Below, piece after piece: positions 1 through 64,000 of a stretch of 64,000 bases of DNA. Source of the stretch: a virus; IMG/VR virus record IMGVR_UViG_3300022902_000004, positions 190,268 to 254,267 of that record; one strand, 5' to 3'. The notes below the pieces were generated by a model. That model made no database searches and was not told where the DNA came from. It worked only from the letters and a program-made list of their open reading frames with translations. The first letter of the stretch is position 1. Each line of letters starts with the position of its first letter. Both the position numbers and the translations under genes were made by a program.

Positions 1-409
1 GATCGGTGAAGTTCTCAGTGATGCCATCCAACAATGTGACCAATGCAGGTTCGAGGGCGGTTCCTGACAATATCTGGTTTCCTGATACTGCCAATCGTAG
101 CGAGCCACTCACAATTGTGTTTCCAACCATGTCCATGTTTTTAGTCTGGACGGAACGCATATAGCCACCGGCTTCCAATTCTGGGACGATAACGTCCTGA
201 TATCGATTGTGTGCCTCGAAGAATATTCTGCTTGAAGCATCGCCGGCGAGATTCGGTAAACTCAAGCTTCCAGATTTCTCATAGAATGTATGTGAGTCGG
301 TAAATGTTGCAAAACGAATTCGAAGCTCACCAGTTCCTGCCTGGCGCTTGCCTTCTTGTGTCACGATGAAATCAATCATTCGTTCTTTATTGTTGAGGAT
401 TCCTGCCAT
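1..409 (-). CDS. Hypothetical virion structural protein, 5' part (gene runs off window start)
   Basis: Minus-strand ATG at 409-407. The open frame reads MAGILNNKERMIDFIVTQEG... to position 1. It lies downstream of the tail-fibre genes in the same orientation. Confidence 0.4.
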   Translation of the reverse strand, partial: MAGILNNKERMIDFIVTQEGKRQAGTGELRIRFATFTDSHTFYEKSGSLSLPNLAGDASSRIFFEAHNRYQDVIVPELEAGGYMRSVQTKNMDMVGNTIVSGSLRLAVSGNQILSGTALEPALVTLLDGITENFTD

Positions 410-450
410 GCTTATAAATATTGTACCCTAAAATTCACAAAATGATTCTG

Positions 451-1629
451 TTATGCTTTCGTTTTTGTAACCATTGATCCAGACGGCACGTAAAAGAAGT
501 CAGCGTCATCTCGAGAGCGAAAAAACTCGAATGTCCCATGTAATTTTGATGAACCGCCTGTGTTGTTCACGCCAACGCCAATGCATGAAAGATGTCCTGA
601 TATTGTACGTACTTTTTGCTTAAACCACCCGACACCATCGCCTGAATAATCAAATGAAAATGTTGTTGTGTCGGTTCCTAAATCATAGCTCACACGGATC
701 CTACCGAATACAGTAGCGCCAAGAACAGCGACCGCAGCGTTTGGTGTGGAGCTAGCAAAAGAAGAATAGTTGTTGAATTCTTGTGTGTCAATATAAAATG
801 CGTTTGCTTCTCTAAGCAGGTTTATCGTCCAAATCTTCGATGTTGACGGCGCGGAAACTATATCTGCAGCACCAATCCACAAAAACACCCCTGGATAGTC
901 TGAAAAGTCCTCTGACAACCAACTCCACTTCGACCAAAATGTGTGTTCATAATCAGCTGATTGTGTTGTGAACTGTTTAAACACACCGGCAATCTTGTCG
1001 CCGGCGATGACTGGTTGATCGATCAACAATCCCTGGTTTGTTATTACGGTCGTCATTCCTGATGAACCTGGATCGAATGTCGTCCAGCCGGCCAATGCCG
1101 ATCTAAATTCATCGTCGAGATCGCCTGCCGTTTCTGGCGGTGCCGAAGGATCCCATTTTTCGAACCTTGCACCCGTTGAAGCAATTGTCACGGAACCATT
1201 CGTGCCCGATGTAATCGTTACATTCGAACCTGCCTTCAAGTATGATGTTCCATCATTCAGTAAGGTCAATGAGCCCGTAATGCCCTCCACAACGTCGAGT
1301 GTTCCTGAGATTGCGGCGGAGCCTGTTGTGAATATTGATTGGCTTACCTCAGAGCTCCAAAAGGTTTCTGGGGTTGCGCCACCTCCTCCACCGGTGTCAA
1401 CCGCCGATCCGTTGAAGTAGAGCACATCATCTACTGCATAAAGTGCATTTGTCGTTTTATTCGGTGCAGTGTCCAGGTTCTGCAGGCCAATTCCATGATT
1501 GAAATTCTGTGTCGGCAAACCAACTTGAAGCCCATTTGGAAATATTACCTTTTGAACCTCATCGTTTTGTCCAGAACGAACGATTAGTTTGTCCTTTTTT
1601 CGTAGTTCACCTTGTTCAATTTTCGGCAT
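451..1629 (-). CDS. Tail fibre / receptor-binding-like protein
   Basis: 392 aa, rich in Gly/Ser/Thr with a GGGGG stretch and repeated 'TGS..SV' segments. It is the last gene of the baseplate-fibre operon. Confidence 0.5.
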   Translation of the reverse strand: MPKIEQGELRKKDKLIVRSGQNDEVQKVIFPNGLQVGLPTQNFNHGIGLQNLDTAPNKTTNALYAVDDVLYFNGSAVDTGGGGGATPETFWSSEVSQSIFTTGSAAISGTLDVVEGITGSLTLLNDGTSYLKAGSNVTITSGTNGSVTIASTGARFEKWDPSAPPETAGDLDDEFRSALAGWTTFDPGSSGMTTVITNQGLLIDQPVIAGDKIAGVFKQFTTQSADYEHTFWSKWSWLSEDFSDYPGVFLWIGAADIVSAPSTSKIWTINLLREANAFYIDTQEFNNYSSFASSTPNAAVAVLGATVFGRIRVSYDLGTDTTTFSFDYSGDGVGWFKQKVRTISGHLSCIGVGVNNTGGSSKLHGTFEFFRSRDDADFFYVPSGSMVTKTKA

Positions 1630-1645
1630 AAATCACCATGTCCAA

Positions 1646-4396
1646 TTATGAAATAACAATATCAACGGCGACGAGAGATGTATCAGGATCATCAGCCCTG
1701 TCAACGGTGAGCCCATCGTAGTATGGGAACGACGATGATGCGTGAGTCGATAAGTTCTGTGAATGCGTGTTCTCGGGTGATGCTGTGACACCTTCCCTGC
1801 TCTTGAAAATAATTTCGACCGGGTACTCAACGCTTCCGTTCCGAATTGTCGCCGGGTATTTTCGCTGCTCTAGCATATCTCTAAACTGCCCAAAACGAGA
1901 ACGTCGAAAGCGAGCGTCTGGTGTTGACCCGCCAATGCCTGCAAGGCCATATTTGTAGCCCCGAATTTCAACGTTGTACCCTTTACTAACGACGTCAGTC
2001 AAATCATTTGGAACAAATCTTGGAGTGTTGAATTTGCCATTACCAAACCCAAAAAGTGCCTTGTACGATCGATACGCGGCTTCTGGGCTAGATACACTTC
2101 CATCGTTGTCTCGGACAAAATTCGGCGAAGGAACTAGCCCTGCGTTTGCAGGTATATATAATGCATCGCTTGGATCCGCCGTAAATGTTCCTTGCAGGGT
2201 TCCCGCGGTATTATATGTTGCGTGACTCCCACGAATAAAGTTTCCGACAGAACGTATTGCGGTCTTTTCAAATGCTGGTCGTAACCACCAATGATTATCA
2301 ATGCCCTGAGAGGTTATGCCATCGTCTGGTGCATCGATTGCAACAACGTTGACGGGAGCTCCCCAAGATGATGTCGAAAGTAATCCTAAACCTGTTGATA
2401 CGAATGTTTTTGTAATATCAGGTCCGAAACTATCATATAATGGCCCGGACGAATCGGTCAATCTTACGAACCGCTGCAAACTTCCTGTTGTTCCTGCTGT
2501 TCCATTCGCAACTGAGCTTTGTACCCTTCTTACATTTTGTGCAATGTCGCTGCCCATGGGTGAAACAAGCATTGAGCCAGTTATGATGTTGTCAGAATAT
2601 GAACCGGATAACGTAACTCGCGGTTCTACCTCAAACTGATCCATCACTGGAATATCCCATTTGATGTCCTCATGGACTGCGTTGGACGTCAGAAACTGAT
2701 TTGTCATTGGCTCAATTGGCTTCGTGTTTCGCAAAAGTGAACCGTAAAGTGTTATTTTTGATTCGCCGACTGATAATTCTAGTCTATCACGTTCGAAAAC
2801 ATGATGTTCATTGAACGTATCACTAAACAGTAAATTCGGTGCAATTTGATTTGCCACCGCTAGAACCAAACGATCTGATGGCATCAAAACAAACGGTGCA
2901 TCTTGGTATAGATCTGTATATGTCGGTGTTGAAAACCCTGTTGCATATTGAAATGTTCCTGACGTTTCATTTCCCACGACAGATCTAATGTATGACCGCC
3001 CGCCAGAAAGTGATGACAAACTGGTTCCGCCAAATATATTACCCACAGGATAGGTGTCGCCCAGCAATTCTTGGAGGCGCCGATTTGGGATCATTGGGCT
3101 TATATTTTTCCCGATTCCAATCGATCTGCATGGTGCTGCAATTCTAAACGATCCAGTTGATGGGCCGCCCCAATCGCTGGTCGGAACCCACAAATCAGCG
3201 GACTTCGCAATTTGAATATGTGAGCCGGTTAGCGCCGCAAGTGATGAAAATGCTGACTCTTCATATGTTCCAACTCTACCGAACCACACTATGTCTCGAT
3301 GTTTCGTTTGAGCGTATTCGTTCTCGACGTTTACAATGGTTGTCGGTGGAGCCGCGGTCCAATCTCGGAATGTTGCATCAACGTAATGAGTTTTAGCAAT
3401 ATTCTGGTTTGACTGTCTCATTAGCATAAACGTTTTGATTGCAGGCTCCGTCGGCGAACCAAAAACCTCATCAAACGCTGGGCCGGAGACAGTTCCAGTG
3501 AATTCTAATACAACTTTTTCAACCAAAAATGGATGTGCGATTGATCCTGTTATTTGTTTTGTTTGGCCGGCCGAAGCGTCAAATTTTGATGCGAATGGAA
3601 AACCAAATGTGCTGACTGGTAGTCCCCACGGATTCTGGACATCCAAATCACCGCCGGCTGAATTTGGTTTCGTCGATGGAACCGTACACAAATAAGATCC
3701 TCGCGCGGTTTCATAAAACTCACTCAAGTAATCAACGTTGCTCCCTGTTGTTAGGTCGCCAATTATTTCCCATTTCTTTGAGTTCCAATTATAATACGCC
3801 ACACCGGGATTGACACCGGCGTCGAGTGCTGCGGCAGAACTTGCATATGTCGTATCAACACCGGTTCCGGTACTCCAGTATACCGATGTTGTGACGACCG
3901 GGCTGATGTCTAATGAAAATGACGTTTTCGATGATAGTTTTTGTGAAAATCCTGGGAGTACAGATTCAGATGTTCCAGTTGCGTAGAACGCTGACGTCTC
4001 ATCAATATATAATCGATTTTCGACAAACGGACTAATCGCTGCGGGTTGCTGGAACGTTATGCCTAAATCTGTTAGACCGACACTCCCTGTTCCAGGGCCG
4101 GTGATTCCAAATGATACGCTCGGGGTTGCGACGTTTCCTGACATGTTGTTGCTGCCAACAAGCATATTGTTCGGCCACACCGTTTCGCCCTTACCGAAGG
4201 CTGCCGCTTTTGTATCATCAAACTTGATTAGAGAGTTGCCCAAATAATTCGAGTCACCGGTGCGAATTATTGTAGGATATTGTCCTCGGCGGGCATCCTG
4301 ATCACGTAATTGTATACGAACTGGCAGTGAAAGTACGCCACTGCCAGTGTGCCACCCACGGTTCTGTCCCGATCCTGTTATGAAAATTCTTGCCAT
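1646..4396 (-). CDS. Large tail fibre/baseplate structural protein
   Basis: 916 aa, low complexity and rich in Gly/Ser/Thr. It lies in the contiguous minus-strand structural operon downstream of the gp25/J-like genes. Confidence 0.5.
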   Translation of the reverse strand: MARIFITGSGQNRGWHTGSGVLSLPVRIQLRDQDARRGQYPTIIRTGDSNYLGNSLIKFDDTKAAAFGKGETVWPNNMLVGSNNMSGNVATPSVSFGITGPGTGSVGLTDLGITFQQPAAISPFVENRLYIDETSAFYATGTSESVLPGFSQKLSSKTSFSLDISPVVTTSVYWSTGTGVDTTYASSAAALDAGVNPGVAYYNWNSKKWEIIGDLTTGSNVDYLSEFYETARGSYLCTVPSTKPNSAGGDLDVQNPWGLPVSTFGFPFASKFDASAGQTKQITGSIAHPFLVEKVVLEFTGTVSGPAFDEVFGSPTEPAIKTFMLMRQSNQNIAKTHYVDATFRDWTAAPPTTIVNVENEYAQTKHRDIVWFGRVGTYEESAFSSLAALTGSHIQIAKSADLWVPTSDWGGPSTGSFRIAAPCRSIGIGKNISPMIPNRRLQELLGDTYPVGNIFGGTSLSSLSGGRSYIRSVVGNETSGTFQYATGFSTPTYTDLYQDAPFVLMPSDRLVLAVANQIAPNLLFSDTFNEHHVFERDRLELSVGESKITLYGSLLRNTKPIEPMTNQFLTSNAVHEDIKWDIPVMDQFEVEPRVTLSGSYSDNIITGSMLVSPMGSDIAQNVRRVQSSVANGTAGTTGSLQRFVRLTDSSGPLYDSFGPDITKTFVSTGLGLLSTSSWGAPVNVVAIDAPDDGITSQGIDNHWWLRPAFEKTAIRSVGNFIRGSHATYNTAGTLQGTFTADPSDALYIPANAGLVPSPNFVRDNDGSVSSPEAAYRSYKALFGFGNGKFNTPRFVPNDLTDVVSKGYNVEIRGYKYGLAGIGGSTPDARFRRSRFGQFRDMLEQRKYPATIRNGSVEYPVEIIFKSREGVTASPENTHSQNLSTHASSSFPYYDGLTVDRADDPDTSLVAVDIVIS

Positions 4397-5326
4397 TTAC
4401 TTCAACAAGCCCCCGAATGCAATTGAATCATATCCGTAATTATCATTCTGTGAAAACTGGAACCCATGACCGGACACAACAATCGAACTTCGTAGTGCCT
4501 CGACCGGTGATGCGGTGTATGTTATTGATGCCGACACAAATCCGTTTATCATTGTGTTTCTCATCTCGGTGTCGAGGGTGTCGCTCTTGTAAAGCAGCTC
4601 AGCATCATCCGTGTCGTTGAATGGTGCTAACCGTTTATCAGCATCCGAGAATGCCCCTGGTTGGTCGATTGTTCCGAATGTACCAGCGCTATCCAAAAAT
4701 GGAACCGTACCTGCATCACGTAAATCTGTACTATCACCAACCACAATACTTTCACGTTTTTCGTTGGTGATCGACATACTACCTTTTATGCTCCTAGAAA
4801 TGAAGGGCATTTCGATTGAAGATCTGTCGATTACTTTTCTAATTTCAAATGGTTCAATCGTTCCATTGAATGATGACAATGCTGAAACCTGGACCAATCC
4901 TATTGGCTGGACAAGATCCAAAGGATGTGTCGAAAGAATTGATACGGGATCTTGTGTGTCGACTTCTTCAAACGGCTCGCTACCCACAAATAATGATGTA
5001 GTTCCGAAGTCCCGGGTTTCTACCTCGTGGATGACCTCGATGCCAAGCTTGCCATGGGAATCAAGGTTTACCTGCGAACCCGAGTTCACCTCACCCAGGT
5101 TTTCTGGTGAATATGAGTCATTGAAAAACTGTTGGGATTGAAGGACGTCATCGACCGTTCTACCAAATGATATGTTGCCACGTAGCTTCGGAGAAGTAAA
5201 CGAAAATAGCTGTTGCGGGCTTCTGATTTCCACACCTTGTACAAAGGGTGAAAATGAAGCCGAATACCACGGTGATTCGCCGGTGATGACTTGATTTATT
5301 TTGTCGTTGTTTTCGCTCGGCATCAC
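4397..5326 (-). CDS. Hypothetical structural protein
   Basis: 309 aa. It sits between two giant structural genes, with 4-nt overlaps at both ends. Confidence 0.4.
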   Translation of the reverse strand: MMPSENNDKINQVITGESPWYSASFSPFVQGVEIRSPQQLFSFTSPKLRGNISFGRTVDDVLQSQQFFNDSYSPENLGEVNSGSQVNLDSHGKLGIEVIHEVETRDFGTTSLFVGSEPFEEVDTQDPVSILSTHPLDLVQPIGLVQVSALSSFNGTIEPFEIRKVIDRSSIEMPFISRSIKGSMSITNEKRESIVVGDSTDLRDAGTVPFLDSAGTFGTIDQPGAFSDADKRLAPFNDTDDAELLYKSDTLDTEMRNTMINGFVSASITYTASPVEALRSSIVVSGHGFQFSQNDNYGYDSIAFGGLLK

Positions 5327-8300
5327 ATTTTCCTTATCGTTCCGACGATTTGCTGCATCAGGATTGTTTCTTTTCCGCCTCTATCATTCACCCCCAAATA
5401 CATATCGTAGTACTTGTATGAGAACTTCGGGCGCTCGAGTGCATGTGATTCAATGATATAGCTCGTTCCCAAGAAGATTGAATCGCTCGGAAGCATTTGC
5501 TCCAACAATGTGCCAACCGTATCGTCAAACCATTTGAAGAACTCAAAGAACGACTGGATGTGAATCCGTTCGGTGAGTCTATTGAAATACACCCTTCGCA
5601 GGTTCCTCAAGTTCGGGTACTCTTGTGAAAATACCAACTCAGGACTTCCTATCAGGTTGTCCAATGCATTCAACGTTGAAAAGATATTCATGATGTCTTC
5701 ATTCAGCGCCTGGACGAGTGAAATCTCGATGGCGACGCGTTTATCATCATGAGGTTCTTCTGACTGGTTTATCTCATGCAATGGAGCAAGTGAAGCATCA
5801 AATTTCTCTGCCGTTTCTTCATTCAGGTAACTTCTAATTCGTACCTTATTTGGGTTTTCGCCAGCCTGGAAATTTGGTGACAACACATCGAAATCAAAAC
5901 GTTCTGGTTTTATGACCTCGGTGCTAGCCTGGAAGCCTGATGCTCCAAATGTCAGACTGTTTTGTGAGAAATCAAATAACGCAACATTTCCTGAGGCATC
6001 CGACTTCGTTACGATTTGATGCATCGAAACGTCCTGCCTAATTCTTGCAAAGGATCCTGTCGATGTTGTCACGAAGTTGAAATTTGTCTCTGGATCTGTC
6101 ACACCCAATGATTTGAAGTTCTTGGCATGTGTTTTCGATTCCGCAGGGGACAAACCTTTACTCCAGAATCGAATACCTGACGTTTTTCCTGAGAAATCGG
6201 TCACTCTCGAAAATGACGGTGATGTTGTTGTATTCAGGAAGTTATTCGTTGAAACATTCAGGCTTTGGCTGCCGATCACCGCAAAGGCACCGCTTGTGTT
6301 GTATTCCGCAATGTTTTCGAGGGCGTCGCTTGAACCCTCGTCAAAATAGCTCGCCGTCGTCATAAATTCTTCAAGGCCCGCGGGAGTAAACTTGCCCGCT
6401 CGAAGGAAATATGAAGATGATACATGGGAAGAAATGAAATCATTCCTGTGTCGTCCAAAGGAAACCTGCCACTTTTGTCCATCGAAAACGTTCACACCCG
6501 TGAGCTGCAAATGAAGTGTAGGAGCTGTTGATCCGCTTGATGGGCGACCATAGAAGCTTAAGCTGCCGGTCGTCGATCTAGTTACGCTCGGCTCGAAGGC
6601 AACCAGATTGAATAGCACGCCGTGATTTGCCGCAGATGCATCAGTTCCGGTGGTGTGCAATCGTGCCAAACTCTGGGTGGGAAAATGTGTTGACTTGTTA
6701 TCGAATTTATAGGTACTCTCGAAGGTCCAGGACCCTGATGTGTACAACCCGTCTGATTCGTTGTTGGATACTCCACCCACGAGACTTCCGGCCATTAGAG
6801 GCAACCCTGGTTCACTTCTAGAACCCGATAGATATGAGCCTGAAATCAGTGGTCTCGCGGAATCAACCCCTTGGGCACTCAATGTTCCCGGAGCCCCGAG
6901 TGAACCACTCATATCAAGCATCGCTGCAATTTCATGTCGGCGGATGTACGAATCACCTAGATTTCTATATTTTGAGCCACCGAATTCCCTAATCCTAATT
7001 GGGCCATCTGGGTTTATTCCCATGTTGGCTAAAAGAGAACGAATTGATGAGTGGGTTCCTCTTGTTGACAAAATGAATGGCAAATCAGAGAATATTCTTC
7101 GCCAGAGTGTATTTTGAACCGCCTGCAAAGCAGTTGTGTTTAGTCGATCATTCCTGATGTCTTTTCCGTCAAGAAGCTGGTCAATTGATGCCCCACTGAA
7201 GAAGTTTGGCATTGCAATTCCATAATAGCTTCCCAGCCACGGAAGGAGCTGGTCTGATATTACGTCTTGTGACAAAACGTCGACCTTTAGTAGTCGTTTG
7301 AACTCATCAATGAACATTTTCAATTCATCGAATGTCTCGGCGAAGGTGTACAAGAGTCCTGCAATAATTTGGGGCTGGCCTACTCGAGCACCGCCTGGCT
7401 GGTCATACCTTGAGCTAATTGCGTCGCCAACATCAGCCTTCGCCGTTTCGTAGCCTTCCGCTTCTGCAGCCTCCCTAAGATAATGTGGGGGAATCAGTCG
7501 AGTGACAAGGTTTGGGTTGCTGTAATCGTAATTTGATGCTGATGTCAATAAGTCAGCATTCAACGAAGTAACACCGGCGAATGATGGAAACAAAACAGTC
7601 GAAACCAATGAATTTTCGCCCGATACCGGGGCAGATCCAAACGTTCCGGTGTTTCGTAAACCAATTGAGAAGTTCTGGACAGTCGAATGAAGAGCATTGC
7701 TGCTGTGATCCAAAACAAGGGCAGAACCGCCTCCCGCAAATGAACCGGAAGGCTCGTTGAACCTGTAAAGCAATTGAAGGTTGTCCTGTGCAAACACATC
7801 CAAAAATCGATATTTTTGCAGCTCGTCTTGGGTTCGTGGTGTGTTCCAAACCCTTACCTCATCCAATGCGCCGCTTAGTGTTTCAACAGGAACAAATTCA
7901 AAATATCCAAAATCGTGTGCCGAGCCGCTACCAATCGTGAGTGGTGACGTCTTGAAGTCTATTTCGCCGATAGCGGCCACGGTACTTGAGGAAATTAGCT
8001 CGGCATTACGATACAACCTAATCTGGCCCGGTGAAGATACCTTATCGAAAACAGACGCGCAGTGAACAAATTCTCCCTTGTTGATTTCCATCGATGCAGA
8101 CAGCATCATTGAACCTGAACGGATCATTGTTTGAATGTTTACGGTTCCATTTGGGCTAGTCATAGCTGCTGAGGATGACAGAACATGCGATATGCCATTG
8201 CTTCCGCTCAGTTTTTGAGTTATGACCTGACAATCATTTGTTGAACCGCTTGGGACATAAACGTAGAATTCAGTCGTAAACGACTTCGTCCCGGGATCCA

Positions 8301-8793
8301 ACACTGATCGGCCGGTCGGGTCTTTCGAAAGCACCGGCGAATGTGTGCCCTTGAAATCAAGGACGTTGATATATGTTCCCGGTGATGTCGGAGAGCTTGA
8401 ACCGCTGAATGCCAAATAACCTGTATGTTTTGGAAATTCGTCCAGCACATACTTTTCGAAGCCCGACAACCCATCCACGAACTCATTGAATTCAGTTCTT
8501 GTTCCATCAAATGGGAACTTATTGATGATTTTGTCGAAAGCTTTTTGAACTTTGGCTTCAGCCGAATTGAAGAATGTATGATTCGCGAAGTCAGACCAAT
8601 CAACGAATAATTGTTGGGAGCTCTTCAATGCAGATCCCGGTGAGTCGTACCTGAATGACCCGGTTAGGCTCAATCTCGTATTTCCGGCATCGTTCAGCGT
8701 CATCGACCTAACTGGAGCCGCCGGACGTTTAGTTCGGACAATTCCTGGTCGAAACAATAAGTTTCCCGCTAGGATGTTACGATCTCTTGACAT
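5323..8793 (-). CDS. Giant baseplate/tail-fibre structural protein
   Basis: 1156 aa single ORF in the position of P2 gpH / Mu gp49-like fibre genes. Ser/Gly/Thr-rich beta-type segments. Confidence 0.5.
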   Translation of the reverse strand: MSRDRNILAGNLLFRPGIVRTKRPAAPVRSMTLNDAGNTRLSLTGSFRYDSPGSALKSSQQLFVDWSDFANHTFFNSAEAKVQKAFDKIINKFPFDGTRTEFNEFVDGLSGFEKYVLDEFPKHTGYLAFSGSSSPTSPGTYINVLDFKGTHSPVLSKDPTGRSVLDPGTKSFTTEFYVYVPSGSTNDCQVITQKLSGSNGISHVLSSSAAMTSPNGTVNIQTMIRSGSMMLSASMEINKGEFVHCASVFDKVSSPGQIRLYRNAELISSSTVAAIGEIDFKTSPLTIGSGSAHDFGYFEFVPVETLSGALDEVRVWNTPRTQDELQKYRFLDVFAQDNLQLLYRFNEPSGSFAGGGSALVLDHSSNALHSTVQNFSIGLRNTGTFGSAPVSGENSLVSTVLFPSFAGVTSLNADLLTSASNYDYSNPNLVTRLIPPHYLREAAEAEGYETAKADVGDAISSRYDQPGGARVGQPQIIAGLLYTFAETFDELKMFIDEFKRLLKVDVLSQDVISDQLLPWLGSYYGIAMPNFFSGASIDQLLDGKDIRNDRLNTTALQAVQNTLWRRIFSDLPFILSTRGTHSSIRSLLANMGINPDGPIRIREFGGSKYRNLGDSYIRRHEIAAMLDMSGSLGAPGTLSAQGVDSARPLISGSYLSGSRSEPGLPLMAGSLVGGVSNNESDGLYTSGSWTFESTYKFDNKSTHFPTQSLARLHTTGTDASAANHGVLFNLVAFEPSVTRSTTGSLSFYGRPSSGSTAPTLHLQLTGVNVFDGQKWQVSFGRHRNDFISSHVSSSYFLRAGKFTPAGLEEFMTTASYFDEGSSDALENIAEYNTSGAFAVIGSQSLNVSTNNFLNTTTSPSFSRVTDFSGKTSGIRFWSKGLSPAESKTHAKNFKSLGVTDPETNFNFVTTSTGSFARIRQDVSMHQIVTKSDASGNVALFDFSQNSLTFGASGFQASTEVIKPERFDFDVLSPNFQAGENPNKVRIRSYLNEETAEKFDASLAPLHEINQSEEPHDDKRVAIEISLVQALNEDIMNIFSTLNALDNLIGSPELVFSQEYPNLRNLRRVYFNRLTERIHIQSFFEFFKWFDDTVGTLLEQMLPSDSIFLGTSYIIESHALERPKFSYKYYDMYLGVNDRGGKETILMQQIVGTIRKM

Positions 8794-8794
8794 T

Positions 8795-10339
8795 TTATCC
8801 TCTTACCGTAAAAACCGTGCCTCGGTCTCGAGTCAAATAACTTGAACCTCTTTCAATTATGTAAAAATCAAAAGCGTATGATCGACCAGGAAGGAGTGCC
8901 TGCATCTTGAAATCAAAAAACATGCCGTTCGAGTCTGTCGAAACCCGGGTTGAATCATTCTTGTCGTCATATTTCAGTATGACCTTCTCAGTGACACGAT
9001 CCACAACCTGGTAGTATATTCTATCATAGATAACAGACTTCCGTGAATATTTTCGTTTTCTTGGTGCATCTTCTTCAGCCTCAAGGTCTCTTCCAAATAG
9101 CCTGAATCGTACCGTGTCGTGGACACTGTAATCCGGTGACGCGTTGGTTACAACAATCTGTGGTTCCCTTGAGATAAAATTGCCGGCTCTTCGGTCGGCA
9201 CGTTTCATAACCAAACTGCCTGTATGATAAGCAACAGAGAAGTCAGATGACTGCCAATACGTCGTGAATGTTACTTCACCATTTTTCGCAATCAACTCTG
9301 AGATTTTCTTTGATTTGTCATACAGTCCGTCATTCACAGATGCCAATGCAAAGGATGCTGAATATAAGCCCGTAACATTTGAAGCTGCCGAGCCCTGGGT
9401 GTGTTGACTTCCTGTCACTGAAAAATTGAACCTGCCGTAGTCTAGTTTTAGTACGAAGCAATTCGCACCTGAAACGTCGGTCAACCCGGAACCGCTCACC
9501 AGATTAGACAAAGATGACTGGTTGTAATTCTGCAAAAACAATGTTCCTGAGGTGTCAAAATAGAAATTTTGATGATTGTCATAAATCGTATCGTCGAACC
9601 TTACCACCAATCTTGGACGAAGGAGTGGGTTTGACACATGGCGTGATGCAAATCGCTTGACAAACCTTGATTTAGAATCATTTTCCTCAGAACCCGTAAA
9701 GGACAGGCGTAGCCCTTTGTCCGGAATGATGCCTGCCAAAGTCGCAGAGACGATTTTTGTTACGTCAATCGAAAGATCCTCAGTTCCTTCCGTAAATGTT
9801 TGTGTATACTCGAGTGAAACGACGCCGTTGCCATCGGACAGATTTCCAGATGAAATGTAGTCGATGTCATTCGAGCCCAACAAGCCGGATGCCATAGCAC
9901 CACTAGTGAACCAAACGTTATTTTGAGTTGTGTATGATGCGGTGACATAGTTTGCTGTGTCTACATCATTGAATCTTCCTGTATCGATCCCAACACCTTC
10001 ATCAAATGATTGTGACAATGGAAATGCTGACAATGTAAAGTTTCTAGGAACAGCATGACCTGTCATGATGTCCTTCATTTCTAGGGTCGCCGAGAATCGA
10101 CCGCTATTCAGATTTAGAATGCTCGACGTTAATTCAGTAATCGGTGATAGGTCGAACTTGAGCAGTGCCCGGGAAACCTCTGTTTGGGTTCCGGTGCCTT
10201 CTAGTTTCGTTTCGTTGTAAAGTGTAAACAGATCCAATGTCGAAGCTCGGCCGACGTTAGCATCGGTCACACGAATATTGCCGTTGACAATTTTATCTGT
10301 AATGTATGTGTCGGCACTTGCTGTGCAAATTATAATCAT
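8795..10339 (-). CDS. Baseplate protein (gpI-like position)
   Basis: 514 aa, immediately downstream of the J-like gene. Assigned from the conserved order V-W-J-I-H of P2/Mu baseplate operons. Confidence 0.4.
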   Translation of the reverse strand: MIIICTASADTYITDKIVNGNIRVTDANVGRASTLDLFTLYNETKLEGTGTQTEVSRALLKFDLSPITELTSSILNLNSGRFSATLEMKDIMTGHAVPRNFTLSAFPLSQSFDEGVGIDTGRFNDVDTANYVTASYTTQNNVWFTSGAMASGLLGSNDIDYISSGNLSDGNGVVSLEYTQTFTEGTEDLSIDVTKIVSATLAGIIPDKGLRLSFTGSEENDSKSRFVKRFASRHVSNPLLRPRLVVRFDDTIYDNHQNFYFDTSGTLFLQNYNQSSLSNLVSGSGLTDVSGANCFVLKLDYGRFNFSVTGSQHTQGSAASNVTGLYSASFALASVNDGLYDKSKKISELIAKNGEVTFTTYWQSSDFSVAYHTGSLVMKRADRRAGNFISREPQIVVTNASPDYSVHDTVRFRLFGRDLEAEEDAPRKRKYSRKSVIYDRIYYQVVDRVTEKVILKYDDKNDSTRVSTDSNGMFFDFKMQALLPGRSYAFDFYIIERGSSYLTRDRGTVFTVRG

Positions 10340-10349
10340 TGTGTCAACC

Positions 10350-12194
10350 TTAGAATGCTGTTCCGATAATGTCGTAGTCAGGGTACTTTAGCTCAAAAAT
10401 AGAACCACGGTCGGGCTGGATTAGACCCATTGTCTGGCTTTGTTTGAAATCAAATGTCGATGTGTTATAGCTTCTGTCCTCAACCCAACCAACCCTAGGA
10501 AACACCTGCAAATCCACAATCGAAACCACGAAGTCAGTATTGATGATGACGTTTGTGATGTCATCAACGACGATTGGTTGATCTACGTTGAAAAACTTGC
10601 GATTGAGATTCGTCGCGATTCGAGAGTTTATGTTTTGCACTACTTGCGTTTTGTTAGCGTTTGGTGAGACAAACACACTGTACTTGACACCAAAATTCAC
10701 GACCTTGACATCAAGTACATCAATCGCATCACCGATTAGTCGCAATTCGTTTAGATATGTTTTGATATTTTTCTTCAACGAATCGGGTGAAACAGAGAGC
10801 GATCCTTCTTCATCGAGCGAAACTACATACAACAGAGCCGAAAGAGGATTGACAGGATTATCAGTTACAGACGCCCGGTAAACCCTGCCGAACTCGCTTG
10901 GCATTGTGTAAATTCTTGCCAGCAAATCCTCTCTCGATACGACGCGGCGCTGAGATTTCCGTGCCGACGGAATCAGTTGCTTCAGTTCGTTTAGCGATGG
11001 TGCCGGAGCACCTCCCGATGCACTTTCTGGATTGATAACCTGTATCGATTGACGAACCGTTAGACTGTTGGATGCTGACGGGCTTCGCCTGAACGATAGC
11101 GACAATTCGTCGATTTGTTGCACTTGTTCTGATGCGACATTGTGGCCAAGACCACCGCCGTGACGATATCTTACAGTCAGCGTTGTGTCTTTCGGAGAAA
11201 TACCCAAGGTTTGTGTTTGTAGTAATGACTGAGGGTCAATACTGAATTTCGCAACAGTTGCTTTTCCAAACAGGCTCAACGACAATGCAGACGGATCAGG
11301 CACAATGTCATCATCCAGCGTCGAGGCATTTCCTGAACCGAACCGTAATGTTGTCAATTGCGTAACAGGATCATACCTTCGAATGTACCGGTATGGGGCT
11401 GCGATGACCTGCATATGATTCGGCACAATTGCGTTGTCTGTGTCCGGATTCTTTACCTTCAAAAAGACCGTGTCTTCACTTAGCGATGTGACCTCATAAT
11501 ACACATTCAATTCTGCATCCGTAACGGACAACACTGCAGAAATGTGTTTTTCGTCGAGGGTGATTTCGCGGAAGGGGATGAATGTTGGAGAAACAACAAT
11601 ATTTTGGGTTTTCTCTTCCCCGCTTACCGCGTAAACACTGCGAGTCACGAAGAATGACGCTGGGCTTCCGTCAGCATTCGTCGTTGCAATGATAAAATCG
11701 GCCAGGAAATTGCCGTTGGCATCTTGTTCTGAAAAATCAACATCATCAATTGTCGTAAACGTCACGCCAGAAAACGATGATATACCGGTCGCTGCCAAAA
11801 TAACAGGCATTGCTGATCTGGTCGGTAAATAAACACCGCTAATCGATTCAGAAGGCACGGTCAATTGGAATTTCAGCTCTACGACCGACGGTGCTTTTCC
11901 GTGTATCTCTACACCGGCGTTGCGGAGGTGGGTGATGATATTCTCAGGTTCGACCGCGTTGGTTGGATCTAACTCACGAAATGAATGGTCAAGGTAAAAG
12001 CTAAGTGAGTCGCCCACCGTCGCAGCAAAATCAAGAAACATGCCGCCAACAGAAGCCTCAGAGAAATCCTGAATCTTGTCGGGAAAGTATATTCTCGCCG
12101 TTTCCAGCAATTGGTTTCTGATCGATTCAAAATCCCTTGCAAGGTACGACCGATTTTCTTCTTTTTTTAGTTTTTTCTTGATTTGAAATGCCAT
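10350..12194 (-). CDS. Baseplate J-like (gp6-like) wedge protein
   Basis: 614 aa, directly downstream of the gp25/W-like gene with a 1-nt gap. Call is by synteny, not a motif. Confidence 0.45.
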   Translation of the reverse strand: MAFQIKKKLKKEENRSYLARDFESIRNQLLETARIYFPDKIQDFSEASVGGMFLDFAATVGDSLSFYLDHSFRELDPTNAVEPENIITHLRNAGVEIHGKAPSVVELKFQLTVPSESISGVYLPTRSAMPVILAATGISSFSGVTFTTIDDVDFSEQDANGNFLADFIIATTNADGSPASFFVTRSVYAVSGEEKTQNIVVSPTFIPFREITLDEKHISAVLSVTDAELNVYYEVTSLSEDTVFLKVKNPDTDNAIVPNHMQVIAAPYRYIRRYDPVTQLTTLRFGSGNASTLDDDIVPDPSALSLSLFGKATVAKFSIDPQSLLQTQTLGISPKDTTLTVRYRHGGGLGHNVASEQVQQIDELSLSFRRSPSASNSLTVRQSIQVINPESASGGAPAPSLNELKQLIPSARKSQRRVVSREDLLARIYTMPSEFGRVYRASVTDNPVNPLSALLYVVSLDEEGSLSVSPDSLKKNIKTYLNELRLIGDAIDVLDVKVVNFGVKYSVFVSPNANKTQVVQNINSRIATNLNRKFFNVDQPIVVDDITNVIINTDFVVSIVDLQVFPRVGWVEDRSYNTSTFDFKQSQTMGLIQPDRGSIFELKYPDYDIIGTAF

Positions 12195-12195
12195 T

Positions 12196-12681
12196 TTATC
12201 CTGCCGCGAAGATTATTACTTCGATTGCTTGGTTCGTTAGTGCTAAACCAGGGACGTTGTACATCACCTTGATTTTGCTTCTGATTACATTTTCATCGTT
12301 CGATTTCTCAACGCTTGGTTCAAAAACATCTAGCTCCACAAACGGCATGTACTTTTTGACTGTCTTGATTATTCTGCGGGCAGCTTCTTCGTCTGTATTT
12401 TCGGCCGTGAATTCAAAAGCGAGTGGTAATAGATTTGCGCCGAAGTCGCTCAATGATAAACGTTCGCCATGGTTTGTTGCTAGCAGGTTTCGTAAATTGT
12501 CCTTGATTTGACTTGCAATATCATATGACATATCAAACATTGAATTGCCCGTTGAGGCGAATGATATAGGTGTGCGAATGCCAATTGGCATCTTTACTTC
12601 CAGATCTTCTACGCTTTTATCGTATGTGTCCTGGAGCTGGCCTACCGATTTGAAATCGTATGTTCGTCGAACCTGTGACAT
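12196..12681 (-). CDS. Baseplate wedge protein gp25/GPW family (lysozyme-like fold)
   Basis: 161 aa. Size and composition fit the GPW/gp25 family (…IGIRTPISFASTGNSMFDMSYDIASQIKDNLRNLLATNHGERL…). Position is upstream of the J-like gene. Confidence 0.55.
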   Translation of the reverse strand: MSQVRRTYDFKSVGQLQDTYDKSVEDLEVKMPIGIRTPISFASTGNSMFDMSYDIASQIKDNLRNLLATNHGERLSLSDFGANLLPLAFEFTAENTDEEAARRIIKTVKKYMPFVELDVFEPSVEKSNDENVIRSKIKVMYNVPGLALTNQAIEVIIFAAG

Positions 12682-12745
12682 TACCTACCTCGATACATAA
12701 ATATCAAAAAACATAAGTTGAAACGCATGCGGCAAAAAATAGCGA

Positions 12746-13306
12746 CTATAGTAAAGCCCCAGTTCCTGTGCCTTTTCCAGGACCACTAATAGATGGAAAG
12801 GGAATGGGGGGTGGTGTCGTGGTCAGATACCCGACGACAGGAACTCCGCCGGCGAGTATAATGTTCGTTTGGACGTCAGCTTTTACCGCAAAGTTGTGAA
12901 TGGCCGTTTTCATGTCCGACGCAATCATCCTAATAATCGTATCAGAGCTTGCATGTTTGTCTAGGCCGGCGTCACGGGCCACCTTGAACAGCTTCAATAA
13001 GTCATTTTTCAGAATGGTGAGAGCTGTTGGTTTGAATGAAATACTTCCAGTTCCCGTTGCTGATCCTGGCGCCGAATATATCCCAGCCCCAAACGGGCCT
13101 GCAGCAGATTGTCCCGGTGTGATGATGTCGGTTGTCGTGACATGTGCAGCCACCATATACTTGTGGATCGCATCACCCATTTCAGTCGATAGATTTTTGA
13201 TTATTTCGTCGCTATTCGCGCCTTCTTTTATGCCGGCCATATACACATTCGTGAAAGCGGTGTTTAGGTCGCGAATTAGTAACGGTGCTGCTGATGATAA
13301 CGGCAT
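12746..13306 (-). CDS. Small repeat-containing protein, paralog A (baseplate-associated?)
   Basis: Begins MPLSSAAPLL and contains two internal copies of a GDAIHKYM..A.V.TTD / MKTAIHNFAVKADVQT module, ending in a GTG-rich C-terminal tail. Confidence 0.4.
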   Translation of the reverse strand: MPLSSAAPLLIRDLNTAFTNVYMAGIKEGANSDEIIKNLSTEMGDAIHKYMVAAHVTTTDIITPGQSAAGPFGAGIYSAPGSATGTGSISFKPTALTILKNDLLKLFKVARDAGLDKHASSDTIIRMIASDMKTAIHNFAVKADVQTNIILAGGVPVVGYLTTTPPPIPFPSISGPGKGTGTGALL

Positions 13307-13314
13307 TTGCCCTC

Positions 13315-13575
13315 CTAGGAAAGTGTTCCGGTTCCTGTTCCATTGCCAGTTACCGTGGTGGTACCAGCAGCCGGCAAGTCCGTTTGTCCGGCGTCGGTTG
13401 TATCGGTTGTAGAAACAATTGCTTGCGACATGTATTTGTGAATTGCGTCACCAAGATCCGTCGCAAGTTTTTCTATCGTCTCTGTGTATAGTTCACCTGA
13501 AATCCTGTTCCTAGTTGAAATATATGTTTCCCTTATATCTACGTCAAGTACCGGGGCTGCTGATGAAAGAGGCAT
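13315..13575 (-). CDS. Small repeat-containing protein, paralog B
   Basis: Begins MPLSSAAPVL and carries the same GDAIHKYM module plus a TGNGTGTGT tail. Tandem paralog of 12746..13306. Confidence 0.4.
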   Translation of the reverse strand: MPLSSAAPVLDVDIRETYISTRNRISGELYTETIEKLATDLGDAIHKYMSQAIVSTTDTTDAGQTDLPAAGTTTVTGNGTGTGTLS

Positions 13576-13576
13576 A

Positions 13577-15181
13577 CTATTCTCCGAACATTCTTTTAGA
13601 TTTCAGTGTTGCAATGTCTTGTTTTAGCTTGCTCGATATTTTCGTTTTTAGTTCGGCTGCTGCCTGGTTTAGTTGCGGCGACGGTGCGCCGTACCCGGGT
13701 GTCACATGCGTCAAAACTGTATCGCAAAATGTCACCAATGAATCCATTGTTTCGAACCAAAGATCCTCAAATTGCTTATACTTTATGAAAGGCTGGGCAC
13801 CTCCAGGTCCTGGGCCGGTGGCGTCTCCTCCATCATCTTTACTTCTACCGAAATAGATTGCCTTACCAGATATATGAACAGTTCCGTCAGACTCTATTAT
13901 AATGCCTGCCAAATCATCATCCGGATTCCCCTCTTTTACGATTCGAATTGAACCTGCCACCGAATCAAACTTCTCAGGTAGGTTTCCTGATGAATCCTTT
14001 GTTGGCAATTTTCTTGCCACAATCCTAATATGATCTGATTTTATTGCGATTGCCGGGCCTTCTCTCTGTTCATACTTGTTTTCGAACGGTTTTGGGGCAA
14101 GCTTTCCTAATTTCTTGTCTATCTTCGAATTTGTTGAAACGTATATCCTGGATGCGTCAACAAGAAAATCCGGATCGCCCTCGGCTGGGTTTGTTTTGGC
14201 GTTGCCGGGGGTTGCGGGACCCTCGCCATCGACTTTCCTTTGTGCATCTACATCTTGGACCTGCGCTGGGTCCTTGTCGGTTTCAAATGCACCAAATGAA
14301 TTTTTCGCAATAAATGGCTGTGTACTGTTCTTGACACCTTTCGAAGCTGTACCCTTTCGATTTCGTTTTGTTTCCGACTCGTTATCTTTGAAATACCGGC
14401 CACGACCAACAACAATATCAATTGCTCCTGTTTCTGGCGACTTGACAGTTTCTGACGCTGCGTTTGAAGCATCAGGTGAAACAGGTCGGTCGGTTGCATC
14501 CCAGCCTCTTTCCGTCCCTAGGATGATTGCCGTGTTGTTTGAGCCTTGCAGAACAGTATCCGCTGGGCGCTTTGTCAACCTAGGTACTGCCTCTAGAACA
14601 ATGTTCTTCCCCTCAGCAGAGTTTATAAGTAGTTGCTGGAGGGCTGTGTCATCCCCAGCGATGATTTTTTTGTCATCGTCTCCATTGGGGAACTGTAATG
14701 TCCGATCCAATTTTTCTGAGCCTGTTTGTGTCAAACGATGCGGTCGAGTGAATGCTGTAAAATTTGCATCCTCAAGTGGTAATGAATCTGATATTCGAGT
14801 TACCCAATACGTTCTATCATCGGGCGCGCCGTTCAATATTTTTTGTCGAAAAAGCCAGACCTGTTCGCCTGGCTTCGCCGGCAACGCGATGTGCGATGAA
14901 AAAAACGGGTAAACGACAAGATCGACAGTGTCAGATAAGCCTTCACTTGTTGATATTATACGACAAATCAGCGAATTTCTTGGGGCCAACGAGAACAGTA
15001 TCCTCTGGGGCTCAGAAAGGGTTTCGGGTACTTCTTGGCGAAGGGACACATCGCAAATTGTGTCTATTACAAGGCCTCGCTCGAATATGTTTGTTGTCCT
15101 GATCGAACTTAGATCAGAATCAACGTCGTCAGTCGAACGGACCGCAGCTCCACCATGAATTACCGCCTTTGATGATGTCAT
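13577..15181 (-). CDS. Baseplate hub/central spike-like protein
   Basis: 534 aa gene immediately upstream of the small paralogs and the gp25-like gene, as gpV/gp45-type spikes are. Synteny only. Confidence 0.35.
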   Translation of the reverse strand: MTSSKAVIHGGAAVRSTDDVDSDLSSIRTTNIFERGLVIDTICDVSLRQEVPETLSEPQRILFSLAPRNSLICRIISTSEGLSDTVDLVVYPFFSSHIALPAKPGEQVWLFRQKILNGAPDDRTYWVTRISDSLPLEDANFTAFTRPHRLTQTGSEKLDRTLQFPNGDDDKKIIAGDDTALQQLLINSAEGKNIVLEAVPRLTKRPADTVLQGSNNTAIILGTERGWDATDRPVSPDASNAASETVKSPETGAIDIVVGRGRYFKDNESETKRNRKGTASKGVKNSTQPFIAKNSFGAFETDKDPAQVQDVDAQRKVDGEGPATPGNAKTNPAEGDPDFLVDASRIYVSTNSKIDKKLGKLAPKPFENKYEQREGPAIAIKSDHIRIVARKLPTKDSSGNLPEKFDSVAGSIRIVKEGNPDDDLAGIIIESDGTVHISGKAIYFGRSKDDGGDATGPGPGGAQPFIKYKQFEDLWFETMDSLVTFCDTVLTHVTPGYGAPSPQLNQAAAELKTKISSKLKQDIATLKSKRMFGE

Positions 15182-15561
15182 TGCTTTCCTTCAATCGCCG
15201 CAAATAATTCGTCTGCATCTAGTGTTGCCTGCGCTTCAATTTCTTTCGCGACGACTTGTGCAAGTGCCAGGAGTTGGTCATTCGATTTGCTCATTCGCTC
15301 GAGGTACTTTACCAATGTTCCGCCGAGGGCCATATGCTCAGCGGCACCTTGACCGAGCGCGGCGAAGCACTGCGCCAATAATGCGCATGCGGTGGCTCGG
15401 TCGTTGGCTGCGTTGTTGTAGATTTCCGTCCAAAGATATAATTTTTGCTCTTCGACACCTTCAATCTCTTTCAATATTTTCCCGAACGAGCGAATCTTCA
15501 CCTGCGCGGACTTGTCATCCGCCATCAGCTTGTCAACCTTTTTTATATTCGTTGGCTTCAT
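15178..15561 (-). CDS. Hypothetical protein
   Basis: 127-aa ORF. The real start is probably the internal ATG near 15525, just after the stop of the upstream sigma gene. Confidence 0.4.
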   Translation of the reverse strand: MKPTNIKKVDKLMADDKSAQVKIRSFGKILKEIEGVEEQKLYLWTEIYNNAANDRATACALLAQCFAALGQGAAEHMALGGTLVKYLERMSKSNDQLLALAQVVAKEIEAQATLDADELFAAIEGKQ

Positions 15562-16279
15562 CTCTTCGTTCCTCTGCTACCACCTGGGCATAAATCTTTC
15601 TGATTTTGCTCATCGACTTTGTCACTTGCTTCTTTTCAAACCCAGATATCTCTACTAAATAGACATAAATCGATTGCTTGTTTATAAAATCTAGCTCGTC
15701 AACCTGGTCAAACAAGCCTTCAACTGCCGTCATGACTGTTATGTCACGCGGATCGCGAAGACTCTTCTTGATTTTCTTCACCCTGGCAACTTGTTCGACT
15801 TTCCTTTCCCGGAGAAGCATGAGCTCCTCTGTTGAAGGAAGTTCAACAAAATTGGAAATCTGCTTTTGTGTGTCCCTGGAGAGGTGCAACGTATCATTTA
15901 GATACACGTGTTTATAATACTTCTTTCTGTGACTATTCGTCGTGTTGATTAGGAAGTTTTTTGCAACCACATTGAAATACGAGAATGCTTTCGAACCTCG
16001 ATCGGGATTCCACTTATGTAACGAGTTATACAGTGAGTAGCTGCATTCTTCAATCAGTTCAGCAGCAGACATCAGCGGTGACTTGAACCCATATACATAG
16101 ACCAAGCTCTCCGACAACTTCATTATCGCCGGCTTGATTTTGTCGCCGTAAATAATTTCCCTCTGTCGTGTGTCACTCTCGCCTAAAAATGCAAGAATTG
16201 CAACTTCGGTATTTTTGTCAAAGTATAAAACACTTTTGCGGCCGGGCTTTCTTTTGATACGTTTTTTTCTTTTTATCAT
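15533..16279 (-). CDS. T4 gp55-like late-transcription sigma factor
   Basis: 248 aa. The segment DKIKPAIMKLSESL...SKAFSYFNVVAKNFLINTTNSHRKKYYKHVY parallels the T4 gp55 core (…AIMLIAEGL…[21 protein letters not shown]…, recalled from memory). It sits at the head of the structural operon. Confidence 0.45.
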   Translation of the reverse strand: MIKRKKRIKRKPGRKSVLYFDKNTEVAILAFLGESDTRQREIIYGDKIKPAIMKLSESLVYVYGFKSPLMSAAELIEECSYSLYNSLHKWNPDRGSKAFSYFNVVAKNFLINTTNSHRKKYYKHVYLNDTLHLSRDTQKQISNFVELPSTEELMLLRERKVEQVARVKKIKKSLRDPRDITVMTAVEGLFDQVDELDFINKQSIYVYLVEISGFEKKQVTKSMSKIRKIYAQVVAEERRDEANEYKKG

Positions 16280-16572
16280 GCCTCATTATCCTCTATGTCG
16301 TCTGGAACATCCCTTGTCAGTGTCAATGCCACTGAATGTAATGCAGTTCGAACTGAACCAATGCCTTTCACGACTGAGCGAACCTCCGGGCTGTCAAAAA
16401 ATAATGGACGTTCCAAAATCTCTGTCATTATCTCATACTTCGTATCGATAACATCCAAGCATTCTTCTATTGCATCTTCCATTTTCAGAATTGTCGTGCC
16501 AAGTTGTACATTTTTGTACACTGACATTGTCAATAAAAATGCCAAAATGACGATTATCGAAATGCTAAACAT
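16276..16572 (-). CDS. Small membrane protein
   Basis: 98 aa with a hydrophobic N-terminal helix (MFSISIIVILAFLLTMSVY). Confidence 0.4.
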   Translation of the reverse strand: MFSISIIVILAFLLTMSVYKNVQLGTTILKMEDAIEECLDVIDTKYEIMTEILERPLFFDSPEVRSVVKGIGSVRTALHSVALTLTRDVPDDIEDNEA

Positions 16573-17745
16573 TTATGCCTCCGTGACCGGTAATATACAT
16601 CGCATATACGCTTCAATTATCGCATCGATGCTATGGGTCTTTTTGAGTGTAGATGACAGTTCCTTTGCCGAAACCGTCAGGCTCTCCTTGTTTTTCAGTA
16701 CCTTGACAAGCTTTTTCTTGAAGTTGCCACCGCGGACGTCTGCCCATTTTGCACCGGGAACAAAAATTCGATTGTCAATTCTAGATTGTGGAATGCGTAC
16801 CATATCATAATGCACGCGTTGAAAACTGTCGCCTGACAGGAATTCCGTGTATGCCGACCAATCCGTCGCTACGATTGGTAAACCTGCAACTGCGGCCTCA
16901 ACCATTGGAAGACCAAAGCCTTCTCCACGGGTAGCTGAAATCAGCGCTGTCAGCTTTTCGCTCTTATACAGGTTCGTCATTTCTTCTCTGGTCATGGAAC
17001 CATGAAGCATATACAACTTTGGAAATGATTTCTTGTTTATTGACTTCTTGATTTGACCTAGGAGCTTTCTTACCAACTCTCGATCGATTGTAGTGTCACG
17101 GCCCTTCGTTGTTTTCACAATCAAACCGACATCATCTTTCTCACTGAACGCCTCTAGGAACCACGTAATCGATGCAACAAGATTTTTCCTGTCTGCCGCG
17201 GGGTCATCTGAAATCAGAGTTCCAACGATCAGAAAGTTGTTTGATGTCGGTAATGATTCGAGTGGATCCGACGTTGGAGGAAGAAGAAGCTCAGGAAAGA
17301 ATGCTTCCGGAACAACCTTGATTGGCGTCTTTTCGTTTCCTGTCGAAACCATTATCATCCCGGCTTTTGCATGAGCGCTTGGGACAATCACCAAGTCCAT
17401 CTTTTCTCGACAAACAGTTCCCCATTCGACTGAACATCTGTCTGTTTCTACGCCGGCGGTGATTCCAACATTGAAATGGCCCAGATCGGGATTCCATTCA
17501 TGTGGCAATTGGATCTGGATGGTGATGTCAAATTTCCCTTCCATAGGTTTTGACTTCTCCATGATCCTGCCGTAAATTCCATTTTCAAAATCAGAATTGA
17601 CACACCATGCAGTAATACCCCATGGCAGCACCTCAGTTGTCAGGTTCCAATCGCTTTGGGTTTCACAAAACTGGAAAACCTGGCGGGAATGAACTCCGTA
17701 TCCACTCTGGCTCAACAATGGCGCACGAATCAAAACGTTTTTCAT
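16573..17745 (-). CDS. Glycosyltransferase, GT-B fold (GT4-like)
   Basis: C-terminal EGFGLPMVEAAVAGLPIVATDWS motif (E-x7-E) typical of GT1/GT4 retaining transferases. Confidence 0.7.
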   Translation of the reverse strand: MKNVLIRAPLLSQSGYGVHSRQVFQFCETQSDWNLTTEVLPWGITAWCVNSDFENGIYGRIMEKSKPMEGKFDITIQIQLPHEWNPDLGHFNVGITAGVETDRCSVEWGTVCREKMDLVIVPSAHAKAGMIMVSTGNEKTPIKVVPEAFFPELLLPPTSDPLESLPTSNNFLIVGTLISDDPAADRKNLVASITWFLEAFSEKDDVGLIVKTTKGRDTTIDRELVRKLLGQIKKSINKKSFPKLYMLHGSMTREEMTNLYKSEKLTALISATRGEGFGLPMVEAAVAGLPIVATDWSAYTEFLSGDSFQRVHYDMVRIPQSRIDNRIFVPGAKWADVRGGNFKKKLVKVLKNKESLTVSAKELSSTLKKTHSIDAIIEAYMRCILPVTEA

Positions 17746-18995
17746 TATGCAATCTCCTCAATCGTAAACTTGTTATCAAATTTCCAATCATCGCATAGCT
17801 TTTGTAATGATTCATGCCAAAGGTCGATGGTTGTCTCCAGTTTGAACTCAGACGTCACGTATGCTTTTGCCTTAGTACCCAACACCTTTCGGGCTTCGGG
17901 ACCCATGCTGTACATCTGATGAAGCCCATTGGCCACAGATTCAGTTCCCACATAGTCCTCGTATATATAAGGCACCATCTGAGAGCCTACCAGCGATTGT
18001 GTTTCGACTTCAAGGGCGATGCCGTTTTCTGAGCCATCGCGGTGGTCGATGACCTGTCTTGTCAGACCGCCTGTCTTCACGGCAATAATTGGATTTCCAA
18101 CCTGCATTGATTCGAGGGTTGTCAAACCGAAACCTTCGGCGTACGAAATGTTCAGGCAGCAATCTGTAATGTTGTGCAGAACATTCATTTGTTCAAAGTT
18201 TGTGCGCTGGGTTGAGAACACGACACTGTCAATGATTCCAAACTTCTCGGCGATGACCAGCAGGTTCGGTCCTTCCTGATCCAGCGGGTCAGTATGCATT
18301 AGCAATGTCGCGTCTGATTTCCCTTCTTTCTCAAGCTTCTTCATGAACTTCGACCATGCCTCTAAAACGTCGGCCGGTCTTTTCCGCCTTGCGTTTCTGT
18401 TGGCCCAAAAAACAATGAAGTGATTTTCACGTTCGGCGCCGAGTGTATGTCGTCGGTGTTCCAAGATTTCGTTTTCAGGTAGAGGAAAGAAAATCTCATC
18501 GGGAAGAGCATGAGGAACAAAGTTCGCCTTCCCCGGAATAATCTCGTTTACCATTTCATATGTTAGGTGGCTGTGGCAATTGACCAAATCTGTCGCTTCA
18601 TAAAGAACCCGATTGAATTCTGGAGTTGGGCGGTTATCCCACACATGCCAGTATGCAATCGGGCAAATCTTGTTGATTTCGTCGTGCATCTCCCAGATAT
18701 AAATGAAGAATCGTGGGTCCGTAAAGAGCAGGAGAACGTCTGGTTTTTCGGCAGCCAAGGTTTGAAGAATCAGTTCTCTATTTCCAAAACCGTCGATGGG
18801 CTTGATTATGAAGTCAGGATTCACGACGACAGTTTCATAATTGTCGTGTTTCTGGGCGGCGCCAAACTGCCGAATCGACCAGCACCCTTTTTCCAAAAGG
18901 CCGTTGATCAAAAACCTACTTTGACAACCAACGCCCGAGGAGCTCAAGGCATGATCTGACAACATCAATATTTTCTTTTTTTGTACTTGCATCAA
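17745..18995 (-). CDS. Glycosyltransferase, GT-B fold (GT4-like)
   Basis: EGFGLTTLESMQVGNPIIAVKTGG motif. The track start is a TTG, and the in-frame ATG at 18992 is the more likely start. Confidence 0.7.
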   Translation of the reverse strand: MMQVQKKKILMLSDHALSSSGVGCQSRFLINGLLEKGCWSIRQFGAAQKHDNYETVVVNPDFIIKPIDGFGNRELILQTLAAEKPDVLLLFTDPRFFIYIWEMHDEINKICPIAYWHVWDNRPTPEFNRVLYEATDLVNCHSHLTYEMVNEIIPGKANFVPHALPDEIFFPLPENEILEHRRHTLGAERENHFIVFWANRNARRKRPADVLEAWSKFMKKLEKEGKSDATLLMHTDPLDQEGPNLLVIAEKFGIIDSVVFSTQRTNFEQMNVLHNITDCCLNISYAEGFGLTTLESMQVGNPIIAVKTGGLTRQVIDHRDGSENGIALEVETQSLVGSQMVPYIYEDYVGTESVANGLHQMYSMGPEARKVLGTKAKAYVTSEFKLETTIDLWHESLQKLCDDWKFDNKFTIEEIA

Positions 18996-19080
18996 TACAA
19001 TACTATCTTGCTATTCGATGATAGTAAAATACCGTGTTACATCGCGGCGAGCGTGAATAATATCATAGTAAAGGAGAAAA

Positions 19081-19569
19081 ATGAGAAACTACTTACAGGT
19101 TGACTCAGACATGATATACCACCAAGTCCTGGTCGAGGAACCTACAACAATTTTTCACTGGTCAAGACGTCCCGGTGATTTTCTCGATGAAAAAACAGGG
19201 ATACTTTCGCCAATGATAATGGAGTGGAGCGGGAATGTCCGTGAATGGTACGAAGGTCTAACCGATACTATTTCTCGTGCATTCTGTGATATGACATCGA
19301 ATCTTCATGGTGATGGGATGGCCCGCGGGATCGTCGTATCACCCCTGGCAGCCACAATAATTGAATTTTCTCTAAGTTTCAGGACGGACATCTCGAGTCC
19401 CAAAATCATTAGTCGTGGCAAATTCGCCATGATTGGGTTCCTTCGCGGGGTGCCGGTTTATGTCATAAACACCAGTGATCATGATATATGCACTTTGTTT
19501 GTCATGGGTTGCGATTTGTGTAAAACCATGAAAGTCGGTCGCGTTTCGATTGCCCATATGAATGCCTAG
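19081..19569 (+). CDS. Hypothetical protein (isolated plus-strand gene)
   Basis: A strong SD (AAAGGAG) lies 7 nt upstream of the ATG. The 162-aa ORF fills the gap between minus-strand genes. Confidence 0.55.
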   Translation: MRNYLQVDSDMIYHQVLVEEPTTIFHWSRRPGDFLDEKTGILSPMIMEWSGNVREWYEGLTDTISRAFCDMTSNLHGDGMARGIVVSPLAATIIEFSLSFRTDISSPKIISRGKFAMIGFLRGVPVYVINTSDHDICTLFVMGCDLCKTMKVGRVSIAHMNA

Positions 19570-20447
19570 AACAACTGAACATACCCTTTACAATGCTCGG
19601 TGTTTGCGAACTCGCAGAACTTGCATGAGTATCTGTTCTTCAGCGTGAACTCGGCTTCCATGTTTTTCAACATGTTGATGACCATCTTTTCGGCTTTCGC
19701 CATGACCTTCGGTCCTGATGATACTTCAACCATCGACACTGATTTACCTGGCTTTGCTTCACGGTGGAGAAGAACGTATGCTGTTTTCACATCCCGAGAT
19801 TTCTTTCCTGTGTGGCGCATCCAGAAATGCTTGTAAAGAATGACCTGAGCTAATGTCAAGAAGTCTTGCTTCTTTCTTCGCTGCCAACCATATCGTCCTG
19901 CTGTTTTCCAGTCGATGATGACATGTTTTCCATTGGGAAGTTCAATCACGCAATCGATGTAGCCCTTGAAGTGACCGGTCGTCTTCAAAACGTCAGCATA
20001 CAACATATGTTCCGCTTCGACAGTCTTCCACCCAGGAAATGTCTTTTCCATGAAATCAGGGAGCTGTGTTAGGGCATTCGTTGCCGATTCCAGCCAACCT
20101 GGAAGTTCGACATGTTTGTATTTCCAACCTTGAGCCCTGGCTCTCGCCGTTTGTTCCTTGATCCATTCCTCATCATCAAATCCTCGTTTCTTCCAGGCTT
20201 CCTTGATTTTCTCATGGACTGCCGGGATGTCTATCGTTCTTGTATTGAGGAAACTCTCGCCACCATCGTGGACGATTGTACCATAATCCAAATATGGGCT
20301 TATGATTTCCTCATCTGATGCTGGAATATACAAAAGGTCATGGCGCCATCCACAACCTGCCCAAGTACTAACTTCAGAATATGAGACGTGTGGTTTTCCG
20401 TTTCTTAGCAACGGAAGTGAGGGATCGATTGTTACTTTCTTTTTCAT
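19566..20447 (-). CDS. Cas4/RecB-family PD-(D/E)XK nuclease with Fe-S cysteines
   Basis: Carries GYIDCVIEL and IIDWKTAG (D..E.K / DYKTG-type) nuclease motifs. An N-terminal Cys (AGCGW) plus a C-terminal CKFC…EHC cluster matches the Cas4-like 4-Cys arrangement. Confidence 0.6.
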   Translation of the reverse strand: MKKKVTIDPSLPLLRNGKPHVSYSEVSTWAGCGWRHDLLYIPASDEEIISPYLDYGTIVHDGGESFLNTRTIDIPAVHEKIKEAWKKRGFDDEEWIKEQTARARAQGWKYKHVELPGWLESATNALTQLPDFMEKTFPGWKTVEAEHMLYADVLKTTGHFKGYIDCVIELPNGKHVIIDWKTAGRYGWQRRKKQDFLTLAQVILYKHFWMRHTGKKSRDVKTAYVLLHREAKPGKSVSMVEVSSGPKVMAKAEKMVINMLKNMEAEFTLKNRYSCKFCEFANTEHCKGYVQLF

Positions 20448-20481
20448 ATTTCAATTGTATGAATATGTTGACAACTTTACA

Positions 20482-20847
20482 TTAGTCGCCTTTTTGAATC
20501 CTGTAACTGTCAGAATCGAAGTGCTGTGTTGAAAATTCGTACAACTCAGTGTCCTCGAGGGCAATCATTTGGTGTCGCATCCCTCTCGTCACGTGGAAGT
20601 TATCGCCCTTTTCCAGGATGACCTCGCAGGCATCTTCAACCTCGTCCCATTCCGGCGCAGAATAAAGTACCTTGATTCTCCCGGATTGTACAAAGAAAAC
20701 TTCATCCTTGAGCTTGTGATAATGCCAGGAACATCGTTTCCCTTTCACAAAAAACAGGAGCTTGCCGCAATACTCTTCGCAGTTCACAATCCATTTTTCA
20801 AAGCCCCAGCCTTTTGGGACAAATTTAATCGGCAAAGAATTCGGCAT
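20482..20847 (-). CDS. Small cupin-fold protein (sugar ketoisomerase/epimerase-like)
   Basis: 121 aa with a KGWGFEKW…SWHYH…E.FFV.SG cupin metal-binding pattern. It lies next to sugar-nucleotide genes. Confidence 0.5.
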   Translation of the reverse strand: MPNSLPIKFVPKGWGFEKWIVNCEEYCGKLLFFVKGKRCSWHYHKLKDEVFFVQSGRIKVLYSAPEWDEVEDACEVILEKGDNFHVTRGMRHQMIALEDTELYEFSTQHFDSDSYRIQKGD

Positions 20848-21145
20848 CTTTCATTCCTTTATCGTCAATGTATATGTCACCACTCGGTTTTCCTAGTCGG
20901 AGATCATGAAATTTGACTCCCCAGTCGTACAGTTGAGCCAGTGTCAAATCATAAAACTGCGTTATTGCAGCTACTTGGTTATCTTTGTTGCGGCCCATAC
21001 CTCGGGCCGTATAGATAGTAATGCTATGGCCGGATTCAAACAGCTTATTGACTCGTGCAATTCGGTCCCTGTGTGGACGCGCTACATTGTAATCACCGTC
21101 AGTTGTCGTGCACAGTGTTCCGTCCAGATCAAATACGTAGCGCAT
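20825..21145 (-). CDS. Small HAD-superfamily phosphatase (GmhB-like role)
   Basis: FDLDGTL motif I and GKPSGDIYIDD motif IV. Adjacent to the RfaE-like kinase and nucleotidyltransferase. Confidence 0.6.
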   Translation of the reverse strand: MRYVFDLDGTLCTTTDGDYNVARPHRDRIARVNKLFESGHSITIYTARGMGRNKDNQVAAITQFYDLTLAQLYDWGVKFHDLRLGKPSGDIYIDDKGMKDAEFFAD

Positions 21146-21527
21146 TTATTGCCTCCGTTGATGAATGCGTTCCTATCCTAGGAAAATAGTCGACCTCAGC
21201 CAAATGTGAGCCAACAACCCGCCTTCCGTCATACTCGCTGCCGACAACGATTTTGTCGGCTTTCCAGTTTTCGATTTCTTGGCACATTTCTTCATCCGAG
21301 CCGTAACACACAACGACATCAACACATTCCAATGCACGAAGCATTCTCATCCTGTTCACAAGATCATTGTGGGGTCGGAGGGGTCCCTTGTTTTCAGAGA
21401 CCCTCTCATCGGTATCGACACCAACGACAAGAAATTGGCCTTTGCTTTTTGCGTATTCCAACATTGCAAGATGTCCCACGTGCAAAATATCGAAGCATCC
21501 ATTTGTCCAAATGACGGTTGGGCTCAT
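21129..21527 (-). CDS. Cytidylyltransferase-family nucleotidyltransferase (HldE/RfaE domain II-like)
   Basis: TNGCFDILHVGHL is the HxGH nucleotidyltransferase signature. Size (132 aa) matches the stand-alone RfaE domain II. Confidence 0.7.
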   Translation of the reverse strand: MSPTVIWTNGCFDILHVGHLAMLEYAKSKGQFLVVGVDTDERVSENKGPLRPHNDLVNRMRMLRALECVDVVVCYGSDEEMCQEIENWKADKIVVGSEYDGRRVVGSHLAEVDYFPRIGTHSSTEAINALRI

Positions 21528-22264
21528 ATCGTTGATACCCCTTTTTTCTGGACAACGATTGATGCAATTTCATTTCCCTTTTCAATAGCAGCCTGAACAT
21601 CACCTGTTTCAGTAAATGTCTTTGCGAATGCAGAAACGAATGAGTCACCAGCACCAGCAGAATCAACTCGATTCACCGTTGGCGTTGGATACACAGTTCC
21701 TCGATACATTGCACCACGAGGGCCCAATGTCACGATTAGATTTTCAATGATGTCTTCACCAAGAACTGATTTTGTACGTGCATACTCCGTCTCATTGATT
21801 TTGATGAATGAGATTGAATATGCCCATTCACCAAGAATCTTTTTTGTATCGAGGATTGAGATTTTCGATTTGCGCCCGATGAAGTTGATTTGATTCGTCG
21901 ACAACCAGCCTTTGTCATAATCAGATATCACGACGCAATCATATTTCGAGAAATCAATACCTCGAAGCAGGGCGTTACCATACTTTTCATCGTTCTCGTC
22001 GACCCTGAGGAACATATGATTCGATTTCGTTTCTACGTAACGAATCTTCTTGATACACTCGGCATTATCATTTGTGTATAGCTCCGTATCGCAACCCAAA
22101 ACTCTCATGTTGGCGGCAACATTTGAAGCCATCCCAAGGTTCTCAACACTTTTGATGCTATTGAAAACAGGAACTGGCGACTCCGGGGCGAGTCGCACTA
22201 CGTTGCCGTATACGAAGACGTCCAAACATGATTCACCAATTACTAAAAATTTCATAGCACACAC
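21524..22264 (-). CDS. PfkB-family sugar kinase (HldE/RfaE domain I-like)
   Basis: PfkB signature GAGDSFVSAF near the C-terminus. It overlaps the nucleotidyltransferase gene by 4 nt. Confidence 0.7.
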   Translation of the reverse strand: MCAMKFLVIGESCLDVFVYGNVVRLAPESPVPVFNSIKSVENLGMASNVAANMRVLGCDTELYTNDNAECIKKIRYVETKSNHMFLRVDENDEKYGNALLRGIDFSKYDCVVISDYDKGWLSTNQINFIGRKSKISILDTKKILGEWAYSISFIKINETEYARTKSVLGEDIIENLIVTLGPRGAMYRGTVYPTPTVNRVDSAGAGDSFVSAFAKTFTETGDVQAAIEKGNEIASIVVQKKGVSTI

Positions 22265-23442
22265 TTGACAAGGTCGCAGATTCTATCGATGTCTTCCGTA
22301 CCTAACTCTGGATTGTTGGGTAAAAAGAACCCACAATCATGAATCTCATCTGAAACGGGATGACTAAACTCACCGTATTCCGCCTTCCAGAATGGGTGCT
22401 TTCCTAAGTTTCCTGCGCTGAAGATTCTTGTTTCGACGCCGGCAACCCGTAGCATCTTCACAATTTTCGTTCGTTGTGCCTTGTCTTTTGCCAGGAGACC
22501 AAACGAGATTGAGACCGGCTTGTTGGTTCCCCAATCTTGAAACTTGAAAGTTCCTCGTAGGTTTTCCGCGTAGCGCTTGTGATTTCTCTCTCTGGCCTCT
22601 GATACCCAAGGTGCTTTCTTGACCTGGTCGATTCCAATGAATGCCTGTAAGTCTGTCGCCCTCAAGTTGAATCCTGGAACGAAGAATGTGAACGGTTTGT
22701 GGAAGTCATCAACTCCATTTTCTTCAACCAACCCGTCGTACACTGACTCATCAAGATCCTTTCCCCAGCCGTGACTTCGGAGCATGAGCAACATTTGGTA
22801 TGTTTCGAAATCGTCGGTGTTCACCATACCACCTTCAATTGTCGCCAACTGATGCCCAAAGTAGAATGAGAAGCTCGACATTTTGCCAACCGTTCCCACC
22901 TTCTTGCCGTTTGCATATTCAGCACCGAGAGCTGCGCAGCCGTCCTCAAGCAAAGTGAAGTTGTATTTCTTTGAGAGGGCATGCAATCTTTCAGCGTCAT
23001 GCGGGATACCGAGAACCTGCACAAAAATTACCGTTGCCGGATCCTCTTCGATACACACTTTTTCGAGGTCGTCGAGATCGATTCCATACGTTTTTGCATC
23101 GGCGCCAACCATGATCGGGTCGAAACCAAATTGCATGAATGGTGCGATTGTTGTGACCCATCCCACCGATGGGACGACGACCTTCATGTTTCTTGGCTTT
23201 GCAACCTTTGCGGCGTACGCCATCAGCAGGTTTGCAGAAGAGCCGGAGTTGCAAAACACAGAGTACTTCGTACCGATGTATTTCGCCCATGCTTTCTCAA
23301 ACTTTACCGTTAGTTCGCCCTTTGTCAGGCGAGGATATGTTTTCAGCCAATTGATAAGATTATCGATATCGTGATCGCTAATCGTATCTTTTGCCAGTGG
23401 GTACTCAATTTTATTCATCAATTTTCTCCATCCAATATTCAA
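22252..23442 (-). CDS. DegT/DnrJ/EryC1-family PLP/PMP enzyme, ColD-like 3-dehydratase
   Basis: Fold-type I sugar aminotransferase motif SFSFYFGHQLATIEGG. A His occupies the position of the Schiff-base Lys, as in GDP-4-keto-6-deoxymannose 3-dehydratase ColD and the E1 dehydratases. Gmd lies directly downstream. Confidence 0.6.
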   Translation of the reverse strand: MNIGWRKLMNKIEYPLAKDTISDHDIDNLINWLKTYPRLTKGELTVKFEKAWAKYIGTKYSVFCNSGSSANLLMAYAAKVAKPRNMKVVVPSVGWVTTIAPFMQFGFDPIMVGADAKTYGIDLDDLEKVCIEEDPATVIFVQVLGIPHDAERLHALSKKYNFTLLEDGCAALGAEYANGKKVGTVGKMSSFSFYFGHQLATIEGGMVNTDDFETYQMLLMLRSHGWGKDLDESVYDGLVEENGVDDFHKPFTFFVPGFNLRATDLQAFIGIDQVKKAPWVSEARERNHKRYAENLRGTFKFQDWGTNKPVSISFGLLAKDKAQRTKIVKMLRVAGVETRIFSAGNLGKHPFWKAEYGEFSHPVSDEIHDCGFFLPNNPELGTEDIDRICDLVKCVL

Positions 23443-24409
23443 TCATTTCGTCCAACATAGATTCGAATGTGTACTCAAATTGAAAGTTCGTTTTTGTTGT
23501 TGGGCCTATTTTTCCTAGAAGCTTTGAGGCATCACCTTTTAGGTTGTGCAACTCAAGTGGTCTCACGAACCGTGGGTCAACAACCACATGGTCATTATAA
23601 TTCAAATCTAGGTAATTGAAAACATATTCGCAAAGATGCCTAACTGAATTTGAACGACCGGTGGCCATGACAAAATCGTCACACTCATCCAACTGCAAAA
23701 TCGCATGCATCGCCCTAACATAATCTTTGGCATGACCCCAGTCCCGTGTTGCATCTAGGTTTCCTAAACGGAGCTCTTTCATCAAACCTTTTTTGATTCG
23801 AACTGCACCGATGACGACCTTATTCGTCACGAAATTGGCACCTCGGCGGGGTGACTCATGATTGAACAGAATACCGTTCGACAGAAACATGTTGTACGAT
23901 TCCCTATAGCACCTCATCAATGAGTAGGCCATTTGTTTTGCACAACCGTACGGGCTGACAGGAGACATTGGTGTTGTCTCTCTTTGGAATCCATCCGGAT
24001 CAATGTTGTTGCCAAACATTTCAGAGCTGCTTGCCTGATAAATCTTGGCCGAGGGATAACAGAGTCGCGTCGCTTCCAGCAAATTCATCACGCCCAAACC
24101 AGTTGCCTGGATTGTATACAACGGCTGGTCGAAACTTACCTTCACATGACTTTGAGCCGCCAGATTGTAAATCTCATGAGGTTTCACATCCATCACAACA
24201 CGAACCAACGATGCCATGTCTGTCACATCGGCAAACTGCAGGTTTTCTTTGATTTTTGCGTAAGTTCCGTCGTTCAGACGAGCAGATTGGTTTTCTGCGA
24301 TTGAGTTTCGTTTGAGTGTACCATGAACATTGTACCCCAATTCGAGGAGATATTCGGCAAGATAACTTCCATCTTGCCCGTTGATCCCCGTCACGAGTGC
24401 GCGTTTCAT
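23411..24409 (-). CDS. gmd: GDP-mannose 4,6-dehydratase
   Basis: MKRALVTGINGQDGSYLAEYLLELGYNVHG, GILFNHESPRRG and RDWGHAKDYV are near-identical to bacterial Gmd. Confidence 0.85.
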   Translation of the reverse strand: MKRALVTGINGQDGSYLAEYLLELGYNVHGTLKRNSIAENQSARLNDGTYAKIKENLQFADVTDMASLVRVVMDVKPHEIYNLAAQSHVKVSFDQPLYTIQATGLGVMNLLEATRLCYPSAKIYQASSSEMFGNNIDPDGFQRETTPMSPVSPYGCAKQMAYSLMRCYRESYNMFLSNGILFNHESPRRGANFVTNKVVIGAVRIKKGLMKELRLGNLDATRDWGHAKDYVRAMHAILQLDECDDFVMATGRSNSVRHLCEYVFNYLDLNYNDHVVVDPRFVRPLELHNLKGDASKLLGKIGPTTKTNFQFEYTFESMLDEMIEYWMEKIDE

Positions 24410-25332
24410 TACTTCCTCGCATGCTCAAAGTTTTCTTCAAACCATTTTGAAGTGTTAACAATTGCCCAAACGATTGGTGTCCGTACAAATGTTGGGAACA
24501 AATCATCAAAGTATTCACTTACCGTTTGGCGACGGAGTTGCCCGTTCGGCTTTGACGTATCCCAATCAACACTAACATTGAAATATTCTGCCACCGTCTC
24601 AACCAGCTTCCTGATTTCCAGTTCATCGCCTGACACAATCAGTTTCTGCGGCAAATCATCCACCGACGCTAGCAATTCGAAGCATGCTTCCGCCAAATCA
24701 TCAACGTAGATAAATTCACGACGAGGAGAGCCATCGCCCCATGCTTGCAAACTGGTTCCATTTTCTCTTGCCAAGTATGCCTTATGAATCAAGGATGGCA
24801 CGACATGCCCATGGGCAAAGTCAAAGTTGTCATTCGGGCCGAAGATGTTTCCTGGGATGATCGAGCAGTAGTTTACGCCGTATTGCTTCCTGTAGGCCTC
24901 AATTTGGACATCAACCATTCTCTTGGCATGAGCGTAAGCTCCATGTGCCGGGAAAGGAGGACCATCGTGTAGGACCGATTCTGTCATCGTTTCCACATCA
25001 GGAAAGGCACATACAGATGAAAACGCAATCAACTTTTCGACGCCATGCTTGTAGGCCTCATCAATGATCATCGTGTTCATCATGACATTGTCAAAAAATT
25101 GCTGCGCTGGCGTTTCAAGGTTTTTCGCAATCCCTCCGACACGGGCAGCAGTATGGATGACATAATTTGGCTTATAACAATCAAACATGTCTTTGACACC
25201 ATCTTGCTCTGTCAGATCCCAATTTTCCCGGGCCGCGAAGATTACATCAAATTGAGAATGATAGCCAGCTAACCTTCTGATAGCATTGCCGACCAACCCA
25301 TTACCGCCTGTGACCAATACCAATTTTTTCAT
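24409..25332 (-). CDS. GDP-L-fucose synthase-like epimerase/reductase (Fcl/ColC-like)
   Basis: SDR with VGNAIRR, HTAARVGG and a YAHAK catalytic motif. Collinear with E. coli Fcl. Confidence 0.75.
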   Translation of the reverse strand: MKKLVLVTGGNGLVGNAIRRLAGYHSQFDVIFAARENWDLTEQDGVKDMFDCYKPNYVIHTAARVGGIAKNLETPAQQFFDNVMMNTMIIDEAYKHGVEKLIAFSSVCAFPDVETMTESVLHDGPPFPAHGAYAHAKRMVDVQIEAYRKQYGVNYCSIIPGNIFGPNDNFDFAHGHVVPSLIHKAYLARENGTSLQAWGDGSPRREFIYVDDLAEACFELLASVDDLPQKLIVSGDELEIRKLVETVAEYFNVSVDWDTSKPNGQLRRQTVSEYFDDLFPTFVRTPIVWAIVNTSKWFEENFEHARK

Positions 25333-25964
25333 AATTTCTTTGCCTCAACATTCAACGACATAAGCAGCCCGGTCGATTTATCCATGTGGGGCAAATATGC
25401 CTGACTGTAATCGTCCACATAAAAATGGTCAGTCTTTCGCCAATCGTATCCTTTCACATCACTAAATCCGGCCTGTTCAAGATCATATTTCAATGTATCG
25501 AAGTCCCACCCGTGAAAATGAAAGTCAAAATCGTATTTTTGGCCGCCAAAAAAGAAAGCCTGGACCTCCGCGAGGTTGCCGGTTGCCAAGTATCGATCAC
25601 ACGCAGCACGCATGTTTGGAACGGCCAAACGCAATGTTCCACCTTTACCCAAAGCTTCAAACCAGTCGGCAAGAATGTCCTTGTATGTTGTCGGGGCAAA
25701 TTTTGATGCCTTCAACGGGAAATGTTCCAAAACATGGGCAGCATAAATCACTTTCGCATCAGAAAACTTGGTCGATAACTTTGAAATGTCACAAACAACA
25801 TCGGGTTGAACGTCTGGACGAATATCCACGTTCGTGTAGCCCCACATTTTCCGGTCGCCGCAACCGACGTTGATTTTGCAGCCATTTTTCTTCAAAATAC
25901 TCATTATCCAAATCTCCTGGCCCATTTTTCTGGTTGGCGTATCCAATTGTCGTACCGTATGCAA
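25329..25964 (-). CDS. Class I SAM-dependent methyltransferase
   Basis: Motif I INVGCGDRK and a …VLEHF… motif. The real start is probably the ATG near 25904, a 4-nt overlap with the upstream stop. Confidence 0.6.
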   Translation of the reverse strand: MHTVRQLDTPTRKMGQEIWIMSILKKNGCKINVGCGDRKMWGYTNVDIRPDVQPDVVCDISKLSTKFSDAKVIYAAHVLEHFPLKASKFAPTTYKDILADWFEALGKGGTLRLAVPNMRAACDRYLATGNLAEVQAFFFGGQKYDFDFHFHGWDFDTLKYDLEQAGFSDVKGYDWRKTDHFYVDDYSQAYLPHMDKSTGLLMSLNVEAKKL

Positions 25965-26728
25965 ACTGGACGATGATGTGACGTAAACGCGTGCCCATAA
26001 ATGCTATTGAACAGCGGTAAATCGTTCTGATAGTATGCCGCAATGATTGGGCTATTATTTTGGTCTCTGCCGGGTTCCCAATCGTGCTTTGTTACAAAAT
26101 TGTCTGACGTTATCACTTTTGAACCACTTCTTTGGGCCCGAAAGGCAAAATCGTGCAAATTCAAGTTGAAATGTTCGAACCTGCAGTCCAAACCGCCCAA
26201 ACCTCTGAACCTTTCCACACTCATCATAAACATTAGGCAAATCTTCCAATCTGGATGAACTCCGGGTATCCGGAGACTGTCATGGTGGTGTGCATTCCAA
26301 TAACTTGGCTTGAAATCGGCCAAATTGGCATTGAAATTCTGCCCTTCGGTATATTTCAATGCAATGATGTCTTTTTCGCTGTCATTTTGTTCAAGAAGGT
26401 CAATGCAATTGCTAAATTCCTTCTCGTTGATGATTACATCGTCTGAGGCAGCGGCGATGTACTTTCCTTGTGCAAGCGTGCTTGCTTTTTGAAGACATCG
26501 TGAAGGGCAACCAAAATCCTGCGAATATTGAACATTTGACAGCCCACGTAAATCGGCAGGCATCGGATATGGCGAAACAAACACAATTTCAAATGGGTGA
26601 CGATCGCATGATAGCAACATTTGTTTATAAACGTTGCCCCAGTTATCATTTCTGATACCTGAGACCAAAAGCGACAAAACTGGCTTCACTTGAACCTCCG
26701 AGTCCATACAGTTTCGACATTTTTCCAA
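25904..26728 (-). CDS. GT-A-like glycosyltransferase, tandem paralog 1
   Basis: Shares ~270-aa collinear similarity with 26686..27489 and 29280..30095 (…ERF..LGG(L/F)D..FE…HDFAFR.Q..G…). Confidence 0.5.
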   Translation of the reverse strand: MEKCRNCMDSEVQVKPVLSLLVSGIRNDNWGNVYKQMLLSCDRHPFEIVFVSPYPMPADLRGLSNVQYSQDFGCPSRCLQKASTLAQGKYIAAASDDVIINEKEFSNCIDLLEQNDSEKDIIALKYTEGQNFNANLADFKPSYWNAHHHDSLRIPGVHPDWKICLMFMMSVERFRGLGGLDCRFEHFNLNLHDFAFRAQRSGSKVITSDNFVTKHDWEPGRDQNNSPIIAAYYQNDLPLFNSIYGHAFTSHHRPVCIRYDNWIRQPEKWARRFG

Positions 26729-27489
26729 TTCATTATCTCGGCGGCAATCGATTCATTCTTCGGCCACTCATTATTTCTGTATTTCGCGTGGAGAAGTGGC
26801 TCATCGTGGAATGTTTGACAATTATGAATCGGTTCGTGGTCGCCTGTTGTTCCTGGCATGTGGTCGCAAATCATGCATGCGATTCCTGACATCTTTACGA
26901 TGGCGCCGGCGGCCTGGGCACGGATTGCAAGGTCAGTTTGTGATGACCAGGTCCCTTCGAATTCAGAGTTGAACCCTCCGAGGGCTTCCAAGAACGAACG
27001 GTGCATAAACGCGACGTTGAAGAGCCACCAATCTGGTGGGAGGTACGGTGATGCCGCAGGACCGGCTGCAATCTTGAAATATGAGTCGTCATGTTGCCGA
27101 TCCCTGTCCACACTTCCAACTTGACCTTCCTGGTATTTTGCAATTACCACATTTAGTGGATTTCCGCCCATTTCTCGAAGGATTTTCATGTTTGCATCGA
27201 CAGAACCAGGCAGCATGATTGCATCATCAGCCTGCCATGTCACAATCTCGCCTTCAGCGACGAGAAGTGCAATATTTTGGGCCCGAGTTGGGTGTCCAAA
27301 ATCTCGTACGTACTTTATGTTTCGATATTGCAGCAATTCTTCCGGAAGTGGATTAGGACCGACCACAATTAGCTCAAACTGAAGCGATGTCGACTCACAT
27401 AGCGATTTGTAAAAGCCTGGAAGGCGTTCTGGTCTGATACTCGGCAAAATTACCGATAATTCAGGCTTTTTGTGTTCTGACATATTCAA
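26686..27489 (-). CDS. GT-A-like glycosyltransferase, tandem paralog 2
   Basis: Paralog of 25904..26728 (…SVILPSIRPERL…ELIVVGP…ADD…LGGFNSEFEG…). Confidence 0.5.
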   Translation of the reverse strand: MNMSEHKKPELSVILPSIRPERLPGFYKSLCESTSLQFELIVVGPNPLPEELLQYRNIKYVRDFGHPTRAQNIALLVAEGEIVTWQADDAIMLPGSVDANMKILREMGGNPLNVVIAKYQEGQVGSVDRDRQHDDSYFKIAAGPAASPYLPPDWWLFNVAFMHRSFLEALGGFNSEFEGTWSSQTDLAIRAQAAGAIVKMSGIACMICDHMPGTTGDHEPIHNCQTFHDEPLLHAKYRNNEWPKNESIAAEIMNWKNVETVWTRRFK

Positions 27490-28471
27490 TTACCTCCCTT
27501 ACTGATTCTCGCAACGAAATGTCCGCTGTAAAGCCCAATACATCCGTTGCTTTTTGAACGTCTGGGACCCTCTTCTGTACATCATAGTCAAATGGCTCAT
27601 CATGTTCAAAAAGTAGCGGCCTTGGATCGCCCAATTCTTCCCAAACAACTGTCGCGAGCTCTTTTACTGTTGTTGGTTGTCTCGTTGATATGTTGAAATC
27701 TTCGTTTTCGGCAGCCTGTGACTCAATGGCTACCCGAATTCCTCTTGCGATGTCTTTTCCGTTGGTGTAGCAACGAACCTGGTTTCCCTGGCCTAGCAAA
27801 CGTAGCGGATATTGACCTTTGACAACCTTGTTGATTAGATCAGGCAAAACATGACTCATCATCATCTCAACATTGCCACTTGTGACCACTTCTTCGCCCA
27901 GGGCTTTGTCTTCTCCAACACCGACACAATTGAATGGCCGAATAATCGTGTAGGGAAGGTTGTATTGCTCATTGGCACCCTTGCAAAAGTACTCGCAAGC
28001 CAATTTTTGGAACCCGTAAGTGCTCAAAGGTGGTGGAGTTGTGGCAATTACACTTTCGGGTGTTGGAAACACATCAGTCGATTCGAAAACCATGCTGCTT
28101 GACAGAACCACGATACGCTTGAGCTGTTTTGTTTTGTGCAAGTGGATTGCTGTGTCGAAAATCGACGCCATAATCCTTTCGTTCGTTGCCAGCAGGTCAT
28201 ACGCATATTTGTGGAAATAAGAAATGCCGCCAATCATTGCTGCCATGCCGACAATCACATCGACATCGCCAAATCTGGCCAAATCTCGTTGTTCGAGACC
28301 GATGACATCCTCTTCGTAGAATGTGAAACAGGGATGATCATCGTGTGCCCGAACAATTTTCCCATATTTTGAGTAATTGTCAATTCCTATGACATTGTGA
28401 CCAGCTTTTAGTAGCTCATTGCAAAGGTAACTTCCAATGAAACCTTGCGAACCGGTAATCATGATATTCAT
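27461..28471 (-). CDS. NAD-dependent sugar epimerase/dehydratase (SDR)
   Basis: MNIMITGSQGFIGSYL Rossmann motif and a YxxxK segment (YGFQKLACE). Size fits a UDP-glucuronate decarboxylase or 4-epimerase. Confidence 0.7.
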   Translation of the reverse strand: MNIMITGSQGFIGSYLCNELLKAGHNVIGIDNYSKYGKIVRAHDDHPCFTFYEEDVIGLEQRDLARFGDVDVIVGMAAMIGGISYFHKYAYDLLATNERIMASIFDTAIHLHKTKQLKRIVVLSSSMVFESTDVFPTPESVIATTPPPLSTYGFQKLACEYFCKGANEQYNLPYTIIRPFNCVGVGEDKALGEEVVTSGNVEMMMSHVLPDLINKVVKGQYPLRLLGQGNQVRCYTNGKDIARGIRVAIESQAAENEDFNISTRQPTTVKELATVVWEELGDPRPLLFEHDEPFDYDVQKRVPDVQKATDVLGFTADISLRESVREVIEYVRTQKA

Positions 28472-29271
28472 TTTAGTCGCATTTCTCCGAACACAGTTGT
28501 TTTGTATTTTGTATTTTCATAGTCAATACTCCGAAATAATCCTGCATTGACATTATGCTTTTCTTGTAGTCTGACAATGGCTTTGACATCTTTTGGAAGG
28601 CAAACGCCTCCGTAACCTCTAAAGTTTTCGTTCACGTCGAGGTATTGGTCTGGAACGGTTCCCATTTTGATGAACGCCGCTTTTACATCATTGTATGAAG
28701 CATCCACTGCTTGGCATGTTTCATAAAATTCATTTGCGAATATGACGCGCATGGCGTTGAAGATATTGGAATAGTACTTTACCATCTCGGCCTCGGTCAA
28801 TCCCATTCTTACAATTTGCTTCGGGTAATTTCCATGAAGTTTCTTGATGAACTTGAATGTTTTCTTGTCTTCACATCCGATTGCCAACAGCAAATGATTC
28901 TCGACGAAGTCTGAGGTTGCACATCTTTCCCTTAGGAACTCTGGCACAAAACAGATGTTCATTCCATACCTTTCTCTAAGGCGGCTGGTAGTCCCTGGTT
29001 CAACCGTAGACTTTATGACAATGATTCCACCATACTTGTGCTTTCGGAGCCTCTGGATTGTATCCTCGACCACAGAAACATCACACGTGCCATCTTCCAA
29101 CTGGTCAGTTGGGACACTTATGAAAACAATTGATGTACTTAGGACATCTTTCAGTTTTGAACCATCTTTTATGTCATAATGGACGACGGTGTGTCCTAAT
29201 TTTTCGAACCCAAACTTGCAGGCCAAACCCACTGTTCCCAATCCTATTATTCCGACTGTTTGCTTTTTCAA
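28468..29271 (-). CDS. UDP-glucose/GDP-mannose dehydrogenase-family protein lacking the C-terminal nucleotide-binding domain
   Basis: N-terminal GIIGLGTVGL NAD fold and the catalytic GGVCLPKD Cys motif. Only 267 aa (complete enzymes are ~390-450 aa). Its stop overlaps the next gene's start. Confidence 0.5.
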   Translation of the reverse strand: MKKQTVGIIGLGTVGLACKFGFEKLGHTVVHYDIKDGSKLKDVLSTSIVFISVPTDQLEDGTCDVSVVEDTIQRLRKHKYGGIIVIKSTVEPGTTSRLRERYGMNICFVPEFLRERCATSDFVENHLLLAIGCEDKKTFKFIKKLHGNYPKQIVRMGLTEAEMVKYYSNIFNAMRVIFANEFYETCQAVDASYNDVKAAFIKMGTVPDQYLDVNENFRGYGGVCLPKDVKAIVRLQEKHNVNAGLFRSIDYENTKYKTTVFGEMRLK

Positions 29272-29279
29272 TTTACCCT

Positions 29280-30095
29280 CTAATCGTTGTTGAGCATTTC
29301 TTCGTAGGTTGTTGGTGTTTTACCACCGAACCTGCGTTCCCATCTCGGCGGCGACTGTTTCCAATTATCGAATGAAATTGGTATACGATCAAATGCAGCC
29401 ATCGGCGATTGATACATTTCATGAAAAATTGGAGCATCATGAAAAATTTGTGCATTATGAATCGGCCCATGGTCAATTGTTTCATTCGGATAATGCGTGC
29501 AGTTTATTACTTCATGTGGCGAATGATAAATCTTCCCGCCGGCGGCTTGCAAGCGAAATGCAAAATCATGAAGGGGGTGATTCAAATATTCGAACTGTGC
29601 ATCGAACCCTCCAAGTTCAACAAATCGCTCGCGATCAATAAGGAAATGAAGGGATGTGCGCCATCCCTTCCCAACGCCTGGCAACTGTAACTCTGCGCTT
29701 GACCATGCTCTCCAAAAATCGAGCGGTAATGCTGCACCGCTATAACCCGGGCCTTCCCTATATCGCATGTTTATCATGTCGAGTTTTGAGCATGTAGCGT
29801 CATATAATGTAACAGCCGATTCAATTGAACCAGGATAAAAAAAGCCATCGTCAACGGTATGATACAGAAGCCGGCCGCGAGTGTTGGCAGCGGCAATCTG
29901 TGCACATCGTGTTGGGTTTCCAAAATCTTTGATGACCCGGACGCACTCAACGTTTTTAAGATTGTCAGGCACATCAAATGGGCTCACAATTACAATTTCA
30001 AAACTATACTTTCCGCAAGCTGCAACCGCCGTGCTATACATTTGCTCCCAAAAGTGCGTCCTGATACCTGGCAAGAAAAATGAAACATCAATCAT
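29280..30095 (-). CDS. GT-A-like glycosyltransferase, tandem paralog 3
   Basis: …FEIVIVSPFD…TVDD…RERFVELGGFDAQFEYLNHPLHDFAFRLQAAGG… collinear with paralogs 1 and 2. Confidence 0.5.
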   Translation of the reverse strand: MIDVSFFLPGIRTHFWEQMYSTAVAACGKYSFEIVIVSPFDVPDNLKNVECVRVIKDFGNPTRCAQIAAANTRGRLLYHTVDDGFFYPGSIESAVTLYDATCSKLDMINMRYREGPGYSGAALPLDFWRAWSSAELQLPGVGKGWRTSLHFLIDRERFVELGGFDAQFEYLNHPLHDFAFRLQAAGGKIYHSPHEVINCTHYPNETIDHGPIHNAQIFHDAPIFHEMYQSPMAAFDRIPISFDNWKQSPPRWERRFGGKTPTTYEEMLNND

Positions 30096-31119
30096 TTAGA
30101 ACTCCCACAAAAAATGAATAGTTTGCCATATTTTCATAATCAATAATTTCCTTGCTCAGAAACATATTTTGGGAAAGGAACGCCCGGAGTCTTTCTGGAT
30201 CATTATGCTTTCCTGAGTCATCATACACAGCCTGATTATGCAAAAATACAGAATTTATTTCTTCGTATCCAAATCCGGATTTCCATGCTTCAGGGTTAGA
30301 AAGTATCTTGCGCATGTCTAGGCCCCCAAGCAGGTTGTTCGATGGGTCTTGCCTCAGCCCAACATGACTAAATCCCGACGATGCGCCGTCGATTCCCCTG
30401 TCATGTTCAACAATCGAATCTTTAAGAATTGCCCAGCGCTTTCCGACAGAGGCAGCAAAAAACGTGAATGTTGATTCTGTGCAATACGCCGCAAAAATGT
30501 CGGGCTGCAGCCTCCCGTCAAACCCGTCGAATATGGCTTGGCTAAAAATATGAATATGGCTGTTACAAGCTTTGCCAACTGGAATCACGTGATTTTCATT
30601 CGTCACAAAACCCTTGAAACCCAACCATGCTTCGAAGCCGTTATCGTTTGAAGCTTGGATTGACAGGATTCCGTAATCATTCTTGACCAGCTCATTATAT
30701 CCTTTTGATAATACATCTGTCTGATCTGCGAAGTTCATTCCGGAATCAATGTAAACATATGCTGCGAAGTTTGTGCCATGTTGTCTCACCGCTTCTAGCG
30801 CCGCAAAATTACACGAAATATTAACCGGAACAACAGAATCTAAAAAACAGTAAGATATTCTGTCACCGAATGTGCCTTTTACTTTCTGTCTTGTCAACTG
30901 CGTATTACAGCAACTAGACATTACCAAATGAATGTTAGCGTCTTGTCGTAGTATCGAATCTATACTTTTTATGTACCAATCACTGTTTTCTTTTCCTGAC
31001 AACCCGCATGTATTGTATATCACAAGAAGTTTTTCATTTTTCATTATGGAAGTCGCCCCACTCAACAAGCACTGTCGATTTGCCGTCCTGTCTTTCGTAT
31101 GCAGTCTTATATGCGTCAA
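30088..31119 (-). CDS. Hypothetical protein (possible glycosyltransferase-like)
   Basis: 343 aa. The likely start is an internal ATG near 31044 (MKNEKLLVIYNTCG…). N-terminal Rossmann-like beta-alpha pattern. Confidence 0.35.
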   Translation of the reverse strand: MTHIRLHTKDRTANRQCLLSGATSIMKNEKLLVIYNTCGLSGKENSDWYIKSIDSILRQDANIHLVMSSCCNTQLTRQKVKGTFGDRISYCFLDSVVPVNISCNFAALEAVRQHGTNFAAYVYIDSGMNFADQTDVLSKGYNELVKNDYGILSIQASNDNGFEAWLGFKGFVTNENHVIPVGKACNSHIHIFSQAIFDGFDGRLQPDIFAAYCTESTFTFFAASVGKRWAILKDSIVEHDRGIDGASSGFSHVGLRQDPSNNLLGGLDMRKILSNPEAWKSGFGYEEINSVFLHNQAVYDDSGKHNDPERLRAFLSQNMFLSKEIIDYENMANYSFFVGVLND

Positions 31120-31582
31120 AAATTTGTTCTGGTGTGTCGAGTCTTATTATGTCTGTGTTAGTTAACATCATGCGATACGCGTCTGTAAAATCACCGATGT
31201 GCTGATGTTGTGGATGAAGGGGTCGTTCCGATCCAATCCCAACCCTGATGATGCACTTTGGTGCATAACGGCCCGCAGAAAAAGCCTGCAGTTTATCTAA
31301 GTGATTAACGAGCTGGTTTGTTGCAAGCAATAAAAAATTCCACCTTGGATATATCGAAACAGGAACTGAACCATCGACGGCCATCCCAATTGTGATTCCC
31401 ATTTGCATTTCCTCCGACACCGGCATTTCTATCTTTTTGTTATCAGGAACATCAATTAATGTTCCTGTCATCGATGTTCCTGGTGATGCCACCGCTTGAC
31501 CAATAAAAACCGTATCGGACTGCGAACCCAACCACGTCATGGCCCGTGTTAACTCGTCTCGATATTTCATTGATTTAGTCAA
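31034..31582 (-). CDS. E1-beta/transketolase pyrimidine-binding-domain protein (TPP enzyme small subunit, pair B)
   Basis: 182 aa. …VFIGQAVASPGTSMTGTL… resembles the 2-oxoacid dehydrogenase E1-beta N-domain. 4-nt overlap with the E1-alpha-like gene upstream. Confidence 0.5.
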   Translation of the reverse strand: MTKSMKYRDELTRAMTWLGSQSDTVFIGQAVASPGTSMTGTLIDVPDNKKIEMPVSEEMQMGITIGMAVDGSVPVSIYPRWNFLLLATNQLVNHLDKLQAFSAGRYAPKCIIRVGIGSERPLHPQHQHIGDFTDAYRMMLTNTDIIRLDTPEQIFDAYKTAYERQDGKSTVLVEWGDFHNEK

Positions 31583-32253
31583 AACTGGACTCGCTTGCCG
31601 GCGCCGGCATGTGGGTATTTAATTAAATTATATGCATAATAACGTACATGTTTATCATTTCTGTTTGCATACGTTGGTGTGTACATTCCCCAAGCCTTTT
31701 TTGTGTCTGTGCAAACTGACTTTTGATTGTCTTCAACAATGTATGTTATCGGAAGATCAAAGTTTGTAGCATATTTTATACATTCATGCGCTATTCCTGT
31801 TTCACTTGTCATGTCGCCAATAAAACACCAAACATGCTCACTTCCTTCACGAAGTTTAATATTTAATGCAGTGCCTAGTGCTATTGGTATAGTTCCAGCA
31901 ACAATTCCAGAGCACATAATCTTGTGCGATGAATAACACAATGAAATTGAGCGGCCTGCGATAATATCACGCATAAGATCGGCTGGATCGACACCCTTTA
32001 ATAAACAATGATAATGACTCCTCCAGCTAGAAAAAATCCAATCTTTATGTTTTACATCACTAAAAATGTCAAGTAATTGATCTTCATTTCCATTATGAAG
32101 ATGTATAGGTGCTAAAATATTTGATGCATTAAATGATTCCGCGACTTTATTCTCAAATTCAATTAATTCTTTTTTCGATAGCATTGTTTTTATCCTGTAA
32201 AGTCGCAATAACATGTTTTGTAATATCAGCGGCACTCGGTGGTAAATTGTCAA
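31579..32253 (-). CDS. E1-alpha-like thiamine-diphosphate-binding protein (pair B)
   Basis: …HKIMCSGIVAGTIPIALGTA…VWCFIGDMTSETGIAHECIKYATNFDLPITYIVEDNQ… matches the GDG-x25-N TPP motif of E1-alpha/transketolase. The likely start is the ATG near 32184. Confidence 0.6.
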   Translation of the reverse strand: MTIYHRVPLILQNMLLRLYRIKTMLSKKELIEFENKVAESFNASNILAPIHLHNGNEDQLLDIFSDVKHKDWIFSSWRSHYHCLLKGVDPADLMRDIIAGRSISLCYSSHKIMCSGIVAGTIPIALGTALNIKLREGSEHVWCFIGDMTSETGIAHECIKYATNFDLPITYIVEDNQKSVCTDTKKAWGMYTPTYANRNDKHVRYYAYNLIKYPHAGAGKRVQF

Positions 32254-33106
32254 CTGCAGGATGAAATCCTGCAGTTTTGTCAGCTAGGCCCAGCACGCTC
32301 ATTGATGCATGTGTAATTGCCATCATGTCGAAAGCCAAATTTTTTGCAATGCCGTCGCGATAATCATCATCAATGACAACTCCGCGGCCAGCGGCTGATA
32401 AATCGTTTAATACATCACGTGATGGTTCAAAGGGTTTGATTTGCCAAATATGACTTACGGCCGCCTTAATCCCTAGGCACAAAAGTCGCCTTGACGCTTC
32501 GATTGCAGCGAATCGCGTGATAGATATTGGGAACAAAATAATATCCGGATTGTCAAAAATGACGTCATCCAAATCATCAGTGTTGTCGTATGAACCTCGA
32601 TGTTCAGATACATAATACACATCATCGTCGTCCATAAACATGTTATATGTTGCTGTGTATTCAGACGATGACATTGGAGCATATATTTTCACACCTGGCA
32701 TCCGATAGTATAACGAATGATGTGAAGAACCGGCGACTGGGCCAATTCCGCCTTCCATGGCTATTGATCTTATGAACATCGGGCATGGTCTATTCCAAAT
32801 TTCTTTAGATTTGCATGCGTAATTAATAATAATGGGTGCATTAAACCAGTTAAAACCTTGATATCGAATTACATACATTGGCCGTTTTCCAGCTAAGGCA
32901 GCACCGACGACAAATCCACTGCCGGCGACGTCAGCCATTGGAAGCTCCACCATACCGTCTTCTTCATATAATTCTGGTAACGTACCGCCTACCCAGCCTA
33001 CAGCCGTTAAACACTGGCCCATTGCAACTCCATCATTGTTCAAAAGATGTAATTGTACTGTGTTTTTTATTGTATTTCTAAGTGTTTTTGGCATTTTCCC
33101 AAACAT
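32159..33106 (-). CDS. E1-beta-like TPP enzyme subunit (pair A)
   Basis: …ELPMADVAGSGFVVGAALAGKRPMYVIRYQGFNWFNAPIIINYACK… matches the E1-beta Pyr domain. 315 aa, so it includes the C-terminal domain. Confidence 0.6.
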   Translation of the reverse strand: MFGKMPKTLRNTIKNTVQLHLLNNDGVAMGQCLTAVGWVGGTLPELYEEDGMVELPMADVAGSGFVVGAALAGKRPMYVIRYQGFNWFNAPIIINYACKSKEIWNRPCPMFIRSIAMEGGIGPVAGSSHHSLYYRMPGVKIYAPMSSSEYTATYNMFMDDDDVYYVSEHRGSYDNTDDLDDVIFDNPDIILFPISITRFAAIEASRRLLCLGIKAAVSHIWQIKPFEPSRDVLNDLSAAGRGVVIDDDYRDGIAKNLAFDMMAITHASMSVLGLADKTAGFHPAVDNLPPSAADITKHVIATLQDKNNAIEKRIN

Positions 33107-34469
33107 CCTTTACAAAACGTGCTGCAGTTGTAATCCGGCTAGCACCAAATTTCTTCAAAAATTGATCTTGTCGATCAAATGTAGTAGGATCATCAATACC
33201 TGCTCCGGCATGCCAAAACTTTCTATGTGTTTTAACATTTAGAAGTGCAGGTTTCGATAAATCAAGCTTTGAAAGAGTTTCCCAAAGTTGGGTCGGGTCA
33301 TCTGTCACATTGCATGATTGGAGACCAAATGATTTTGCTATATCACTAATATCCCAGCTGCGACGTACTTTTTTCTCAGTTAATATTGAAAAATTATTAT
33401 CTTCAACAATGAATAATATTGGTAACCCTTTCGTTGCTGCCCATCCCAAAGAAGCCAAAAAATAATCTTCTTCAGCAGCTGCATCACCGGCGAAACACAG
33501 CGTAAATATCCTATTAGTAAAACACATGCCTGTAGCGATAGGGGCTTGTGAACCCATAAGCCCGTCATGACCGTATATCTGCTTTTCTTTTGAATGAATA
33601 GATGCTGAGCCGCCCATACCTCCGGCGCACCCATTTTTATGCCCAAGCAATTCTAGGACTAATTTTTCAGGATCACCACCGAATGAAAGATATGTCGAAT
33701 GACCTCGATGTTGAATAAAAATCTGCCTTTTTGTAGGACCATGATGATCTAAAAATACAGAAAGTGTTGCGGCGATGTATTCTTGGCCAGCTGATAAATA
33801 CGTCGGTATACTAATCGTTTTATTTTTTAATTGATTAAATGCATATTCTTCGAATGCACGACTTGTTGCAGCAAGTTCAAATATTTTTAATTCTTGTTCA
33901 TTAGTCAATTTCTTGGTTTGTAATTTTCTATTTATTGCCGGTAATCCTGTATTGCCAAACATGTTTGTATAATCAAAAACCATTGCCGTATTCACAACAG
34001 GCACACCAATTGCAGAAACCTCAGCTAAGTATTTTGTATCATCATCAAAAAAAACTGCTTTTTGAGTTTTCGCTATTAGCGGAAAATGCTCCGCCTTATT
34101 CTGCGTTTTATATAAAAGTATTCTATCGCCGTTAAATAAATGCGTTAGACCAAATGTCGACAATAACATAACTGACGGTTGGTTTGTGTTATGTAATCCA
34201 TGGACGGCTCCGCCTGACAAATATGAAACAACTTTTTTATTACTATGAAGAAATTCTAGCATATCTCGCACGCCGATTCTAAGCTTACAAATATTGCCAA
34301 CGTCATCGATGATTGTGTCAGTTGTTTTTTCAGTTAACGCGTTGACATTATGAATGTGGTATGGTGGAAGTGTCTGTTTCGCCCAAATTGGTCTACCGGT
34401 AGGATCGACAATATCCCATAAAGTTCTGTCTAGATCGAATACGAAATGCTCAAAAATATTAAAGTTCAT
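33078..34469 (-). CDS. HAD-phosphatase domain fused to E1-alpha-like TPP-binding domain (pair A)
   Basis: N-terminal FDLDRTLWD and FFDDD HAD motifs. C-terminal …YLSAGQEYIAATL…HRGHS…GCAGGMGGSASIH…GSQAPIATGM…CFAGDAAAEEDYFLASLGWAATKGLPILFIVEDNN… is a classic E1-alpha (pyruvate/acetoin dehydrogenase) signature. Confidence 0.6.
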   Translation of the reverse strand: MNFNIFEHFVFDLDRTLWDIVDPTGRPIWAKQTLPPYHIHNVNALTEKTTDTIIDDVGNICKLRIGVRDMLEFLHSNKKVVSYLSGGAVHGLHNTNQPSVMLLSTFGLTHLFNGDRILLYKTQNKAEHFPLIAKTQKAVFFDDDTKYLAEVSAIGVPVVNTAMVFDYTNMFGNTGLPAINRKLQTKKLTNEQELKIFELAATSRAFEEYAFNQLKNKTISIPTYLSAGQEYIAATLSVFLDHHGPTKRQIFIQHRGHSTYLSFGGDPEKLVLELLGHKNGCAGGMGGSASIHSKEKQIYGHDGLMGSQAPIATGMCFTNRIFTLCFAGDAAAEEDYFLASLGWAATKGLPILFIVEDNNFSILTEKKVRRSWDISDIAKSFGLQSCNVTDDPTQLWETLSKLDLSKPALLNVKTHRKFWHAGAGIDDPTTFDRQDQFLKKFGASRITTAARFVKDVWENAKNT

Positions 34470-35154
34470 CCAAGCTTATCCTGTTAATAGAAAGTAGTGT
34501 TGTATTGGGCATTATTCCAAATTTTGTCGACAAAAAACTCATCGTATGACCAGCAACTACATCACCGGCCTGGATAATAACATCACCCGACGGAGTCGTA
34601 AGGCCACCTCGAAGGACAACTAAAACTTCTTCATACGGGCGATTATGCAACTCTGCTGTTAATTTAACGTTTTTTATCACAAAGTTGCAATTAAACAAAT
34701 TTATAGATGTTATAGCATCATCGACAGGATCATCTAACCACAAAGAGTCTGCTGACTTTGCTCGCTCATGTTTATTTCCCTCATACGGAAGATGTGTCCT
34801 TCCATATTTATCCTCCAGCCTTACAAGGTCATGTTTATCTTGCGGGCATTCCACTTCCAAAACAAATGAGGATGTCAAAGCTTTGGTCGAATGAAATCTA
34901 CCTCTAAAAATCATGATTTTATCGAGACCACGGAGTGTAATACTATTTTTTAAAAATGAAACCTGAACATTTCCGTCTAAACAAATCAGGCCGGTATTTT
35001 TTTTAGGATGACAATGCATTGATGTTTGTTTTTCATCATCAATTCGAAGCAGCCAAATACCTAGGTTTTCATTTTGATATGCTAAATATTCATGTCCCCA
35101 TGGTTTATTGACAATAACATCTTTATAGTCTTTCTTTTCTAGAATATGCATCAA
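34459..35154 (-). CDS. Bicupin protein (sugar ketoisomerase/epimerase-like)
   Basis: Two cupin modules (KPWGHEYL…SMHCHPKK…LICLDG and a second C-terminal barrel). Confidence 0.5.
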   Translation of the reverse strand: MMHILEKKDYKDVIVNKPWGHEYLAYQNENLGIWLLRIDDEKQTSMHCHPKKNTGLICLDGNVQVSFLKNSITLRGLDKIMIFRGRFHSTKALTSSFVLEVECPQDKHDLVRLEDKYGRTHLPYEGNKHERAKSADSLWLDDPVDDAITSINLFNCNFVIKNVKLTAELHNRPYEEVLVVLRGGLTTPSGDVIIQAGDVVAGHTMSFLSTKFGIMPNTTLLSINRISLDEL

Positions 35155-35656
35155 TCGCCTCCTTCATCCACTCCCCCATCCAATTATAATGAGGAGATGA
35201 AATGATGTTGTCAGACATAACGACAGGCTCTCGCGAATAAACAGCACCTGCGTTTGTAATGTCATCTTCAAGACTGTAATAGCCAGAAATATCTCTTCCC
35301 TTTACAACCTTCGCGGATATTAATAATTGCGCGCCATGACATGTACTAGCGATTATTTTTCCGGCAGCATCCCATTCATGAACAAATCTAAGTATTTTTT
35401 TATCTTGTCGTAATTTTTCCAACGCCTTAACACCGCCTGGCAAAATTAAAAAATCATATTTATTAAAAATCTCGTCATACCTCACTGACAAGTCAGACAC
35501 GTTTAGGTCTGCATTCATTTTCGTGCCCATAATGCCAAAAATCACTTCCTTGTTTGCCATAATTGAAACGTTTGGCGTTTCTTCTCGGCACCTATAATAA
35601 GGATAAATTACTTCGTGATCCTGGTATCCTTCCCATGTAATAATCAATGCTTTCAT
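35123..35656 (-). CDS. DJ-1/PfpI-family protein
   Basis: Collinear with Pyrococcus PfpI: YPYYRCREE, LILPGG, the nucleophile elbow IASTCHGAQLLISA, then KGR and ITNAG. Confidence 0.75.
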   Translation of the reverse strand: MKALIITWEGYQDHEVIYPYYRCREETPNVSIMANKEVIFGIMGTKMNADLNVSDLSVRYDEIFNKYDFLILPGGVKALEKLRQDKKILRFVHEWDAAGKIIASTCHGAQLLISAKVVKGRDISGYYSLEDDITNAGAVYSREPVVMSDNIISSPHYNWMGEWMKEAIDAYSRKERL

Positions 35657-35658
35657 AT

Positions 35659-37182
35659 TTACTTTTCATCCCCAAGCAGTTTTCGCTTTAGTTTTATTTT
35701 CGATGTTTCTTCTACATCATTTCTTGCTTTTATACCAAATTTTTGTTCAAGTAATTCCAGATATGGTTTATGTTTGTGATATTTCATCCAAGCTTTATCA
35801 CGAAAATCCAAAATTTCAGATGCCGTCAAATTGTCAGTCGCCAAATTTAATGTATTATATGAATGTTGGCTATAGCCATCATATGAGTTAGGCAAGCATA
35901 GTTCATTCTTTTTTGCGTCCATGTAAAGAGGGCTTCCAGGATATGCCATGGCAGAATATACGTTTACCATCTCTGTGAGATTTTCCATGGCAAAGTCCAA
36001 GGTTTCTTGCATCGATTCAGCAGTATCCATTGGCAGTCCAAAAATATAATTTGCGCCAATATTGATTCCGGCGTTGCGCATGTCAGTCATGACATCATTG
36101 ATTCTTACTTCCTTAAAGCTATCTTTATGCACATATTTTCGCAAAACCGTATTTGGATTTTCAATTCCCAAGCCCAGCCAATTTATACCGGCACGTTTTA
36201 ATTTGTCAAGATATTTCGGTTTGCATGTGTCTATTCGCGAATATGCCCAAATATTAAACTTATAACCACGTGAAATGATAAGATCGCAGATTGCTTCAAA
36301 GTGTCGTGGGTTTAAAACAAATAGTTCATCTGCGATCTTAACGTTCTTAACGCCCATTTTAGCAAAATAATCGAATTGCTCAATAATAAAATTAGGATCC
36401 CAATATCTAAACTTATTGCTGTCAGCGCTAGTAATGCCGGCACGATTGTCTGTCCTGTTAATAATATTAATCATACAAAATGAACATCGGTACGGACAGC
36501 CCAATGATGTATATAGTGCGGCGAAGGGTGTTTTGTCAGAATCATTTGACCATGAGTGCCATCCTGCAGTTCTATATTTAGAAAAATCAGGTAGTAGATC
36601 CCATGCCATACCAGGCAAATCTGTTTCCATTAATGCTTGTGGAACAATTCTGGACGCACGATTTATAACAATATTATTCTCGACATTACGAAAGCCAAGA
36701 CCTGACACTTTCTCTAGCTGTTTTTCATCCTTTAGGTTTGTTACAGCCAATAAATCGCGGATTGCATATACACCCTCATTTAAACAGATTGCATTAATGG
36801 CAGGCTCGTCAATGAGGCTTTTCGTAGGCAGCGCGGCTACATGGCCCCCTACAAATAAAATGAACGAATTCGGATCTTCGTTTCTTAAGCTAGCAGCCAC
36901 AGCTGTGGCTGCTGACATATTCTGTGAAGATGCACTAGGTTGCTGGCCGTAAACAACAAAACAAACAATCCTGGAATTATATTCGATAATCTGTGCAACT
37001 GTCTCTTTATCAGTCAATTGGTTTACTTCAGCATCCAAAATTGCTGGTGAAAAACCAACTGATCGGACAGAGTTTGCTAAAAGAGCAGCCCATATCGGGG
37101 GTTCAATTGCAGAATGTCGCGAACTTAAATCTTGATATACTATCTTCGAAGAATTTGTATGTACAAATAAAATATCAATCAC
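35659..37182 (-). CDS. Cobalamin-binding radical SAM enzyme (class B)
   Basis: N-terminal B12-binding-like domain followed by a GCPYRCSFC CxxxCxxC radical-SAM cluster motif. 507 aa. Confidence 0.75.
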   Translation of the reverse strand: MIDILFVHTNSSKIVYQDLSSRHSAIEPPIWAALLANSVRSVGFSPAILDAEVNQLTDKETVAQIIEYNSRIVCFVVYGQQPSASSQNMSAATAVAASLRNEDPNSFILFVGGHVAALPTKSLIDEPAINAICLNEGVYAIRDLLAVTNLKDEKQLEKVSGLGFRNVENNIVINRASRIVPQALMETDLPGMAWDLLPDFSKYRTAGWHSWSNDSDKTPFAALYTSLGCPYRCSFCMINIINRTDNRAGITSADSNKFRYWDPNFIIEQFDYFAKMGVKNVKIADELFVLNPRHFEAICDLIISRGYKFNIWAYSRIDTCKPKYLDKLKRAGINWLGLGIENPNTVLRKYVHKDSFKEVRINDVMTDMRNAGINIGANYIFGLPMDTAESMQETLDFAMENLTEMVNVYSAMAYPGSPLYMDAKKNELCLPNSYDGYSQHSYNTLNLATDNLTASEILDFRDKAWMKYHKHKPYLELLEQKFGIKARNDVEETSKIKLKRKLLGDEK

Positions 37183-37919
37183 TGCTTGTCTCCAATTGCT
37201 TGTTTAAGTTTCTCAATTGATGCTTGGCGCTCTGCAACCATTTCGTCAGACCTGAATAGCATTTCATTGTTATCATTTCTTCTGCGCAATTCAGCCAACA
37301 TTGTTGTTTCATCCACAGCGCTCTTCCCTTGCGTCCAATGCATATGTTCTATAACAAGATCTTTTACGAAAATGTTTCTATTCACAGCTTTTGCTAATTC
37401 AAACATCCATGCGTCTGACCAGTCAGCTGTGAAATACGGAGGTGATGCATACCCTAATAACTCTATCCAGTTCCTATGTAAGCCGTAATGTGTTGCAAAG
37501 CCCTCATCATGCACGCCATCGCAACCATAAACTAATGCCAATCGATCATCATATTTTTCAAACGCTTCGTCAATTAATAAATCCCATCCTTTAGTTCTCA
37601 TAATTGTGTCATCACCAAATTGCATCATAACATCAACGTCAGAATTATTGAAAAGAACATTATATGTGTCAGAAAGTGGCCTTACATCATGCTTGTCAAT
37701 AAATAGGTGAATTGGAATCGATGATTGGGGACCAACTTTTTTAATGAAATTTATTGTCGCTTCATCGTCATTGTCAATGTATAAATGAAATGAAATGCGT
37801 TCCGGCTTGGCTGCTAATGAAACAACACTATCCATCAATCGAGCCAACATTTTGACACGTTTTCTTGTAGGACAAAAAATCCCAATTTTGAAATTAGTAG
37901 TTGGCATACCATGGCTCAT
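37179..37919 (-). CDS. Hypothetical protein (possible GT-A-like, DxD)
   Basis: 246 aa with YIDNDDE and DxD-like segments. Weak call. Confidence 0.35.
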   Translation of the reverse strand: MSHGMPTTNFKIGIFCPTRKRVKMLARLMDSVVSLAAKPERISFHLYIDNDDEATINFIKKVGPQSSIPIHLFIDKHDVRPLSDTYNVLFNNSDVDVMMQFGDDTIMRTKGWDLLIDEAFEKYDDRLALVYGCDGVHDEGFATHYGLHRNWIELLGYASPPYFTADWSDAWMFELAKAVNRNIFVKDLVIEHMHWTQGKSAVDETTMLAELRRRNDNNEMLFRSDEMVAERQASIEKLKQAIGDKQ

Positions 37920-38871
37920 CTAAAATATCATATGCTGACTGAACCTGTTTGATTCCCGTCTTCAAATCGATCTTGCACTCAAATCCTAAATCGTAGATTT
38001 TCTGGCTGCTGACGATGTAATCACGTTTGTCTGGATCTTTGAAATTCTCATTCACGTAAATCTCGCACGGAATAACTTCGGCAATTTGTTTTGCCAATTC
38101 CATTTTTGTGCAATTTAGGGCATCGTTGCCGACATTGAACACTTGGTCTTTGCATTCAGCCCAGTTATCAACAACGAACCTGAACGCTGCACAAACATCT
38201 TGGATATGCACATAGTTTCGCTTGAATGAGTCCTCATAAAGAACAAGCGCTTTTTCCTTCATTGCCTTCAACGTAAAATTGTTGATAAGCAAATCTGATC
38301 GCATTCTTGGAGAGGGTCCATATACTGTTGCTAGACGAAGTGTTGTGCACCCCGGGGTTGCAATAAAGGCCTTTTCCGCGTCGACCTTCGTCGTGCCGTA
38401 TAACGTAATTGGTGTCATCGGTGACTCTTCAGTACAAACCTCGCCCGCATTGGCGTTTCCGTAACCAGAATTTGTGCATGGGTATACAACAATTTGATTA
38501 GGTTGCTTAATTGATGCAATGAATGTGTTTGCCGTTGCATTAATCTCGACGGCACCTCTTTCGTCATCGCGACATAGCGGAAAGCCGACTAATGCAGCCA
38601 ATGGAACAATGATGTCTGCATCATTAACTAGTTTCGTTAATAATTTAGTGTCGCGGACGTCACCCTTCACAAATTCGAAATTTTTATGTGTTAAGTACGG
38701 AAGAAGACTAGTTTTATCATACATTAATGAGTCGATGACCGTGACCTTATGATCATGCAGGAACCATGGAATCAACGAACTGCCAATGTATCCTGCTCCA
38801 CCTGTAATAAGTACTTTTTTCATTGTTTCCCCCAGCTGATTTCCCAGTCTTTGAAGTCTGCTGCAAGACAA
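37894..38871 (-). CDS. NAD-dependent sugar epimerase (SDR; HldD/GalE-like)
   Basis: MKKVLITGGAGYIGSSL Rossmann motif and YGTTKVDAEK (YxxxK). Confidence 0.7.
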   Translation of the reverse strand: MSCSRLQRLGNQLGETMKKVLITGGAGYIGSSLIPWFLHDHKVTVIDSLMYDKTSLLPYLTHKNFEFVKGDVRDTKLLTKLVNDADIIVPLAALVGFPLCRDDERGAVEINATANTFIASIKQPNQIVVYPCTNSGYGNANAGEVCTEESPMTPITLYGTTKVDAEKAFIATPGCTTLRLATVYGPSPRMRSDLLINNFTLKAMKEKALVLYEDSFKRNYVHIQDVCAAFRFVVDNWAECKDQVFNVGNDALNCTKMELAKQIAEVIPCEIYVNENFKDPDKRDYIVSSQKIYDLGFECKIDLKTGIKQVQSAYDILDEPWYANY

Positions 38872-39233
38872 TCGATTTTGTAGTCTTTACGTCCGCCCAC
38901 TTTTTCCTGGATTTTGTTTTTTGCTGTGTTTCTAATCCCGTTCAGGCCATGGGTCAATTCAAGGTCATTCCCTTCACCAATCCCTTTCCTGTAATTTGTT
39001 TCATTGTGCCAAATATGTAAATTCATTTGTGACAAAACTACAATAGCACGAACAACGTCGGCAGAGAACTTCAGATCCTCATTTTCAGCCAACAATTGAA
39101 TGTCGTGCAAAATGTCGCTAATCTCATCTGCATACTCTGCTTTGTGTTCGACAATGAACACCTCTTTTAGTTGTGCGATTGACAACCTGTCAACCAACTC
39201 AGAAAGTGTTGGAAGATATTTCCTATCCGTCAT
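38820..39233 (-). CDS. Hypothetical protein
   Basis: 137-aa ORF in the operon. No recognisable motif. Confidence 0.35.
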   Translation of the reverse strand: MTDRKYLPTLSELVDRLSIAQLKEVFIVEHKAEYADEISDILHDIQLLAENEDLKFSADVVRAIVVLSQMNLHIWHNETNYRKGIGEGNDLELTHGLNGIRNTAKNKIQEKVGGRKDYKIDCLAADFKDWEISWGKQ

Positions 39234-40212
39234 CTTGACCCCTTATTTTGTCTAGTAGTGTATGAACGTTTTTACGGTATTCTGCATGCGAAAATCGTGT
39301 GGAGGATTGATGTTGGACCCTCTCATTCAAATTTAACTCTCGCAGGATTGCGTTCATTGTATTATAGTAATCACTTACGACCGTTTTTTCATCTTTCCAT
39401 TCGATCCATTCATTCATAACCTGCGAATTCTTACAAATAGCTTCATCGGCGACAGGAATTGTGAGATTATATGGTGTCCCGATCACACAGGAACCCAGGT
39501 TTTGGGCTTCCATCTGGGCAAGACTGCAATAGTCCTCGATACAGAACCATGCCGTTACTTTTGCGTTTGAACAGGCCCGGAGATAATCTTCATTTTCGTA
39601 CGACCCATAATTGATAATTTTGTATGTGAGACCGTCATGCTCAAGTTTTTCGCAGAACATCGTCGCCATTTTGAATGATTTACCATCATTGACCCTGTCT
39701 TTCACATAAACCAAAACGTCGATATCACGGGACTTGTTTACAGGCTGAATCATCGGAAGTTCATAGCAATATTCCAGGGTTTCGCAGCGTTTGATACCCT
39801 TGGCGAATTGCTTCACGTGGTTTGTGTAGTAATCGGCAACATTGAGATTCACATCGGCACCGGATTCTTCCAGGTACCATCGTTCCCAGTCATCAGTGAT
39901 GCCCTTGTCAGCACGTTCCATCACAACATTAGGACCGCCGATGAAAGGAATTCCAGCTTCTTTAGCTCGTGCCAAGATGATTGGCTGGAATCTCACGTAG
40001 GCCCATACAAAATCAAATTTTGAGAAACCGTTTGGGTCGTCCCAAATATCCTGTGTCAAATCAACCAGCTCGAAATCCGGATGATTCAGAGCCTGAGCAT
40101 GATGTGAATACCCGACGCCTGGTCCAAAGGTGGTTGGTTTTGAAACGGCCAAGATCCTAATCTTCTTTTTCACATCTCCTCCTTGTTGGTGGATGTGTTT
40201 CTGCGGTAGCAA
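39223..40212 (-). CDS. Glycosyltransferase-like protein (GT-B fold)
   Basis: C-terminal EDYCSLAQMEAQNLGSCVIGT resembles the GT4 E-x7-E motif. Confidence 0.45.
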   Translation of the reverse strand: MLPQKHIHQQGGDVKKKIRILAVSKPTTFGPGVGYSHHAQALNHPDFELVDLTQDIWDDPNGFSKFDFVWAYVRFQPIILARAKEAGIPFIGGPNVVMERADKGITDDWERWYLEESGADVNLNVADYYTNHVKQFAKGIKRCETLEYCYELPMIQPVNKSRDIDVLVYVKDRVNDGKSFKMATMFCEKLEHDGLTYKIINYGSYENEDYLRACSNAKVTAWFCIEDYCSLAQMEAQNLGSCVIGTPYNLTIPVADEAICKNSQVMNEWIEWKDEKTVVSDYYNTMNAILRELNLNERVQHQSSTRFSHAEYRKNVHTLLDKIRGQDDG

Positions 40213-40913
40213 TATAGTTTTTCATTCAGGATGACTGTTCGGCCCACAAGTGCCGTGGCCCTGAAATTGAAATCTGAGTCTTCGCTTAGGAGCACTCGTG
40301 TTTTTGTTCCTGGCGGATTGAACCTGATGCCTACATCCCAAAGTCCACGAACAAACATTGCCGATGCACCTGCTGTTTCGTATGGGCCGGTGTAGAAATG
40401 GTTGATGCCTGGTGTGCTGAGGCCTGTGAGCACGTGCTGGCGGACTTCATCAGCTTCAATTATGTTCAGAACCGGATCCTGGTTTATTTTCTTTGACCAG
40501 CACCTATCTATGTCTTCCTGACTCCAACAATGATAAAAGCCTGTCAGGACATGCTGTGTATTTGGGACAGTCATAAACACACGGACTTGCCTTTCAATCC
40601 TGTCTGCCAGACATATGTCGTCGGCGTCTAGTGTTGTGATAAGCGTGCAACCTGTTTTTTCGATTGCATAATTTAGTGCATACCATTTTCCGCGATTTTC
40701 TGGGAGTTCATGATAAACAATCCTGTCATCCAAATGCATAAACGCTTCGACCATTTTGCGGACAATAGGTTGATCGTCAGATCCATCGTCGACAACGACA
40801 ATTTCAAGATCTTTGTGTGTTTGATCTCGGGCTGACTGGATGCTTTCATCGAGGTACTGTGAGTGATTATAGTTTGCAATGATAATACAGACTTTCATCG
40901 TACGCCTTCCCAT
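40170..40913 (-). CDS. Family-2 glycosyltransferase (GT-A)
   Basis: MKVCIIIANYNHSQYLDESIQSARDQTHKDLEIVVVDDGSDD is the canonical GT2 N-terminus with DxD. Confidence 0.7.
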   Translation of the reverse strand: MGRRTMKVCIIIANYNHSQYLDESIQSARDQTHKDLEIVVVDDGSDDQPIVRKMVEAFMHLDDRIVYHELPENRGKWYALNYAIEKTGCTLITTLDADDICLADRIERQVRVFMTVPNTQHVLTGFYHCWSQEDIDRCWSKKINQDPVLNIIEADEVRQHVLTGLSTPGINHFYTGPYETAGASAMFVRGLWDVGIRFNPPGTKTRVLLSEDSDFNFRATALVGRTVILNEKLYCYRRNTSTNKEEM

Positions 40914-41131
40914 GCTGATGTGTCAATTCTTTCGCCCTCTCTAAGGATCCTGATGTTATGTTTTTTCTCTAAATCTCTCAGTCGTGCATCTTCTTTTCGG
41001 GTTTTTGTGGCTTCTCGTTCATACTTTATATTATAACAAAAACGTTCTAGCTTGCGGAAATCATTTGGGTTCATAGTCGAGATCCATTTTTGTTCTAATA
41101 GGTTGAACTCTTTTTGTTGTGCTTCATCCAT
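40895..41131 (-). CDS. Small hypothetical protein
   Basis: 78-aa ORF bridging two glycosyltransferase genes. Confidence 0.3.
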   Translation of the reverse strand: MDEAQQKEFNLLEQKWISTMNPNDFRKLERFCYNIKYEREATKTRKEDARLRDLEKKHNIRILREGERIDTSAWEGVR

Positions 41132-43076
41132 TATTATTTTCCATTATCTTTGGATGTCCGCACTCAACCGTTATTGACGGCGTCGGCTTTGAGAAGTCTA
41201 CCGGATTATGGAAAACCCATCCTCCCATTTTCTCCTCGAGTTCTTTGGCCAACGAGGTAATCTCTTCGTCAGAAACTTCAGCCCATGGCTTCTGGAAGAA
41301 CATATTGTTCTCCGCCGTGTCTTCCTGTTTGACATTATACAATGATTGCCAATGTGAGCTCCAATAATCACGGTACGTTCGAATTTTCCTTTCCAGGTTT
41401 CGCCATGAGTAATGGTGGACACCAGGCAGCAATTCTGTGCAACGATTGAACCATTCAGCATACGCCGCCAATGCATCAACATTTCCTTGTAAGGCTGCGA
41501 CTCTGGCATTGTGAGCACCTTCATTGTAGAAGCTGGCATGTGGAATCAGTTCGAGCGTGTCTTTATGAATGAAATCGCAACCGTCACTGCCTGGGAGTGA
41601 GTACAAATCTCCTGCTTCATCGGTTTGTCTTAGGTTGCCAGGAATACCGTGTGTGATGTGTGGTAGGTTCCTTGACAAGCGCCATTTCCACGGGTTGACA
41701 TCAATGCGGACCTTTCCTCCACTACCCCAATATTCTGTGACCGGTAATGAAACCAAATCCGTGTAGTTGGGGAAATTTAGAACTGTTTTTCTGATTTTGT
41801 CGTAATCGTTTTCATGGACGATCTCGTCGGCATCTTGTTGCCAACAGAAATCACCTGTGCAGAGACTTCGAGCCCTTGCCTTTTGTTCGCCGTCGAAGAC
41901 TGCAAATCGTGGATGATCCCAATCTAACTTTTTCTGCTTGACAGTAAGTCCGTTGGTGTGCCTTGCCCATGTGGAAAGCTCATGCCACGTATCGTCTGTT
42001 GAGCCGCCGTCTACAACAATTACTTCGTCACAGAAATTGAGCATTGACAGAATAGCCTCACGGAATGGGTAACCCTGACGGAAACAGTCTTTCGTTGTCA
42101 TGTAGCCTGAAATTGTTGGCTTGTAGTTCATTTCGTCTTGGATCTGCTTCCAAAACAAATCGCGGGAGGCGTATAGATATTCTTCGATCTCCAGTATATT
42201 ATCTGTTGCGAACCATTCCTCGTCTCGGTGCTGAACATATTCGTTGAGTACCAACTCGCAGCCCAACAATTTTGCTTCGATGACCATTCTCGGGCATGTA
42301 TCTTTTCCTCGTGGTAGATATACGAACCCCTTTGCCTCTGAAAGTTTGAGGAGTGTTTCGTGGTGAGACAGACCCCAAACTACTTCGTATTCATGCCCTT
42401 GATCGATACACCACTGCTTTGCCTGATCGGCACCCTTCACCCATGAGCCTGAGCCTAACACGATCCATTTTGTTCTGTTTTTGTTCTTGGAACCGTGCCT
42501 GATGAGTTTGAAGTTGACGAACGTTTCATCATCGAAAACTGAGCTCAGCACGCAGTTCTTTTTCTGCGCCAAAAATGGAAACTTACTAAAATAGTGGTTC
42601 TGCTGAGCTTCGCTCATCCACCAAAGTGACTTGGCACCAAAGTAGAATGCTGAAATCATCTTTCCAACTTCAGCTTCATGACAGTTACATTCTTCCTGTT
42701 CAGCAAAAAGATGTTTTTCTGGTGATCTGTATCTGCAATATTTGTAGTCGTATTCTAGGACACTGTATTTCAGGTTTGCGACGATGGTAGGAACCAACCT
42801 GACATCTAGCGCAGCAAAGTTTCCAAAAATCCAGTATTTTGAGGCACCGTCTTTCAGAAGATCAATGTCAACATCTCTCGACAATATTTTCTGAGTCTTC
42901 ATTGGAGCGTTTTTGATTAGAGCCTCAGTTGTCAGCTCAGCTCCGCCTGAGTATGTTTCAACGAACATATCCGCTACAAAGATTACCTCAGTTTCATCAT
43001 TGATTGAGACTGCTTTTTTGTTGTTGCCAAAAGGACTGATCAACTGCATATTAGTTTCCCTAAAGTTAGTATACAC
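41124..43076 (-). CDS. Two-domain glycosyltransferase (N-terminal GT-B-like + C-terminal GT2)
   Basis: 650 aa. The C-terminal half has a GT2 signature (EVIVVDGGSTDDTWHEL…DxD). The N-terminal ~330 aa has a Rossmann-like GT-B character. Confidence 0.6.
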   Translation of the reverse strand: MYTNFRETNMQLISPFGNNKKAVSINDETEVIFVADMFVETYSGGAELTTEALIKNAPMKTQKILSRDVDIDLLKDGASKYWIFGNFAALDVRLVPTIVANLKYSVLEYDYKYCRYRSPEKHLFAEQEECNCHEAEVGKMISAFYFGAKSLWWMSEAQQNHYFSKFPFLAQKKNCVLSSVFDDETFVNFKLIRHGSKNKNRTKWIVLGSGSWVKGADQAKQWCIDQGHEYEVVWGLSHHETLLKLSEAKGFVYLPRGKDTCPRMVIEAKLLGCELVLNEYVQHRDEEWFATDNILEIEEYLYASRDLFWKQIQDEMNYKPTISGYMTTKDCFRQGYPFREAILSMLNFCDEVIVVDGGSTDDTWHELSTWARHTNGLTVKQKKLDWDHPRFAVFDGEQKARARSLCTGDFCWQQDADEIVHENDYDKIRKTVLNFPNYTDLVSLPVTEYWGSGGKVRIDVNPWKWRLSRNLPHITHGIPGNLRQTDEAGDLYSLPGSDGCDFIHKDTLELIPHASFYNEGAHNARVAALQGNVDALAAYAEWFNRCTELLPGVHHYSWRNLERKIRTYRDYWSSHWQSLYNVKQEDTAENNMFFQKPWAEVSDEEITSLAKELEEKMGGWVFHNPVDFSKPTPSITVECGHPKIMENNNG

Positions 43077-43157
43077 TGATCACGATGTTTTTTCAATCAG
43101 TGTCTATAACATATTGGTAGTTGCTAATCTGTTAAAAGATACTTCTCAGCTCTTAAA

Positions 43158-43193
43158 GCAACATATATCTGAGTTCACGAAGATATATGTTGC
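43158..43193. promoter_or_regulatory. Perfect 13-bp inverted repeat (GCAACATATATCT-N10-AGATATATGTTGC) in a 235-bp intergenic gap
   Basis: Read directly from the sequence. It lies between the fibre-gene stop (43312) and the start (43076) of the first gene of the glycan island. A short direct repeat CTTGGTA(ATC/GTC) follows at 43201-43221. Confidence 0.5.
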
Positions 43194-43311
43194 TGAAACC
43201 TTGGTAATCTTGGTAGTCAGTTTTTTAGTAGTATTAGAATTTTGCGTGGGTTTCTTTGTTTTTCCATAAACATTTTATAGCTCATTTTGAGCAGATGTAC
43301 AAAACTATTTT

Positions 43312-45513
43312 CTAGAGCGAGGTCGCGAACATACTCAGCCTTTTGAATGTTATTGCTGTGTTGTTACTTTCAACCCATAATTCTAGGAATCCACCGCCCT
43401 CTGGAACGTCGATAATTCCGGCTGCCGAGACACTCATGGCACTTCCAACCTGGTTTAGCACCGTCTGTGCAGCAATATGATTTTGAATTTCGGCGCCGAA
43501 TCTACATTCAAGATTTACTACAGATTCCGCTGTCCCTGAAAATGATGCGTTAAAACTTACATTCCATGGGCCAGGCTGTGTTATCGCAATATTATTTGAA
43601 ACAATGTCAGGCGAAGCACCAAAAGCCGAACCTGACATTTCAGATGCATTCAGAGCACCCCAATCAACGATTTCAGGAGTGTTCGCAACTAAAGTTTGTT
43701 CAGAACCCGTAGTGTACGCATACATGCCGCCATATGCGCTGCCGCCAGTTCGTGATCCTGATATATGGACATCACCTGTAAATTCAGTAACCCCGCGAGT
43801 TGACGAGTTTTTTGATCCCTGTGTACCCTGCAAAACAATTGCGACGTCATCACCATACTCACCTAATTGTGAGCTGTGCATAGCAATCACGTCAGATCTC
43901 AAATTAAGCAAACGAGTTCCAGGACCAAACGGATTCTCGCCGCCATAAATTGCGCCTGATACAACTACATGACCACCGAATGTTGTTATGTGTGGTGTGT
44001 CGCCGTCTATTTGATCTTCTGTACTGCCTGACACCCAAAAATTTGTGTCTAAGCCGGCTCCTAATTGTGCAGCTTCAACTCCAGAACCCCCTGAAATTGC
44101 AACAGTTCCTGTCGTGTACGTCGCAACAAACCCGGCCGTATCCTCAAACCAATATGAACTTCCGCCTCCGCCGGCGGCATCAAACGTAACATCGCCGTTG
44201 GTTCCGGTTGTAAGTGTCATGTTTGTACCGGCTACCATATATGATGAACCGTTAGTCAACTTTGTGATAGAGCCCGTGATGCCATTCAGGGCATGCATGT
44301 TTCCGGAGACGACAAGATCGCCGCCAAAGACAGATGTCGTCGCTGTACCACCATCTTTTGCTCCAATACTGCCAGACACAAAATAAAACGAATCAGCACC
44401 CGGCATCGGCGGAATTTCCCAATTATATTCTAAACTGAGGTTTCCAAACCTGACGTCTGATGCAGTTACTGCAATAACCGATGCCCCATTTAGAATTCCA
44501 AGTTCAATATATGATCCAACTACTTCAATATGTCCGGCGGCCGATTGCGTCACATACGTTCCACCGCCCGTTCCGCCGACCTCGAACCTGCTTGCCCTAA
44601 TCGGAACGACAGTCATCGCCGACACATCACCTCCTGCAATCCCGCCGGCTTCGACGTCTAATTTTCCGGCACCCCATGTGTCGTTTCCGACTCGACCGAA
44701 AACTAAAGCCTGATCTGTGGTGTTCGATCCTGACGCGATCGCGAGGCCGCCGTTTTGATTAGACGACGTATTACCAGATGCGATGTAAACGAGTGGATCT
44801 TTCACGACAAGATTGTCTGAGTTTACCGTCGTCGTTGTTCCGTTGACAGTAAGATCTCCGGTGACTGTTAAGTTGTCGCCGATGGTAGTTTCAGATGTAG
44901 CATGCCCAAGTGTAACAGGAACGTTAGCAACATTTCCAACGACGATTCCGACAGTTGTATCATTTGTCGTGACAACAACACTACCCGCCGAATCGCCTCC
45001 ATCTGCAGTAATTGCAATCGTTGCGCCACCAATGATCATCGAAGAATCAGAATCCAGCGTCAGTGTTCCTGTCGCAGGTGAGACTGTTGGTGTCAAAACG
45101 CTTCCGCCGACCGTTAAATCCCAGCCTCCTTTTGCGTATGACATACCGGTATCACCACCAAATGTCCCGCCGTCGTTAAACTGAACCTGTGTCGTGGACC
45201 CGCCTGGCTGTACATTAGCGCTAGCCGTTATAACACCATCAGGTGTCACGATATTACCGGAGACAAATATATCGCCGCCAAACATTGTGATGCCGGGTGT
45301 TTGTGTTCCTTGAGAGCCACTTGTTCCGGAGACAAATACGAATACGTCCTGCCCAACATTTGCCATCAATACAGCATTTGTCATTCCGGATCCGTCGAAA
45401 TCGACGCCGGGTGATGATGCGCTAGCAACAATTAAGCTCGGTTTATTGAGCGTTGAGCCAGATGCGATAATTTGTGCGGTTCTTATTTGGCTAGCTCTAA
45501 AATCTTTTGACAT
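43312..45513 (-). CDS. Gly/Thr/Ser-rich fibre-like structural protein
   Basis: 733 aa, dominated by G/T/S/V repeats (…GGTGGGTYVTQSAAG…, …TGTNGDVTFDAAGGGG…), typical of beta-helical fibres. Confidence 0.5.
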   Translation of the reverse strand: MSKDFRASQIRTAQIIASGSTLNKPSLIVASASSPGVDFDGSGMTNAVLMANVGQDVFVFVSGTSGSQGTQTPGITMFGGDIFVSGNIVTPDGVITASANVQPGGSTTQVQFNDGGTFGGDTGMSYAKGGWDLTVGGSVLTPTVSPATGTLTLDSDSSMIIGGATIAITADGGDSAGSVVVTTNDTTVGIVVGNVANVPVTLGHATSETTIGDNLTVTGDLTVNGTTTTVNSDNLVVKDPLVYIASGNTSSNQNGGLAIASGSNTTDQALVFGRVGNDTWGAGKLDVEAGGIAGGDVSAMTVVPIRASRFEVGGTGGGTYVTQSAAGHIEVVGSYIELGILNGASVIAVTASDVRFGNLSLEYNWEIPPMPGADSFYFVSGSIGAKDGGTATTSVFGGDLVVSGNMHALNGITGSITKLTNGSSYMVAGTNMTLTTGTNGDVTFDAAGGGGSSYWFEDTAGFVATYTTGTVAISGGSGVEAAQLGAGLDTNFWVSGSTEDQIDGDTPHITTFGGHVVVSGAIYGGENPFGPGTRLLNLRSDVIAMHSSQLGEYGDDVAIVLQGTQGSKNSSTRGVTEFTGDVHISGSRTGGSAYGGMYAYTTGSEQTLVANTPEIVDWGALNASEMSGSAFGASPDIVSNNIAITQPGPWNVSFNASFSGTAESVVNLECRFGAEIQNHIAAQTVLNQVGSAMSVSAAGIIDVPEGGGFLELWVESNNTAITFKRLSMFATSL

Positions 45514-45514
45514 T

Positions 45515-45826
45515 TTATCCTCCGGGAACGGTGCTATTCATGATCGATATAAAACTTGATTTCGCTGTTCCTATCGGGCGCGTTCCTAAGCTTTGTGTAA
45601 TAGATAATTCTGTTTCAGTGCTTACGTATGCCGTATTGTAGGCATGTACGTTGCCGTACGGCGATTCAGTGTCTTCATTCCCAAAGTTCGATGAAAATGT
45701 ATATCGCTGATCTGGATGAGACTCAAGTGAAACATCTGTCGGCGAAACAGAGCCGGTAGAAATTAATTCTTCGTCTGTTTCATTTGCGGCGTTGCCGGCG
45801 AGTATTGTGAAGTTATTTAGCCTCAT
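45515..45826 (-). CDS. Hypothetical protein
   Basis: 103-aa ORF with a 4-nt overlap to the next gene. Confidence 0.35.
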   Translation of the reverse strand: MRLNNFTILAGNAANETDEELISTGSVSPTDVSLESHPDQRYTFSSNFGNEDTESPYGNVHAYNTAYVSTETELSITQSLGTRPIGTAKSSFISIMNSTVPGG

Positions 45827-46167
45827 CCTGTTTTCACCGCAAAAACATCGACAATTCCTGTGAACTTCGCAGAGGCTCGTACAAGAACAGCGCGATCTGA
45901 GCTCCCGGCAGAATCAATGTATATGTTTACGTTAACTCCTGACGCTTCGCCAGTGTCACGTGCTGCAATGACAACTTGGTACGAATCGTCCAAGAAAGGC
46001 ACCTCGAACGCTAGCGTGCCAGAATCAGCATCGGCGAATGTTATTGAACCAACTTCAATCGAGACGCTTTCGGTTCCTAGGTAAGACAAACGTTTCGGTG
46101 CCCTAATCAAAGGATACCGTTTCGCATATCTATTCCTATCAATCAATCGAGCTCTAAGACTTCCCAT
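45823..46167 (-). CDS. Hypothetical protein
   Basis: 114-aa ORF. Confidence 0.35.
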   Translation of the reverse strand: MGSLRARLIDRNRYAKRYPLIRAPKRLSYLGTESVSIEVGSITFADADSGTLAFEVPFLDDSYQVVIAARDTGEASGVNVNIYIDSAGSSDRAVLVRASAKFTGIVDVFAVKTG

Positions 46168-46208
46168 GAAACTGCACCTCTGGGACTAAATATCCGCCCA
46201 GAGAAATT

Positions 46209-47522
46209 TCAAAGCAATTGGCTCGCTTCTGATGCGATGGTTGACCTGATACCGACAGGCAGGTGAATATGTGCCGTGTGGAGTGACTCGCGCATCTTTT
46301 TAGCAACAATTGAAAGGCCATTCGTCTCTTTATTGATATACGGAGTATCGATCTGGTCCGTATCACCCATCAAAATAATTTTGCTGCCTTCACCAACACG
46401 AGTGATAACCGTTTTCAGTTCGTGGATTGTGGCATTCTGGGCCTCATCCAAAATGATGAATGCGTTGGTGAATGTTCGGCCACGAATGAATGACATTGGG
46501 GCAACTTCGATCAGTCCATTCGTTTGCAGCATTTCGAACATTTTCTTGTCTTTGAAATGGTTGCGAAGATTGTCGATTGCAGGTGCCATCCATGGAGCCA
46601 TCTTGTCATTCGCATCGCCTGGCAGGAATCCCATTTCTTTTCCAACAGGCTGAATGTTTCTTGTGATCACAATTCTATCAAACTTTCCAGACTGAACCTG
46701 ACTAATTCCTGCAAGAAGACTCATAAATGTTTTTCCTGATCCTGCAAGACCTGACATTGTAACCAACGAGACATTTTCGTCCATGAGAACCTGCATTGCG
46801 AATCGTTGTTCTTTATTTTTTGCAGAAAACCCGCCATTCTCAGCGCCGCCTGTCTTGATATTCAAATCTTGAAGCAAGCTCAATTTTGAAGCCCTAGCAT
46901 CCCAGATACAAAGTGCTGACTGTTTTGATTGACTTCCTTTTGCGACAACAAACGTGTTATGACTCATAACAGCATCGTCAAGAATTGCGCATTTTGAAGC
47001 GTACAACCTATCGATACCATCACCAGGCAGAACAATTCGCTCAACACCATCCCATTTTTCTGGAAGATCAATGTAGTCGCTGTAGTAATCTTCGGCGGTC
47101 AGCTCCAAAGCATCAGCTTTTACGCGCAGGTTTATGTCTTTTGAAACGATTACGACATCCCTGCCATCCGAAACTCTTTTCAACTCAAGAGCCTCCAACA
47201 GGATTTTGTTGTCGTTGTCGTTCACATCCAGTGGAAAGTTTTCAGGTGCTTTGCCGCACATTAATCGAACTGCTACTGTTTGGTCATTACCAACATCAAC
47301 GCCCTCATGAAGTGGCGAGATTTTTCTTAGCTCGTCCAGGCGACGATTGATATGCCGGGCGTTTTCTCCTAGTAGGCCGGGCTTACCTTTGAAGTTATCC
47401 AGTTCATCAAGAACAACCAAAGGAAGGATTACATCACATCCTGGGAAGTTCTCTAGGGCAGCTCCGTCGTACAGCAAAACGCTGGTATCGAGCACTTTTA
47501 TTTTTCGATTTGATTTTTTCAT
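46209..47522 (-). CDS. phoH: PIN-domain/PhoH-like ATPase (PhoH2/YlaK type)
   Basis: N-terminal PIN (KVLDTSVLLYDG…LPLVVLDELD) and a C-terminal PhoH P-loop (GLAGSGKTFMSLLAG). Confidence 0.8.
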   Translation of the reverse strand: MKKSNRKIKVLDTSVLLYDGAALENFPGCDVILPLVVLDELDNFKGKPGLLGENARHINRRLDELRKISPLHEGVDVGNDQTVAVRLMCGKAPENFPLDVNDNDNKILLEALELKRVSDGRDVVIVSKDINLRVKADALELTAEDYYSDYIDLPEKWDGVERIVLPGDGIDRLYASKCAILDDAVMSHNTFVVAKGSQSKQSALCIWDARASKLSLLQDLNIKTGGAENGGFSAKNKEQRFAMQVLMDENVSLVTMSGLAGSGKTFMSLLAGISQVQSGKFDRIVITRNIQPVGKEMGFLPGDANDKMAPWMAPAIDNLRNHFKDKKMFEMLQTNGLIEVAPMSFIRGRTFTNAFIILDEAQNATIHELKTVITRVGEGSKIILMGDTDQIDTPYINKETNGLSIVAKKMRESLHTAHIHLPVGIRSTIASEASQLL

Positions 47523-47538
47523 TGAAAACTTTGACTCC

Positions 47539-47547
47539 TGTTATAAT
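47539..47547 (+). promoter_or_regulatory. Extended -10 promoter element TGTTATAAT for the plus-strand sigma region-4 gene
   Basis: TGnTATAAT match about 25 nt upstream of ATG 47573. An AGGA Shine-Dalgarno sits at 47561-47564. Confidence 0.4.
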
Positions 47548-47572
47548 AATAATCTTAATTAGGATGGTAAGA

Positions 47573-47749
47573 ATGAAAAGGAGAAAAGAGAAGAAGGGTT
47601 CGTCAATCAAAAAATCGATGCGTGACAGCTCATTGCAAGAGATTGGTGACAAGCTTGGATTGACCAGAATGAGGATTTGTCAAATCGAAAAGGCAATCCT
47701 CGAAAAGATAAGAAAGACAGGTAAGTTGGACGTTTTCGACGCCAACTAA
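47573..47749 (+). CDS. Stand-alone sigma-70 region 4.2 (HTH) mini-protein
   Basis: …SLQEIGDKLGLTRMRICQIEKAILEKIRK matches the sigma-70 r4.2 consensus (TLeEvG..lgvTrERIRQIEakALrKLR). Only ~59 aa from the SD-preceded ATG. Confidence 0.55.
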   Translation: MKRRKEKKGSSIKKSMRDSSLQEIGDKLGLTRMRICQIEKAILEKIRKTGKLDVFDAN

Positions 47750-47800
47750 TGAAAAGGGCCGAGCATAAGCCCGACCCAGTTCAAATAGCTATATTTTAGC

Positions 47801-48010
47801 TCAGTTGGACTTTCGGTTTTTGTCCTCAGAGATAGTCAACTTGACTAGCTGCGCAGTTTTGCCCTTTAGCAAGCGAAGGGCACGACGAGCGCGAACTCCT
47901 GCTGCCGAGTTTCCGTTGGCGTTCTTGAGAACGTCGACCTCAGCCTCGTTGATCAGTGCCTTAACTTCGCCCCATGCCTCTAAAATAGTTCCTTCTGTAC
48001 TCTCACTCAT
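47801..48010 (-). CDS. Small basic protein (possible DNA-binding)
   Basis: 69 aa with an R/K-rich segment GVRARRALRLLKGK. Convergent with the sigma-r4 gene. Confidence 0.35.
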   Translation of the reverse strand: MSESTEGTILEAWGEVKALINEAEVDVLKNANGNSAAGVRARRALRLLKGKTAQLVKLTISEDKNRKSN

Positions 48011-48019
48011 TTCACACTC

Positions 48020-48286
48020 CTATGTGTATATTTTCGTCTGCCCACTTTCTAGATCGGCATTTCCCTCAACTGCGAACCTTTCGCTTTCTCGAATTACATC
48101 ATTCAAACATTGCATTAGCTCCGCGTCCTCTAATTCTAACGACAACAGCCGTATAATGTAAAGGATTTGCGATTGACTAACACCAAAGTTCAAAATCTCT
48201 GACACAATTTCTCGTGATTTGATTCGATGCAAAACATCATTCTTTTCAGCTCTCGTCAGCTCTGGTTTTTCTTCCTGGTTTTTCAT
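48020..48286 (-). CDS. Small protein with putative HTH
   Basis: The SD GAGGTGGA precedes the internal ATG at 48286 (MKNQEEKPELTRAEKNDVLHRIKSREIVSEILNFGVSQSQILYIIRLL…). The track ORF extends to 48391. Confidence 0.35.
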   Translation of the reverse strand: MKNQEEKPELTRAEKNDVLHRIKSREIVSEILNFGVSQSQILYIIRLLSLELEDAELMQCLNDVIRESERFAVEGNADLESGQTKIYT

Positions 48287-48296
48287 AATTTCCACC

Positions 48297-48758
48297 TCAG
48301 ACCGATTCTGTCCTAGAAAAGGGTTCAACACGAAACCTTTCTTCTGATATGAACCGCAAGACCTTACCTTCCTGCTGATCACCCTCTGCATCGACTGTCA
48401 AGACAATGGTTGCATCCCACATTTTGTTCTCTAAAATGAACCTGGCATGCTGATAGTCTGGCAAATCCAATTTGTAATTCGCAAAAAGCTCGACGAGTGA
48501 TGATGGAAGCGACATGCTGATGTCCTCTTTCAGCTCGATTGCTCGAGATTCATCTTTCCCAGTCATTATTTCTGACTTACAAATGTCGATGATTTTATGT
48601 ACCGTTCCGCAACTATTGCATTGTGCTAACGATGAAATTACCGTGTCGCTGTCGTCGATAATTGAGAATGCAGTGAATTTATGGTACACCACATCTTTTT
48701 TATTTCTGAATTGCGGAAGAACACAATGACATTCAATCAGGTGCTTATAACCCTGCAT
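48297..48758 (-). CDS. Cys-rich hypothetical protein (possible zinc-binding)
   Basis: 153 aa with CHC…C.SCG cysteine clusters. Confidence 0.4.
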   Translation of the reverse strand: MQGYKHLIECHCVLPQFRNKKDVVYHKFTAFSIIDDSDTVISSLAQCNSCGTVHKIIDICKSEIMTGKDESRAIELKEDISMSLPSSLVELFANYKLDLPDYQHARFILENKMWDATIVLTVDAEGDQQEGKVLRFISEERFRVEPFSRTESV

Positions 48759-48761
48759 TTG

Positions 48762-48974
48762 TCAGCCTGCAAACTGTTTTGACACATTGGTTAGAAGTCC
48801 GCTTGTATGAACATCGAACACATGCGCCACAGCATTCTGTAAAGACACTTTCTCGTCGTATGATATTCCTTCTGGTAGTTGTTCCAACAGCGCATTCAAA
48901 ATTTGATTTTTCATGACGTCGTGCCTATCGATAATCGACCGACAGATTTTACCCTCTGATACTTTGTTTGACAT
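48762..48974 (-). CDS. Small hypothetical protein
   Basis: A perfect SD (GGAGGAAAAATG) precedes the internal ATG at 48974. The track ORF runs to 49061 and overlaps the upstream gene. Confidence 0.3.
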   Translation of the reverse strand: MSNKVSEGKICRSIIDRHDVMKNQILNALLEQLPEGISYDEKVSLQNAVAHVFDVHTSGLLTNVSKQFAG

Positions 48975-48984
48975 TTTTCCTCCA

Positions 48985-50142
48985 TTATCTGTTTGATGTG
49001 ATGACTCCACCCATACTTTGTAAAATGTTGTCCATACTGTCTTTGGCTCTGGTGCCAACAATTACTGACGAATGTGGTACGGTGAGCTGACAATCATTCA
49101 CATCAAATTTCGTGATGCCAGACCTCGCCGCGAACCGACCTAATGCCAAGAGCGTTTTTGTTCTGTCGATTGAAATACCTTTCAGGGAACCCAAATCCAT
49201 CCCGAACGAAACTGACATTTTCGATTTTGTATTCTTGACAGCCTGATATGTGATTCGGTCGGTGTCAATGCTCATTTTGATGAGCCTTTGCAGTCGTGCC
49301 TTCCTGATTTCGTTACCCATTGCATAAGAAACGCACTCGAATCCAGACTCGACCAAATCTAAAAAATTCCTGTTGCCCCAGTCCGATATTACAAACGGGA
49401 TGACTTTGAGTTTCCCTGACAGCCAGTTCTCAAGCAATGTATTCGATACATCAGGAAGAAAGCCTCGTGCTGCGATTACGATTCCATTATTCCCAGCGGC
49501 ATCGAGCATTTTGTGAATTTGTGCGACGCTTTCAACAATACCATCGATGGCAACTCCATAAAAGTCGCCGCTCTCGTTGGGCACGTCAGCTCGACTGTTG
49601 AATAGCGGGTCAATACTTCCAAAAATCTCTTCACCGGAGACGACCTTGACAACCGTTCCGAAATGATTTCCTTCGACCAGGCTAACATGGCTTCCGCAGG
49701 CACCCATTTGTATCAGCTTTTTTGCGATGGTTCCTGACATTCCATCTCTTGACCATGATGAGATAATTTCATCAACATCGCCTGCAAGTGCATACGATCC
49801 TTGCCTTTTCTTGCCTTTGACATCATCCAGTGAAATTCTGCCCGTCCACAAGAGGCAGGAGATGAGTCCTGAGCCACCCAGGTTGACCTCTGTTGAATAC
49901 AAACAGCTTAGGATGGTGTTTCTTATTGCCACACTGCTTCGGGACGTCTGGGGCCAACGTGAGAGACACCGGTGGAAGTCCAGCGGAACCGCGGTGCAGA
50001 CCTTCCCATCATAATTCAAGGCAATTTTGCCACCAAAAATATCATCGCAAATCTGCCCCAATTCTTGGCGGGCAATCTCTATCGATTTTTTTATCTCTTT
50101 CTGGTTGATACAAGCGCTAGTGGACTGTCTGTTGTTTCTCAT
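48985..50142 (-). CDS. Divergent chaperonin (GroEL/Cpn60)-like protein, truncated
   Basis: 385 aa. …GNNGIVIAARGFLPDVSNTLLENWLSGKLKVIPFVISDWGNRNFLDLVESGFECVS… follows the GroEL apical/intermediate pattern …[56 protein letters not shown]… (from memory). It lacks the GDGTTT ATP motif and the C-terminal equatorial segment. Confidence 0.35.
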   Translation of the reverse strand: MRNNRQSTSACINQKEIKKSIEIARQELGQICDDIFGGKIALNYDGKVCTAVPLDFHRCLSRWPQTSRSSVAIRNTILSCLYSTEVNLGGSGLISCLLWTGRISLDDVKGKKRQGSYALAGDVDEIISSWSRDGMSGTIAKKLIQMGACGSHVSLVEGNHFGTVVKVVSGEEIFGSIDPLFNSRADVPNESGDFYGVAIDGIVESVAQIHKMLDAAGNNGIVIAARGFLPDVSNTLLENWLSGKLKVIPFVISDWGNRNFLDLVESGFECVSYAMGNEIRKARLQRLIKMSIDTDRITYQAVKNTKSKMSVSFGMDLGSLKGISIDRTKTLLALGRFAARSGITKFDVNDCQLTVPHSSVIVGTRAKDSMDNILQSMGGVITSNR

Positions 50143-50368
50143 GACCTTTTTGATTTTCCAATGAGTTGGCGGCCCGACTGATGCTTGCGACGATGTTATG
50201 AAATCCCAGGATTATGTCATTCTTGACTTTCTTGTCCTCGGCTTCCAATGCGAATCGAACGAACCCGCACAGCGCACCCAAAATTAGCAAGATACATCCT
50301 AGCCACGCTTCATGGGTGTATAAATACGCCCCACAAATTACAAGGACCTCTGACATTTTGCCTTTCAT
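50117..50368 (-). CDS. Small membrane protein
   Basis: 83 aa with one long hydrophobic helix. Confidence 0.35.
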   Translation of the reverse strand: MKGKMSEVLVICGAYLYTHEAWLGCILLILGALCGFVRFALEAEDKKVKNDIILGFHNIVASISRAANSLENQKGHEKQQTVH

Positions 50369-52305
50369 TACGAATCACGCCATAGGTTGTTAGAAGCATA
50401 TGTCAAGATTTCTTCGGCACTGTCTTCGTTGTAACCGTATTCCTTGATCATCACACCAACCATCTCGCCGTATTTCTTCTGCTGGTCCTTGTCGCGTGTC
50501 TTCGACTTCGTCACAATTCTTGAGATGTCACGGACAGAGTTGATAAGGTATGATTCGATAGCTTCCTTCAATGGCTCATAGGCCTTGAAATTCACCTTCT
50601 CACCACGACGCATCTTGGCAAACATGTAAGCCGTCACATCACTTCTGAAACCATCACGAGCACTCCCGGTGATACCGATTTGCTCCTCGATGGACGTCAT
50701 GAATTTCTCATCAGGCTTCCGCTCTTCTTGTGTAATACGGTCACGCATTCGTTGGTGGGTCGTGTAAGCTTCAGCATTGTCAAGATAGCTATCAAACAAT
50801 GCCTGAGCCTGCTCCTCATATGCCGCGATGAATGCCTTTGCAATCTCCGTATCGAGGATTTTCAGGTATTCTTCGCGGACAACCTTCTGGATAAGCTCAA
50901 GGCAAGAGTATTTGAATTCCTCATCAGCAATCTGCTCTTTTACACAAGCTGTCAGCGACTCAATCAGCGAAACCGGTGTAATCATATTCTTGTCACTACG
51001 AACGAGTGCCATGTCGATTGCCTTCGTGATGAACCGTGTGGAAATTCCGCTCATGCCTTCATGACGGGCCTCTTCCTTCAAGTCACGGAGATCAACCTTC
51101 TTGACGCGGCCTTTCTCAACAACCTCTTCACCGTTGTAGATTTTCATCTTGGTAACCGGGTCGCATTTAGCCGAAGCCTTCAGGCGGGACATAACACTGA
51201 ACATCGAGGCAACACGCAATGTATGTGGAGCAATGTGGGCGTCAAAATCAGACAGGCCGAGCATTTTCTCGTAAATCTTTATTTCCTGATTCAATTCGAG
51301 ACAGTATGGAACATCAATCTTTACGACACGGTCGATGATTGCTTCATTCGTATGCTCCGACTGGAATCGATTCCACTCAGCTTCATTACAGTGAGCCAAG
51401 ATAACACCATCGAAATGGAGCATATCGTTCTTGCCCGGCGATGGAATTCGCTTTTCCTGTGTTGCCGTGATGATTGTGTGGAGGAACTCAATTTCATTCT
51501 TGAAAACCTCGACCAACTCAACAATTCCACGGTTACCAACATTGAATGCACCATTCAAAGACAGCGCCCTAGGATCATCCTCAGCGTATTTGTCTAATTT
51601 GGAAATGTCAACTGAGCCGATGAGCACCGATACATCCTGACTGTTGGCATCCATTGGGGGAACTGATGCGATTCCTCGGCGGCCTCGTTGTGAGAACGTC
51701 GTTTCTTCAATTTCGAAGTTTTCATATTCGCCACCGAGTTCCTTGAGAAGCTTATGACGAGCGACTGGGCTGATGTCACCATCGATTTTTACGTTCAGGG
51801 CCTTCTCAAATGTCTCACGCAAGCTACGTGGGATCAACTGGAGTGGTTCGCCGCGGTGTGGGTCATTCTTCAGGTAAAAGTATTTCTCGCCCTCAATTGA
51901 GGCTTTGATGTGCTCAACCAACGCAGACTTGCCGGCACCAACAGGGCCCATAAGCAGAAGTACCTGGCGTGATTCTTCACCACGATGAGCTGCTGAGTGT
52001 AGGAATGCCATCACATTTTCAATGACACGCTCCATCCCGAAAAAATGCGGCTCGAAGTAGTCGTAGACCTTGATTGCGTCACCGTCGAAAATCCTGTTTT
52101 TTCTTGGGTCACTATCAGGCATTTTTTTAACGCCTGGGCCAGAGAGTGCTTCATACAAACGACGTTGTGCCGTCTTGGCAAGATGTGGATTTTCTTCCAA
52201 CAGCTTGATGTAATCTGCGAAAGTTCCTGAAAACTTCTGTACCGCCTTGCTTTTTACACGCTGACTTTTGATCGCTGCCAAAAGACTCTTTACATTTTTG
52301 CTCAT
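50368..52305 (-). CDS. prkA: PrkA-family serine protein kinase (AAA+ N-domain)
   Basis: 645 aa, the size of YeaG/PrkA. Walker A LLLMGPVGAGKSAL. It is the third gene of a yhbH-spoVR-prkA array. Confidence 0.8.
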   Translation of the reverse strand: MSKNVKSLLAAIKSQRVKSKAVQKFSGTFADYIKLLEENPHLAKTAQRRLYEALSGPGVKKMPDSDPRKNRIFDGDAIKVYDYFEPHFFGMERVIENVMAFLHSAAHRGEESRQVLLLMGPVGAGKSALVEHIKASIEGEKYFYLKNDPHRGEPLQLIPRSLRETFEKALNVKIDGDISPVARHKLLKELGGEYENFEIEETTFSQRGRRGIASVPPMDANSQDVSVLIGSVDISKLDKYAEDDPRALSLNGAFNVGNRGIVELVEVFKNEIEFLHTIITATQEKRIPSPGKNDMLHFDGVILAHCNEAEWNRFQSEHTNEAIIDRVVKIDVPYCLELNQEIKIYEKMLGLSDFDAHIAPHTLRVASMFSVMSRLKASAKCDPVTKMKIYNGEEVVEKGRVKKVDLRDLKEEARHEGMSGISTRFITKAIDMALVRSDKNMITPVSLIESLTACVKEQIADEEFKYSCLELIQKVVREEYLKILDTEIAKAFIAAYEEQAQALFDSYLDNAEAYTTHQRMRDRITQEERKPDEKFMTSIEEQIGITGSARDGFRSDVTAYMFAKMRRGEKVNFKAYEPLKEAIESYLINSVRDISRIVTKSKTRDKDQQKKYGEMVGVMIKEYGYNEDSAEEILTYASNNLWRDS

Positions 52306-52363
52306 AAATTCCCCTGTATAATTTTGACTATAACCATGTCTCTTGGTTTATAAACCTATTCGT

Positions 52364-53734
52364 TCAAATATCCCAAGCATCACCCTCGATCATCGTGTGG
52401 AATTCTATGTTATTTCCCCATAATGACTTGACGTGCTGGATTGTTTTGTCGGCATATTCCAGCTCTAGATCTCTTCCGTCATGCTCATGATGTAAAATCA
52501 ACGTGCCGTTATCTTCCAAAAGATCAACCTTAATAACTGGAATTCCGGCCGCACCGATTGAACGACACAATGCCTCTCTGACTTTCTTCCAGCCATCTTT
52601 GTCTGAGATGTCATCAATTGACCAAGCATATTTCTTTTCACTCCAACTGAAGAGTCCAAGATCCATCGCCAGATCATGTGTGAGGTACTGCCTAATGAAA
52701 GAAACATCGTTCAGTGATTCCCTGGCAACGAAACATTCTTCCAAACCAAAACGCTCTTTGATGTCCTGGAAAATCTTGAAACCAAGATGGTAAGGGTTCA
52801 ATCCACCGATATGCGGCCGAATTACTCCGTTGTGTGATTTCAGTATTGGAAGGTGGTACTCTGAATCCAGCTCTAAATCGTGACAGATTGTATAGTGCCA
52901 AAAACTAGCCCAACCCTCATTCATGATTTTCGTTTGAATCTGGGGCATAAAGTAACACGATTCGTCTCGCACAACCTCAATAATGTCACGTTTCCAATCG
53001 GGCATTTTCCCATGCTCAGCGATGAAGCCCAGGACATCAGGATCAGGTTCTAGAGGAATAACATCGATGTCGTAAACAATATAGCACCCATCTTCACCCT
53101 TCTCGGCGAGCGAACGATACCACTCGACCATTTCTTTATGCGACCGTCGCTCAGCTCCGGTTCTGTTGATTTGATACTGTAATGCATGACATGAATCGAT
53201 TACTGCTTCCACACGATCAATACCGATTCTCGGATCCTCAACATATTCCTTGATTCTCTTTTTTGCTGCACGAAATCGTCCGATGACTGAGTCAGCTCGG
53301 GTTGAAGCAAACATTCTGTTGTTTTTGAAGAAGTCGCTATGTCCTACGCAGTGTGCCATAATAAGGATCTGCAAATATAGCGGGTTCTCGCGCATCAGGT
53401 ATGCAATCGATGGGTTTGAGTTGATGATGAGCTCGTATGGAAGACCTGACACTCCTGCATTGTACGATTGGTGTGTTCTCTCAAACGATTTTCCATATGA
53501 CCAATGATCATAATGCGTCGGCATACCATGATATGACATGTGGCCAATCATCGAGTAGTAATCACAGATTTCATAATTGATCGGGTACCAATCTAATCCA
53601 TAACCTTCAGCGATCTTTTTGATTTTCTCGTCCCACATTTGTAGGTCTTCAATTGCCCATGTCATATTATGCTCCCCTGTTTCCAAACATGACCTTGAAC
53701 GCCGGCCATACATCTTCTTTCGATGCAATTTCAA
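52364..53734 (-). CDS. spoVR: SpoVR/YcgB-family protein
   Basis: ~450 aa, sitting between DUF444 and PrkA. The likely start is the ATG near 53665 (MTWAIEDL…), 2 nt after the upstream stop. Confidence 0.65.
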   Translation of the reverse strand: MKLHRKKMYGRRSRSCLETGEHNMTWAIEDLQMWDEKIKKIAEGYGLDWYPINYEICDYYSMIGHMSYHGMPTHYDHWSYGKSFERTHQSYNAGVSGLPYELIINSNPSIAYLMRENPLYLQILIMAHCVGHSDFFKNNRMFASTRADSVIGRFRAAKKRIKEYVEDPRIGIDRVEAVIDSCHALQYQINRTGAERRSHKEMVEWYRSLAEKGEDGCYIVYDIDVIPLEPDPDVLGFIAEHGKMPDWKRDIIEVVRDESCYFMPQIQTKIMNEGWASFWHYTICHDLELDSEYHLPILKSHNGVIRPHIGGLNPYHLGFKIFQDIKERFGLEECFVARESLNDVSFIRQYLTHDLAMDLGLFSWSEKKYAWSIDDISDKDGWKKVREALCRSIGAAGIPVIKVDLLEDNGTLILHHEHDGRDLELEYADKTIQHVKSLWGNNIEFHTMIEGDAWDI

Positions 53735-54836
53735 CGAGCTTCATATTACTTGAAGCGATTGTTGCAAGGTGTTTTGACAACCTGTCATCACTTGCCCATG
53801 ACATCTCATCGTCAGGGGCAATTTCACAGTATCCGAAAAGCTGGCTAACATTTTTTAGCTTCTCGCCGGCGGTGAGCATGTCGTTTGTATCATACCCAAA
53901 ATTGTCGCCATCTGAACAATGGAAAGTGTAGACGTTCCACAACGAAGGATGAAACCTTTTTTCTATGATTTCCATTGCAAGTTGGTATGCGGTTGAGACA
54001 ACTGTTCCGCCGCTGGACCTTCGAGAAAAGAACTGCTCTTCGTTTACCTCACGAGCTTCAGCATCGTGGGCAATGAAAACGATTTCAACAGAGTCATACT
54101 TTGAACGAATAAACTGGTACAACAGGAAGAAAAAGCTCCGTGCAAGGAATTTCTTTTTCTTCGACATCGACCCAGAGACGTCCATCATCATAACGATTAC
54201 GGCGTTGGTGCTCTCTTTGGATTTGTTTTTGTAGTTTCGGTAGACCAAGTCACCGTCATGAAACGATGTGCTCTTCTCTTCTTCATCTTCGCCATCATTT
54301 TTGCGGCGCTCTTGAGCTTTCAACCTTTTGATTCGGTTGATCGCAGACTTTTTCTTGTCTAGGCGAGGAATTATGCCTTGTGGGCGGTAACCAGAACGCT
54401 TGAGACGATCCGATTTGATTTTTACAAGGGCTTTACGTTCCAAATCTGGAAGTTCAAGTTCATCAAATAGGTACTTGGCAAGTTCGTCAAGGGTAATTTC
54501 AACCTCGTAAACATCATCACCGGCCTTATTTCCGGCCTTCTGGCCTTCCCCTTTCTTACCATCCTTTCTTTTGATGATTTGTTTGCGATCAAGATCACGC
54601 CCGGGAGCCGAACCGACTTTTTTGTTTTGCTCGTTTGAGCCATAAACAAAGCGGTACTCCTTGATTCCCTTCACGGGAATGCGGAATTTCTTCTTACCAT
54701 CTTGGCCGATAATAGATTCATCGGCAACAATATCATGAATTCCTTCACGTATTGCTTTTTCAATTTTTTGTTTATGGCGCTTACGATCTGATGCAGACCG
54801 GTCGGCAATCGTCTTGTGATGTGAGAAAACTGACAT
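53667..54836 (-). CDS. yhbH: YhbH/YeaH-family DUF444 protein with vWA-like MIDAS motif
   Basis: 389 aa with a MIDAS-type DVSGSM motif. A -10 TATAAT and a GGAG Shine-Dalgarno sit in the 54837-54885 gap. Confidence 0.75.
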   Translation of the reverse strand: MSVFSHHKTIADRSASDRKRHKQKIEKAIREGIHDIVADESIIGQDGKKKFRIPVKGIKEYRFVYGSNEQNKKVGSAPGRDLDRKQIIKRKDGKKGEGQKAGNKAGDDVYEVEITLDELAKYLFDELELPDLERKALVKIKSDRLKRSGYRPQGIIPRLDKKKSAINRIKRLKAQERRKNDGEDEEEKSTSFHDGDLVYRNYKNKSKESTNAVIVMMMDVSGSMSKKKKFLARSFFFLLYQFIRSKYDSVEIVFIAHDAEAREVNEEQFFSRRSSGGTVVSTAYQLAMEIIEKRFHPSLWNVYTFHCSDGDNFGYDTNDMLTAGEKLKNVSQLFGYCEIAPDDEMSWASDDRLSKHLATIASSNMKLVEIASKEDVWPAFKVMFGNRGA

Positions 54837-54885
54837 ATAATCTCCAGGATATAGGTATCCTAGATCATTATATTACAATCGTCGA

Positions 54886-56490
54886 TTAGAGAAACTCTGG
54901 GCCGAACAATGCCTTGTTTTTGTTGAAAAACCTTTCCCATGAACTGTCTAAAATGTATGTGACAGCGGTGTCAGTTTCGCTTCGAACAGACCGCCCAACC
55001 GACTGAATAATTGTCTTGGCGGTTTGCAGATCATACCACCAATCCCACTTATTCATCTTCTTACGGATGAGTTTATCGCCGAGGAATGGAAAGGGAACCT
55101 TACAAACAATCTGGAACCTACTCAAATCACCCTTCAGGTCAACACCCTCAGTCATTGACGGCGAGAGCAAAATTGTTGGTTTCGTTGACGAGATGTGTTG
55201 CTGAAGAACCTCGTCACGATTTGAACTGTCGTGGATAAGGAATCGTGAGCTCCTGATGTTCCTTTTGATGTACCATGCGATTTTGTACGACCTGCAATGG
55301 ATGATCCCCTTATCATTTTTGTGTTCGTCCATGATGGCTTTCACCGTCTTGACAAGCTTTGGCAACGTTTTGTCAATCTCGCGAGCTGACATTTTACCGG
55401 CACCAGAATAAATGATTGGCCGGTTCTCAATTGGGAACGGGCACGGAATCTTTATAGACCCAGCTTTGCCGGTAATACCGCACAACTGCGAGAACCGGTC
55501 AACATCAACAATGGTTGCTGACATTAGCAACGTGTATTCGCCCAACTTGAACAAGTAATCATGAGCATATGGTGCAATATCGATCGGTTTGAATTCAACC
55601 TTCCGGCTGGTCCTCTCCTCCGCTGGGATTTCTGACATCAGCCAGTTATCCTTATCATACAGTTTCAAAAATGTCTGCACCTTCAGGTCATGACCCGTCA
55701 GGATCTCCAACTGCCGAGATAGTTTCGAGAACTCGCCCGATTCAACCCGTGATTTGAGTGATGTGAATTTCTCCAGACCAATCCTGAAATCAAGGATTTT
55801 CTTTGCCAACACAGGATAGTACTTTTCAGTGATCCATTTGACAAATGCTGCCGGGGTGATGTGTTCTGGGAGCTCGATTCCAACAAACGATTTTGCGAAC
55901 CGGTCAGAGAACGTAACCTCAATGAACCTGCTAAGTTCATCAGGGGTATTGTGAGCTTCGTCGATGACAAGCAATGATGTCCTCGGGATCTTACCAGAGT
56001 ACCGAGTCTCAGTCAGAAAATATGCGAAGTTTGTGACCCCGTAAGGTTCCTTGATGAATTTTTCCTTTGCTTTTTTGTATGTGCAATTGAACATGCAGTT
56101 TTTCCAAAACCGAGTGTTCTTCTCTTCAGTCTTCAATAGCTTTCTAGAATCATTGCAGGACAACTTTTTGTGGTGCCCGCATCCGTAATTCGTCGATGAT
56201 TTCAACGAATTGATGTCGACATAGTCCTTTTCATATTGAGCCTGCAACAGTTTCTGGGTCGTGATGATGTTACTCCCCTGCTTCGTTTCAGGACCGCAGT
56301 TCCCAAAGTGTGCCTTTATATATCGACCCACCGTTACGGCAATGGCGGATTTGCCGACACCTGTACCTGCTTCAAGGACAAAAATCTTTTTGCCCCCTTC
56401 AAATGAGTCTAGAATCGCGTTGATCGCAAGCGTTTGTTCGTCCCGGACTGTTTTGTGTGGGAAGAAGCATTTCCAATCATGGTTAGGCAT
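54886..56490 (-). CDS. Rad3/XPD/DinG-family Fe-S DNA helicase
   Basis: Walker A LEAGTGVGKS, a DEAH box LLVIDEAHN, and four Cys (…YGCGHHKKLSC…CMFNC…) in the Fe-S domain position. Confidence 0.75.
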   Translation of the reverse strand: MPNHDWKCFFPHKTVRDEQTLAINAILDSFEGGKKIFVLEAGTGVGKSAIAVTVGRYIKAHFGNCGPETKQGSNIITTQKLLQAQYEKDYVDINSLKSSTNYGCGHHKKLSCNDSRKLLKTEEKNTRFWKNCMFNCTYKKAKEKFIKEPYGVTNFAYFLTETRYSGKIPRTSLLVIDEAHNTPDELSRFIEVTFSDRFAKSFVGIELPEHITPAAFVKWITEKYYPVLAKKILDFRIGLEKFTSLKSRVESGEFSKLSRQLEILTGHDLKVQTFLKLYDKDNWLMSEIPAEERTSRKVEFKPIDIAPYAHDYLFKLGEYTLLMSATIVDVDRFSQLCGITGKAGSIKIPCPFPIENRPIIYSGAGKMSAREIDKTLPKLVKTVKAIMDEHKNDKGIIHCRSYKIAWYIKRNIRSSRFLIHDSSNRDEVLQQHISSTKPTILLSPSMTEGVDLKGDLSRFQIVCKVPFPFLGDKLIRKKMNKWDWWYDLQTAKTIIQSVGRSVRSETDTAVTYILDSSWERFFNKNKALFGPEFL

Positions 56491-56526
56491 TTGCCCTCCA
56501 AATATAAATTGTTAGTGGTGATTTAC

Positions 56527-57201
56527 TTAGCAGATTTCGTCAACGAACCCTAGCTCAAGACATTTTTCGGCCGTAAGCCACAGCTCATGTGTGAGCATTT
56601 CGTCGAGCACCTCGGCATCTTTCACTGCTGTTGTATCGAGATAGATTTGTGTAACCGCCTTATACACGTTTTTCTGGTTTTCGATTTCGTCAACAAACTC
56701 GTCGTGCTTCCCACGAAACATAATCTGCGGTTGGTGCACGAGAATGAACGAGTTCTTCGTGATGAACCTTTTTGTTCCGCAACAACTAATCATCGTCGCT
56801 GCCGATGCTGCCGAGCCCTCGATGTATGTGTAGACATCTGTTTTGCAACTGTTGATTGCATCACAAATATTGAGTCCCGAGAAAATGTCTCCTCCTGGGC
56901 TCTGGATATGCAAATGAATCGGCGGGTTCTTTTCCAAACCAATTCGCGCAGCCAAATATTCCATCTCGATGTCCAGGCGACGGATAATCCGTACAAGCTC
57001 TAGGCCCTCTCGCTCCATAACTGGGCAGTAGAAGTAGACATGGTTTTCTTCGACCTCGATTCCAGCGGGAGCCCGATCTTTCTCATCGCCCATTTGCAAT
57101 ATTACATCGCCATGCTGGTGTTCGGGCTCATCGTTCATGCCATATCGACTCATTTTTCGTCGATTGGAAAATTGCCGAAAGGTGTTTTTACTGTTACGCA
57201 T
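56527..57201 (-). CDS. clpP: ClpP-family serine protease (possible prohead protease)
   Basis: SPGGDIFSGLNICDAI…GSAASAATMI…LVHQP is collinear with the ClpP Ser/His/Asp regions. The likely start is the ATG at 57153. Confidence 0.8.
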   Translation of the reverse strand: MRNSKNTFRQFSNRRKMSRYGMNDEPEHQHGDVILQMGDEKDRAPAGIEVEENHVYFYCPVMEREGLELVRIIRRLDIEMEYLAARIGLEKNPPIHLHIQSPGGDIFSGLNICDAINSCKTDVYTYIEGSAASAATMISCCGTKRFITKNSFILVHQPQIMFRGKHDEFVDEIENQKNVYKAVTQIYLDTTAVKDAEVLDEMLTHELWLTAEKCLELGFVDEIC

Positions 57202-57578
57202 TTTACTCCGTGAGATGCCAAATCTGGCAACTCTTTTGCATTTATAACTAAAATCTCAACCCGAATGAGAACTTTCAAATAATCTTGGTCATTATCAATA
57301 TTTGTGACCGTATGTTCAGCGGTAAGTCGTAAAAGGTTTCTTACACCTTGATTCCATGCCGGTGAGTGTAAATCTGGTTGATGACCCTGCCATATTTGCC
57401 AGCATGATGGGTTCCTTTTGGGATGCGGCCCCACGGAAATCATTTCGCTGGCGAATGCCAAGCATTCTGGGAAAATGTCAACGTCCGAGTCTTTTGGAAC
57501 CAATCCTTCAAAATCCTTCTCTAGGACCACGATGTCCAATGGGGAAAATAATGTCTCAAGTTTGGTTCTGATACTCAT
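57150..57578 (-). CDS. Hypothetical protein
   Basis: 142-aa ORF preceded by a promoter-like TAGAAT and an AAGGATG Shine-Dalgarno. Confidence 0.4.
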   Translation of the reverse strand: MSIRTKLETLFSPLDIVVLEKDFEGLVPKDSDVDIFPECLAFASEMISVGPHPKRNPSCWQIWQGHQPDLHSPAWNQGVRNLLRLTAEHTVTNIDNDQDYLKVLIRVEILVINAKELPDLASHGVKCVTVKTPFGNFPIDEK

Positions 57579-57622
57579 AGTGCACGCATCCTTATGATCA
57601 TTCTAACACAAGTATGGGCGTT

Positions 57623-57907
57623 TTACACATTTTCGGACTTATTCATTACCTCTACACGATATTTGTCGACAATCATTCGTGCTCGGTGTTGGGCATCCTG
57701 CTCATTGTTGTACCTTTCCATTGGGGCAATCTTCTCTCCCCTAAACTCAATGTCCAACAAACACGATTCATCATCCTGCGGGTAGTAGCTGATGTTGAAA
57801 TCTTCAAATGAGTCCCATGTGTTTGGCGTCGTATCGACGGACCGCATATTACCGTGTTGCTCGCGGAGCACCATTCGGACGATTTCACGGACGATTGATT
57901 TTTTCAT
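57623..57907 (-). CDS. Hypothetical protein
   Basis: 94-aa ORF. Confidence 0.35.
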   Translation of the reverse strand: MKKSIVREIVRMVLREQHGNMRSVDTTPNTWDSFEDFNISYYPQDDESCLLDIEFRGEKIAPMERYNNEQDAQHRARMIVDKYRVEVMNKSENV

Positions 57908-58365
57908 TATGTGCTCGCGACGAACAGCTCGATATCGACCGCCGCCGTGTCTGCGGTTGCTTTCATTGTGTCAAAATCTGAAAACGAGTTGAATGTTGAG
58001 CCGACATTAGAGCCAGACATGCTTGGGCTTGTAAAAATAGCTGTTCGTTTGGCTGGCAGTTTCATGTCATACCGATTTCCTGCTCCGCCAGAACCTGACA
58101 GGAACGAAAGGCGCACGAAATTCGTATCGTCAAGGTTGGACACACGGATGTACTGGACATTTGATGAGATGTAGCCACCGCCGATAGAGGATGTTGACAG
58201 CGTTAAAATGGAAACCTCAGATGTTGCCACCGTCATTACACGGCGGGATGCCTCGTTGATTGCCCCAATCGTTTGCACGATTTTGCTGCCCACTTGATAC
58301 CCGTTTAGCTTCACATCCTCATTTACGGTTATCGTAAGGGTTGCATTGTCAATTGTTGATGCCAT
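57907..58365 (-). CDS. Hypothetical beta-rich (possibly virion-associated) protein
   Basis: 152 aa, Ser/Thr/Val-rich. Confidence 0.35.
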   Translation of the reverse strand: MASTIDNATLTITVNEDVKLNGYQVGSKIVQTIGAINEASRRVMTVATSEVSILTLSTSSIGGGYISSNVQYIRVSNLDDTNFVRLSFLSGSGGAGNRYDMKLPAKRTAIFTSPSMSGSNVGSTFNSFSDFDTMKATADTAAVDIELFVAST

Positions 58366-58374
58366 TGTTTTCTC

Positions 58375-59850
58375 CTAAAGCCCGTTCGGGATAACATTTT
58401 CCCAGTATTTTTCTGGCCATTCATCTAAATTCGTACCGATCAATGATCCGAACATGTTGCCACGGGTGTCGTTCCACATAACTTCCCAACTATCTTCTTC
58501 ATCGCCTGACAACATGTCATCCTCACCATAGCCACCGGGAGTGTAGCTCATATCAGGTACAATGTAGTTGGCGTTTATCATGTGCGATGGAAGATACCCA
58601 TGGATGATAAACCCTTCCCCTGTCACAAACGCAGGCTTTTCAAGGTGTCCAACGGAGAAGAAAATGCCGTATGTTCCCTCAACGTAACCATCAGCTTCGA
58701 TTCCTACCATATTCTCGGATGGCGTCTCATGAGTCACCGGTAATCCCCGCGGGCCTGCCATTTTTTTTAGTGCGTTTATCACCACAGCCTCATGATACGG
58801 CCGCCTAGACTCCGACATAACGGCTCTTGTAACAAACTCTTTGAGTACGGCCATGTCTTTTCTTTTCCGCGATTCCTGGGTCTTTTTCTTGCCAATTTTT
58901 GTTCGATACGATGGTTTCTCCGGAGAGGCACCGTCAGCAAACTCATAATTGAAAATGTTCAGGTCGCGCCCAGCCATTTCCTCATCATCCTCTAATCCTT
59001 GGACAGCTCTTGCGTTCTTTGCATCATCATCGTAGAAATATATGTCATCAATTCCGCTACCGGTGCCCCCACCGGATCCACCAACGATGTTCTTGATGAT
59101 TTTGCGTTTGTTGTCGGCGACACTGTTTCCAAAATCTGCCGCGCCGAAGACGTAGTCAGGGTGTTCACCAGCTTCGTCGCCCATGAAATCCTTGATGTCT
59201 TCAACATTCGTTGCAACGACCTCTTTACCACCGAATGTCCCCATTCCTGTCTGGCCTTTTCGGGCTGTGACGACTGCCGTGATGTCACCTGCGGCCTCCC
59301 GCTCAGCGAATTTTGCCAGTGTTGCTTCAATCGGTTCAGCATCACCCAGACCGCTCGATGGTGAGAAGTCGACAGCATGGATCTCTCCGGGCTTGCCATT
59401 CATTTTCGCAGCAGCTTTCTTCACCAGCTCTTCAACGTTACCGTTTGGGTAAACGAGGGGACGAGTCGGGTCGGACAGCCCGCTCATATATTTCGCTTTC
59501 CAGATTTTGTATTGGTCTGTATTCAAAACAACAGCCTGTGAACCTTGTAGGTAATCTGGCGATGCTATGAATCTGTCGCCAGAGAGACCGTCGGTCGTGA
59601 TGTCAGCCTGCGTTGATGTTCTTACTTTACCGGTTCCGCTTTTCCCAATTCGTGCCGATAAATCTGTAACAGGCGAATACGATTCAGGATCATTTACATC
59701 TCCTCCGTTGTAATCGAAAGCAATGTGTATCGTTGCGCTTTTGGTGATACCCAGTGTATCATCGAAATCGAAAACATGCAAATCCTTTTTTTGCTCGGTA
59801 ACCACCCCGGCGAGACGGCACCAACGTTCCATGATTAAATCTTGCTTCAT
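58375..59850 (-). CDS. HAD-superfamily hydrolase-domain protein
   Basis: VFDFDDTLG (DxDxT) near the N-terminus and a later YFYDDDAKN (DD motif). 491 aa. The C-terminal domain is unknown. Confidence 0.45.
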   Translation of the reverse strand: MKQDLIMERWCRLAGVVTEQKKDLHVFDFDDTLGITKSATIHIAFDYNGGDVNDPESYSPVTDLSARIGKSGTGKVRTSTQADITTDGLSGDRFIASPDYLQGSQAVVLNTDQYKIWKAKYMSGLSDPTRPLVYPNGNVEELVKKAAAKMNGKPGEIHAVDFSPSSGLGDAEPIEATLAKFAEREAAGDITAVVTARKGQTGMGTFGGKEVVATNVEDIKDFMGDEAGEHPDYVFGAADFGNSVADNKRKIIKNIVGGSGGGTGSGIDDIYFYDDDAKNARAVQGLEDDEEMAGRDLNIFNYEFADGASPEKPSYRTKIGKKKTQESRKRKDMAVLKEFVTRAVMSESRRPYHEAVVINALKKMAGPRGLPVTHETPSENMVGIEADGYVEGTYGIFFSVGHLEKPAFVTGEGFIIHGYLPSHMINANYIVPDMSYTPGGYGEDDMLSGDEEDSWEVMWNDTRGNMFGSLIGTNLDEWPEKYWENVIPNGL

Positions 59851-59900
59851 TTCACACCCTTGTAAATACTTATACAGGACTAAATATCGGATAACACTAC

Positions 59901-60575
59901 ATGTACCTACTTGAGAAAAAACGAATTGGGCGCGAGCTAGAAAGCTTGGCCAGAAAGTACAGTCGAACAGTAATGAAAACGATTACTACGAAAGAGAATA
60001 TCAAAACTCTCAAGGCCGGTAAAATCATTGATGATTACATAGAGTTGCGCCCACTTGGGCTAGACAGGCCAAATCTTATTGGAATTGAGCTGGAAATTGA
60101 TAGCAACCTCGATGTGAATGGGATATACGCCTCTGGGGCCTTCCAGATGGTCCCTGGGGAGCCGGAAATCTCTTACATTAGGGTTACTGCCTCTCTGCCA
60201 TCTCCGTTCACCAGGCGTCATCTGGCACGTTTCTATGATGAGCTAATCGAAATCATGCGACATGAGATTGAGCACTCAACACAAGATCCTGAAAGGATTG
60301 ATCAAATCGCAGATAACACTGATGACCCATTTGGTTCCAAAGAAAACATGTTGAATTATTACGCATCTCCTGAGGAGATTGCAGGTCATGTGACAGGCTG
60401 GATGAAACGGGCGAAGAAACGCCGGGAGCCAGTCAAGGACACTATTTCAAGGGAAGTGGGTTATATTGCCCAGCAGGCCGAAAGAGAGGGCATGTCAAAA
60501 AAAGATGCCAACGCCGCCGGGGCGGAACTTCTTAGAAAGTTTGTGGAATATGCTGTGGATCGTTACGGGGCTTAG
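59901..60575 (+). CDS. Putative zinc metallopeptidase (HExxH)
   Basis: Plus-strand 224-aa ORF with MRHEIEHST (HExxH). Divergent from the HAD-domain gene. Confidence 0.45.
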   Translation: MYLLEKKRIGRELESLARKYSRTVMKTITTKENIKTLKAGKIIDDYIELRPLGLDRPNLIGIELEIDSNLDVNGIYASGAFQMVPGEPEISYIRVTASLPSPFTRRHLARFYDELIEIMRHEIEHSTQDPERIDQIADNTDDPFGSKENMLNYYASPEEIAGHVTGWMKRAKKRREPVKDTISREVGYIAQQAEREGMSKKDANAAGAELLRKFVEYAVDRYGA

Positions 60576-60943
60576 CGCCTTTTCGACGGCCTAGCATCGG
60601 CGACGGCATCGCCTAATGCATCCCTGAGCACGTATTTGATGCTGGTCTCATTCCGTGATCCTGTATTCCCAGCAATGTACTTTTTCGCAGCTTCTACATC
60701 ACGTGGATCAGCACTGTGCAAGGCAGCATCACCGAGATCATATGCAACGTCATAAAGCGAATATGAGTCCTCACCACCATCAATCGGGTTGTCCTCAAGC
60801 CAGTCTTCGCCCATTTCCTTTGCCAATTTCATAAGACGCTTGAAGCCTTGTTCTGCACCACCACCGACGTGGTTTCCTGGCACGTTTCGGAGCAGCAGCT
60901 TCTGGTAACCAGCGCACATCATCACCATACTTTCTAAAGGCAC
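60572..60943 (-). CDS. Acidic hypothetical protein (possibly the frameshifted C-terminal part of 60795..61016)
   Basis: GTG-initiated ORF with a protein-like acidic composition. The overlapping other-frame ORF 60795..61016 carries an N-terminus paralogous to the neighbouring gene. Confidence 0.35.
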   Translation of the reverse strand: MPLESMVMMCAGYQKLLLRNVPGNHVGGGAEQGFKRLMKLAKEMGEDWLEDNPIDGGEDSYSLYDVAYDLGDAALHSADPRDVEAAKKYIAGNTGSRNETSIKYVLRDALGDAVADARPSKRR

Positions 60944-61016
60944 CGGCGCCGCCGAGACCGAATGGGTCTGACGCTTCTCGAACGAGCTTCCGCAAATTTG
61001 TTTTAGTAATTTTCAT

Positions 61017-61400
61017 TTAGTACTCATCATCGCCACGCGGATCAGCGGGGCTGTAGTCATAGTCATCGTAAGTGTCATCGGTGTTCATTGCGTCTTGCAT
61101 GTAGGCATCAACATCCCGACGATTCGAACGCATCGCTGCATCGCCTGTCGCATCATGTGCCTGAATCTCGCCTGCAACAGCAATCCTTACAGCCTCAATT
61201 GAGTCCTGCATGGTGCGCATTGCCTCTCTTACGGCCGGGCTTCTGAATGCCAACGAGTTCCTGAGAACATCAACAGCTATCTCTACACCCTGCACTTTCT
61301 TTTCGAATGACCGTGGATCGAAGTTATCGATTGCCCAAGACTCGTTGATTAGTCTTCGCAGGTTTCTCTTGGTGATTTTCATGTAATACCGTCCTTTCAC
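61017..61400 (-). CDS. Small acidic protein, MKITKxNLRxL family
   Basis: 127 aa with an acidic DYDY-rich C-terminus. Shares an N-terminal motif with ORF 60795..61016. Confidence 0.4.
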   Translation of the reverse strand: MKGRYYMKITKRNLRRLINESWAIDNFDPRSFEKKVQGVEIAVDVLRNSLAFRSPAVREAMRTMQDSIEAVRIAVAGEIQAHDATGDAAMRSNRRDVDAYMQDAMNTDDTYDDYDYSPADPRGDDEY

Positions 61401-61415
61401 AAACTAAATATCATG

Positions 61416-61907
61416 CTAGACAGGAAAAACCTGTTTGAAAGTAGCTTGCACGAAAAACGGCTCAATTTTCTGCCATTTTTTGATTTTCGCAGCCTTATAC
61501 GGTTTGACACTGCTGGTTTTTAGAAGTGCCGTGACATGCGGAACACCAGACTTCGCAGACAGTCCTGCAGGGGCAACAACCTGCCAGGCGGCAACACCAG
61601 AGACCTTGTCACGCCCGAACCCCACAACCTCCAGTGATAGAGGTTCATCGAGGCGCTCGATCAACGGACTGGAAGGCTTCAGGGCTCCAATCTTGACTGT
61701 CATGTGATGGCTGAGCTGCTGGTTACCATGCATACCGCTAATGTTTGAGTCCAGCCAGCCGTCTGGGTTCAAACCGAGCCCGGCAATCTTGGTTCGCAAC
61801 ATGTCGCCATCATTTTCGTTGATGACAATTGCCGTGTAGAGTGCCTTCGGCTCCTTGGCCAGCGTTTCCTCTACAACTTCTTTCAATAATTTGCGACTCA
61901 TGTTCAC
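61416..61907 (-). CDS. Hypothetical protein
   Basis: 163-aa ORF. Confidence 0.4.
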   Translation of the reverse strand: MNMSRKLLKEVVEETLAKEPKALYTAIVINENDGDMLRTKIAGLGLNPDGWLDSNISGMHGNQQLSHHMTVKIGALKPSSPLIERLDEPLSLEVVGFGRDKVSGVAAWQVVAPAGLSAKSGVPHVTALLKTSSVKPYKAAKIKKWQKIEPFFVQATFKQVFPV

Positions 61908-61916
61908 CTCATTTAG

Positions 61917-62663
61917 TTATGCTGCAACTCGAAGCAGCGTTTTGAACCCAGTTTTCTTGAGCTCAAGGAAGTATTTGTGGCCAGCACCACCGAAACGATT
62001 CTTGGTCGTCTCGAGCATACGCATTCCGTACAGCTCAGAGCTGGGATTTAGCTCGATGGAAAGCTCGATCATGGCATCAACCATGTGTTTCAGGACGTTT
62101 TTGCCTGAGAATTTGCCATCTTTACCAACCTGGCCAATCACGAAAGCAATCGAATTGGTTTCCTTACACCAATCTGTAATCATGCTCAAGCAACGCTCAG
62201 GGGACTTGCCGTTTGTGATTCCAGGACCGTACTTGCCATCATTCACAGCCTGAAGGCTGTCAACGACCAAGATAAACTGCTTTTTTGGATGCTGGAGTCG
62301 AAGCTCCTCACACTGGCGAAGCAGCTCGGGAACCATCTCCTCTTCACCTACAGCGAAGCCATGCTTGATATTCAGGCGCTCTGCAACGAGTTTGACCTGA
62401 AACAGACTCTCCTCGGCGGTATTGAAGGCAACATTGTGACCTAGACTCGACAGGCTTTCGCAAAGTTCGAGCATCATCGTGGATTTACCGGCACCAGGTG
62501 TTCCAGTGAACAAAGTGCATGTGCTTGGGGTGAGTCCAAGACCGCCCATTGCACCATCGATGTAATCCCGACCAGTTTTAACTTTCACACGGAGTGCAGC
62601 CGGAACAACAACGTTGTTGATGTTGGTACCGAAAGCGAAGCCTTTGCGAGTTGACAATTTCAT
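61917..62663 (-). CDS. RecA-fold ATPase (Sak4/KaiC/RadA-like)
   Basis: 248 aa with Walker A FTGTPGAGKST and a RecA-like core. An AAGGA Shine-Dalgarno and a conserved promoter motif lie upstream. Confidence 0.6.
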   Translation of the reverse strand: MKLSTRKGFAFGTNINNVVVPAALRVKVKTGRDYIDGAMGGLGLTPSTCTLFTGTPGAGKSTMMLELCESLSSLGHNVAFNTAEESLFQVKLVAERLNIKHGFAVGEEEMVPELLRQCEELRLQHPKKQFILVVDSLQAVNDGKYGPGITNGKSPERCLSMITDWCKETNSIAFVIGQVGKDGKFSGKNVLKHMVDAMIELSIELNPSSELYGMRMLETTKNRFGGAGHKYFLELKKTGFKTLLRVAA

Positions 62664-62722
62664 GTGATTTAATCCTTGATCAGGCTGAGTTATGACTCGT
62701 TACCATCCCCGGCAACATATAT

Positions 62723-62752
62723 ATTATACCACGATTTTCGGACTCTTACACG
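62723..62752 (-). promoter_or_regulatory. Conserved promoter-like motif copy A (minus strand: CGTGTAAGAGTCCGAAAATCGTGGTATAAT)
   Basis: Extended -10 TGGTATAAT on the minus strand about 65 nt upstream of the RecA-like ATG. Near-identical copy at 63876..63905. Confidence 0.5.
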
Positions 62753-62756
62753 TAAT

Positions 62757-63050
62757 CTACTTAACGTTGCAAAGAATTTCTGGTTTGACGGCGCCGTCTG
62801 GCAACGCTACGACACAATGGACGCTGGCATTTGAGATGTGCGATTTATGGGCCCGCCGGCGATCCTGTGGCGAATCGAAGAACCCTCCCCATGTCAGCAC
62901 CCCTAGGACAAGCGCAGTGCCGAAAAGGCTCGCGAAGAAGTTGGTCTTAGTTTCTTTTCCATGCAACGTCATGACGACAAAAAGGCTGACGACGGTGAGA
63001 CATAGATAAATAATTGCCGCTGCGCTCATTTGTTTTTCCTCTTTTTCCAT
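62757..63050 (-). CDS. Small membrane protein
   Basis: 97 aa with two hydrophobic helices. Confidence 0.4.
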   Translation of the reverse strand: MEKEEKQMSAAAIIYLCLTVVSLFVVMTLHGKETKTNFFASLFGTALVLGVLTWGGFFDSPQDRRRAHKSHISNASVHCVVALPDGAVKPEILCNVK

Positions 63051-63517
63051 GCAATGAATTGATCCAACTCATCGCTGCTAATGTTTTTCACTATTTCCTG
63101 TTTGGCTTCCCACTCGGCAAGCTCCCTCGTATACTTCTTGTCTGCTTTCTTACAATCTCGCTCGAACCGCTTGTAATTTTTGAGCTGCTCATCGTAATCC
63201 GGATTTTCGAGTTCAACTGAGACGTTTACCTCGACCTCAACGCTGACCTCTTCGTCCTCATCCCATGGCCGCTGAGTCTCGATCAGGACATCTGGATCAT
63301 TAATTCGAATGAACCCAGGCCGATCTCTCCACAATTCTGCATCTTCTAGAACAGTCTGCTTTCGCTCTTCAAGCTCCCCGAAATCAATAGTTGATTCTCC
63401 GTTGAATGAAAAAACTGGGGAGCGCACGATTACAACACTTGTTTTTGAGGGACTCTGGACAAGTTTGATAAGCGTGCGCTTTGGGCGCAGCCCTTTTGGG
63501 CCTAATGCGAGTTTCAT
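63026..63517 (-). CDS. Hypothetical protein
   Basis: 163-aa ORF rich in charged residues. Confidence 0.4.
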   Translation of the reverse strand: MKLALGPKGLRPKRTLIKLVQSPSKTSVVIVRSPVFSFNGESTIDFGELEERKQTVLEDAELWRDRPGFIRINDPDVLIETQRPWDEDEEVSVEVEVNVSVELENPDYDEQLKNYKRFERDCKKADKKYTRELAEWEAKQEIVKNISSDELDQFIAWKKRKNK

Positions 63518-63538
63518 TTTATTTCTCCGTTCTCAAAA

Positions 63539-63608
63539 TGGTTCCCAACCGGGGAGTCGAACCCCGCGTCCCGCCTGCAGTTCAGGACCTACGCCAAAAT
63601 TATTGGGA
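63539..63608 (-). tRNA. tRNA-like element (canonical T-arm + acceptor stem + CCA; body non-canonical) - partial tRNA or att-site-like
   Basis: Minus strand reads TCCCAAT…CGGGG-TTCGACT-CCCCG-GTTGGGA-A-CCA. That gives a T-loop TTCGACT, a 5-bp T-stem and a 7-bp acceptor pairing with the 5' TCCCAAT. I could not hand-fold the D and anticodon arms canonically. Total length is 70 nt. Confidence 0.4.
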
Positions 63609-63654
63609 AAACGTCAAACTTTATCTTTTTCCTAACATTCCATGTTTTTTGATG

Positions 63655-63684
63655 CCCTAGGTCGACGCCGACCTTAACTTAGGG
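63655..63684. promoter_or_regulatory. Nested hairpin CCCTA-…GGTCG-ACGC-CGACC…-TAGGG
   Basis: Inverted repeats read from the sequence, just upstream (in minus-strand terms) of the tRNA-like element. Confidence 0.35.
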
Positions 63685-63799
63685 CTGGTCTCGGATGCGA
63701 TTCATTACGCCCTCCTGACGATGTCTAGCTTTGTAATCACACAATTTATTCCGTTCATGTTATTTTCGCCGCCCCCGGCAGTGGGTCACATTTTCGGGG

Positions 63800-63830
63800 G
63801 CCCTCGTGGGCTTGGCATTATTTTGCTCCA
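63800..63830. promoter_or_regulatory. GC-clamp hairpin GCCCCCG-N17-CGGGGGC containing two ATTTTCG(G) motif copies
   Basis: 7-bp GC stem with a 17-nt loop. It lies downstream of promoter motif copy B in the leader preceding the tRNA-like element. Confidence 0.4.
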
Positions 63831-63875
63831 TTTAGTTTATTGACTGTTTTAGAGTCGCATCCCGGTGACATATCC

Positions 63876-63905
63876 ATTATACCACGATTTTCGGTGCTTT
63901 ACACG
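63876..63905 (-). promoter_or_regulatory. Conserved promoter-like motif copy B (minus strand: CGTGTAAAGCACCGAAAATCGTGGTATAAT)
   Basis: Matches copy A at 26 of 30 positions, and the -10 is TGGTATAAT. It overlaps the last codons of the partial upstream gene. Confidence 0.5.
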
Positions 63906-64000
63906 CGATGATGACAAACTCTTCAGGGTAAAACGCAGCGACGAATCCGTCAATGAGCACGTCATAAATCGGGTCATGGGTCTCCCCGGCGATCTTACCT
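63877..64000 (-). CDS. 3' end of a minus-strand gene entering from beyond the window
   Basis: An open minus-strand frame from 64000 ends …EEFVIIACKAPKIVV at TAA 63879-63877. Only 41 codons are visible. Confidence 0.3.
   Translation of the reverse strand, partial: GKIAGETHDPIYDVLIDGFVAAFYPEEFVIIACKAPKIVV

Follow-up and report, generated by a model that had tools for sequence, protein, structure and literature searches.

A conserved free-standing sigma-70 region 4.2 mini-protein in large aquatic phages, encoded apart from a gp55-like sigma factor

The window, which is the whole 64,000-nt stretch of viral DNA analysed here, encodes a phage sigma factor and, 31 kb away on the opposite strand and in a separate transcription unit, a mini-protein that corresponds to a stand-alone copy of sigma-70 region 4.2. 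In reverse orientation, the window corresponds to about 27,056-91,055 of the 184,543-bp contig ena:ERZ27250255:k141_352318. The two genes and the features associated with them are as follows:

15178..15561, - strand: ORF127 gene (127 aa), directly downstream of the sigma factor gene and overlapping it
15533..16279, - strand: phage sigma factor gene (248 aa)
Residues ~20-123 of the sigma factor, N-terminal: gp55-like sigma-2 domain
Residues 135-173 of the sigma factor: helices between its two domains
Helices 177-191, 201-212 and 216-247 of the sigma factor, C-terminal: sigma-4-like helix-turn-helix (HTH) domain
47539..47547, + strand: extended -10 element TGTTATAAT of the mini-protein gene, without a properly spaced -35
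47561..47567, + strand: Shine-Dalgarno site AGGATGG, read directly from the sequence, 5 nt 5' of the ATG at 47573
47573..47749, + strand: mini-protein gene (58 aa plus stop), stand-alone sigma-70 region 4.2
47756..47777, - strand: intrinsic terminator 3' of an Hc1-like gene, with a 9-bp stem containing 7 GC pairs followed by TTTTCATT

The mini-protein gene occupies a 278-bp gap flanked by two - strand genes, and its strand is opposite to that of nearly all other genes in the window, including the sigma factor gene. The sequence-only reading of this DNA had already placed the small ORF on the opposite strand with an extended -10 promoter and a Shine-Dalgarno site of its own, and these assignments are borne out. 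The TGTTA of the promoter is retained in the closest relatives. The terminator has a folding z-score of -5.8 on the - strand and -3.9 on the + strand, and its activity on the - strand protects the mini-protein gene against antisense read-through. No longer reading frame is possible because only 50 bp separate the ORF from the phoH start codon, which lies upstream of it on the opposite strand. As phoH is also intact (PHROG E=8.6e-87), the possibility that the mini-protein is a piece of a longer frameshifted sigma gene is ruled out, and the earlier description of a region 4 sequence encoded by itself stands. The 58-aa polypeptide contains no sigma-2 domain, and about 40 close homologues, from a total of 157 homologues collected, are all 41-72 aa in length. 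Given the gene's own promoter and Shine-Dalgarno site, its opposite strand, the - strand terminator and a PhoH/mini-protein/Hc1 gene order that is conserved among relatives, the mini-protein gene is an independent unit.

An ORF this short, located in the gap between two genes of the other strand, could be a dead remnant of a captured rpoD 3' end or a chance ORF. This explanation is refuted by conservation and deserves almost no credence. At least 251 confirmed loci in IMG/VR carry the gene at the same syntenic position, 15 positions are invariant in a family alignment of 34 members, and the gene has its own promoter and Shine-Dalgarno site. Among 87 unique DNA sequences of the family core, the median dN is 0.14 and synonymous sites are saturated; the gene is under strong purifying selection.

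The mini-protein matches the Pfam family Sigma70_r4 (PF04545) with 38.2 bits relative to a gathering score of 24.1 (E=1e-9). This match spans profile positions 19-50 of 50 and thus covers region 4.2 only, in agreement with the canonical region 4.2 previously proposed for the small ORF, and the peptide SLQEIGDKLGLTRMRICQIEKAILEKIRK quoted in that proposal is found in the protein. Its profile matches in the PDB are to domain 4 of sigma-A/RpoD (E=1e-9), and it aligns with the final ~45 residues of the primary sigma factors sigma-70 and sigma-A, which are closer to it than alternative sigma factors. The protein is composed of a basic N-terminal arm (MKRRKEKKGSSIKK), an HTH core (LQEIGDKLGLTRMRICQIEK) and a C-terminal tail (KLDVFDAN), and an AF2 model with a pLDDT of only 75 places helices at residues 12-16, 21-28 and 32-49. 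The equivalents of sigma-70 T583, R584, R586 and Q589 are invariant across the family, while two positions that contact the -35 element in sigma-70 are occupied by Met (E585 equivalent, in at least 90% of members) and Cys (R588 equivalent, invariant). The family includes a short form with the basic N-terminal arm and a long form with a Cys/His cluster at that location. Most members are of the long form, which lacks the LDVF-type tail and scores 37-38.5 bits with Sigma70_r4.

Searches of cultured phages yielded no tblastn match to the mini-protein, matches to the long form only with region 4.2 inside full-length sigma genes, and no match to 7 kb of DNA. A scan of bacterial and archaeal genomes recovered mostly region 4.2 of cellular sigma factors, plus mis-binned phage contigs.

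The assignment of a gp55-like sigma-2 domain to the 248-aa sigma factor held, with a weak match to gp55 in hhalign (E=0.06). The protein is not limited to a region 2 equivalent, as there are ~100 additional C-terminal residues that form four helices with an HTH and fold as a sigma-4-like domain. Isolated sigma-4 structures align with the sigma factor model over 68 of 69 (2h27_D), 62 of 65 (5fgm_A) and 59 of 62 (4g6d_A) residues, Foldseek returns full-length alignments (~250 columns) to sigma-32, SigH, sigma-S and phage sigma factors, and at least 90% of sequences retain Gly213, located in the turn of the C-terminal HTH. The likeness to sigma-4 is one of fold and not of sequence, since Sigma70_r4 similarity is absent at the sequence level: a profile of the C-terminal domain finds only noise among PDB sequences and Pfam families. 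Profile-profile comparison of the sigma factor family with the mini-protein family likewise reveals no similarity. Judging from its modeled architecture, the protein looks like the phage's own late-type sigma factor, complete alone. It ends in ...RRDEANEYKKG and thus without a clamp-binding-like tail; in most of its distant relatives the C-terminus has the pattern hydrophobic-Asp-hydrophobic-hydrophobic (VDLF, FDIF, YDIF).

ORF127 ends in the tail ...LDADELFAAIEGKQ (family consensus IDxDD[LI]FxxI). An ORF of ~116-139 aa with this tail is located directly 3' of the sigma factor gene in all but two of ~60 distinct related loci, and the homologue in Flavobacterium phage immuto is gp117. No similarity of ORF127 to T4 gp33 (by hhalign), PHROGs or PDB sequences is detected. 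Its product is an alternative candidate for a partner or co-activator of the sigma factor.

Mapping of late promoters upstream of structural genes, which the sequence-only reading had recommended, yields a conserved candidate element, GATATTTAG, that is found at the following sites along with one variant:

12697..12705, - strand: candidate late promoter GATATTTAT, upstream of the gp25-like baseplate gene 12196-12681
46186..46194, - strand: GATATTTAG, 27 nt upstream of the ATG of gene 45823-46167 and leading into tail-fibre-like genes
59880..59888, - strand: GATATTTAG, upstream of gene 58375-59850 in the head-module region with a ClpP-like protease
61404..61412, - strand: GATATTTAG, upstream of gene 61017-61382

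Each of the three exact copies has the coding-strand orientation and sits in a short intergenic gap with a gene just downstream, and the distance from the element to the structural genes is 24-38 nt. The copy at 46186..46194 is invariant at the orthologous site in relatives L004-L006, L010 and L011, although its flanks diverge. At the sites orthologous to GATATTTAT, eight relatives have GATATTTAG; in four to five of these relatives the sigma factor is only ~41-44% identical. Nothing is conserved at the -35 position of the orthologous sites in relatives. The T4 late motif TATAAATA occurs twice in the window versus 1.2 copies expected, and neither copy precedes a gene in the coding orientation. 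GATATTTAG, instead of TATAAATA, is the candidate for the -10-like position of late promoters.

The sigma factor and the mini-protein co-occur across a lineage of phage contigs of 70-370 kb. At least 14 contigs carry both genes and, among the matches listed, so do five of the six contigs of at least 200 kb. This tight, lineage-wide co-occurrence also fits a functional partnership. Phage immuto, a cultured relative, has the sigma factor and the ORF127 homologue with no match to the mini-protein, which indicates that the sigma factor does not require the mini-protein everywhere. The two proteins had been suggested to form a two-piece sigma factor. Three observations argue against this proposal: GATATTTAG has no -35 partner, the sigma factor has its own region-4-like domain, and phage immuto lacks the mini-protein. 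The distance of 31 kb between the genes, their opposite strands and their separate transcription units also count against it. The mini-protein and the sigma factor look like separate regulators rather than halves of a split sigma.

A different form of partnership would have the mini-protein act as a gp33-like co-activator, a surrogate for region 4 that sits on the beta-flap tip helix while the gp55-like sigma factor engages late promoters, with the LDVF tail contacting the sliding clamp in the window's clade. This reading is possible but unlikely. The gp55-like nature of the sigma-2 domain and the co-occurrence of the two genes are in its favor, as is the lack of a recognizable gp33 homologue: PHROGs gave no match to 10 further small ORFs of the window, and a local tblastn search of 3 Mb of DNA with T4 gp45, gp44, gp62, gp33, gp55, gp43, gp32, rpbA and dsbA gave no matches, although this search is insensitive and missed even the gp55-like sigma factor. 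No clamp gene was seen in the same 3 Mb, which weighs against this reading. In addition, the flap would be taken by the sigma factor's own sigma-4-like domain, the mini-protein lacks region 4.1, phage immuto has no mini-protein, and ORF127, adjoining the sigma factor gene and with a DDLF tail, is a competing candidate for the role.

The C-terminal tails bear on this reading in both directions. The VDLF, FDIF and YDIF tails of distant sigma factors resemble the T4 sequences SLDFLYEAND, TLDFLL and SLDFLFG, as does the KLDVFDAN tail of the mini-protein, and the distribution of tails is complementary in 13 of the 14 mini-protein/sigma pairs. In three of these (the window and two paired contigs), the mini-protein is short and tailed and the sigma factor has no tail; in 10 of the 11 other pairs, a tailed sigma factor goes with a mini-protein that is long and has no tail. 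Because this pattern reflects a single clade split, it amounts to approximately one evolutionary event. KLDVFDAN also resembles the C-terminus of the E. coli primary sigma factor (...EVLRSFLDD), from which it may be inherited, and the tail is missing from the long form and hence from most family members. The idea that a clamp tail moved from the sigma factor to the short-form mini-protein is made less likely by the similar native sigma-70 C-terminus (LRSFLDD). A full version of this reading, in which the mini-protein, derived from sigma-70, functions as an analogue of gp33 at the flap and upstream DNA in co-operation with the gp55-like sigma factor, with the clamp tail shifted from the sigma factor in the window's clade, is rather unlikely. 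If true, clamp-activated late transcription would extend far outside the T4-like phages, and a flap adaptor would have arisen at least twice from unrelated folds.

The mini-protein could alternatively be a decoy that does not bind DNA and titrates a partner of region 4.2, such as the flap tip, an anti-sigma or Rsd-like factor, or class II activators, so that -35-dependent host promoters are shut while extended -10 phage promoters remain active. The core of the protein is nearly invariant across phages whose sigma factors are only ~35% identical, as might be expected of a conserved host interface. Its closest similarity to primary sigma factors, its own promoter of the extended -10 class, and the Met and Cys at two -35-contacting positions point in the same direction. 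Conversely, extended -10 sites in the window (four versus 1.8 expected) are not significantly enriched, the basic arm of the short form and the Cys/His cluster of the long form look more like accessories for DNA binding, and without region 4.1 the flap-binding groove is only partial. We consider this explanation quite doubtful.

The reading that we tentatively prefer is that the mini-protein functions independently, as an HTH regulator or competitor that is probably early and takes effect at the place of action of host sigma-70 region 4.2, and that the sigma factor is complete alone. Under the preferred reading, the 248-aa sigma factor would direct host RNA polymerase to the single element GATATTTAG upstream of structural genes, with its sigma-2 domain providing core binding and reading of the -10-like element. 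The mini-protein would be expressed as an early unit from its own extended -10 promoter, which would need no -35 contact. We infer that it binds duplex DNA via the retained recognition helix and competes with or modulates -35-dependent transcription driven by host sigma, leaving the extended -10 and GATATTTAG promoters of the phage unaffected. A role in reading DNA is supported by the similarity to region 4.2 of primary sigma factors, the invariant T583, R584, R586 and Q589 equivalents, and the basic arm or Cys/His cluster. Its specificity would differ from TTGACA because of the Met and Cys substitutions. For base contacts by a recognition helix, an invariant Met and Cys would be an unusual choice, and these residues may instead form a protein interface. 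An HTH of two to three helices that lacks region 4.1 might be unable to fold or to bind DNA by itself, and the analysis turned up no operator or binding motif for the protein.

No study of free-standing copies of primary-sigma region 4.2 in phages was found in the literature searched. With more than 250 loci, none of them found in cultured phages, the mini-protein gene belongs to the core genes of large aquatic myophages that form an abundant, uncultured lineage. These results correct the split-sigma reading, which is attractive but lacks support. In its place is a simple, testable system: a 58-residue protein, a sigma factor that joins a gp55-like core to a region-4-like domain, and a candidate late promoter with a sharply defined sequence. 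Such a system could show how phages re-use pieces of host sigma for takeover, and could reveal gp55-type late transcription outside the T4 family.

Compared with T4 gp55 (PDB 7D7C/7D7D; PMC7892883), the window's sigma factor is 63 residues longer and has an extra C-terminal sigma-4-like HTH domain, whereas the gp55 family ends after a helix-loop-helix and a flexible tail with no region 4. The clamp-binding motif of the T4 gp33 and gp55 tails has been defined (PMC7892883). T4 gp55 carries it as SLDFLYEAND, while the window's sigma factor ends in ...ANEYKKG, though hydrophobic-Asp tails occur in the wider family. The promoters differ as well, with TATAAATA for T4 and GATATTTAG as the candidate in the window. 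The fold of T4 gp33 comprises five helices and is not related to that of sigma region 4, and gp33 alone does not bind DNA (PMC7892883). The mini-protein is similarly small, could occupy the region 4 site on the flap, and has an LDVF sequence reminiscent of gp33 TLDFLL, but it is a sigma-4.2 HTH and no sequence similarity to gp33 was found.

With region 4.2 of the primary sigma factors RpoD and SigA, the mini-protein has in common HTH helices 3 and 4, the T-R-x-R-I-x-Q-I-E recognition helix and the L-x-x-F tail. It differs in being free-standing without regions 1-3 and region 4.1, the position of the latter being taken by the basic arm or the Cys/His cluster. SigO-RsoA sets a precedent for dividing sigma-2 and sigma-4 functions between two polypeptides, but the window's sigma-2 protein already has a sigma-4-like domain and its gene is neither adjacent to nor co-transcribed with that of the mini-protein. 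T4 AsiA and SPO1 Gp33 bind or remodel host region 4 and disable it (PMC6755090, PMC13401047). Although it has no homology to either and is itself a copy of region 4.2, the mini-protein could bring about the same outcome, an early loss of -35-dependent host transcription.

Nearly all ORFs of the window lie on its minus strand. The recognised genes include those for T4-type baseplate proteins (wedge and gp25-like), a PhoH-like protein, a helicase, a ClpP-like prohead protease, glycosyltransferases and the PrkA/SpoVR/DUF444 triad. No DNA match was found among the cultured phages searched with 7 kb of window DNA, and the window sequence is also present, reversed, at ~27,056-91,055 of a 184,543-bp metagenomic contig. 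On these grounds, the window is assigned to a large uncultured myophage-like genome. The features discussed are:

15178-15561, minus: ORF127, a 127-aa gene overlapping the end of the sigma gene
15533-16279, minus: sigma gene, 248 aa
16573-28500, minus: long run of sugar-nucleotide/glycosylation genes
32001-40000: segment of low GC content
41030-41038, 62723-62731 and 63876-63884, all minus: extended -10 sites on the coding strand
47539-47547: extended -10 of the mini-protein gene, TGTTATAAT
47573-47749, plus: mini-protein gene, 58 aa
47777-47756, minus: strong intrinsic terminator
47801-48010, minus: gene for a 69-aa Hc1-like protein (chlamydial histone H1-like)
50368-54836, minus: PrkA/SpoVR/DUF444 triad

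The triad is complete and corresponds to a YeaG-YeaH-YcgB-type stress or sporulation kinase module; it adjoins the mini-protein locus in relatives too, and PrkA homologues of 29-34% identity occur in the Thermus phages phiYS40/TMA and the Ralstonia jumbo phage RsoM2USA. The glycosylation run lies between the sigma gene and the remainder of the genome and holds two GT4 glycosyltransferases, two epimerase/dehydratase genes, a DegT aminotransferase, a PfkB kinase, a cytidylyltransferase and a cupin. The low-GC segment (0.38-0.41 versus ~0.45 in the rest of the window) includes long non-coding-looking gaps at 36919-37178 and 39922-40169 and may have been laterally acquired.

The sequence-only reading had described the 248-aa protein as gp55-like, with a sigma region 2 equivalent only. 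The gp55 likeness is borne out by a match to PHROG 234, 'late sigma transcription factor' (E=7.6e-5, residues 41-169), with weaker matches to Pfam Sigma70_r2 (below threshold) and, by phmmer against PDB sequences, to RpoS regions 2-3 (E ~0.05). An AF2 model built from 40 sequences is confident (pLDDT 84) and, together with the profile matches, indicates that the resemblance is real at the fold level. The protein has 140 homologues of 240-278 aa, each without a Pfam assignment, and at least 549 loci in IMG/VR. The restriction to region 2 does not hold, as modelled helices at 177-191, 201-212 and 216-247 extend the protein beyond the gp55-homologous part. The last two are split by a three-residue turn resembling that of a classical HTH, whose glycine is kept in at least 90% of sequences, and isolated sigma region-4 structures align with the model nearly end to end:

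Isolated sigma region-4 structures aligned to the sigma model (entry, structure, score, aligned)
2h27_D, E. coli sigma-E region 4 on -35 DNA, 6.4, 68/69
5fgm_A, SigR region 4, 5.9, 62/65
4g6d_A, S. aureus sigma-A domain 4, 5.8, 59/62

In Foldseek, the whole model aligns over 225-296 columns with full-length sigma-32, SigH, sigma-S, sigma-A and phage sigma factors. T4 gp55, by comparison, has 185 aa, comprising H1-H4 with sigma-R2 homology, an H4-H5 helix-loop-helix and a disordered C-terminal sliding-clamp-binding motif (PMC7892883), whereas the window's protein adds C-terminal helices with a sigma-4-like HTH.

The mini-protein ORF is present with its quoted peptide, its extended -10 and the Shine-Dalgarno sequence AGGATGG. 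It passes the Pfam Sigma70_r4 cut-off (38.2 versus 24.1 bits) over profile positions 19-50 only, which correspond to region 4.2, and is thus a bona fide region 4.2. It aligns with E. coli RpoD residues ~569-606, and the C-terminal tails are alike (KLDVFDAN and EVLRSFLDD, respectively). The best matches of the family profile are domain 4 of primary sigma factors, led by Thermus/Taq sigma-A (E 1e-9 to 4e-9) and followed by many SigA/RpoD proteins, with RpoH and RpoS much weaker. The AF2 model shows a short helix (12-16) followed by an HTH (21-28 and 32-49) with a core pLDDT of ~90. An origin as a piece of a longer or frameshifted gene is ruled out by phoH, which is intact and whose start lies only 50 bp upstream, on the opposite strand. 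The terminator following the Hc1-like gene ends just short of the mini-protein gene, which is therefore an insulated, divergently oriented unit. The directly adjoining Hc1-like protein matches Pfam PF07432 (32.3 bits, cut-off 23.5), and its position is kept in relatives. The other three extended -10 sites read TGGTATAAT in two cases and TGTTATAAT in one, and at least for the first (62723-62731) a gene start follows after ~60 nt. They may belong with the mini-protein promoter to one class of early promoters; in total, such sites show no significant excess in the window.

The mini-protein family has 251 confirmed loci in IMG/VR, and none of the cultured phages searched carries the gene. All close homologues have 41-72 aa, and the locus is syntenic, with PhoH (minus), mini-protein (plus), Hc1-like protein (minus) and the PrkA/SpoVR/DUF444 genes. 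The window's clade carries the short form, characterised by a basic arm at the N-terminus and a tail reading L-[DE]-x-F. The long form (73-113 aa) accounts for most loci; it lacks the tail, and instead of the arm it has a Cys/His cluster, TCFxEHx6-7Cx4CxxWx7-9NC, that looks like a metal-binding module. This cluster (loci L012-L089) stands where sigma region 4.1 would be and has no Pfam match. The family core, LQEIGDxxGxTRMRICQIEK, is near-invariant; 87 unique core DNA sequences have a median nucleotide identity of 72%, a median dN of 0.14 and saturated synonymous sites. In sigma-70, R584, E585, R588 and Q589 contact the -35 element. The mini-protein keeps the equivalents of T583, R584, R586 and Q589; at the E585 position at least 90% of members have Met, and at the R588 position all have Cys. 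At 37 of 132 unique long-form loci (L012-L292; ~2% expected from flanking DNA), the 120 nt preceding the gene contain a TGTACA palindrome, clustered 41-56 nt before the start codon; this may be an operator or part of a promoter. The window's own clade lacks the palindrome and has TGTTA(TAAT) in that place.

The search for late promoters yielded a candidate element. A k-mer scan of upstream regions singled out GATATTT; GATATTTAG has three exact copies in the window, and GATATTTAT precedes a gp25-like gene. All these sites are on the coding strand and fall in short intergenic gaps that make up ~4% of the window, with an ATG following after 24-38 nt; they precede baseplate, tail-fibre-like and head-module genes. 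At orthologous sites the 9-mer is invariant and the flanks have diverged, also in four to five relatives with a sigma identity of only ~41-44%. Nothing is conserved at the -35 distance in the orthologous sites compared, and the T4 late motif TATAAATA is not enriched. The element fits a single-element promoter of the gp55 style, and we infer that the phage sigma reads it.

Both genes occur together on at least 14 contigs and, among the matches listed, on five of the six sigma-bearing contigs of at least 200 kb. This shows that sigma and mini-protein are core genes of one lineage; joint action does not follow. Four observations speak against an obligatory two-piece sigma: the window's sigma already contains a sigma-4-like domain; the genes belong to separate transcription units on opposite strands, with 31 kb between them; no -35-type element accompanies the candidate late promoter; and the nearest cultured relative, Flavobacterium phage immuto (25% identity), has the sigma with no detectable mini-protein.

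The main rival makes the mini-protein gp33-like. T4 clamp-binding tails read SLDFLYEAND (gp55), TLDFLL (gp33) and SLDFLFG (gp43). Most of the distant sigma relatives end in VDLF, VDLL, FDIF, YDIF or FSLF; sigma of the window's clade has no such tail (ending, e.g., in ANEYKKG or EEKGGL), and its short mini-protein ends in LDVFDAN, LEEFK or LDEFK. The pattern is complementary, in that a short tailed mini-protein accompanies a tail-less sigma in 3/3 pairs (window included) and a long tail-less one a tailed sigma in 10/11. A putative clamp-binding motif may thus have moved from sigma to mini-protein, which would give the latter a gp33-like role. This reading is unlikely and is weakened by two points: the pairs together represent about a single evolutionary event, and primary sigma factors natively end in a sequence similar to the short-form tail. 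If the lineage has a gp33-like co-activator, ORF127 is at least as good a candidate. Of the ~60 distinct related loci examined, all except two have an ORF of ~116-139 aa directly 3' of the sigma gene, and this family carries a conserved acidic-aromatic tail, IDxDD[LI]FxxI. Phage immuto also has the equivalent directly after sigma, followed by baseplate genes. No similarity of ORF127 to gp33, PHROGs or PDB sequences was detected; it may be a sigma partner.

As an observation, the sequence-only reading is confirmed; its interpretation is supported in part, in that both identities hold and the split sigma does not. The best-supported reading is a complete gp55-related sigma plus a separate, free-standing primary-sigma region 4.2 module. 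The module is probably an independent, early-expressed HTH regulator or competitor that would act on the -35/flap side of transcription initiation. Although the split sigma fails, the family is of interest, being widespread, uncharacterised and easily tested. In SigO-RsoA, the known precedent of a truly split sigma, neither half is complete (PMC7826278), whereas the window's sigma is. That the mini-protein serves as a protein decoy is improbable, somewhat more so than the gp33-like role. The phage factors AsiA (PMC6755090) and SPO1 Gp33 (PMC13401047) disable host region 4 by binding it, whereas the mini-protein is itself a copy of region 4.2.

Follow-up and report, generated by a model that had tools for sequence, protein, structure and literature searches.

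The question raised by this locus is what an uncultured marine tailed phage would glycosylate with a long run of sugar genes, the island at positions 16573-43076 of the window (the whole stretch of 64,000 nucleotides analysed here). By its gene content the sequence is a phage and not a bacterial LPS locus, because the 184.5-kb contig carries gp25/gp6 baseplate genes, a sigma-like factor and a ClpP-type prohead protease and has many viral relatives in IMG/VR; these hallmarks agree with the preliminary description, which had argued against an imported O-antigen or capsule locus. The ORF listing gives 29 minus-strand ORFs in the island, abutting or overlapping (about 30 had been claimed), plus one plus-strand ORF of 162 aa (19081..19569) between the nuclease NUC and the glycosyltransferase GT4a. 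The latter ORF has no Pfam match, is called as a gene in the related locus L001, is limited to the closest relatives in the synteny comparison and is probably an unrelated insertion. Pfam and NCBIfam searches identify most island genes as nucleotide-sugar enzymes or glycosyltransferases (GTs), and five ORFs lack any family match. One flank holds gp25-like and gp6-like baseplate genes and the other a mosaic, fibre-like protein rich in Gly, Ser and Thr (15.7, 10.5 and 11.3 %). The earlier placement of the island inside a structural region holds for these flanks but not past the fibre operon, where the genes are non-structural (PhoH, PrkA/SpoVR/DUF444, helicase).

The sugar-pathway assignments all score under the NCBIfam equivalog cut-offs; all genes described from here on are on the minus strand. 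A GDP-mannose 4,6-dehydratase (Gmd, 23411-24409, E 6e-106), a ColD-like 3-dehydratase of the DegT family (22252-23442) and an Fcl/ColC-like reductase (24409-25332, Pfam/NCBIfam) appear to make a colitose-type GDP-3,6-dideoxyhexose from host GDP-mannose. The best PDB match of the second enzyme is ColD (2gms, E 1.5e-55), and it has a His at the position of the ColD catalytic His188. A sugar-phosphate activation cassette (20482..22264), which is among the most recurrent in related islands (10-19 loci), contains an HldE-like PfkB kinase (21524-22264; NCBIfam rfaE domain I E 5.5e-30, below cut-off), a nucleotidyltransferase (21129-21527; rfaE domain II E 3e-28, below cut-off), an EcbF/BcbF-like HAD phosphatase (20825-21145) and a clear Pfam cupin (20482-20847). 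The first three appear to make a heptose-like NDP-sugar. Uronic-acid or pentose-type sugars also seem to be among the products, as judged from enzyme families. The island further encodes two SDR proteins and a dehydrogenase. SDR1 (27461..28471, Pfam Epimerase E 2.2e-39) is of the epimerase/decarboxylase type, with NCBIfam matches to GalE, UXS and ArnA-like families that are all below cut-off. SDR2 (37894..38871, Pfam Epimerase E 2.7e-26) is an NDP-sugar epimerase/dehydratase with 62-64% identity in islands L119 and L120 and 43% identity to the SDR of a Pelagibacter cassette (L115). The short, UGDH-like NDP-sugar dehydrogenase (28468..29271, NDP-sugDHase E 1.3e-42) has the UDPG_MGDP_dh N-terminal and central domains without the C-terminal domain and is present in 11 other islands.

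GC3 is 0.27-0.35 across 31579-37919 versus 0.40-0.56 elsewhere, and one low-GC3 stretch of ~6 kb resembles the Pelagibacter sugar cassette. Two pairs of thiamine-diphosphate E1 subunits lie at 31034-34469: E1a2, a HAD phosphatase fused to E1 alpha (33078..34469, E1_dh E 4.6e-20 plus Acid_PPase, GC3 0.27), with the E1 beta subunit E1b2 (32159..33106, Transket_pyr), and the short forms E1a1 (alpha, 31579..32253, E1_dh E 1.1e-14, GC3 0.28, 72% identity in L120) and E1b1 (beta, 31034..31582, Transket_pyr E 5.9e-9, 70% identity in L120). The HpnJ/BchE/PhpK-like, B12-binding radical SAM enzyme (35659..37182; Pfam Radical_SAM and B12-binding, NCBIfam HpnJ E 1e-36) has over 7,900 homologues that share 64-72% identity with it and is 66% identical to that of Candidatus Pelagibacter sp. 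In a sugar cluster of a Pelagibacter MAG, neighbouring genes encode counterparts of the radical SAM, E1 alpha and E1 beta proteins with 49-66% identity; E1a2 is 49% identical to the E1 alpha beside the radical SAM gene in L115, and E1b2 is 52% identical to the L115 E1 beta. This identity and the low GC3 suggest that the cassette was acquired from a low-GC, Pelagibacter-like donor, and it appears to make a C-branched or C-methylated sugar. The same stretch encodes a DJ-1/PfpI family protein (35123..35656, Pfam E 1.3e-31), with no homologue within the visible parts of the other 65 islands, and the weak bicupin cup2 (34459..35154; Cupin_2 E 0.0057, MannoseP_isomer E 0.02, GC3 0.29).

The gene content first described is thus correct in the Pfam and NCBIfam searches for the Gmd/ColD-like/Fcl route, the split HldE-like kinase, nucleotidyltransferase and phosphatase (three separate genes), the SDR set with its UDP-glucose dehydrogenase-like gene, both E1 pairs, the radical SAM enzyme and DJ-1/PfpI. 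One of the two cupins is clear and the second only weak, and the methyltransferase is not supported: the protein in question, u211 (25329..25964), has homologues in L017 and L120 and no Pfam match even at E<=5. Among the other unassigned proteins, the small u137 (38820..39233, no family match) is the best conserved island protein, with 80-83% identity in L119 and L120. u329 (39223..40212; no Pfam, NCBIfam or PDB match) has homologues in three other islands (44% identity in L120), u343 (30088..31119; no family or PDB match) shows 50% identity in L120 and 41% in L119, and u246 (37179..37919; no family match, GC3 0.33, 59% identity in L120) forms the left edge of the low-GC3 sub-island.

Seven GT genes with eight domains are found, at the low end of the 8-10 GTs claimed. 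The robust assignments are two GT4 proteins (16573-18995), a GT2 protein (40170-40913) and a 650-aa protein (41124-43076). GT4a (17745..18995, Glycos_transf_1 E 3.7e-12) and GT4b (16573..17745, Glycos_transf_1 E 2.2e-8; GT4-conflict 31 bits, over its cut-off) are GT-B enzymes of the conserved core, and GT4b invariably comes after GT4a in the relatives. The GT2 family protein is TuaG/EpsE-like (Pfam Glycos_transf_2 E 1.4e-25, NCBIfam TuaG E 1.9e-20), and upstream of its gene, at 41030-41038, is a perfect extended -10 box, TGTTATAAT. The 650-aa protein, GT650, models as GT-B plus GT-A, with a GT-B-like N-terminal domain (~31-310), a GT-A/GT2 domain (~322-560) and a helical C-terminus; its closest solved fold is SunS, a peptide GT, which leads generic GT-A enzymes by a modest margin. 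Three paralogous GT-A-like proteins of ~270 aa (25904-26728, 26686-27489 and 29280..30095) are probable GTs: they conserve DD and GGF..FE motifs, the second has a weak GT2 match (E 7.8e-4), and the top PDB matches of their profile are all GT-A enzymes (TarS E 0.0024).

Gene order was compared across 17 GT4a-anchored loci and 79 loci returned by a GT650 query, and the island pan-genome was built from the 65 of these 79 with full-length GT650. A frame recurs in at least 65 related viral contigs in the order fibre gene(s), GT650, variable block, PD-(D/E)XK nuclease, GT4a, GT4b, small membrane protein and sigma-like factor. The variable block has 24 genes here (20.7 kb between GT650 and the nuclease) and 0 to 24 genes across relatives: it is empty in L044, L069 and L084, as well as in L096, where the contig ends within GT650, holds 1-2 genes in L085, L053, L058 and L059 and 6-11 in L081, L078 and L092. 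The 670 ORFs of the 65 islands form 220 families, 132 of them singletons, and L120 is a syntenic 'same serotype' counterpart (44-80% identity). This comparison shows the island as the variable centre of a predicted conserved phage glycosylation locus, in which the block from GT650 to the nuclease behaves as a serotype cassette; bacterial serotype loci likewise differ between relatives. Judged by homology searches, the frame is common to thousands of related phages, and the lineage is a very abundant, uncultured marine myovirus.

The system is less novel than 'previously undescribed' would imply. Pelagimyophages and cyanomyophages carry hypervariable islands (mean size 44.6 kb) of tail fibres and many LPS-type genes, including GTs, rfaE and UDP-glucose dehydrogenase, in their structural region (PMC7029224), cyanophage S-SCSM2R has 22 cell-wall genes, 13 of them GTs (PMC12801897), and the core genome of aquatic 'moraphages' includes four GT orthogroups (PMC12619734).

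The distant cultured relatives are Flavobacterium phage immuto, Microcystis phage Mel-JY01 and Rhodothermus phage RM378. The protein at 19566..20447, ruled out as a sugar gene, is the nuclease NUC that closes the variable block (Pfam PDDEXK_1 E 4.5e-19); it adjoins GT4a/GT4b throughout the relatives, as it does in immuto and Mel-JY01. The nuclease-GT-GT trio is homologous in immuto, Mel-JY01 and RM378, to which the lineage is only distantly related. GT4a identity is 48-97% across the 17 IMG/VR loci and 24-32% in these three phages and LR756508. Metagenomes contain 2,647 protein clusters of GT650, and a search of 185,579 species genomes gave one match, a 2.85-kb contig with 100% identity that had been binned into a MAG. 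This abundance in metagenomes and near-absence from species genomes, together with the presence of conserved GT4a, GT4b and nuclease genes in phages as distant as those of Bacteroidota, Rhodothermota and Cyanobacteria, show the predicted core GTs as phage genes and not recent host imports.

Bacterial O-antigen and capsule loci normally encode several multi-pass membrane proteins. Hydropathy analysis finds, as first reported, no Wzx, Wzy, ABC permease or initiating transferase in the island; no island ORF has more than one hydrophobic segment, and none of the 670 ORFs in the 65 islands has three or more; the glycosylation process therefore looks wholly cytoplasmic. The earlier step from soluble GTs to a cytoplasmic acceptor is invalid alone, since O-antigen GTs, too, are mostly soluble or peripheral proteins that act on lipid-linked acceptors. 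Remodelling of the host envelope could be served by GT4/GT2 enzymes acting on undecaprenyl-linked acceptors, which also lack membrane spans, with host Wzx/Wzy or ABC exporters finishing the pathway, and the authors describing the analogous islands interpreted them as modifying the host O-chain (PMC7029224). This role is nevertheless somewhat less likely than a virion-protein target, given the lack of membrane proteins among the 670 ORFs and a GT set conserved across hosts with different envelopes, which would argue for a conserved acceptor supplied by the phage.

The best single guess, a tentative one, is that the target is a phage (virion) protein, as first proposed but for reasons other than fibre synteny: the conserved phage-specific GTs, the missing membrane proteins and the SunS-like fold of GT650. 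Inside the infected cell, at least seven soluble GTs would assemble activated sugars in the cytoplasm on a phage-encoded acceptor, the likeliest being a protein of the virion surface, for instance the fibre next to the island. A shared inner glycan would be built by the conserved GTs and then extended, through the variable block, with an outer glycan specific to the lineage, an arrangement resembling the virion glycans of chloroviruses and mimiviruses. Sugar modification of phage DNA, the alternative first offered, is disfavoured by published nucleoside data on immuto_2-6A, which has the homologous trio and its own sugar genes without a reported glycosylated nucleoside; dA, dC and dT are canonical in its DNA, and fdPreQ1 takes the place of G (PMC10516641).

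Expression signals count against a virion protein as the target. The late-type operon upstream of the island (s114, s103 and FIB733, 43312..46194) follows a candidate late promoter, GATATTTAG, at 46186-46194. This motif has four matches versus 0.95 expected, all intergenic and on the minus strand, and it precedes gp25 and the fibre operon, not the island; among homologues, it stands upstream of gp25 in 64%, of s114 and the fibre gene in 33-36% and of GT650 in 3%. The boundary between fibre operon and island instead carries a 14-bp hairpin (43157-43194, minus strand, -16.9 kcal/mol) and, after it, sigma-70-like promoters that are consensus matches, such as TTAACA-16-TATGTT (43135-43108, minus strand), both of putative function. 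The small single-pass membrane protein tm98 (16276-16572, hydropathy) and the sigma-like factor (15533-16279; PHROG late sigma factor E 7.6e-5, RpoS-like E 0.05) abut or overlap GT4b in one apparent operon, an order kept in all relatives, which implies early or middle expression of GT4a/GT4b. The island thus does not look late-transcribed. Known virion GTs of mycobacteriophages, in contrast, belong to the late structural operon; GTs of chloroviruses are early.

The fibre adjacency, which is not universal, and the modest SunS margin also count against a virion protein. FIB733 (43312-45513), the Gly/Ser/Thr-rich fibre-like protein, shares a segment with 451-1629 and has mosaic homologues carrying Peptidase_S74, YadA_head or CBM_X2 domains. 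The argument from fibre synteny is weaker than supposed, given the hairpin, the non-late promoters and five relatives in which GT650 comes straight after PhoH without an intervening fibre gene. The trio is without an adjacent fibre gene in immuto, Mel-JY01 and RM378; it lies apart from the baseplate in immuto and beside replication genes in the other two.

The interval 16573-43076 comprises 29 minus-strand ORFs that abut or overlap in the ORF listing, together with one plus-strand ORF at 19081-19569. Annotation of these genes by Pfam and NCBIfam profile searches confirms the contiguous island of nucleotide-sugar and glycosyltransferase (GT) genes named in the preliminary description, and family matches are found for the Gmd/ColD/Fcl set, the split HldE-like set, the SDR enzymes, the NDP-sugar dehydrogenase, the E1 pairs, the radical SAM enzyme and DJ-1/PfpI. 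The methyltransferase listed alongside them is unsupported, with no useful Pfam match at E<=5. All enzymes described here are encoded on the minus strand. A GDP-mannose 4,6-dehydratase lies at 23411-24409 (Pfam GDP_Man_Dehyd E 6e-106; NCBIfam gmd 355 bits versus an equivalog cut-off of 415), next to a Fcl/ColC-like reductase at 24409-25332 whose score with the Fcl model (217 bits, cut-off 500) does not separate ColC from Fcl. The best PDB match of the DegT-family protein at 22252-23442 is ColD (2gms, E 1.5e-55), and the His of its FYFGHQLAT segment is aligned to the catalytic His188 of ColD, which makes it a dehydratase and not an aminotransferase. The PMP-dependent 3-dehydratase step of the GDP-L-colitose pathway, in which His replaces the aminotransferase Lys, therefore appears to be present in the island.

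A split HldE-like kinase and nucleotidyltransferase, a small HAD phosphatase resembling EcbF/BcbF and a cupin occupy 20482-22264. The kinase, shortened to 246 aa, scores 104.6 bits with rfaE domain I (cut-off 345) and the nucleotidyltransferase 98.4 bits with rfaE domain II (cut-off 181.5). No SIS domain (GmhA-type sedoheptulose-7-P isomerase) is detected by Pfam among the island ORFs, and this cassette holds the cupin in its place. The profile searches also identify two more SDR enzymes, a short NDP-sugar dehydrogenase of 267 aa (28468-29271), two thiamine-diphosphate (ThDP) E1 alpha/beta pairs (31034-34469) in which one alpha is a fusion with a HAD phosphatase, a DJ-1/PfpI protein (35123-35656), a B12-binding radical SAM enzyme (35659-37182) and a PD-(D/E)XK nuclease (19566-20447). 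Since no pathway enzyme attains its NCBIfam equivalog cut-off, substrates are assigned at the family level only. The NDP-sugar dehydrogenase has the N-terminal and central domains and lacks the C-terminal nucleotide-sugar-binding domain; the same short form is encoded in L120, a relative of the locus, and the family occurs in 11 islands overall. Five island ORFs have no family match and give nothing useful in Pfam even at E<=5, and PDB sequence searches with the family-less proteins u329 and u343 returned nothing. Another such protein, u137 (38820-39233), is the best conserved of the island (80-83% identity in the related loci L119 and L120) yet has no family match; its companions in relatives are an SDR, an Mpo1-like gene and a radical SAM gene. 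The plus-strand ORF encodes 162 aa without a family match, lies between the nuclease and the adjacent GT gene and is found only in the closest relatives (L001 and L016; 120 aa in L010). It is possibly a recent insertion.

Robust GT assignments are obtained for two GT4 genes at 16573-18995 (GT4b, 16573-17745; GT4a, 17745-18995), a GT2 gene at 40170-40913 and the gene for a 650-aa protein, GT650, at 41124-43076. Three paralogous proteins of ~270 aa (25904-26728, 26686-27489 and 29280-30095) are probable GTs in which DD and GGF..FE motifs are conserved; when a profile of the three is searched against the PDB, all top matches are GT-A enzymes. A fold search of GT650 against BFVD recovers generic multi-domain GTs only. 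The best matches of GT4a include the small-molecule GTs BshA, MshA, TreT and sucrose-phosphate synthase, and GT4b scores above the Pfam GT4-conflict threshold. A hydropathy scan for proteins with at least three hydrophobic segments finds no multi-pass membrane protein in the island of the window and none among the 670 island ORFs of the window and 65 relatives. Wzx, Wzy, an ABC permease and an initiating transferase are therefore truly absent, as first noticed by inspection of the sequence, and Wzz, ligase, polymerase, flippase and ABC exporter are likewise missing from both sets. A conserved single-pass membrane protein of 98 aa (tm98) is encoded directly after GT4b.

The preliminary description took the soluble type of the GTs to point to a cytoplasmic acceptor. 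Soluble GTs can use lipid-linked acceptors, so remodelling of the host envelope survives that argument. Under this alternative, unusual nucleotide sugars and soluble GTs would act on host undecaprenyl-linked or lipid A-core intermediates, export would be performed by host flippases, polymerases and ligases, and the altered cell surface might, for example, block superinfection or re-adsorption of progeny. It would fit the position of the single-pass membrane protein behind GT4b and the identity of the top family matches, which are envelope-glycan enzymes (TuaG, RfbH/ColD, the capsule phosphatase EcbF/BcbF and HldE). Even so, we rate it as plausible but less likely than not, since an initiating transferase, flippase, polymerase, ligase and ABC exporter are all lacking, and repeated capture of bacterial envelope cassettes is hard to square with the complete absence of multi-pass membrane proteins unless export genes are useless to the phage. 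O-antigen conversion is known from temperate phages, which rely on membrane proteins (GtrABC, Oac) for it, and to our knowledge no lytic phage has been shown by experiment to remodel its host envelope in this way. Envelope modification is nonetheless the published interpretation of analogous islands of fibre and LPS genes in pelagimyophages and cyanomyophages (PMC7029224, PMC12801897).

The window belongs to a 184.5-kb metagenomic contig, ERZ27250255:k141_352318, and the GC content of the phage is 45%. Past GT4b in transcription order, tm98 is followed by a sigma-like factor (PHROG late sigma factor, E 7.6e-5; weak RpoS similarity), by gp25-like and gp6-like baseplate genes and then by very large fibre-like proteins. 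Upstream of the island lies a three-gene operon whose last gene encodes a 733-aa fibre-like protein (43312-45513; Gly 15.7, Ser 10.5 and Thr 11.3%). Its homologues are mosaic, and some contain domains characteristic of fibres and adhesins (Peptidase_S74, YadA_head or CBM_X2); it has one segment in common with the 392-aa protein that ends the baseplate/fibre block. Its predicted structure is unusable (pLDDT 49.5), and neither this fibre nor the large left-flank proteins have matches in PHROGs. Farther upstream are genes for PhoH, a PrkA/SpoVR/DUF444 triad, a helicase and a ClpP-type protease. Because these are non-structural, the placement of the island inside a structural region is only partly right: it holds for the baseplate and fibres on one side and the fibre operon on the other, and fails farther upstream. 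The triad (50368-54836) consists of a PrkA-like kinase/ATPase, SpoVR and DUF444, equals the bacterial YeaG/YcgB/YeaH stress module and is kept throughout the phage lineage; tblastn with PrkA finds only distant Thermus and Ralstonia phages and is uninformative on the host. The island and right flank have no megablast match among GenBank phages. The gp6-like protein matches only the phages immuto and Mel-JY01 and one uncultured record, at 29-31%, and matches of the baseplate and GT4a proteins are limited to immuto, Mel-JY01, RM378 and uncultured records. A bacterial LPS or capsule locus or a prophage was considered and rejected, given the phage hallmark genes on both sides and the absence of GT650 from bacterial genomes, with the exception of one 2.85-kb contig.

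Comparison of gene content with related phage loci reveals a conserved frame around a variable centre. GT4a has 17 relatives in IMG/VR (48-97% identity), and all 17 loci have the nuclease, GT4a, GT4b, the small membrane protein, the sigma-like factor and the baseplate in this same order, save that the second GT4 is not detected in L032; the gene content upstream of the nuclease varies. For GT650 there are at least 84 IMG/VR relatives (42-62% identity) and 2,647 protein clusters in metagenomes. It has no tblastn match in GenBank phages, and its single match in 185,579 species genomes is a 100%-identical contig of 2.85 kb binned in a MAG. Judged by this distribution, GT650 is a phage-specific and very abundant gene. 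The layouts of 79 loci give the full frame as PhoH, s114 (the small gene heading the fibre operon), fibre(s), GT650, the variable block, the nuclease, GT4a, GT4b, tm98 and sigma, with a fibre-like gene immediately before GT650 in most loci, not all. The variable block contains no genes in L044, L069 and L084, and also in L096, where GT650 is cut at the contig end; it contains 1-2 genes in L085, L053, L058 and L059, 6-11 genes in L081, L078 and L092, and runs past the visible 10 kb in most other loci. It reaches 24 genes and 20.7 kb in the window, and a block of 13.6 kb in one IMG/VR contig is visible from both sides. Loci with an empty island still retain GT650, GT4a and GT4b. Relatives that are otherwise syntenic differ strongly in gene content, as do islands of the host recognition cluster (HRC) type in pelagimyophages and cyanomyophages.

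Two loci depart from the window at the conserved genes themselves: L016 (6442-7467) and L009 (3425-4450) carry an extra 341-aa ORF between GT4a and GT4b that has no counterpart in the window. As the relative is otherwise 95-97% identical at the protein level, the conserved GT4a/GT4b pair is itself a site of microdiversity. In a more distant clade (L098-L107, L112 and L114), GT650 is split, with its N- and C-terminal domains encoded by separate genes. The PD-(D/E)XK nuclease lies between the two halves in most of these loci and is thus embedded among GT genes in a second arrangement too.

The island gene pool of the window and 65 loci (670 ORFs) resolves into 220 families, of which 132 are singletons. 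Such a very open pool would suit an island with no single product, a hyperplastic "junkyard" beside the fibre genes in which sugar genes serve separate purposes, for example metabolic rerouting or the making of small-molecule or lipid glycosides. The mosaic composition with a recently gained block of low GC3, the unrelated opposite-strand ORF and nuclease within the interval, and the small-molecule GTs among the best GT4a matches point in the same direction. We consider this explanation unlikely, since nearly every identifiable island gene is carbohydrate-related, the genes lie on a single strand and are translationally coupled or overlapping, and the island is enclosed by the conserved GT frame in every relative. 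In addition, L120 has the gene order of the whole island at 44-80% identity, which indicates selection on the gene set as a unit. L120 does not encode DJ-1, the bicupin or the second E1 pair, and an RmlC-like gene stands where the window has Gmd and Fcl. This synteny and these swaps indicate that the locus acts as serotype loci do: types are stable, cassettes are exchanged and the flanks are conserved.

The low-GC3 block spans 31579-37919, where GC3 is 0.27-0.35 compared with 0.40-0.56 elsewhere, a difference consistent with recent acquisition from a low-GC donor. It consists of one complete E1 alpha/beta pair and the alpha of the other, the bicupin, DJ-1, the radical SAM enzyme and the family-less ORF u246. 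More than 7,900 homologues share 64-72% identity with the radical SAM enzyme, Candidatus Pelagibacter proteins among them. A sugar cluster in a Pelagibacter MAG (GCA_028374225.1; locus GC 27%) encodes a radical SAM homologue that is 66% identical, together with an E1 alpha and an E1 beta that match the E1 part of 33078-34469 at 49% identity and 32159-33106 at 52%, respectively. Its gene order is SIS isomerase, ThDP enzyme, radical SAM, E1 alpha and E1 beta, followed by a GHMP kinase, DegT, an SDR, a nucleotidyltransferase and GT2. The block is a sugar-modification cassette in common with low-GC marine bacteria, probably acquired from them, and it hints at uncharacterised sugar chemistry. Identity of 49-66% to a bacterial sugar cluster also favours the envelope alternative. 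A SAR11 host was considered on the basis of the 66% match and rejected: with a phage GC of 45% versus 27% and low GC3 limited to a 6-kb block, the similarity points to gene transfer and not to host identity.

Putative transcription signals separate the island from the structural genes. The T4 late promoter TATAAATA is not found on the coding strand in a scan of the window, and another motif, GATATTTAG, occurs in its place. This candidate late promoter, GATATTTA(G/T), occurs four times (0.95 expected), at 12697-12705, 46186-46194, 59880-59888 and 61404-61412 on the minus strand. Each occurrence is intergenic and just upstream of a gene: one precedes gp25, one opens the fibre operon, and the other two stand before genes at 59.9 and 61.4 kb. 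The motif is also conserved before gp25 homologues in relatives. Its relaxed core precedes 14 of 22 gp25 homologues (64%) and 33-36% of s114 and fibre homologues, compared with 2 of 65 for GT650, 1 of 27 for GT4a and 0 of 33 for the nuclease. At the junction of the fibre gene and GT650, a 14-bp hairpin (-16.9 kcal/mol) precedes a match to a sigma-70-like promoter; the GT2 gene is preceded by a perfect extended -10 box, and GT4b, tm98 and the sigma-like gene abut or overlap. From these promoter consensus matches, we infer early or middle expression of the glycosylation genes, outside the late structural regulon. Late co-regulation of GT genes with structural genes, as expected for virion glycosylation, is thus not seen in the motif survey, and signals of the early/middle type would suit host takeover and hence envelope remodelling.

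Early or middle expression would also suit hypermodification of DNA, in which the GTs would glycosylate a modified base against restriction, with activated sugars supplied by the island. Phages with arabinosyl-5-hydroxycytosine offer a precedent, with DNA-glycosylation clusters that contain the nucleotide-sugar genes AfhE/AfhF, a GmhB-like phosphatase and GT4-like GTs; their kinase/nucleotidyltransferase and phosphatase logic, which activates arabinose, is that of the cassette at 20482-22264 (PMC13326640). The nuclease embedded among conserved GTs and the score of GT4b above the GT4-conflict threshold agree with such a function. The cultured Flavobacterium phage immuto_2-6A makes it very improbable. 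In immuto, the trio of nuclease, GT4a and GT4b is present in homologous form (GT4a 30% identical across 97% of the protein), and sugar genes of the phage itself come next (GT2, WecE, methyltransferase and mannosyltransferase), yet LC-UV-MS/MS of its nucleosides detects only canonical dA, dC and dT plus fdPreQ1, which takes the place of G, and no glycosyl-nucleoside is reported (PMC10516641). Moreover, a thymidylate-synthase-like hydroxylase/hydroxymethylase is not found by Pfam tables and motif scan in the window and 10 kb on each side, a search that leaves ~100 kb of the contig outside, and at least seven GTs and at least four sugar routes are far beyond any known DNA glycan.

The trio is present in phages of Bacteroidota, Rhodothermota and Cyanobacteria. 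Conservation of phage-specific core GTs across such different host envelopes is unexpected for enzymes that fit hypervariable host acceptors, and favours a cytoplasmic acceptor supplied by the phage. Together with the absence of membrane proteins, it leads us to rank glycosylation of a phage protein first. Weighing all the evidence, we infer that the acceptor is tentatively best sought in a virion protein, then in the host envelope, with a mixed or other acceptor improbable and DNA least probable of all. A fuller and more guarded proposal is that abundant marine tailed phages coat a virion protein, likeliest the fibres, with an O-antigen-like glycan. GT650, GT4a and GT4b would prime the phage protein, and the swappable cassette of 0-24 genes, partly taken from bacteria such as SAR11, would write a strain-specific outer glycan. 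If true, this phage "serotype" system would correspond in bacteriophages to the virion glycosylation of chloroviruses and mimiviruses and would explain the purpose of the long-puzzling LPS genes in lytic marine phages. Phage particles in the sea with variable glycan coats would bear on adsorption, aggregation, grazing and host defence.

Several known systems resemble the locus in part. The HRC of pelagimyophages and cyanomyophages (Zaragoza-Solas et al., 2020; PMC7029224) is likewise an extensive hypervariable island located within or next to the structural genes of a marine myovirus, and the HRC and the LPS/cell-wall clusters of cyanophages P-SSM2, S-SCSM1 and S-SCSM2R (PMC12801897) combine fibres and many GTs with rfaE-like, UDP-glucose dehydrogenase and epimerase genes, as here. 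The HRC has a T4-like (Tevenvirinae-type) backbone with the island between VrlC and gp14, whereas the present phage, with no nucleotide match to GenBank phages, is of another lineage and its flanks are PhoH/fibre and sigma/gp25. It also differs in its single contiguous sugar block, which lies between conserved phage-specific GTs (GT650 and NUC-GT4a-GT4b, NUC being the nuclease) with the fibres outside, and in its ThDP E1 pairs and B12-radical SAM enzyme. Moraphages (Perez-Hernandez et al., 2025; PMC12619734) are large aquatic phages with predicted Bacteroidota hosts, and the present phage is similarly aquatic and uncultured with a contractile tail. Their core genome contains four GT orthogroups as well as a sigma factor, PhoH, gp25, gp6 and a prohead protease; the sigma factor, PhoH, gp25 and gp6 are common to the present lineage, and moraphages may belong to it or to a sister group. 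That study describes no variable sugar island with GTs as its frame, and the present contig of 184.5 kb is below the jumbo threshold. Giant viruses (chlorovirus capsid glycans and Megavirinae fibril clusters; PMC10117803, PMC9614988) also have their own nucleotide-sugar pathways (GMD, UGDH-type and rare bacterial-like sugars), multi-domain soluble GTs in the cytoplasm and clade-specific clusters of comparable scale. Their hosts are eukaryotic and their virion glycans are proven, whereas a virion glycan is a proposal here; sequence kinship does not go past enzyme superfamilies. Bacterial O-antigen and capsule loci, e.g. those for colitose O-antigens, and the Pelagibacter cluster have conserved flanks, a variable centre and the same enzyme families, and the latter also has adjacent radical SAM, E1 alpha and E1 beta genes; the present locus is in a phage genome and is without Wzx, Wzy, Wzz, an ABC exporter, an initiating transferase and a ligase. 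Mycobacteriophage glycosylation cassettes reportedly have 2-4 genes and lie in the late structural operon, with glycans on capsid and tail-tube C-termini. By comparison, ~27 genes are present here and the late-type motif is not upstream. These cassettes (Freeman et al., 2023, cited in PMC12619734) resemble the present locus in having tailed-phage GTs and no export machinery, and act on cytoplasmic virion proteins.

The locus had been called previously undescribed, which is too broad: hypervariable islands of fibre and LPS genes in pelagimyophages and cyanomyophages, large cell-wall gene sets in cyanophages and the core GTs of moraphages are already described. As far as the searched literature shows, the new features appear to be the bracketing of a 0-24-gene cassette by three conserved phage-specific GTs and its abundance, the complete depletion of membrane proteins, the ThDP-E1/B12-radical-SAM cassette common with Pelagibacter, and the tie to a cultured relative without a reported glycosyl-nucleoside in its DNA. 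Large LPS-like gene sets in lytic marine phages have long been known, and we know of no demonstration of their glycosylation target. The present results overturn nothing; they sharpen this long-standing open question and point to a tractable system. The clean genetic frame of three GTs around an exchangeable cassette, the presence of the lineage as thousands of GT650 variants in ocean metagenomes, and a cultured relative with the trio and sugar genes of its own make the target experimentally approachable.

Two minor elements lie outside the island. Searches with Rfam and ARAGORN gave no hits, and neither calls a 71-nt tRNA-like element at 63539-63609 on the minus strand. This element has a perfect 7-bp acceptor stem (TTCCCAA/TTGGGAA), an encoded CCA and a canonical T-arm (CGGGG-TTCGACT-CCCCG); the middle lacks the length to accommodate a D arm as well as an anticodon arm. 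On the source contig beyond the window, the very large fibre-like proteins downstream of the baseplate give way to a homing-endonuclease-like gene of the GIY-YIG/NUMOD3 type (L122, 20760-21179).

Follow-up and report, generated by a model that had tools for sequence, protein, structure and literature searches.

A phage operon encoding a putative His-type, ColD-like 3-dehydratase with Gmd and a fucose-synthase-type reductase

The window analyzed here, a stretch of 64,000 nt from a large uncultured phage (IMGVR_UViG_3300022902_000004:190268-254267), carries three overlapping minus-strand genes, which encode a Fcl-like epimerase/reductase, a predicted GDP-mannose 4,6-dehydratase (Gmd) and a DegT-family protein (Table 1). 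All three ORFs lie where the preliminary description had placed them, except for the start of the last: its interval, 22252..23442, is that of the longest ORF (396 aa, starting with TTG at 23442), which does exist, but the likely start is the ATG at 23418, which overlaps the Gmd stop and yields a protein of 388 aa identical to the database protein P0001. The Fcl-like and Gmd genes share base 24409, while the overlap between the Gmd stop and the ATG of the ColD-like gene comprises 8 nt (ATGAATAA). The series continues past the DegT gene with four more overlapping genes (20482..22264), for a PfkB kinase, a nucleotidyltransferase (NT), a HAD phosphatase and a cupin, so that the seven genes make up a single operon. 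Translational coupling of the DegT gene with the genes for Gmd and the GMER/GFS-type reductase that flank it is supported.

Table 1. Features of the operon and of the surrounding island (positions counted from the first letter of the window).
Feature	Position	Strand	Evidence or remark
Metal-motif cupin	20482-20847	-	Cupin_2, 36 bits
Small HAD phosphatase	20825-21145	-	EcbF/BcbF phosphatase, 39.5 bits
Cytidylyltransferase-family nucleotidyltransferase	21129-21527	-	rfaE_dom_II, 98 bits
PfkB kinase	21524-22264	-	rfaE_dom_I, 105 bits
Putative ColD-type PMP-dependent NDP-4-keto-6-deoxy-sugar 3-dehydratase (His-type DegT)	22252..23418	-	388 aa; PDB ColD, 1.5e-55
Catalytic-histidine codon	22852..22854	-	within the motif SFSFYFGHQLATIEGG (22828-22875)
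Predicted GDP-mannose 4,6-dehydratase (Gmd), short form	23411..24409	-	332 aa; PF16363, 355 bits
Fcl-like GDP-4-keto-6-deoxymannose 3,5-epimerase/4-reductase (GMER/GFS family)	24409..25332	-	307 aa; PDB human GDP-fucose synthase, 4e-69
Class-I SAM methyltransferase-like protein	25329..25964	-	211 aa; via L005 orthologue
ThDP E1 beta/alpha-like pair 1	31034-31582 + 31579-32253	-	Transket_pyr, E1_dh (Pfam)
ThDP E1 beta/alpha-like pair 2	32159-33106 + 33078-34469	-	Transket_pyr, E1_dh (Pfam)
B12-binding radical-SAM enzyme	35659..37182	-	Radical_SAM + B12-binding (Pfam)

The operon is located in a glycan island of ~27 kb (about 16.5-43 kb), in which soluble glycosyltransferases are numerous and membrane export proteins are absent; manB/manC, wzx and wzy were not found with the cassette. 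The PfkB/NT/HAD/cupin block appears to resemble a heptose-type sugar-phosphate activation module, the best PDB match of the kinase being the heptose-7-P kinase HldA (4e84, 8e-12), with all heptose-family matches of the module far under the curated cut-offs. The methyltransferase-like protein exhibits no Pfam match of its own, and its assignment comes from the orthologue in locus L005 (51% identity), which has Methyltransf_11/23; in loci L022, L027, L029, L033, L045 and L057 the gene order is Fcl-Gmd-MT-ColD, with the methyltransferase (MT) between Gmd and the ColD-like gene. The two E1 beta/alpha-like pairs, one member of which (33078-34469) is fused to an N-terminal acid-phosphatase/HAD domain, are candidates for placing a C-branch on a 4-keto sugar, and the B12-radical-SAM enzyme is a candidate C-methyltransferase of the island. 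Two SDR proteins are present as well, one (27461-28471) scoring weakly on any dehydratase model and the other (37894-38871) detected by Pfam alone; of the island proteins scanned, Gmd alone clearly matches the 4,6-dehydratases.

The DegT protein matches PF01041 over its full length (224 bits against a cut-off of 19.8, residues 25-392). It had been noticed earlier that a histidine takes the place of the Schiff-base lysine, and this was borne out by HMMER and MAFFT alignments with ColD, E1 and relatives, in which the phage protein has no lysine at this column. The residue (His197 in the 396-aa ORF, His189 in the 388-aa protein) aligns in HMMER with His188 of E. coli ColD, the position altered in the PDB mutants 2r0t (H188K) and 3b8x (H188N), as well as with His220 of Yersinia E1, the first histidine of the E1 "AHH". 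Aligned with MAFFT (139 sequences), all 131 relatives, 53/53 viral and 78/78 cellular, carry histidine in this column, whereas the 5 distant viral DegT controls all carry lysine. Among solved structures, ColD is the best relative (1.5e-55), ahead of E1 (2.4e-35) and of aminotransferases (1e-30 or weaker), and a neighbor-joining tree, calculated without bootstrap, separates ColD from E1 and has the protein on the side of ColD, within a subfamily of its own. The Cys-rich Fe-S insertion of E1 is missing: in the aligned stretch the phage protein has the cysteine-free SHGWGKDLDESV, resembling AHGWTRNLPKKN of ColD, which argues for an enzyme of the ColD type. The Pfam-scanned island proteins include no E3-like reductase. 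Altogether, the previously proposed assignment as a ColD-like dehydratase held up, and the prediction of a His-type 3-dehydratase rather than an aminotransferase is supported.

Nonetheless, the protein falls outside the ColD orthologous clade: it forms part of a distinct subfamily and shares only 33% identity with E. coli ColD, whereas the characterized enzymes of the ColD clade share 62-80% identity among themselves. There is no NCBIfam equivalog for it, the best models being RfbH (196 bits) and PseC (186 bits), both far under cut-off. In C. jejuni, ColD-clade enzymes with 62-67% identity to ColD use 6-deoxy-heptose as substrate (PMC10440746). The activity of the phage protein on GDP-4-keto-6-deoxymannose is putative and is suggested by genomic context, namely the adjacent, overlapping Gmd gene.

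Gmd finds GDP-mannose 4,6-dehydratases in the PDB at 1.5e-84 to 2e-75, with the C. jejuni GDP-heptose 4,6-dehydratase (7us5) at 2e-26, exhibits the motifs ASSSEMFG, YGCAK and NHESPRRG, with Ser in place of Thr, and is 63-69% identical to a Gmd clade present in at least 195 IMG/VR stretches. The Fcl-like protein matches E. coli GMER at 1.7e-43 and the reductases of the C. jejuni heptose pathway at 2e-25; it retains all catalytic residues of GMER (Ser/Cys, Tyr-x3-Lys and His) in alignment with human GDP-fucose synthase (GFS), the Cys and His acid/base pair included, as expected for an extended SDR of the GMER/GFS family. Both proteins score under the NCBI equivalog cut-offs (355 bits against 415 for TIGR01472, 217 against 500 for NF047922), so that the label "near-canonical" given to Gmd was slightly generous, even though PDB and Pfam matches speak for a canonical type. 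The preliminary description had assigned the Fcl-like protein the role of ColC. The epimerase/reductase family is indeed as described, but orthology to ColC did not stand: identity to ColC of E. coli O55 is 30%, and the nearest relative of ColC is a bacterial GMER (7e-67), while that of the phage protein is human GFS. By these similarities it is a predicted fucose-synthase-type enzyme, not a ColC orthologue. The comparison revealed no residue that separates ColC function from fucose synthase, and the enzyme could equally convert the product of Gmd directly to GDP-fucose.

The trio is not confined to this phage. The cultured Synechococcus phage ACG-2014f encodes Gmd-Fcl-ColD(His) as gp223-225, the order Fcl-ColD-Gmd occurs in 21/80 IMG/VR loci sampled by Gmd, and Fcl-Gmd-(MT)-ColD is conserved in ~10 close relatives of the phage; the earlier remark that a phage making a 3,6-dideoxyhexose is unusual was therefore overstated. 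In the literature searched we found no description of a phage-encoded 3-dehydratase pathway, and the trio, although not unique, appears undescribed. Sister loci in the Gmd-based sample carry Fcl-Gmd alone at the same place, with no DegT gene, so that the dehydratase looks like a gene inserted into a fucose-type pair. Gmd is near the ColD-like gene in just 10 of 54 related viral loci, some viral relatives having a RmlB-like dehydratase in its place, while the PfkB/NT/HAD/cupin genes are found within 8 kb in 38-45 of the 54 and, wherever gene order was inspected, are contiguous with the ColD-like gene. Cellular members of the subfamily occur in Nitrospira, Elusimicrobia and Patescibacteria, with Gmd adjoining in 1/80; their neighbors are a GHMP kinase (best NCBIfam match HddA), an NTP-transferase matching ManC/HddC, ThDP enzymes and B12-radical-SAM enzymes. 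Three types of ThDP enzyme recur beside the DegT gene, namely two E1ab families and one ALS/YerE-like protein. Of the loci with a ColD-like gene of this subfamily, 32/54 viral and 58/80 cellular ones encode a ThDP enzyme no farther than 8 kb away; in the remaining viral ColD-type clade the figure is 2/29, and among loci that have no His-type DegT gene it is 0/37. These non-independent counts are drawn from few lineages. For B12-radical-SAM homologues near the ColD-like gene, the counts are 19/54 (viral) and 52/80 (cellular). Such neighbors suggest that the 4-keto-3,6-dideoxy intermediate undergoes additional modification and, since ThDP, B12-radical-SAM and kinase/nucleotidyltransferase genes are all present in the island, the product may turn out to be a 3,6-dideoxy sugar that is C-branched or derived from a heptose.

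We consider it somewhat better than an even chance (probability roughly 0.55) that the three genes work together to 3-deoxygenate a GDP-hexose, with GDP-L-colitose or a close stereoisomer as the product. Gmd would oxidize and dehydrate GDP-mannose, most likely supplied by the host, to GDP-4-keto-6-deoxymannose. The His-type DegT enzyme would bind PMP, form a ketimine at C4 and, with the histidine as the base, expel the C3 hydroxyl, giving GDP-4-keto-3,6-dideoxymannose and ammonia; PMP would be restored from glutamate, with neither an iron-sulfur cluster nor a reductase partner, as in the ColD mechanism (PMC8987622). Epimerization at C5 and reduction at C4 by the Fcl-like enzyme would complete the nucleotide sugar, which may serve as one building block for the ~27-kb island. 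Three points are inferred: that the substrate is GDP-mannose, which stereochemistry the final step yields, and which acceptor receives the sugar. GDP-colitose would be the simplest reading and is only partly supported: of the three-gene GDP-L-colitose route proposed earlier, the enzyme families, the histidine and the adjacency of the genes stood and descent from ColC did not, while colitose as the product and the limit to three genes are tentative.

Could the DegT protein after all be an ordinary sugar aminotransferase, e.g. a GDP-perosamine synthase, with the histidine a result of a mis-registered motif? Its membership in the DegT/DnrJ/EryC1 family and the aminotransferase labels in databases, which are attached even to true ColD, would agree with this, but the histidine occupies the lysine column in three independent alignments, Lys-type viral DegT proteins encoded next to Gmd show the lysine in the same alignment, and perosamine synthases trail ColD by 26 orders of magnitude, so we regard this idea as almost certainly wrong. 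It is very unlikely, too, that Gmd and the Fcl-like protein form a plain GDP-L-fucose pair, with the DegT enzyme working together with the downstream kinase/transferase module on another 4-keto NDP-sugar provided by another dehydratase. Fcl-Gmd pairs without DegT are common in the related IMG/VR loci, as in many viruses, the reductase is of the fucose-synthase type, and in the phage lineage DegT is constantly partnered by the PfkB/NT/HAD/cupin block rather than by Gmd; yet the scanned island proteins include no other clear 4,6-dehydratase, the Gmd stop is overlapped by the DegT start, and in another phage lineage a ColD-type gene sits exactly between Fcl and Gmd.

The same block lends some appeal to a 3,6-dideoxy-heptose as the operon product, a proposal we judge quite unlikely: D-glycero-D-manno-heptose activated by the cupin/PfkB/HAD/NT proteins would undergo C4/C6 dehydration by the Gmd-like enzyme and lose its C3 hydroxyl to DegT before the Fcl-like enzyme carries out the final steps, as in synthesis of the Campylobacter jejuni capsule. 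The seven overlapping genes do form a single operon, the kinase (best PDB match, a heptose-7-P kinase) and NT match the two halves of HldE, the HAD protein matches a capsule phosphatase, and the cellular DegT relatives adjoin an HddA-like GHMP kinase and a ManC/HddC-like NTP-transferase, HddA/HddC being the other known route of heptose activation. However, characterized HldE-type transferases make ADP-beta-heptose, a mismatch with the GDP-alpha-sugars taken by Gmd, ColD and Fcl enzymes; both Gmd (1e-84 vs 2e-26) and the Fcl-like protein (4e-69 vs 2e-25) are nearer to the hexose enzymes; the heptose-family matches fall far short of curated cut-offs; and the trio occurs without the kinase module in the stretch of ACG-2014f that was read, the module being found in few of the 21 IMG/VR loci. 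Precedents exist in the C. jejuni ColD-clade enzymes that use GDP-6-deoxy-4-keto-heptose (PMC10440746) and in a phage HAD/kinase and cytidylyltransferase module that yields activated heptose (bioRxiv 10.1101/2023.12.21.572611). Or perhaps the DegT product mainly serves ThDP-dependent branching at C4, with a two-carbon or other acyl unit, by the E1 alpha/beta-like pairs, maybe followed by radical-SAM methylation, giving a yersiniose-like branched dideoxy sugar, while the Fcl-like enzyme supplies a GDP-fucose/colitose side branch or reduces the branched intermediate. In favor of this rather unlikely scenario are the co-occurrence of three ThDP enzyme types with the DegT subfamily, the two E1ab pairs and the B12-radical-SAM enzyme of the island, and the PDH-E1-like Plm8/Plm9 and AviB1/B2 as well as YerE, which install two-carbon branches at C4 of NDP-4-keto-deoxysugars (PMC4802897; PMC9306805). 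Nevertheless, the trio is separated from the E1ab genes by 7-11 kb with glycosyltransferase-like genes between, the co-occurrence counts come from few, non-independent lineages, and the known branching examples take CDP- or dTDP-sugars, not GDP-sugars.

A broader proposal, which we regard as rather doubtful, is that the His-type DegT proteins are an uncharacterized subfamily, common to an abundant marine lineage of large phages and to Nitrospira, Elusimicrobia and Patescibacteria, and that they open a self-contained pathway: activation of a sugar phosphate by a phage isomerase, kinase, phosphatase and transferase, 3,6-dideoxygenation without an Fe-S reductase, and ThDP- and B12-radical-SAM-dependent C-branching or C-methylation, with the rare sugar placed on virion proteins or DNA in the cytoplasm rather than exported as O-antigen.

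Among known systems, the GDP-L-colitose pathway of E. coli O55/O111, Yersinia and Vibrio (Gmd, ColD/WbdK, ColC/WbdJ) comprises the same three enzyme families encoded by adjacent overlapping genes, including a DegT protein with His for the Schiff-base Lys and no Fe-S motif, and ColC shares all GMER catalytic residues with the phage reductase. It differs in that the phage proteins share just 33% (ColD) and 30% (ColC) identity with their counterparts, the phage reductase is of the eukaryote-like fucose-synthase type while ColC is nearest to bacterial Fcl, and the phage-borne genes reside in a much larger island, without manB/manC, wzx and wzy. The GDP-3,6-dideoxy-heptose pathways of C. jejuni (HS:5, HS:11) likewise combine a 4,6-dehydratase, a ColD-type PLP/PMP C3-dehydratase and epimerase/reductase steps, and the phage locus also has a heptose-type activation module; however, the C3-dehydratases of C. 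jejuni are 62-67% identical to ColD, compared with 33% for the phage DegT, the remaining enzymes are distant from phage Gmd and Fcl-like proteins (2e-26 and 2e-25), and the phage module belongs to the HldE (beta, ADP) type instead of HddA/HddC. Yersinia CDP-3,6-dideoxyhexose/yersiniose biosynthesis (E1/E3, YerE/YerF) also uses a His-type DegT enzyme to make a 4-keto-3,6-dideoxy sugar, a possible substrate for branching by a thiamine enzyme, and ThDP enzymes recur beside the DegT subfamily studied here, but the phage lacks the E1 Cys cluster and the E3 reductase, its partners are GDP-type (Gmd, Fcl) instead of CDP-glucose enzymes, and its ThDP enzymes are PDH-E1ab-like, not of the YerE type. 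Finally, gp223-gp225 of ACG-2014f form a contiguous Gmd-Fcl-DegT(His) set with glycosyltransferases and a methyltransferase alongside; they differ in having no kinase/transferase module, ThDP or radical-SAM genes close by, are 44%, 39% and 35% identical to the trio described here, and are annotated just as "nucleotide-sugar epimerase" and "aminotransferase".

The preliminary description had placed a histidine at the PLP-binding lysine position of the DegT-family protein, which is encoded in one trio with Gmd and an Fcl-like protein, and this reading holds: the motif SFSFYFGHQLATIEGG is encoded at 22828-22875, with the His codon at 22852-22854. Comparison with all PDB sequences identified E. 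coli ColD (1.5e-55) and Yersinia E1 (2.4e-35), with sugar aminotransferases, including perosamine synthases, at 1e-30 or weaker. In the alignments the DegT His faces His188 of ColD, the residue that two deposited mutants (H188K, H188N) alter, and also the first His of the 'AHH' of E1. This column of a 139-sequence alignment holds His in all viral (53/53) and cellular (78/78) relatives and Lys in 5/5 distant viral DegT proteins adjoining a Gmd; since 131 relatives carry His and the five distant proteins Lys, the registration of the His is not an artefact. The PDB alignments and the 139-sequence alignment agree that no Lys stands at the Schiff-base column of the window DegT, which disposes of a mis-registered motif, and the aminotransferase reading was rejected on the PDB scores and the His at the Lys column.

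The Cys-rich insertion of E1 holds its [2Fe-2S] cluster. This insertion is absent from DegT, which has SHGWGKDLDESV at the stretch where ColD has AHGWTRNLPKKN, and an E1/E3-type mechanism was rejected for that reason. Since the insertion is missing, the window DegT is predicted, by the criteria that separate ColD-type from E1/SpnQ-type dehydratases (review PMC8987622), to be a ColD-type and not an E1/SpnQ-type enzyme. DegT is 33% identical to E. coli ColD, and its homology to the solved ColD is unambiguous at the sequence level. An NJ tree, which carries no support values, places it in a subfamily of its own, sister to another viral ColD-type clade; the next branches are the DegT of Synechococcus phage ACG-2014f and then E. 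coli ColD, with E1 apart.

GDP-mannose 4,6-dehydratases of plants, humans, amoebae and bacteria match Gmd at 1e-84 to 2e-75, the C. jejuni GDP-heptose 4,6-dehydratase at only 2e-26. The Fcl-like protein keeps all of the Ser/Cys, Tyr-x3-Lys and His residues and matches human GDP-fucose synthase (GFS) at 4e-69. In the E. coli O55 colitose locus (L227), ColC (307 aa) lies immediately before ColD and overlaps it; ColC has its nearest match in bacterial GMER (7e-67) and only a distant one in human GFS (9e-36), the opposite of the window protein, which is nearer to human GFS than to bacterial GMER and is 30% identical to ColC. Comparison of ColC with Fcl revealed no single residue that distinguishes them. 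DegT and the Fcl-like protein are thus members of the right families, without being orthologues of the colitose enzymes that have been characterised.

The trio heads a run of seven minus-strand ORFs with touching or overlapping ends (25332 to 20482). The true start of DegT is probably the ATG at 23418, which gives 388 aa, matches P0001 (the identical database protein) and overlaps the Gmd stop within ATGAATAA. The window is phage DNA, as indicated by genes for a baseplate wedge protein (phrog_219) with a gp25-like neighbour, a phage helicase (phrog_2488) and a PrkA/YeaG-like kinase; baseplate and tail genes border the sugar island, and P0001 was found on metagenomic contigs of up to 318 kb. 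The PrkA/YeaG-like serine kinase/AAA protein has homologues in the Ralstonia jumbo phage RsoM2USA, Thermus phages and 600-kb metagenomic megaphages. No match to the 5.6-kb region emerged from a megablast search of 50,697 phage records, and a closely related cultured phage is therefore absent; tRNA genes, searched for as a host clue, were not found. A PD-(D/E)XK nuclease-family gene, also present in two relatives (L007, L008), and a plus-strand ORF split the island; they have the cupin on one side and two GT4 glycosyltransferases on the other.

Features of the sugar island and its surroundings (positions in the window)
Feature	Position	Strand	Basis
162-aa ORF	19081-19569	+	
PD-(D/E)XK nuclease family	19566-20447	-	
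Cupin, metal-motif	20482-20847	-	ORF
Small HAD phosphatase	20825-21145	-	ORF
Cytidylyltransferase-family transferase	21129-21527	-	ORF
PfkB kinase	21524-22264	-	ORF
DegT	22252-23442 (longest ORF)	-	ORF
Gmd	23411-24409	-	ORF
Fcl-like	24409-25332	-	ORF
Three ~270-aa proteins	25904-27489 and 29280-30095	-	
SDR	27461-28471		
UDP-glucose/GDP-mannose dehydrogenase family, 267 aa	28468-29271	-	
Two PDH-E1 beta/alpha-like thiamine enzyme pairs (E1ab)	31034-34469	-	Pfam
DJ-1/PfpI protein	35123-35656	-	
B12-binding radical-SAM enzyme	35659-37182	-	Pfam
PrkA/YeaG-like kinase	50368-52305	-	phrog_22605, 4e-129

Sampling of IMG/VR with the window Gmd yielded at least 195 stretches, 80 of which were retained. 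A ColD-type His-DegT directly adjoins Gmd in 29 of these 80 loci; in 21, an Fcl-like gene accompanies Gmd and the ColD-type DegT, mostly in the order Fcl-ColD-Gmd among the examples listed. Since sister loci within that phage lineage have Fcl-Gmd alone at this place, the dehydratase behaves like a module inserted into a fucose-type pair, and no other comparative evidence speaks as strongly for a pathway that runs from Gmd through DegT to Fcl. Sampling with the window DegT (54 loci, 49-86% identity) revealed a constant block, DegT-PfkB-NT-HAD-cupin, in 38-45 of the 54 loci (homologues within 8 kb of the ColD-like gene), while a true Gmd lies within 8 kb of DegT in only 10, and some of these relatives have an RmlB-like dehydratase after the cupin; that DegT serves a pathway separate from the Gmd/Fcl pair is nevertheless improbable in our view. 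The most probable reading (about 0.55) is a ColD-type 3-deoxygenation pathway with GDP-L-colitose as the simplest product. Of the GDP-colitose cassette originally proposed, the three families, the His and the ColD type are borne out; DegT and the Fcl-like protein are not orthologues of ColD and ColC (33% and 30% identity), and the DegT subfamily has other neighbours. Colitose itself is one candidate product among several, because hexose and heptose are not distinguished, DegT forms its own subfamily and its neighbourhood is distinctive.

A heptose-derived product would agree with the four genes downstream of DegT, and sequence cannot separate hexose from heptose substrates, since C. jejuni C3-dehydratases, 62-67% identical to ColD, act on GDP-6-deoxy-4-keto-heptose (PMC10440746). 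The kinase matches one half of HldE (105 bits) and the transferase the other (98 bits), each with a score under the cut-off, and the heptose-7-phosphate kinase HldA is the sole PDB match of the kinase. The four-gene block (20482-22264, minus strand) resembles a split HldE/GmhB heptose activation set with the cupin in the place of GmhA; the same block adjoins Fcl-ColD-Gmd in an unrelated phage lineage (L159). For the cupin, the sole PDB match is a generic Cupin_2 (E 0.008) and NCBIfam returned zero matches; it is a candidate mannose-6-P-isomerase-like or FdtA-like ketoisomerase. The four genes may provide an activated sugar of their own, in addition to that of the trio, or supply the trio. Characterised members of the transferase family use ATP or CTP, while Gmd, ColD and Fcl enzymes act on GDP-sugars, and the four genes and the trio are for this reason probably separate modules. 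A heptose-derived product of the cassette is rather unlikely. In one phage, a HAD/kinase and cytidylyltransferase set has been shown to provide heptose for DNA hypermodification (bioRxiv 10.1101/2023.12.21.572611).

A branched sugar instead of colitose is also unlikely, though somewhat less so. E1ab-like or YerE thiamine enzymes add two-carbon branches at C4 of NDP-4-keto-deoxysugars, the same kind of substrate as the predicted DegT product (PMC4802897, PMC9306805). In the DegT subfamily, 32/54 viral and 58/80 cellular loci have ThDP enzymes at a distance of 8 kb or less; the second viral ColD-type clade has them in 2/29, and Gmd loci that lack a His-DegT in 0/37. Few lineages underlie these counts, which are not independent. 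The E1ab pairs, radical-SAM and DJ-1 genes of the window suggest C-branching or C-methylation of sugars within the phage. Cellular homologues of DegT (55-60% identical) are found in Nitrospira, Elusimicrobia, Patescibacteria, Acidobacteria and a deltaproteobacterium. Their conserved, apparently uncharacterised cluster (L074, L077, L089, L101, L134, L114 and others) unites a His-DegT with an Fcl-like SDR, another SDR, a GHMP kinase (best NCBIfam match HddA), a ManC/HddC-like NTP-transferase, a B12-radical-SAM enzyme and a PDH-E1ab-like or ALS/YerE-like thiamine enzyme, and probably makes an undescribed branched deoxysugar.

The window also contains further SDRs and many glycosyltransferase-like genes. 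One E1 alpha subunit is fused to an N-terminal acid-phosphatase/HAD domain. G+C content is 0.37-0.39 at 32001-38000, against about 0.45 elsewhere; this stretch, which spans the second E1ab pair, the DJ-1 and radical-SAM genes and adjacent genes, may have been acquired separately from the rest of the island. The short dehydrogenase-family protein, which adjoins the SDR and is kept in related phages (49-61% identity), matches the N-terminal and central domains, with no C-terminal domain match returned. The three ~270-aa proteins, conserved across related islands, have nil or marginal Pfam matches (one weak GT2); judged by eye, they are paralogue-like, with similar N- and C-terminal motifs, and probably represent a novel glycosyltransferase-like family.

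O-antigen-style export was considered: Pfam scans of the island revealed no flippase, polymerase or initiating-transferase families, and none of 42 ORFs between 0.4 and 50 kb shows two or more hydrophobic segments in a simple hydropathy scan, i.e. no polytopic membrane protein. Cytoplasmic glycosylation of virion proteins or DNA, or use of host export machinery, is possible. The 3,6-dideoxyhexoses are rare and strongly antigenic and, to our knowledge, have so far been linked with the O-antigens and capsules of bacteria. Should phages produce them routinely, the sugars may be displayed on virions or on phage DNA, or may remodel the infected-cell surface; this would bear on receptor masking, on superinfection exclusion and on how grazers and immune systems recognise their targets.

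E1-like His-DegT proteins and a third His-DegT clade occur on further viral contigs (L147, L152, L196; L155, L162, L173). The former possess the Cys-rich Fe-S insertion, are 41-44% identical to Yersinia E1 and adjoin an RmlB-like dehydratase and an ALS/YerE-like enzyme; the latter (motif TTSFYASHVITAGGMG) adjoin RmlB-like and E1ab genes. Multiple distinct 3-deoxygenation pathways thus seem to circulate among phages. Database labels mask this widespread viral trait, since NCBI and JGI names hide the enzyme class: the characterised E. coli ColD is itself a 'DegT/DnrJ/EryC1/StrS family aminotransferase' in NCBI records, the window DegT is 'CDP-4-dehydro-6-deoxyglucose reductase, E1' at JGI, and proteins of this kind are labelled 'aminotransferase' or 'CDP-...-3-dehydrase E1'. 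A literature search on colitose, ColD or 3-dehydrase together with phage yielded host or receptor papers only, and phage 3-deoxygenation seems undescribed, though not rare in sequence data. The cultured Synechococcus phage ACG-2014f carries a contiguous Gmd (44% identity to the window), Fcl-like (39%) and His-DegT (35%, motif FSFYFGHH), labelled as two 'nucleotide-sugar epimerases' and one 'aminotransferase'. With this trio and the 21 of 80 Gmd-sampled loci, the initial view that a phage making a 3,6-dideoxyhexose is unusual was too strong; the cassette, unreported but recurrent in phages, is a divergent representative of a pathway type that is already known.
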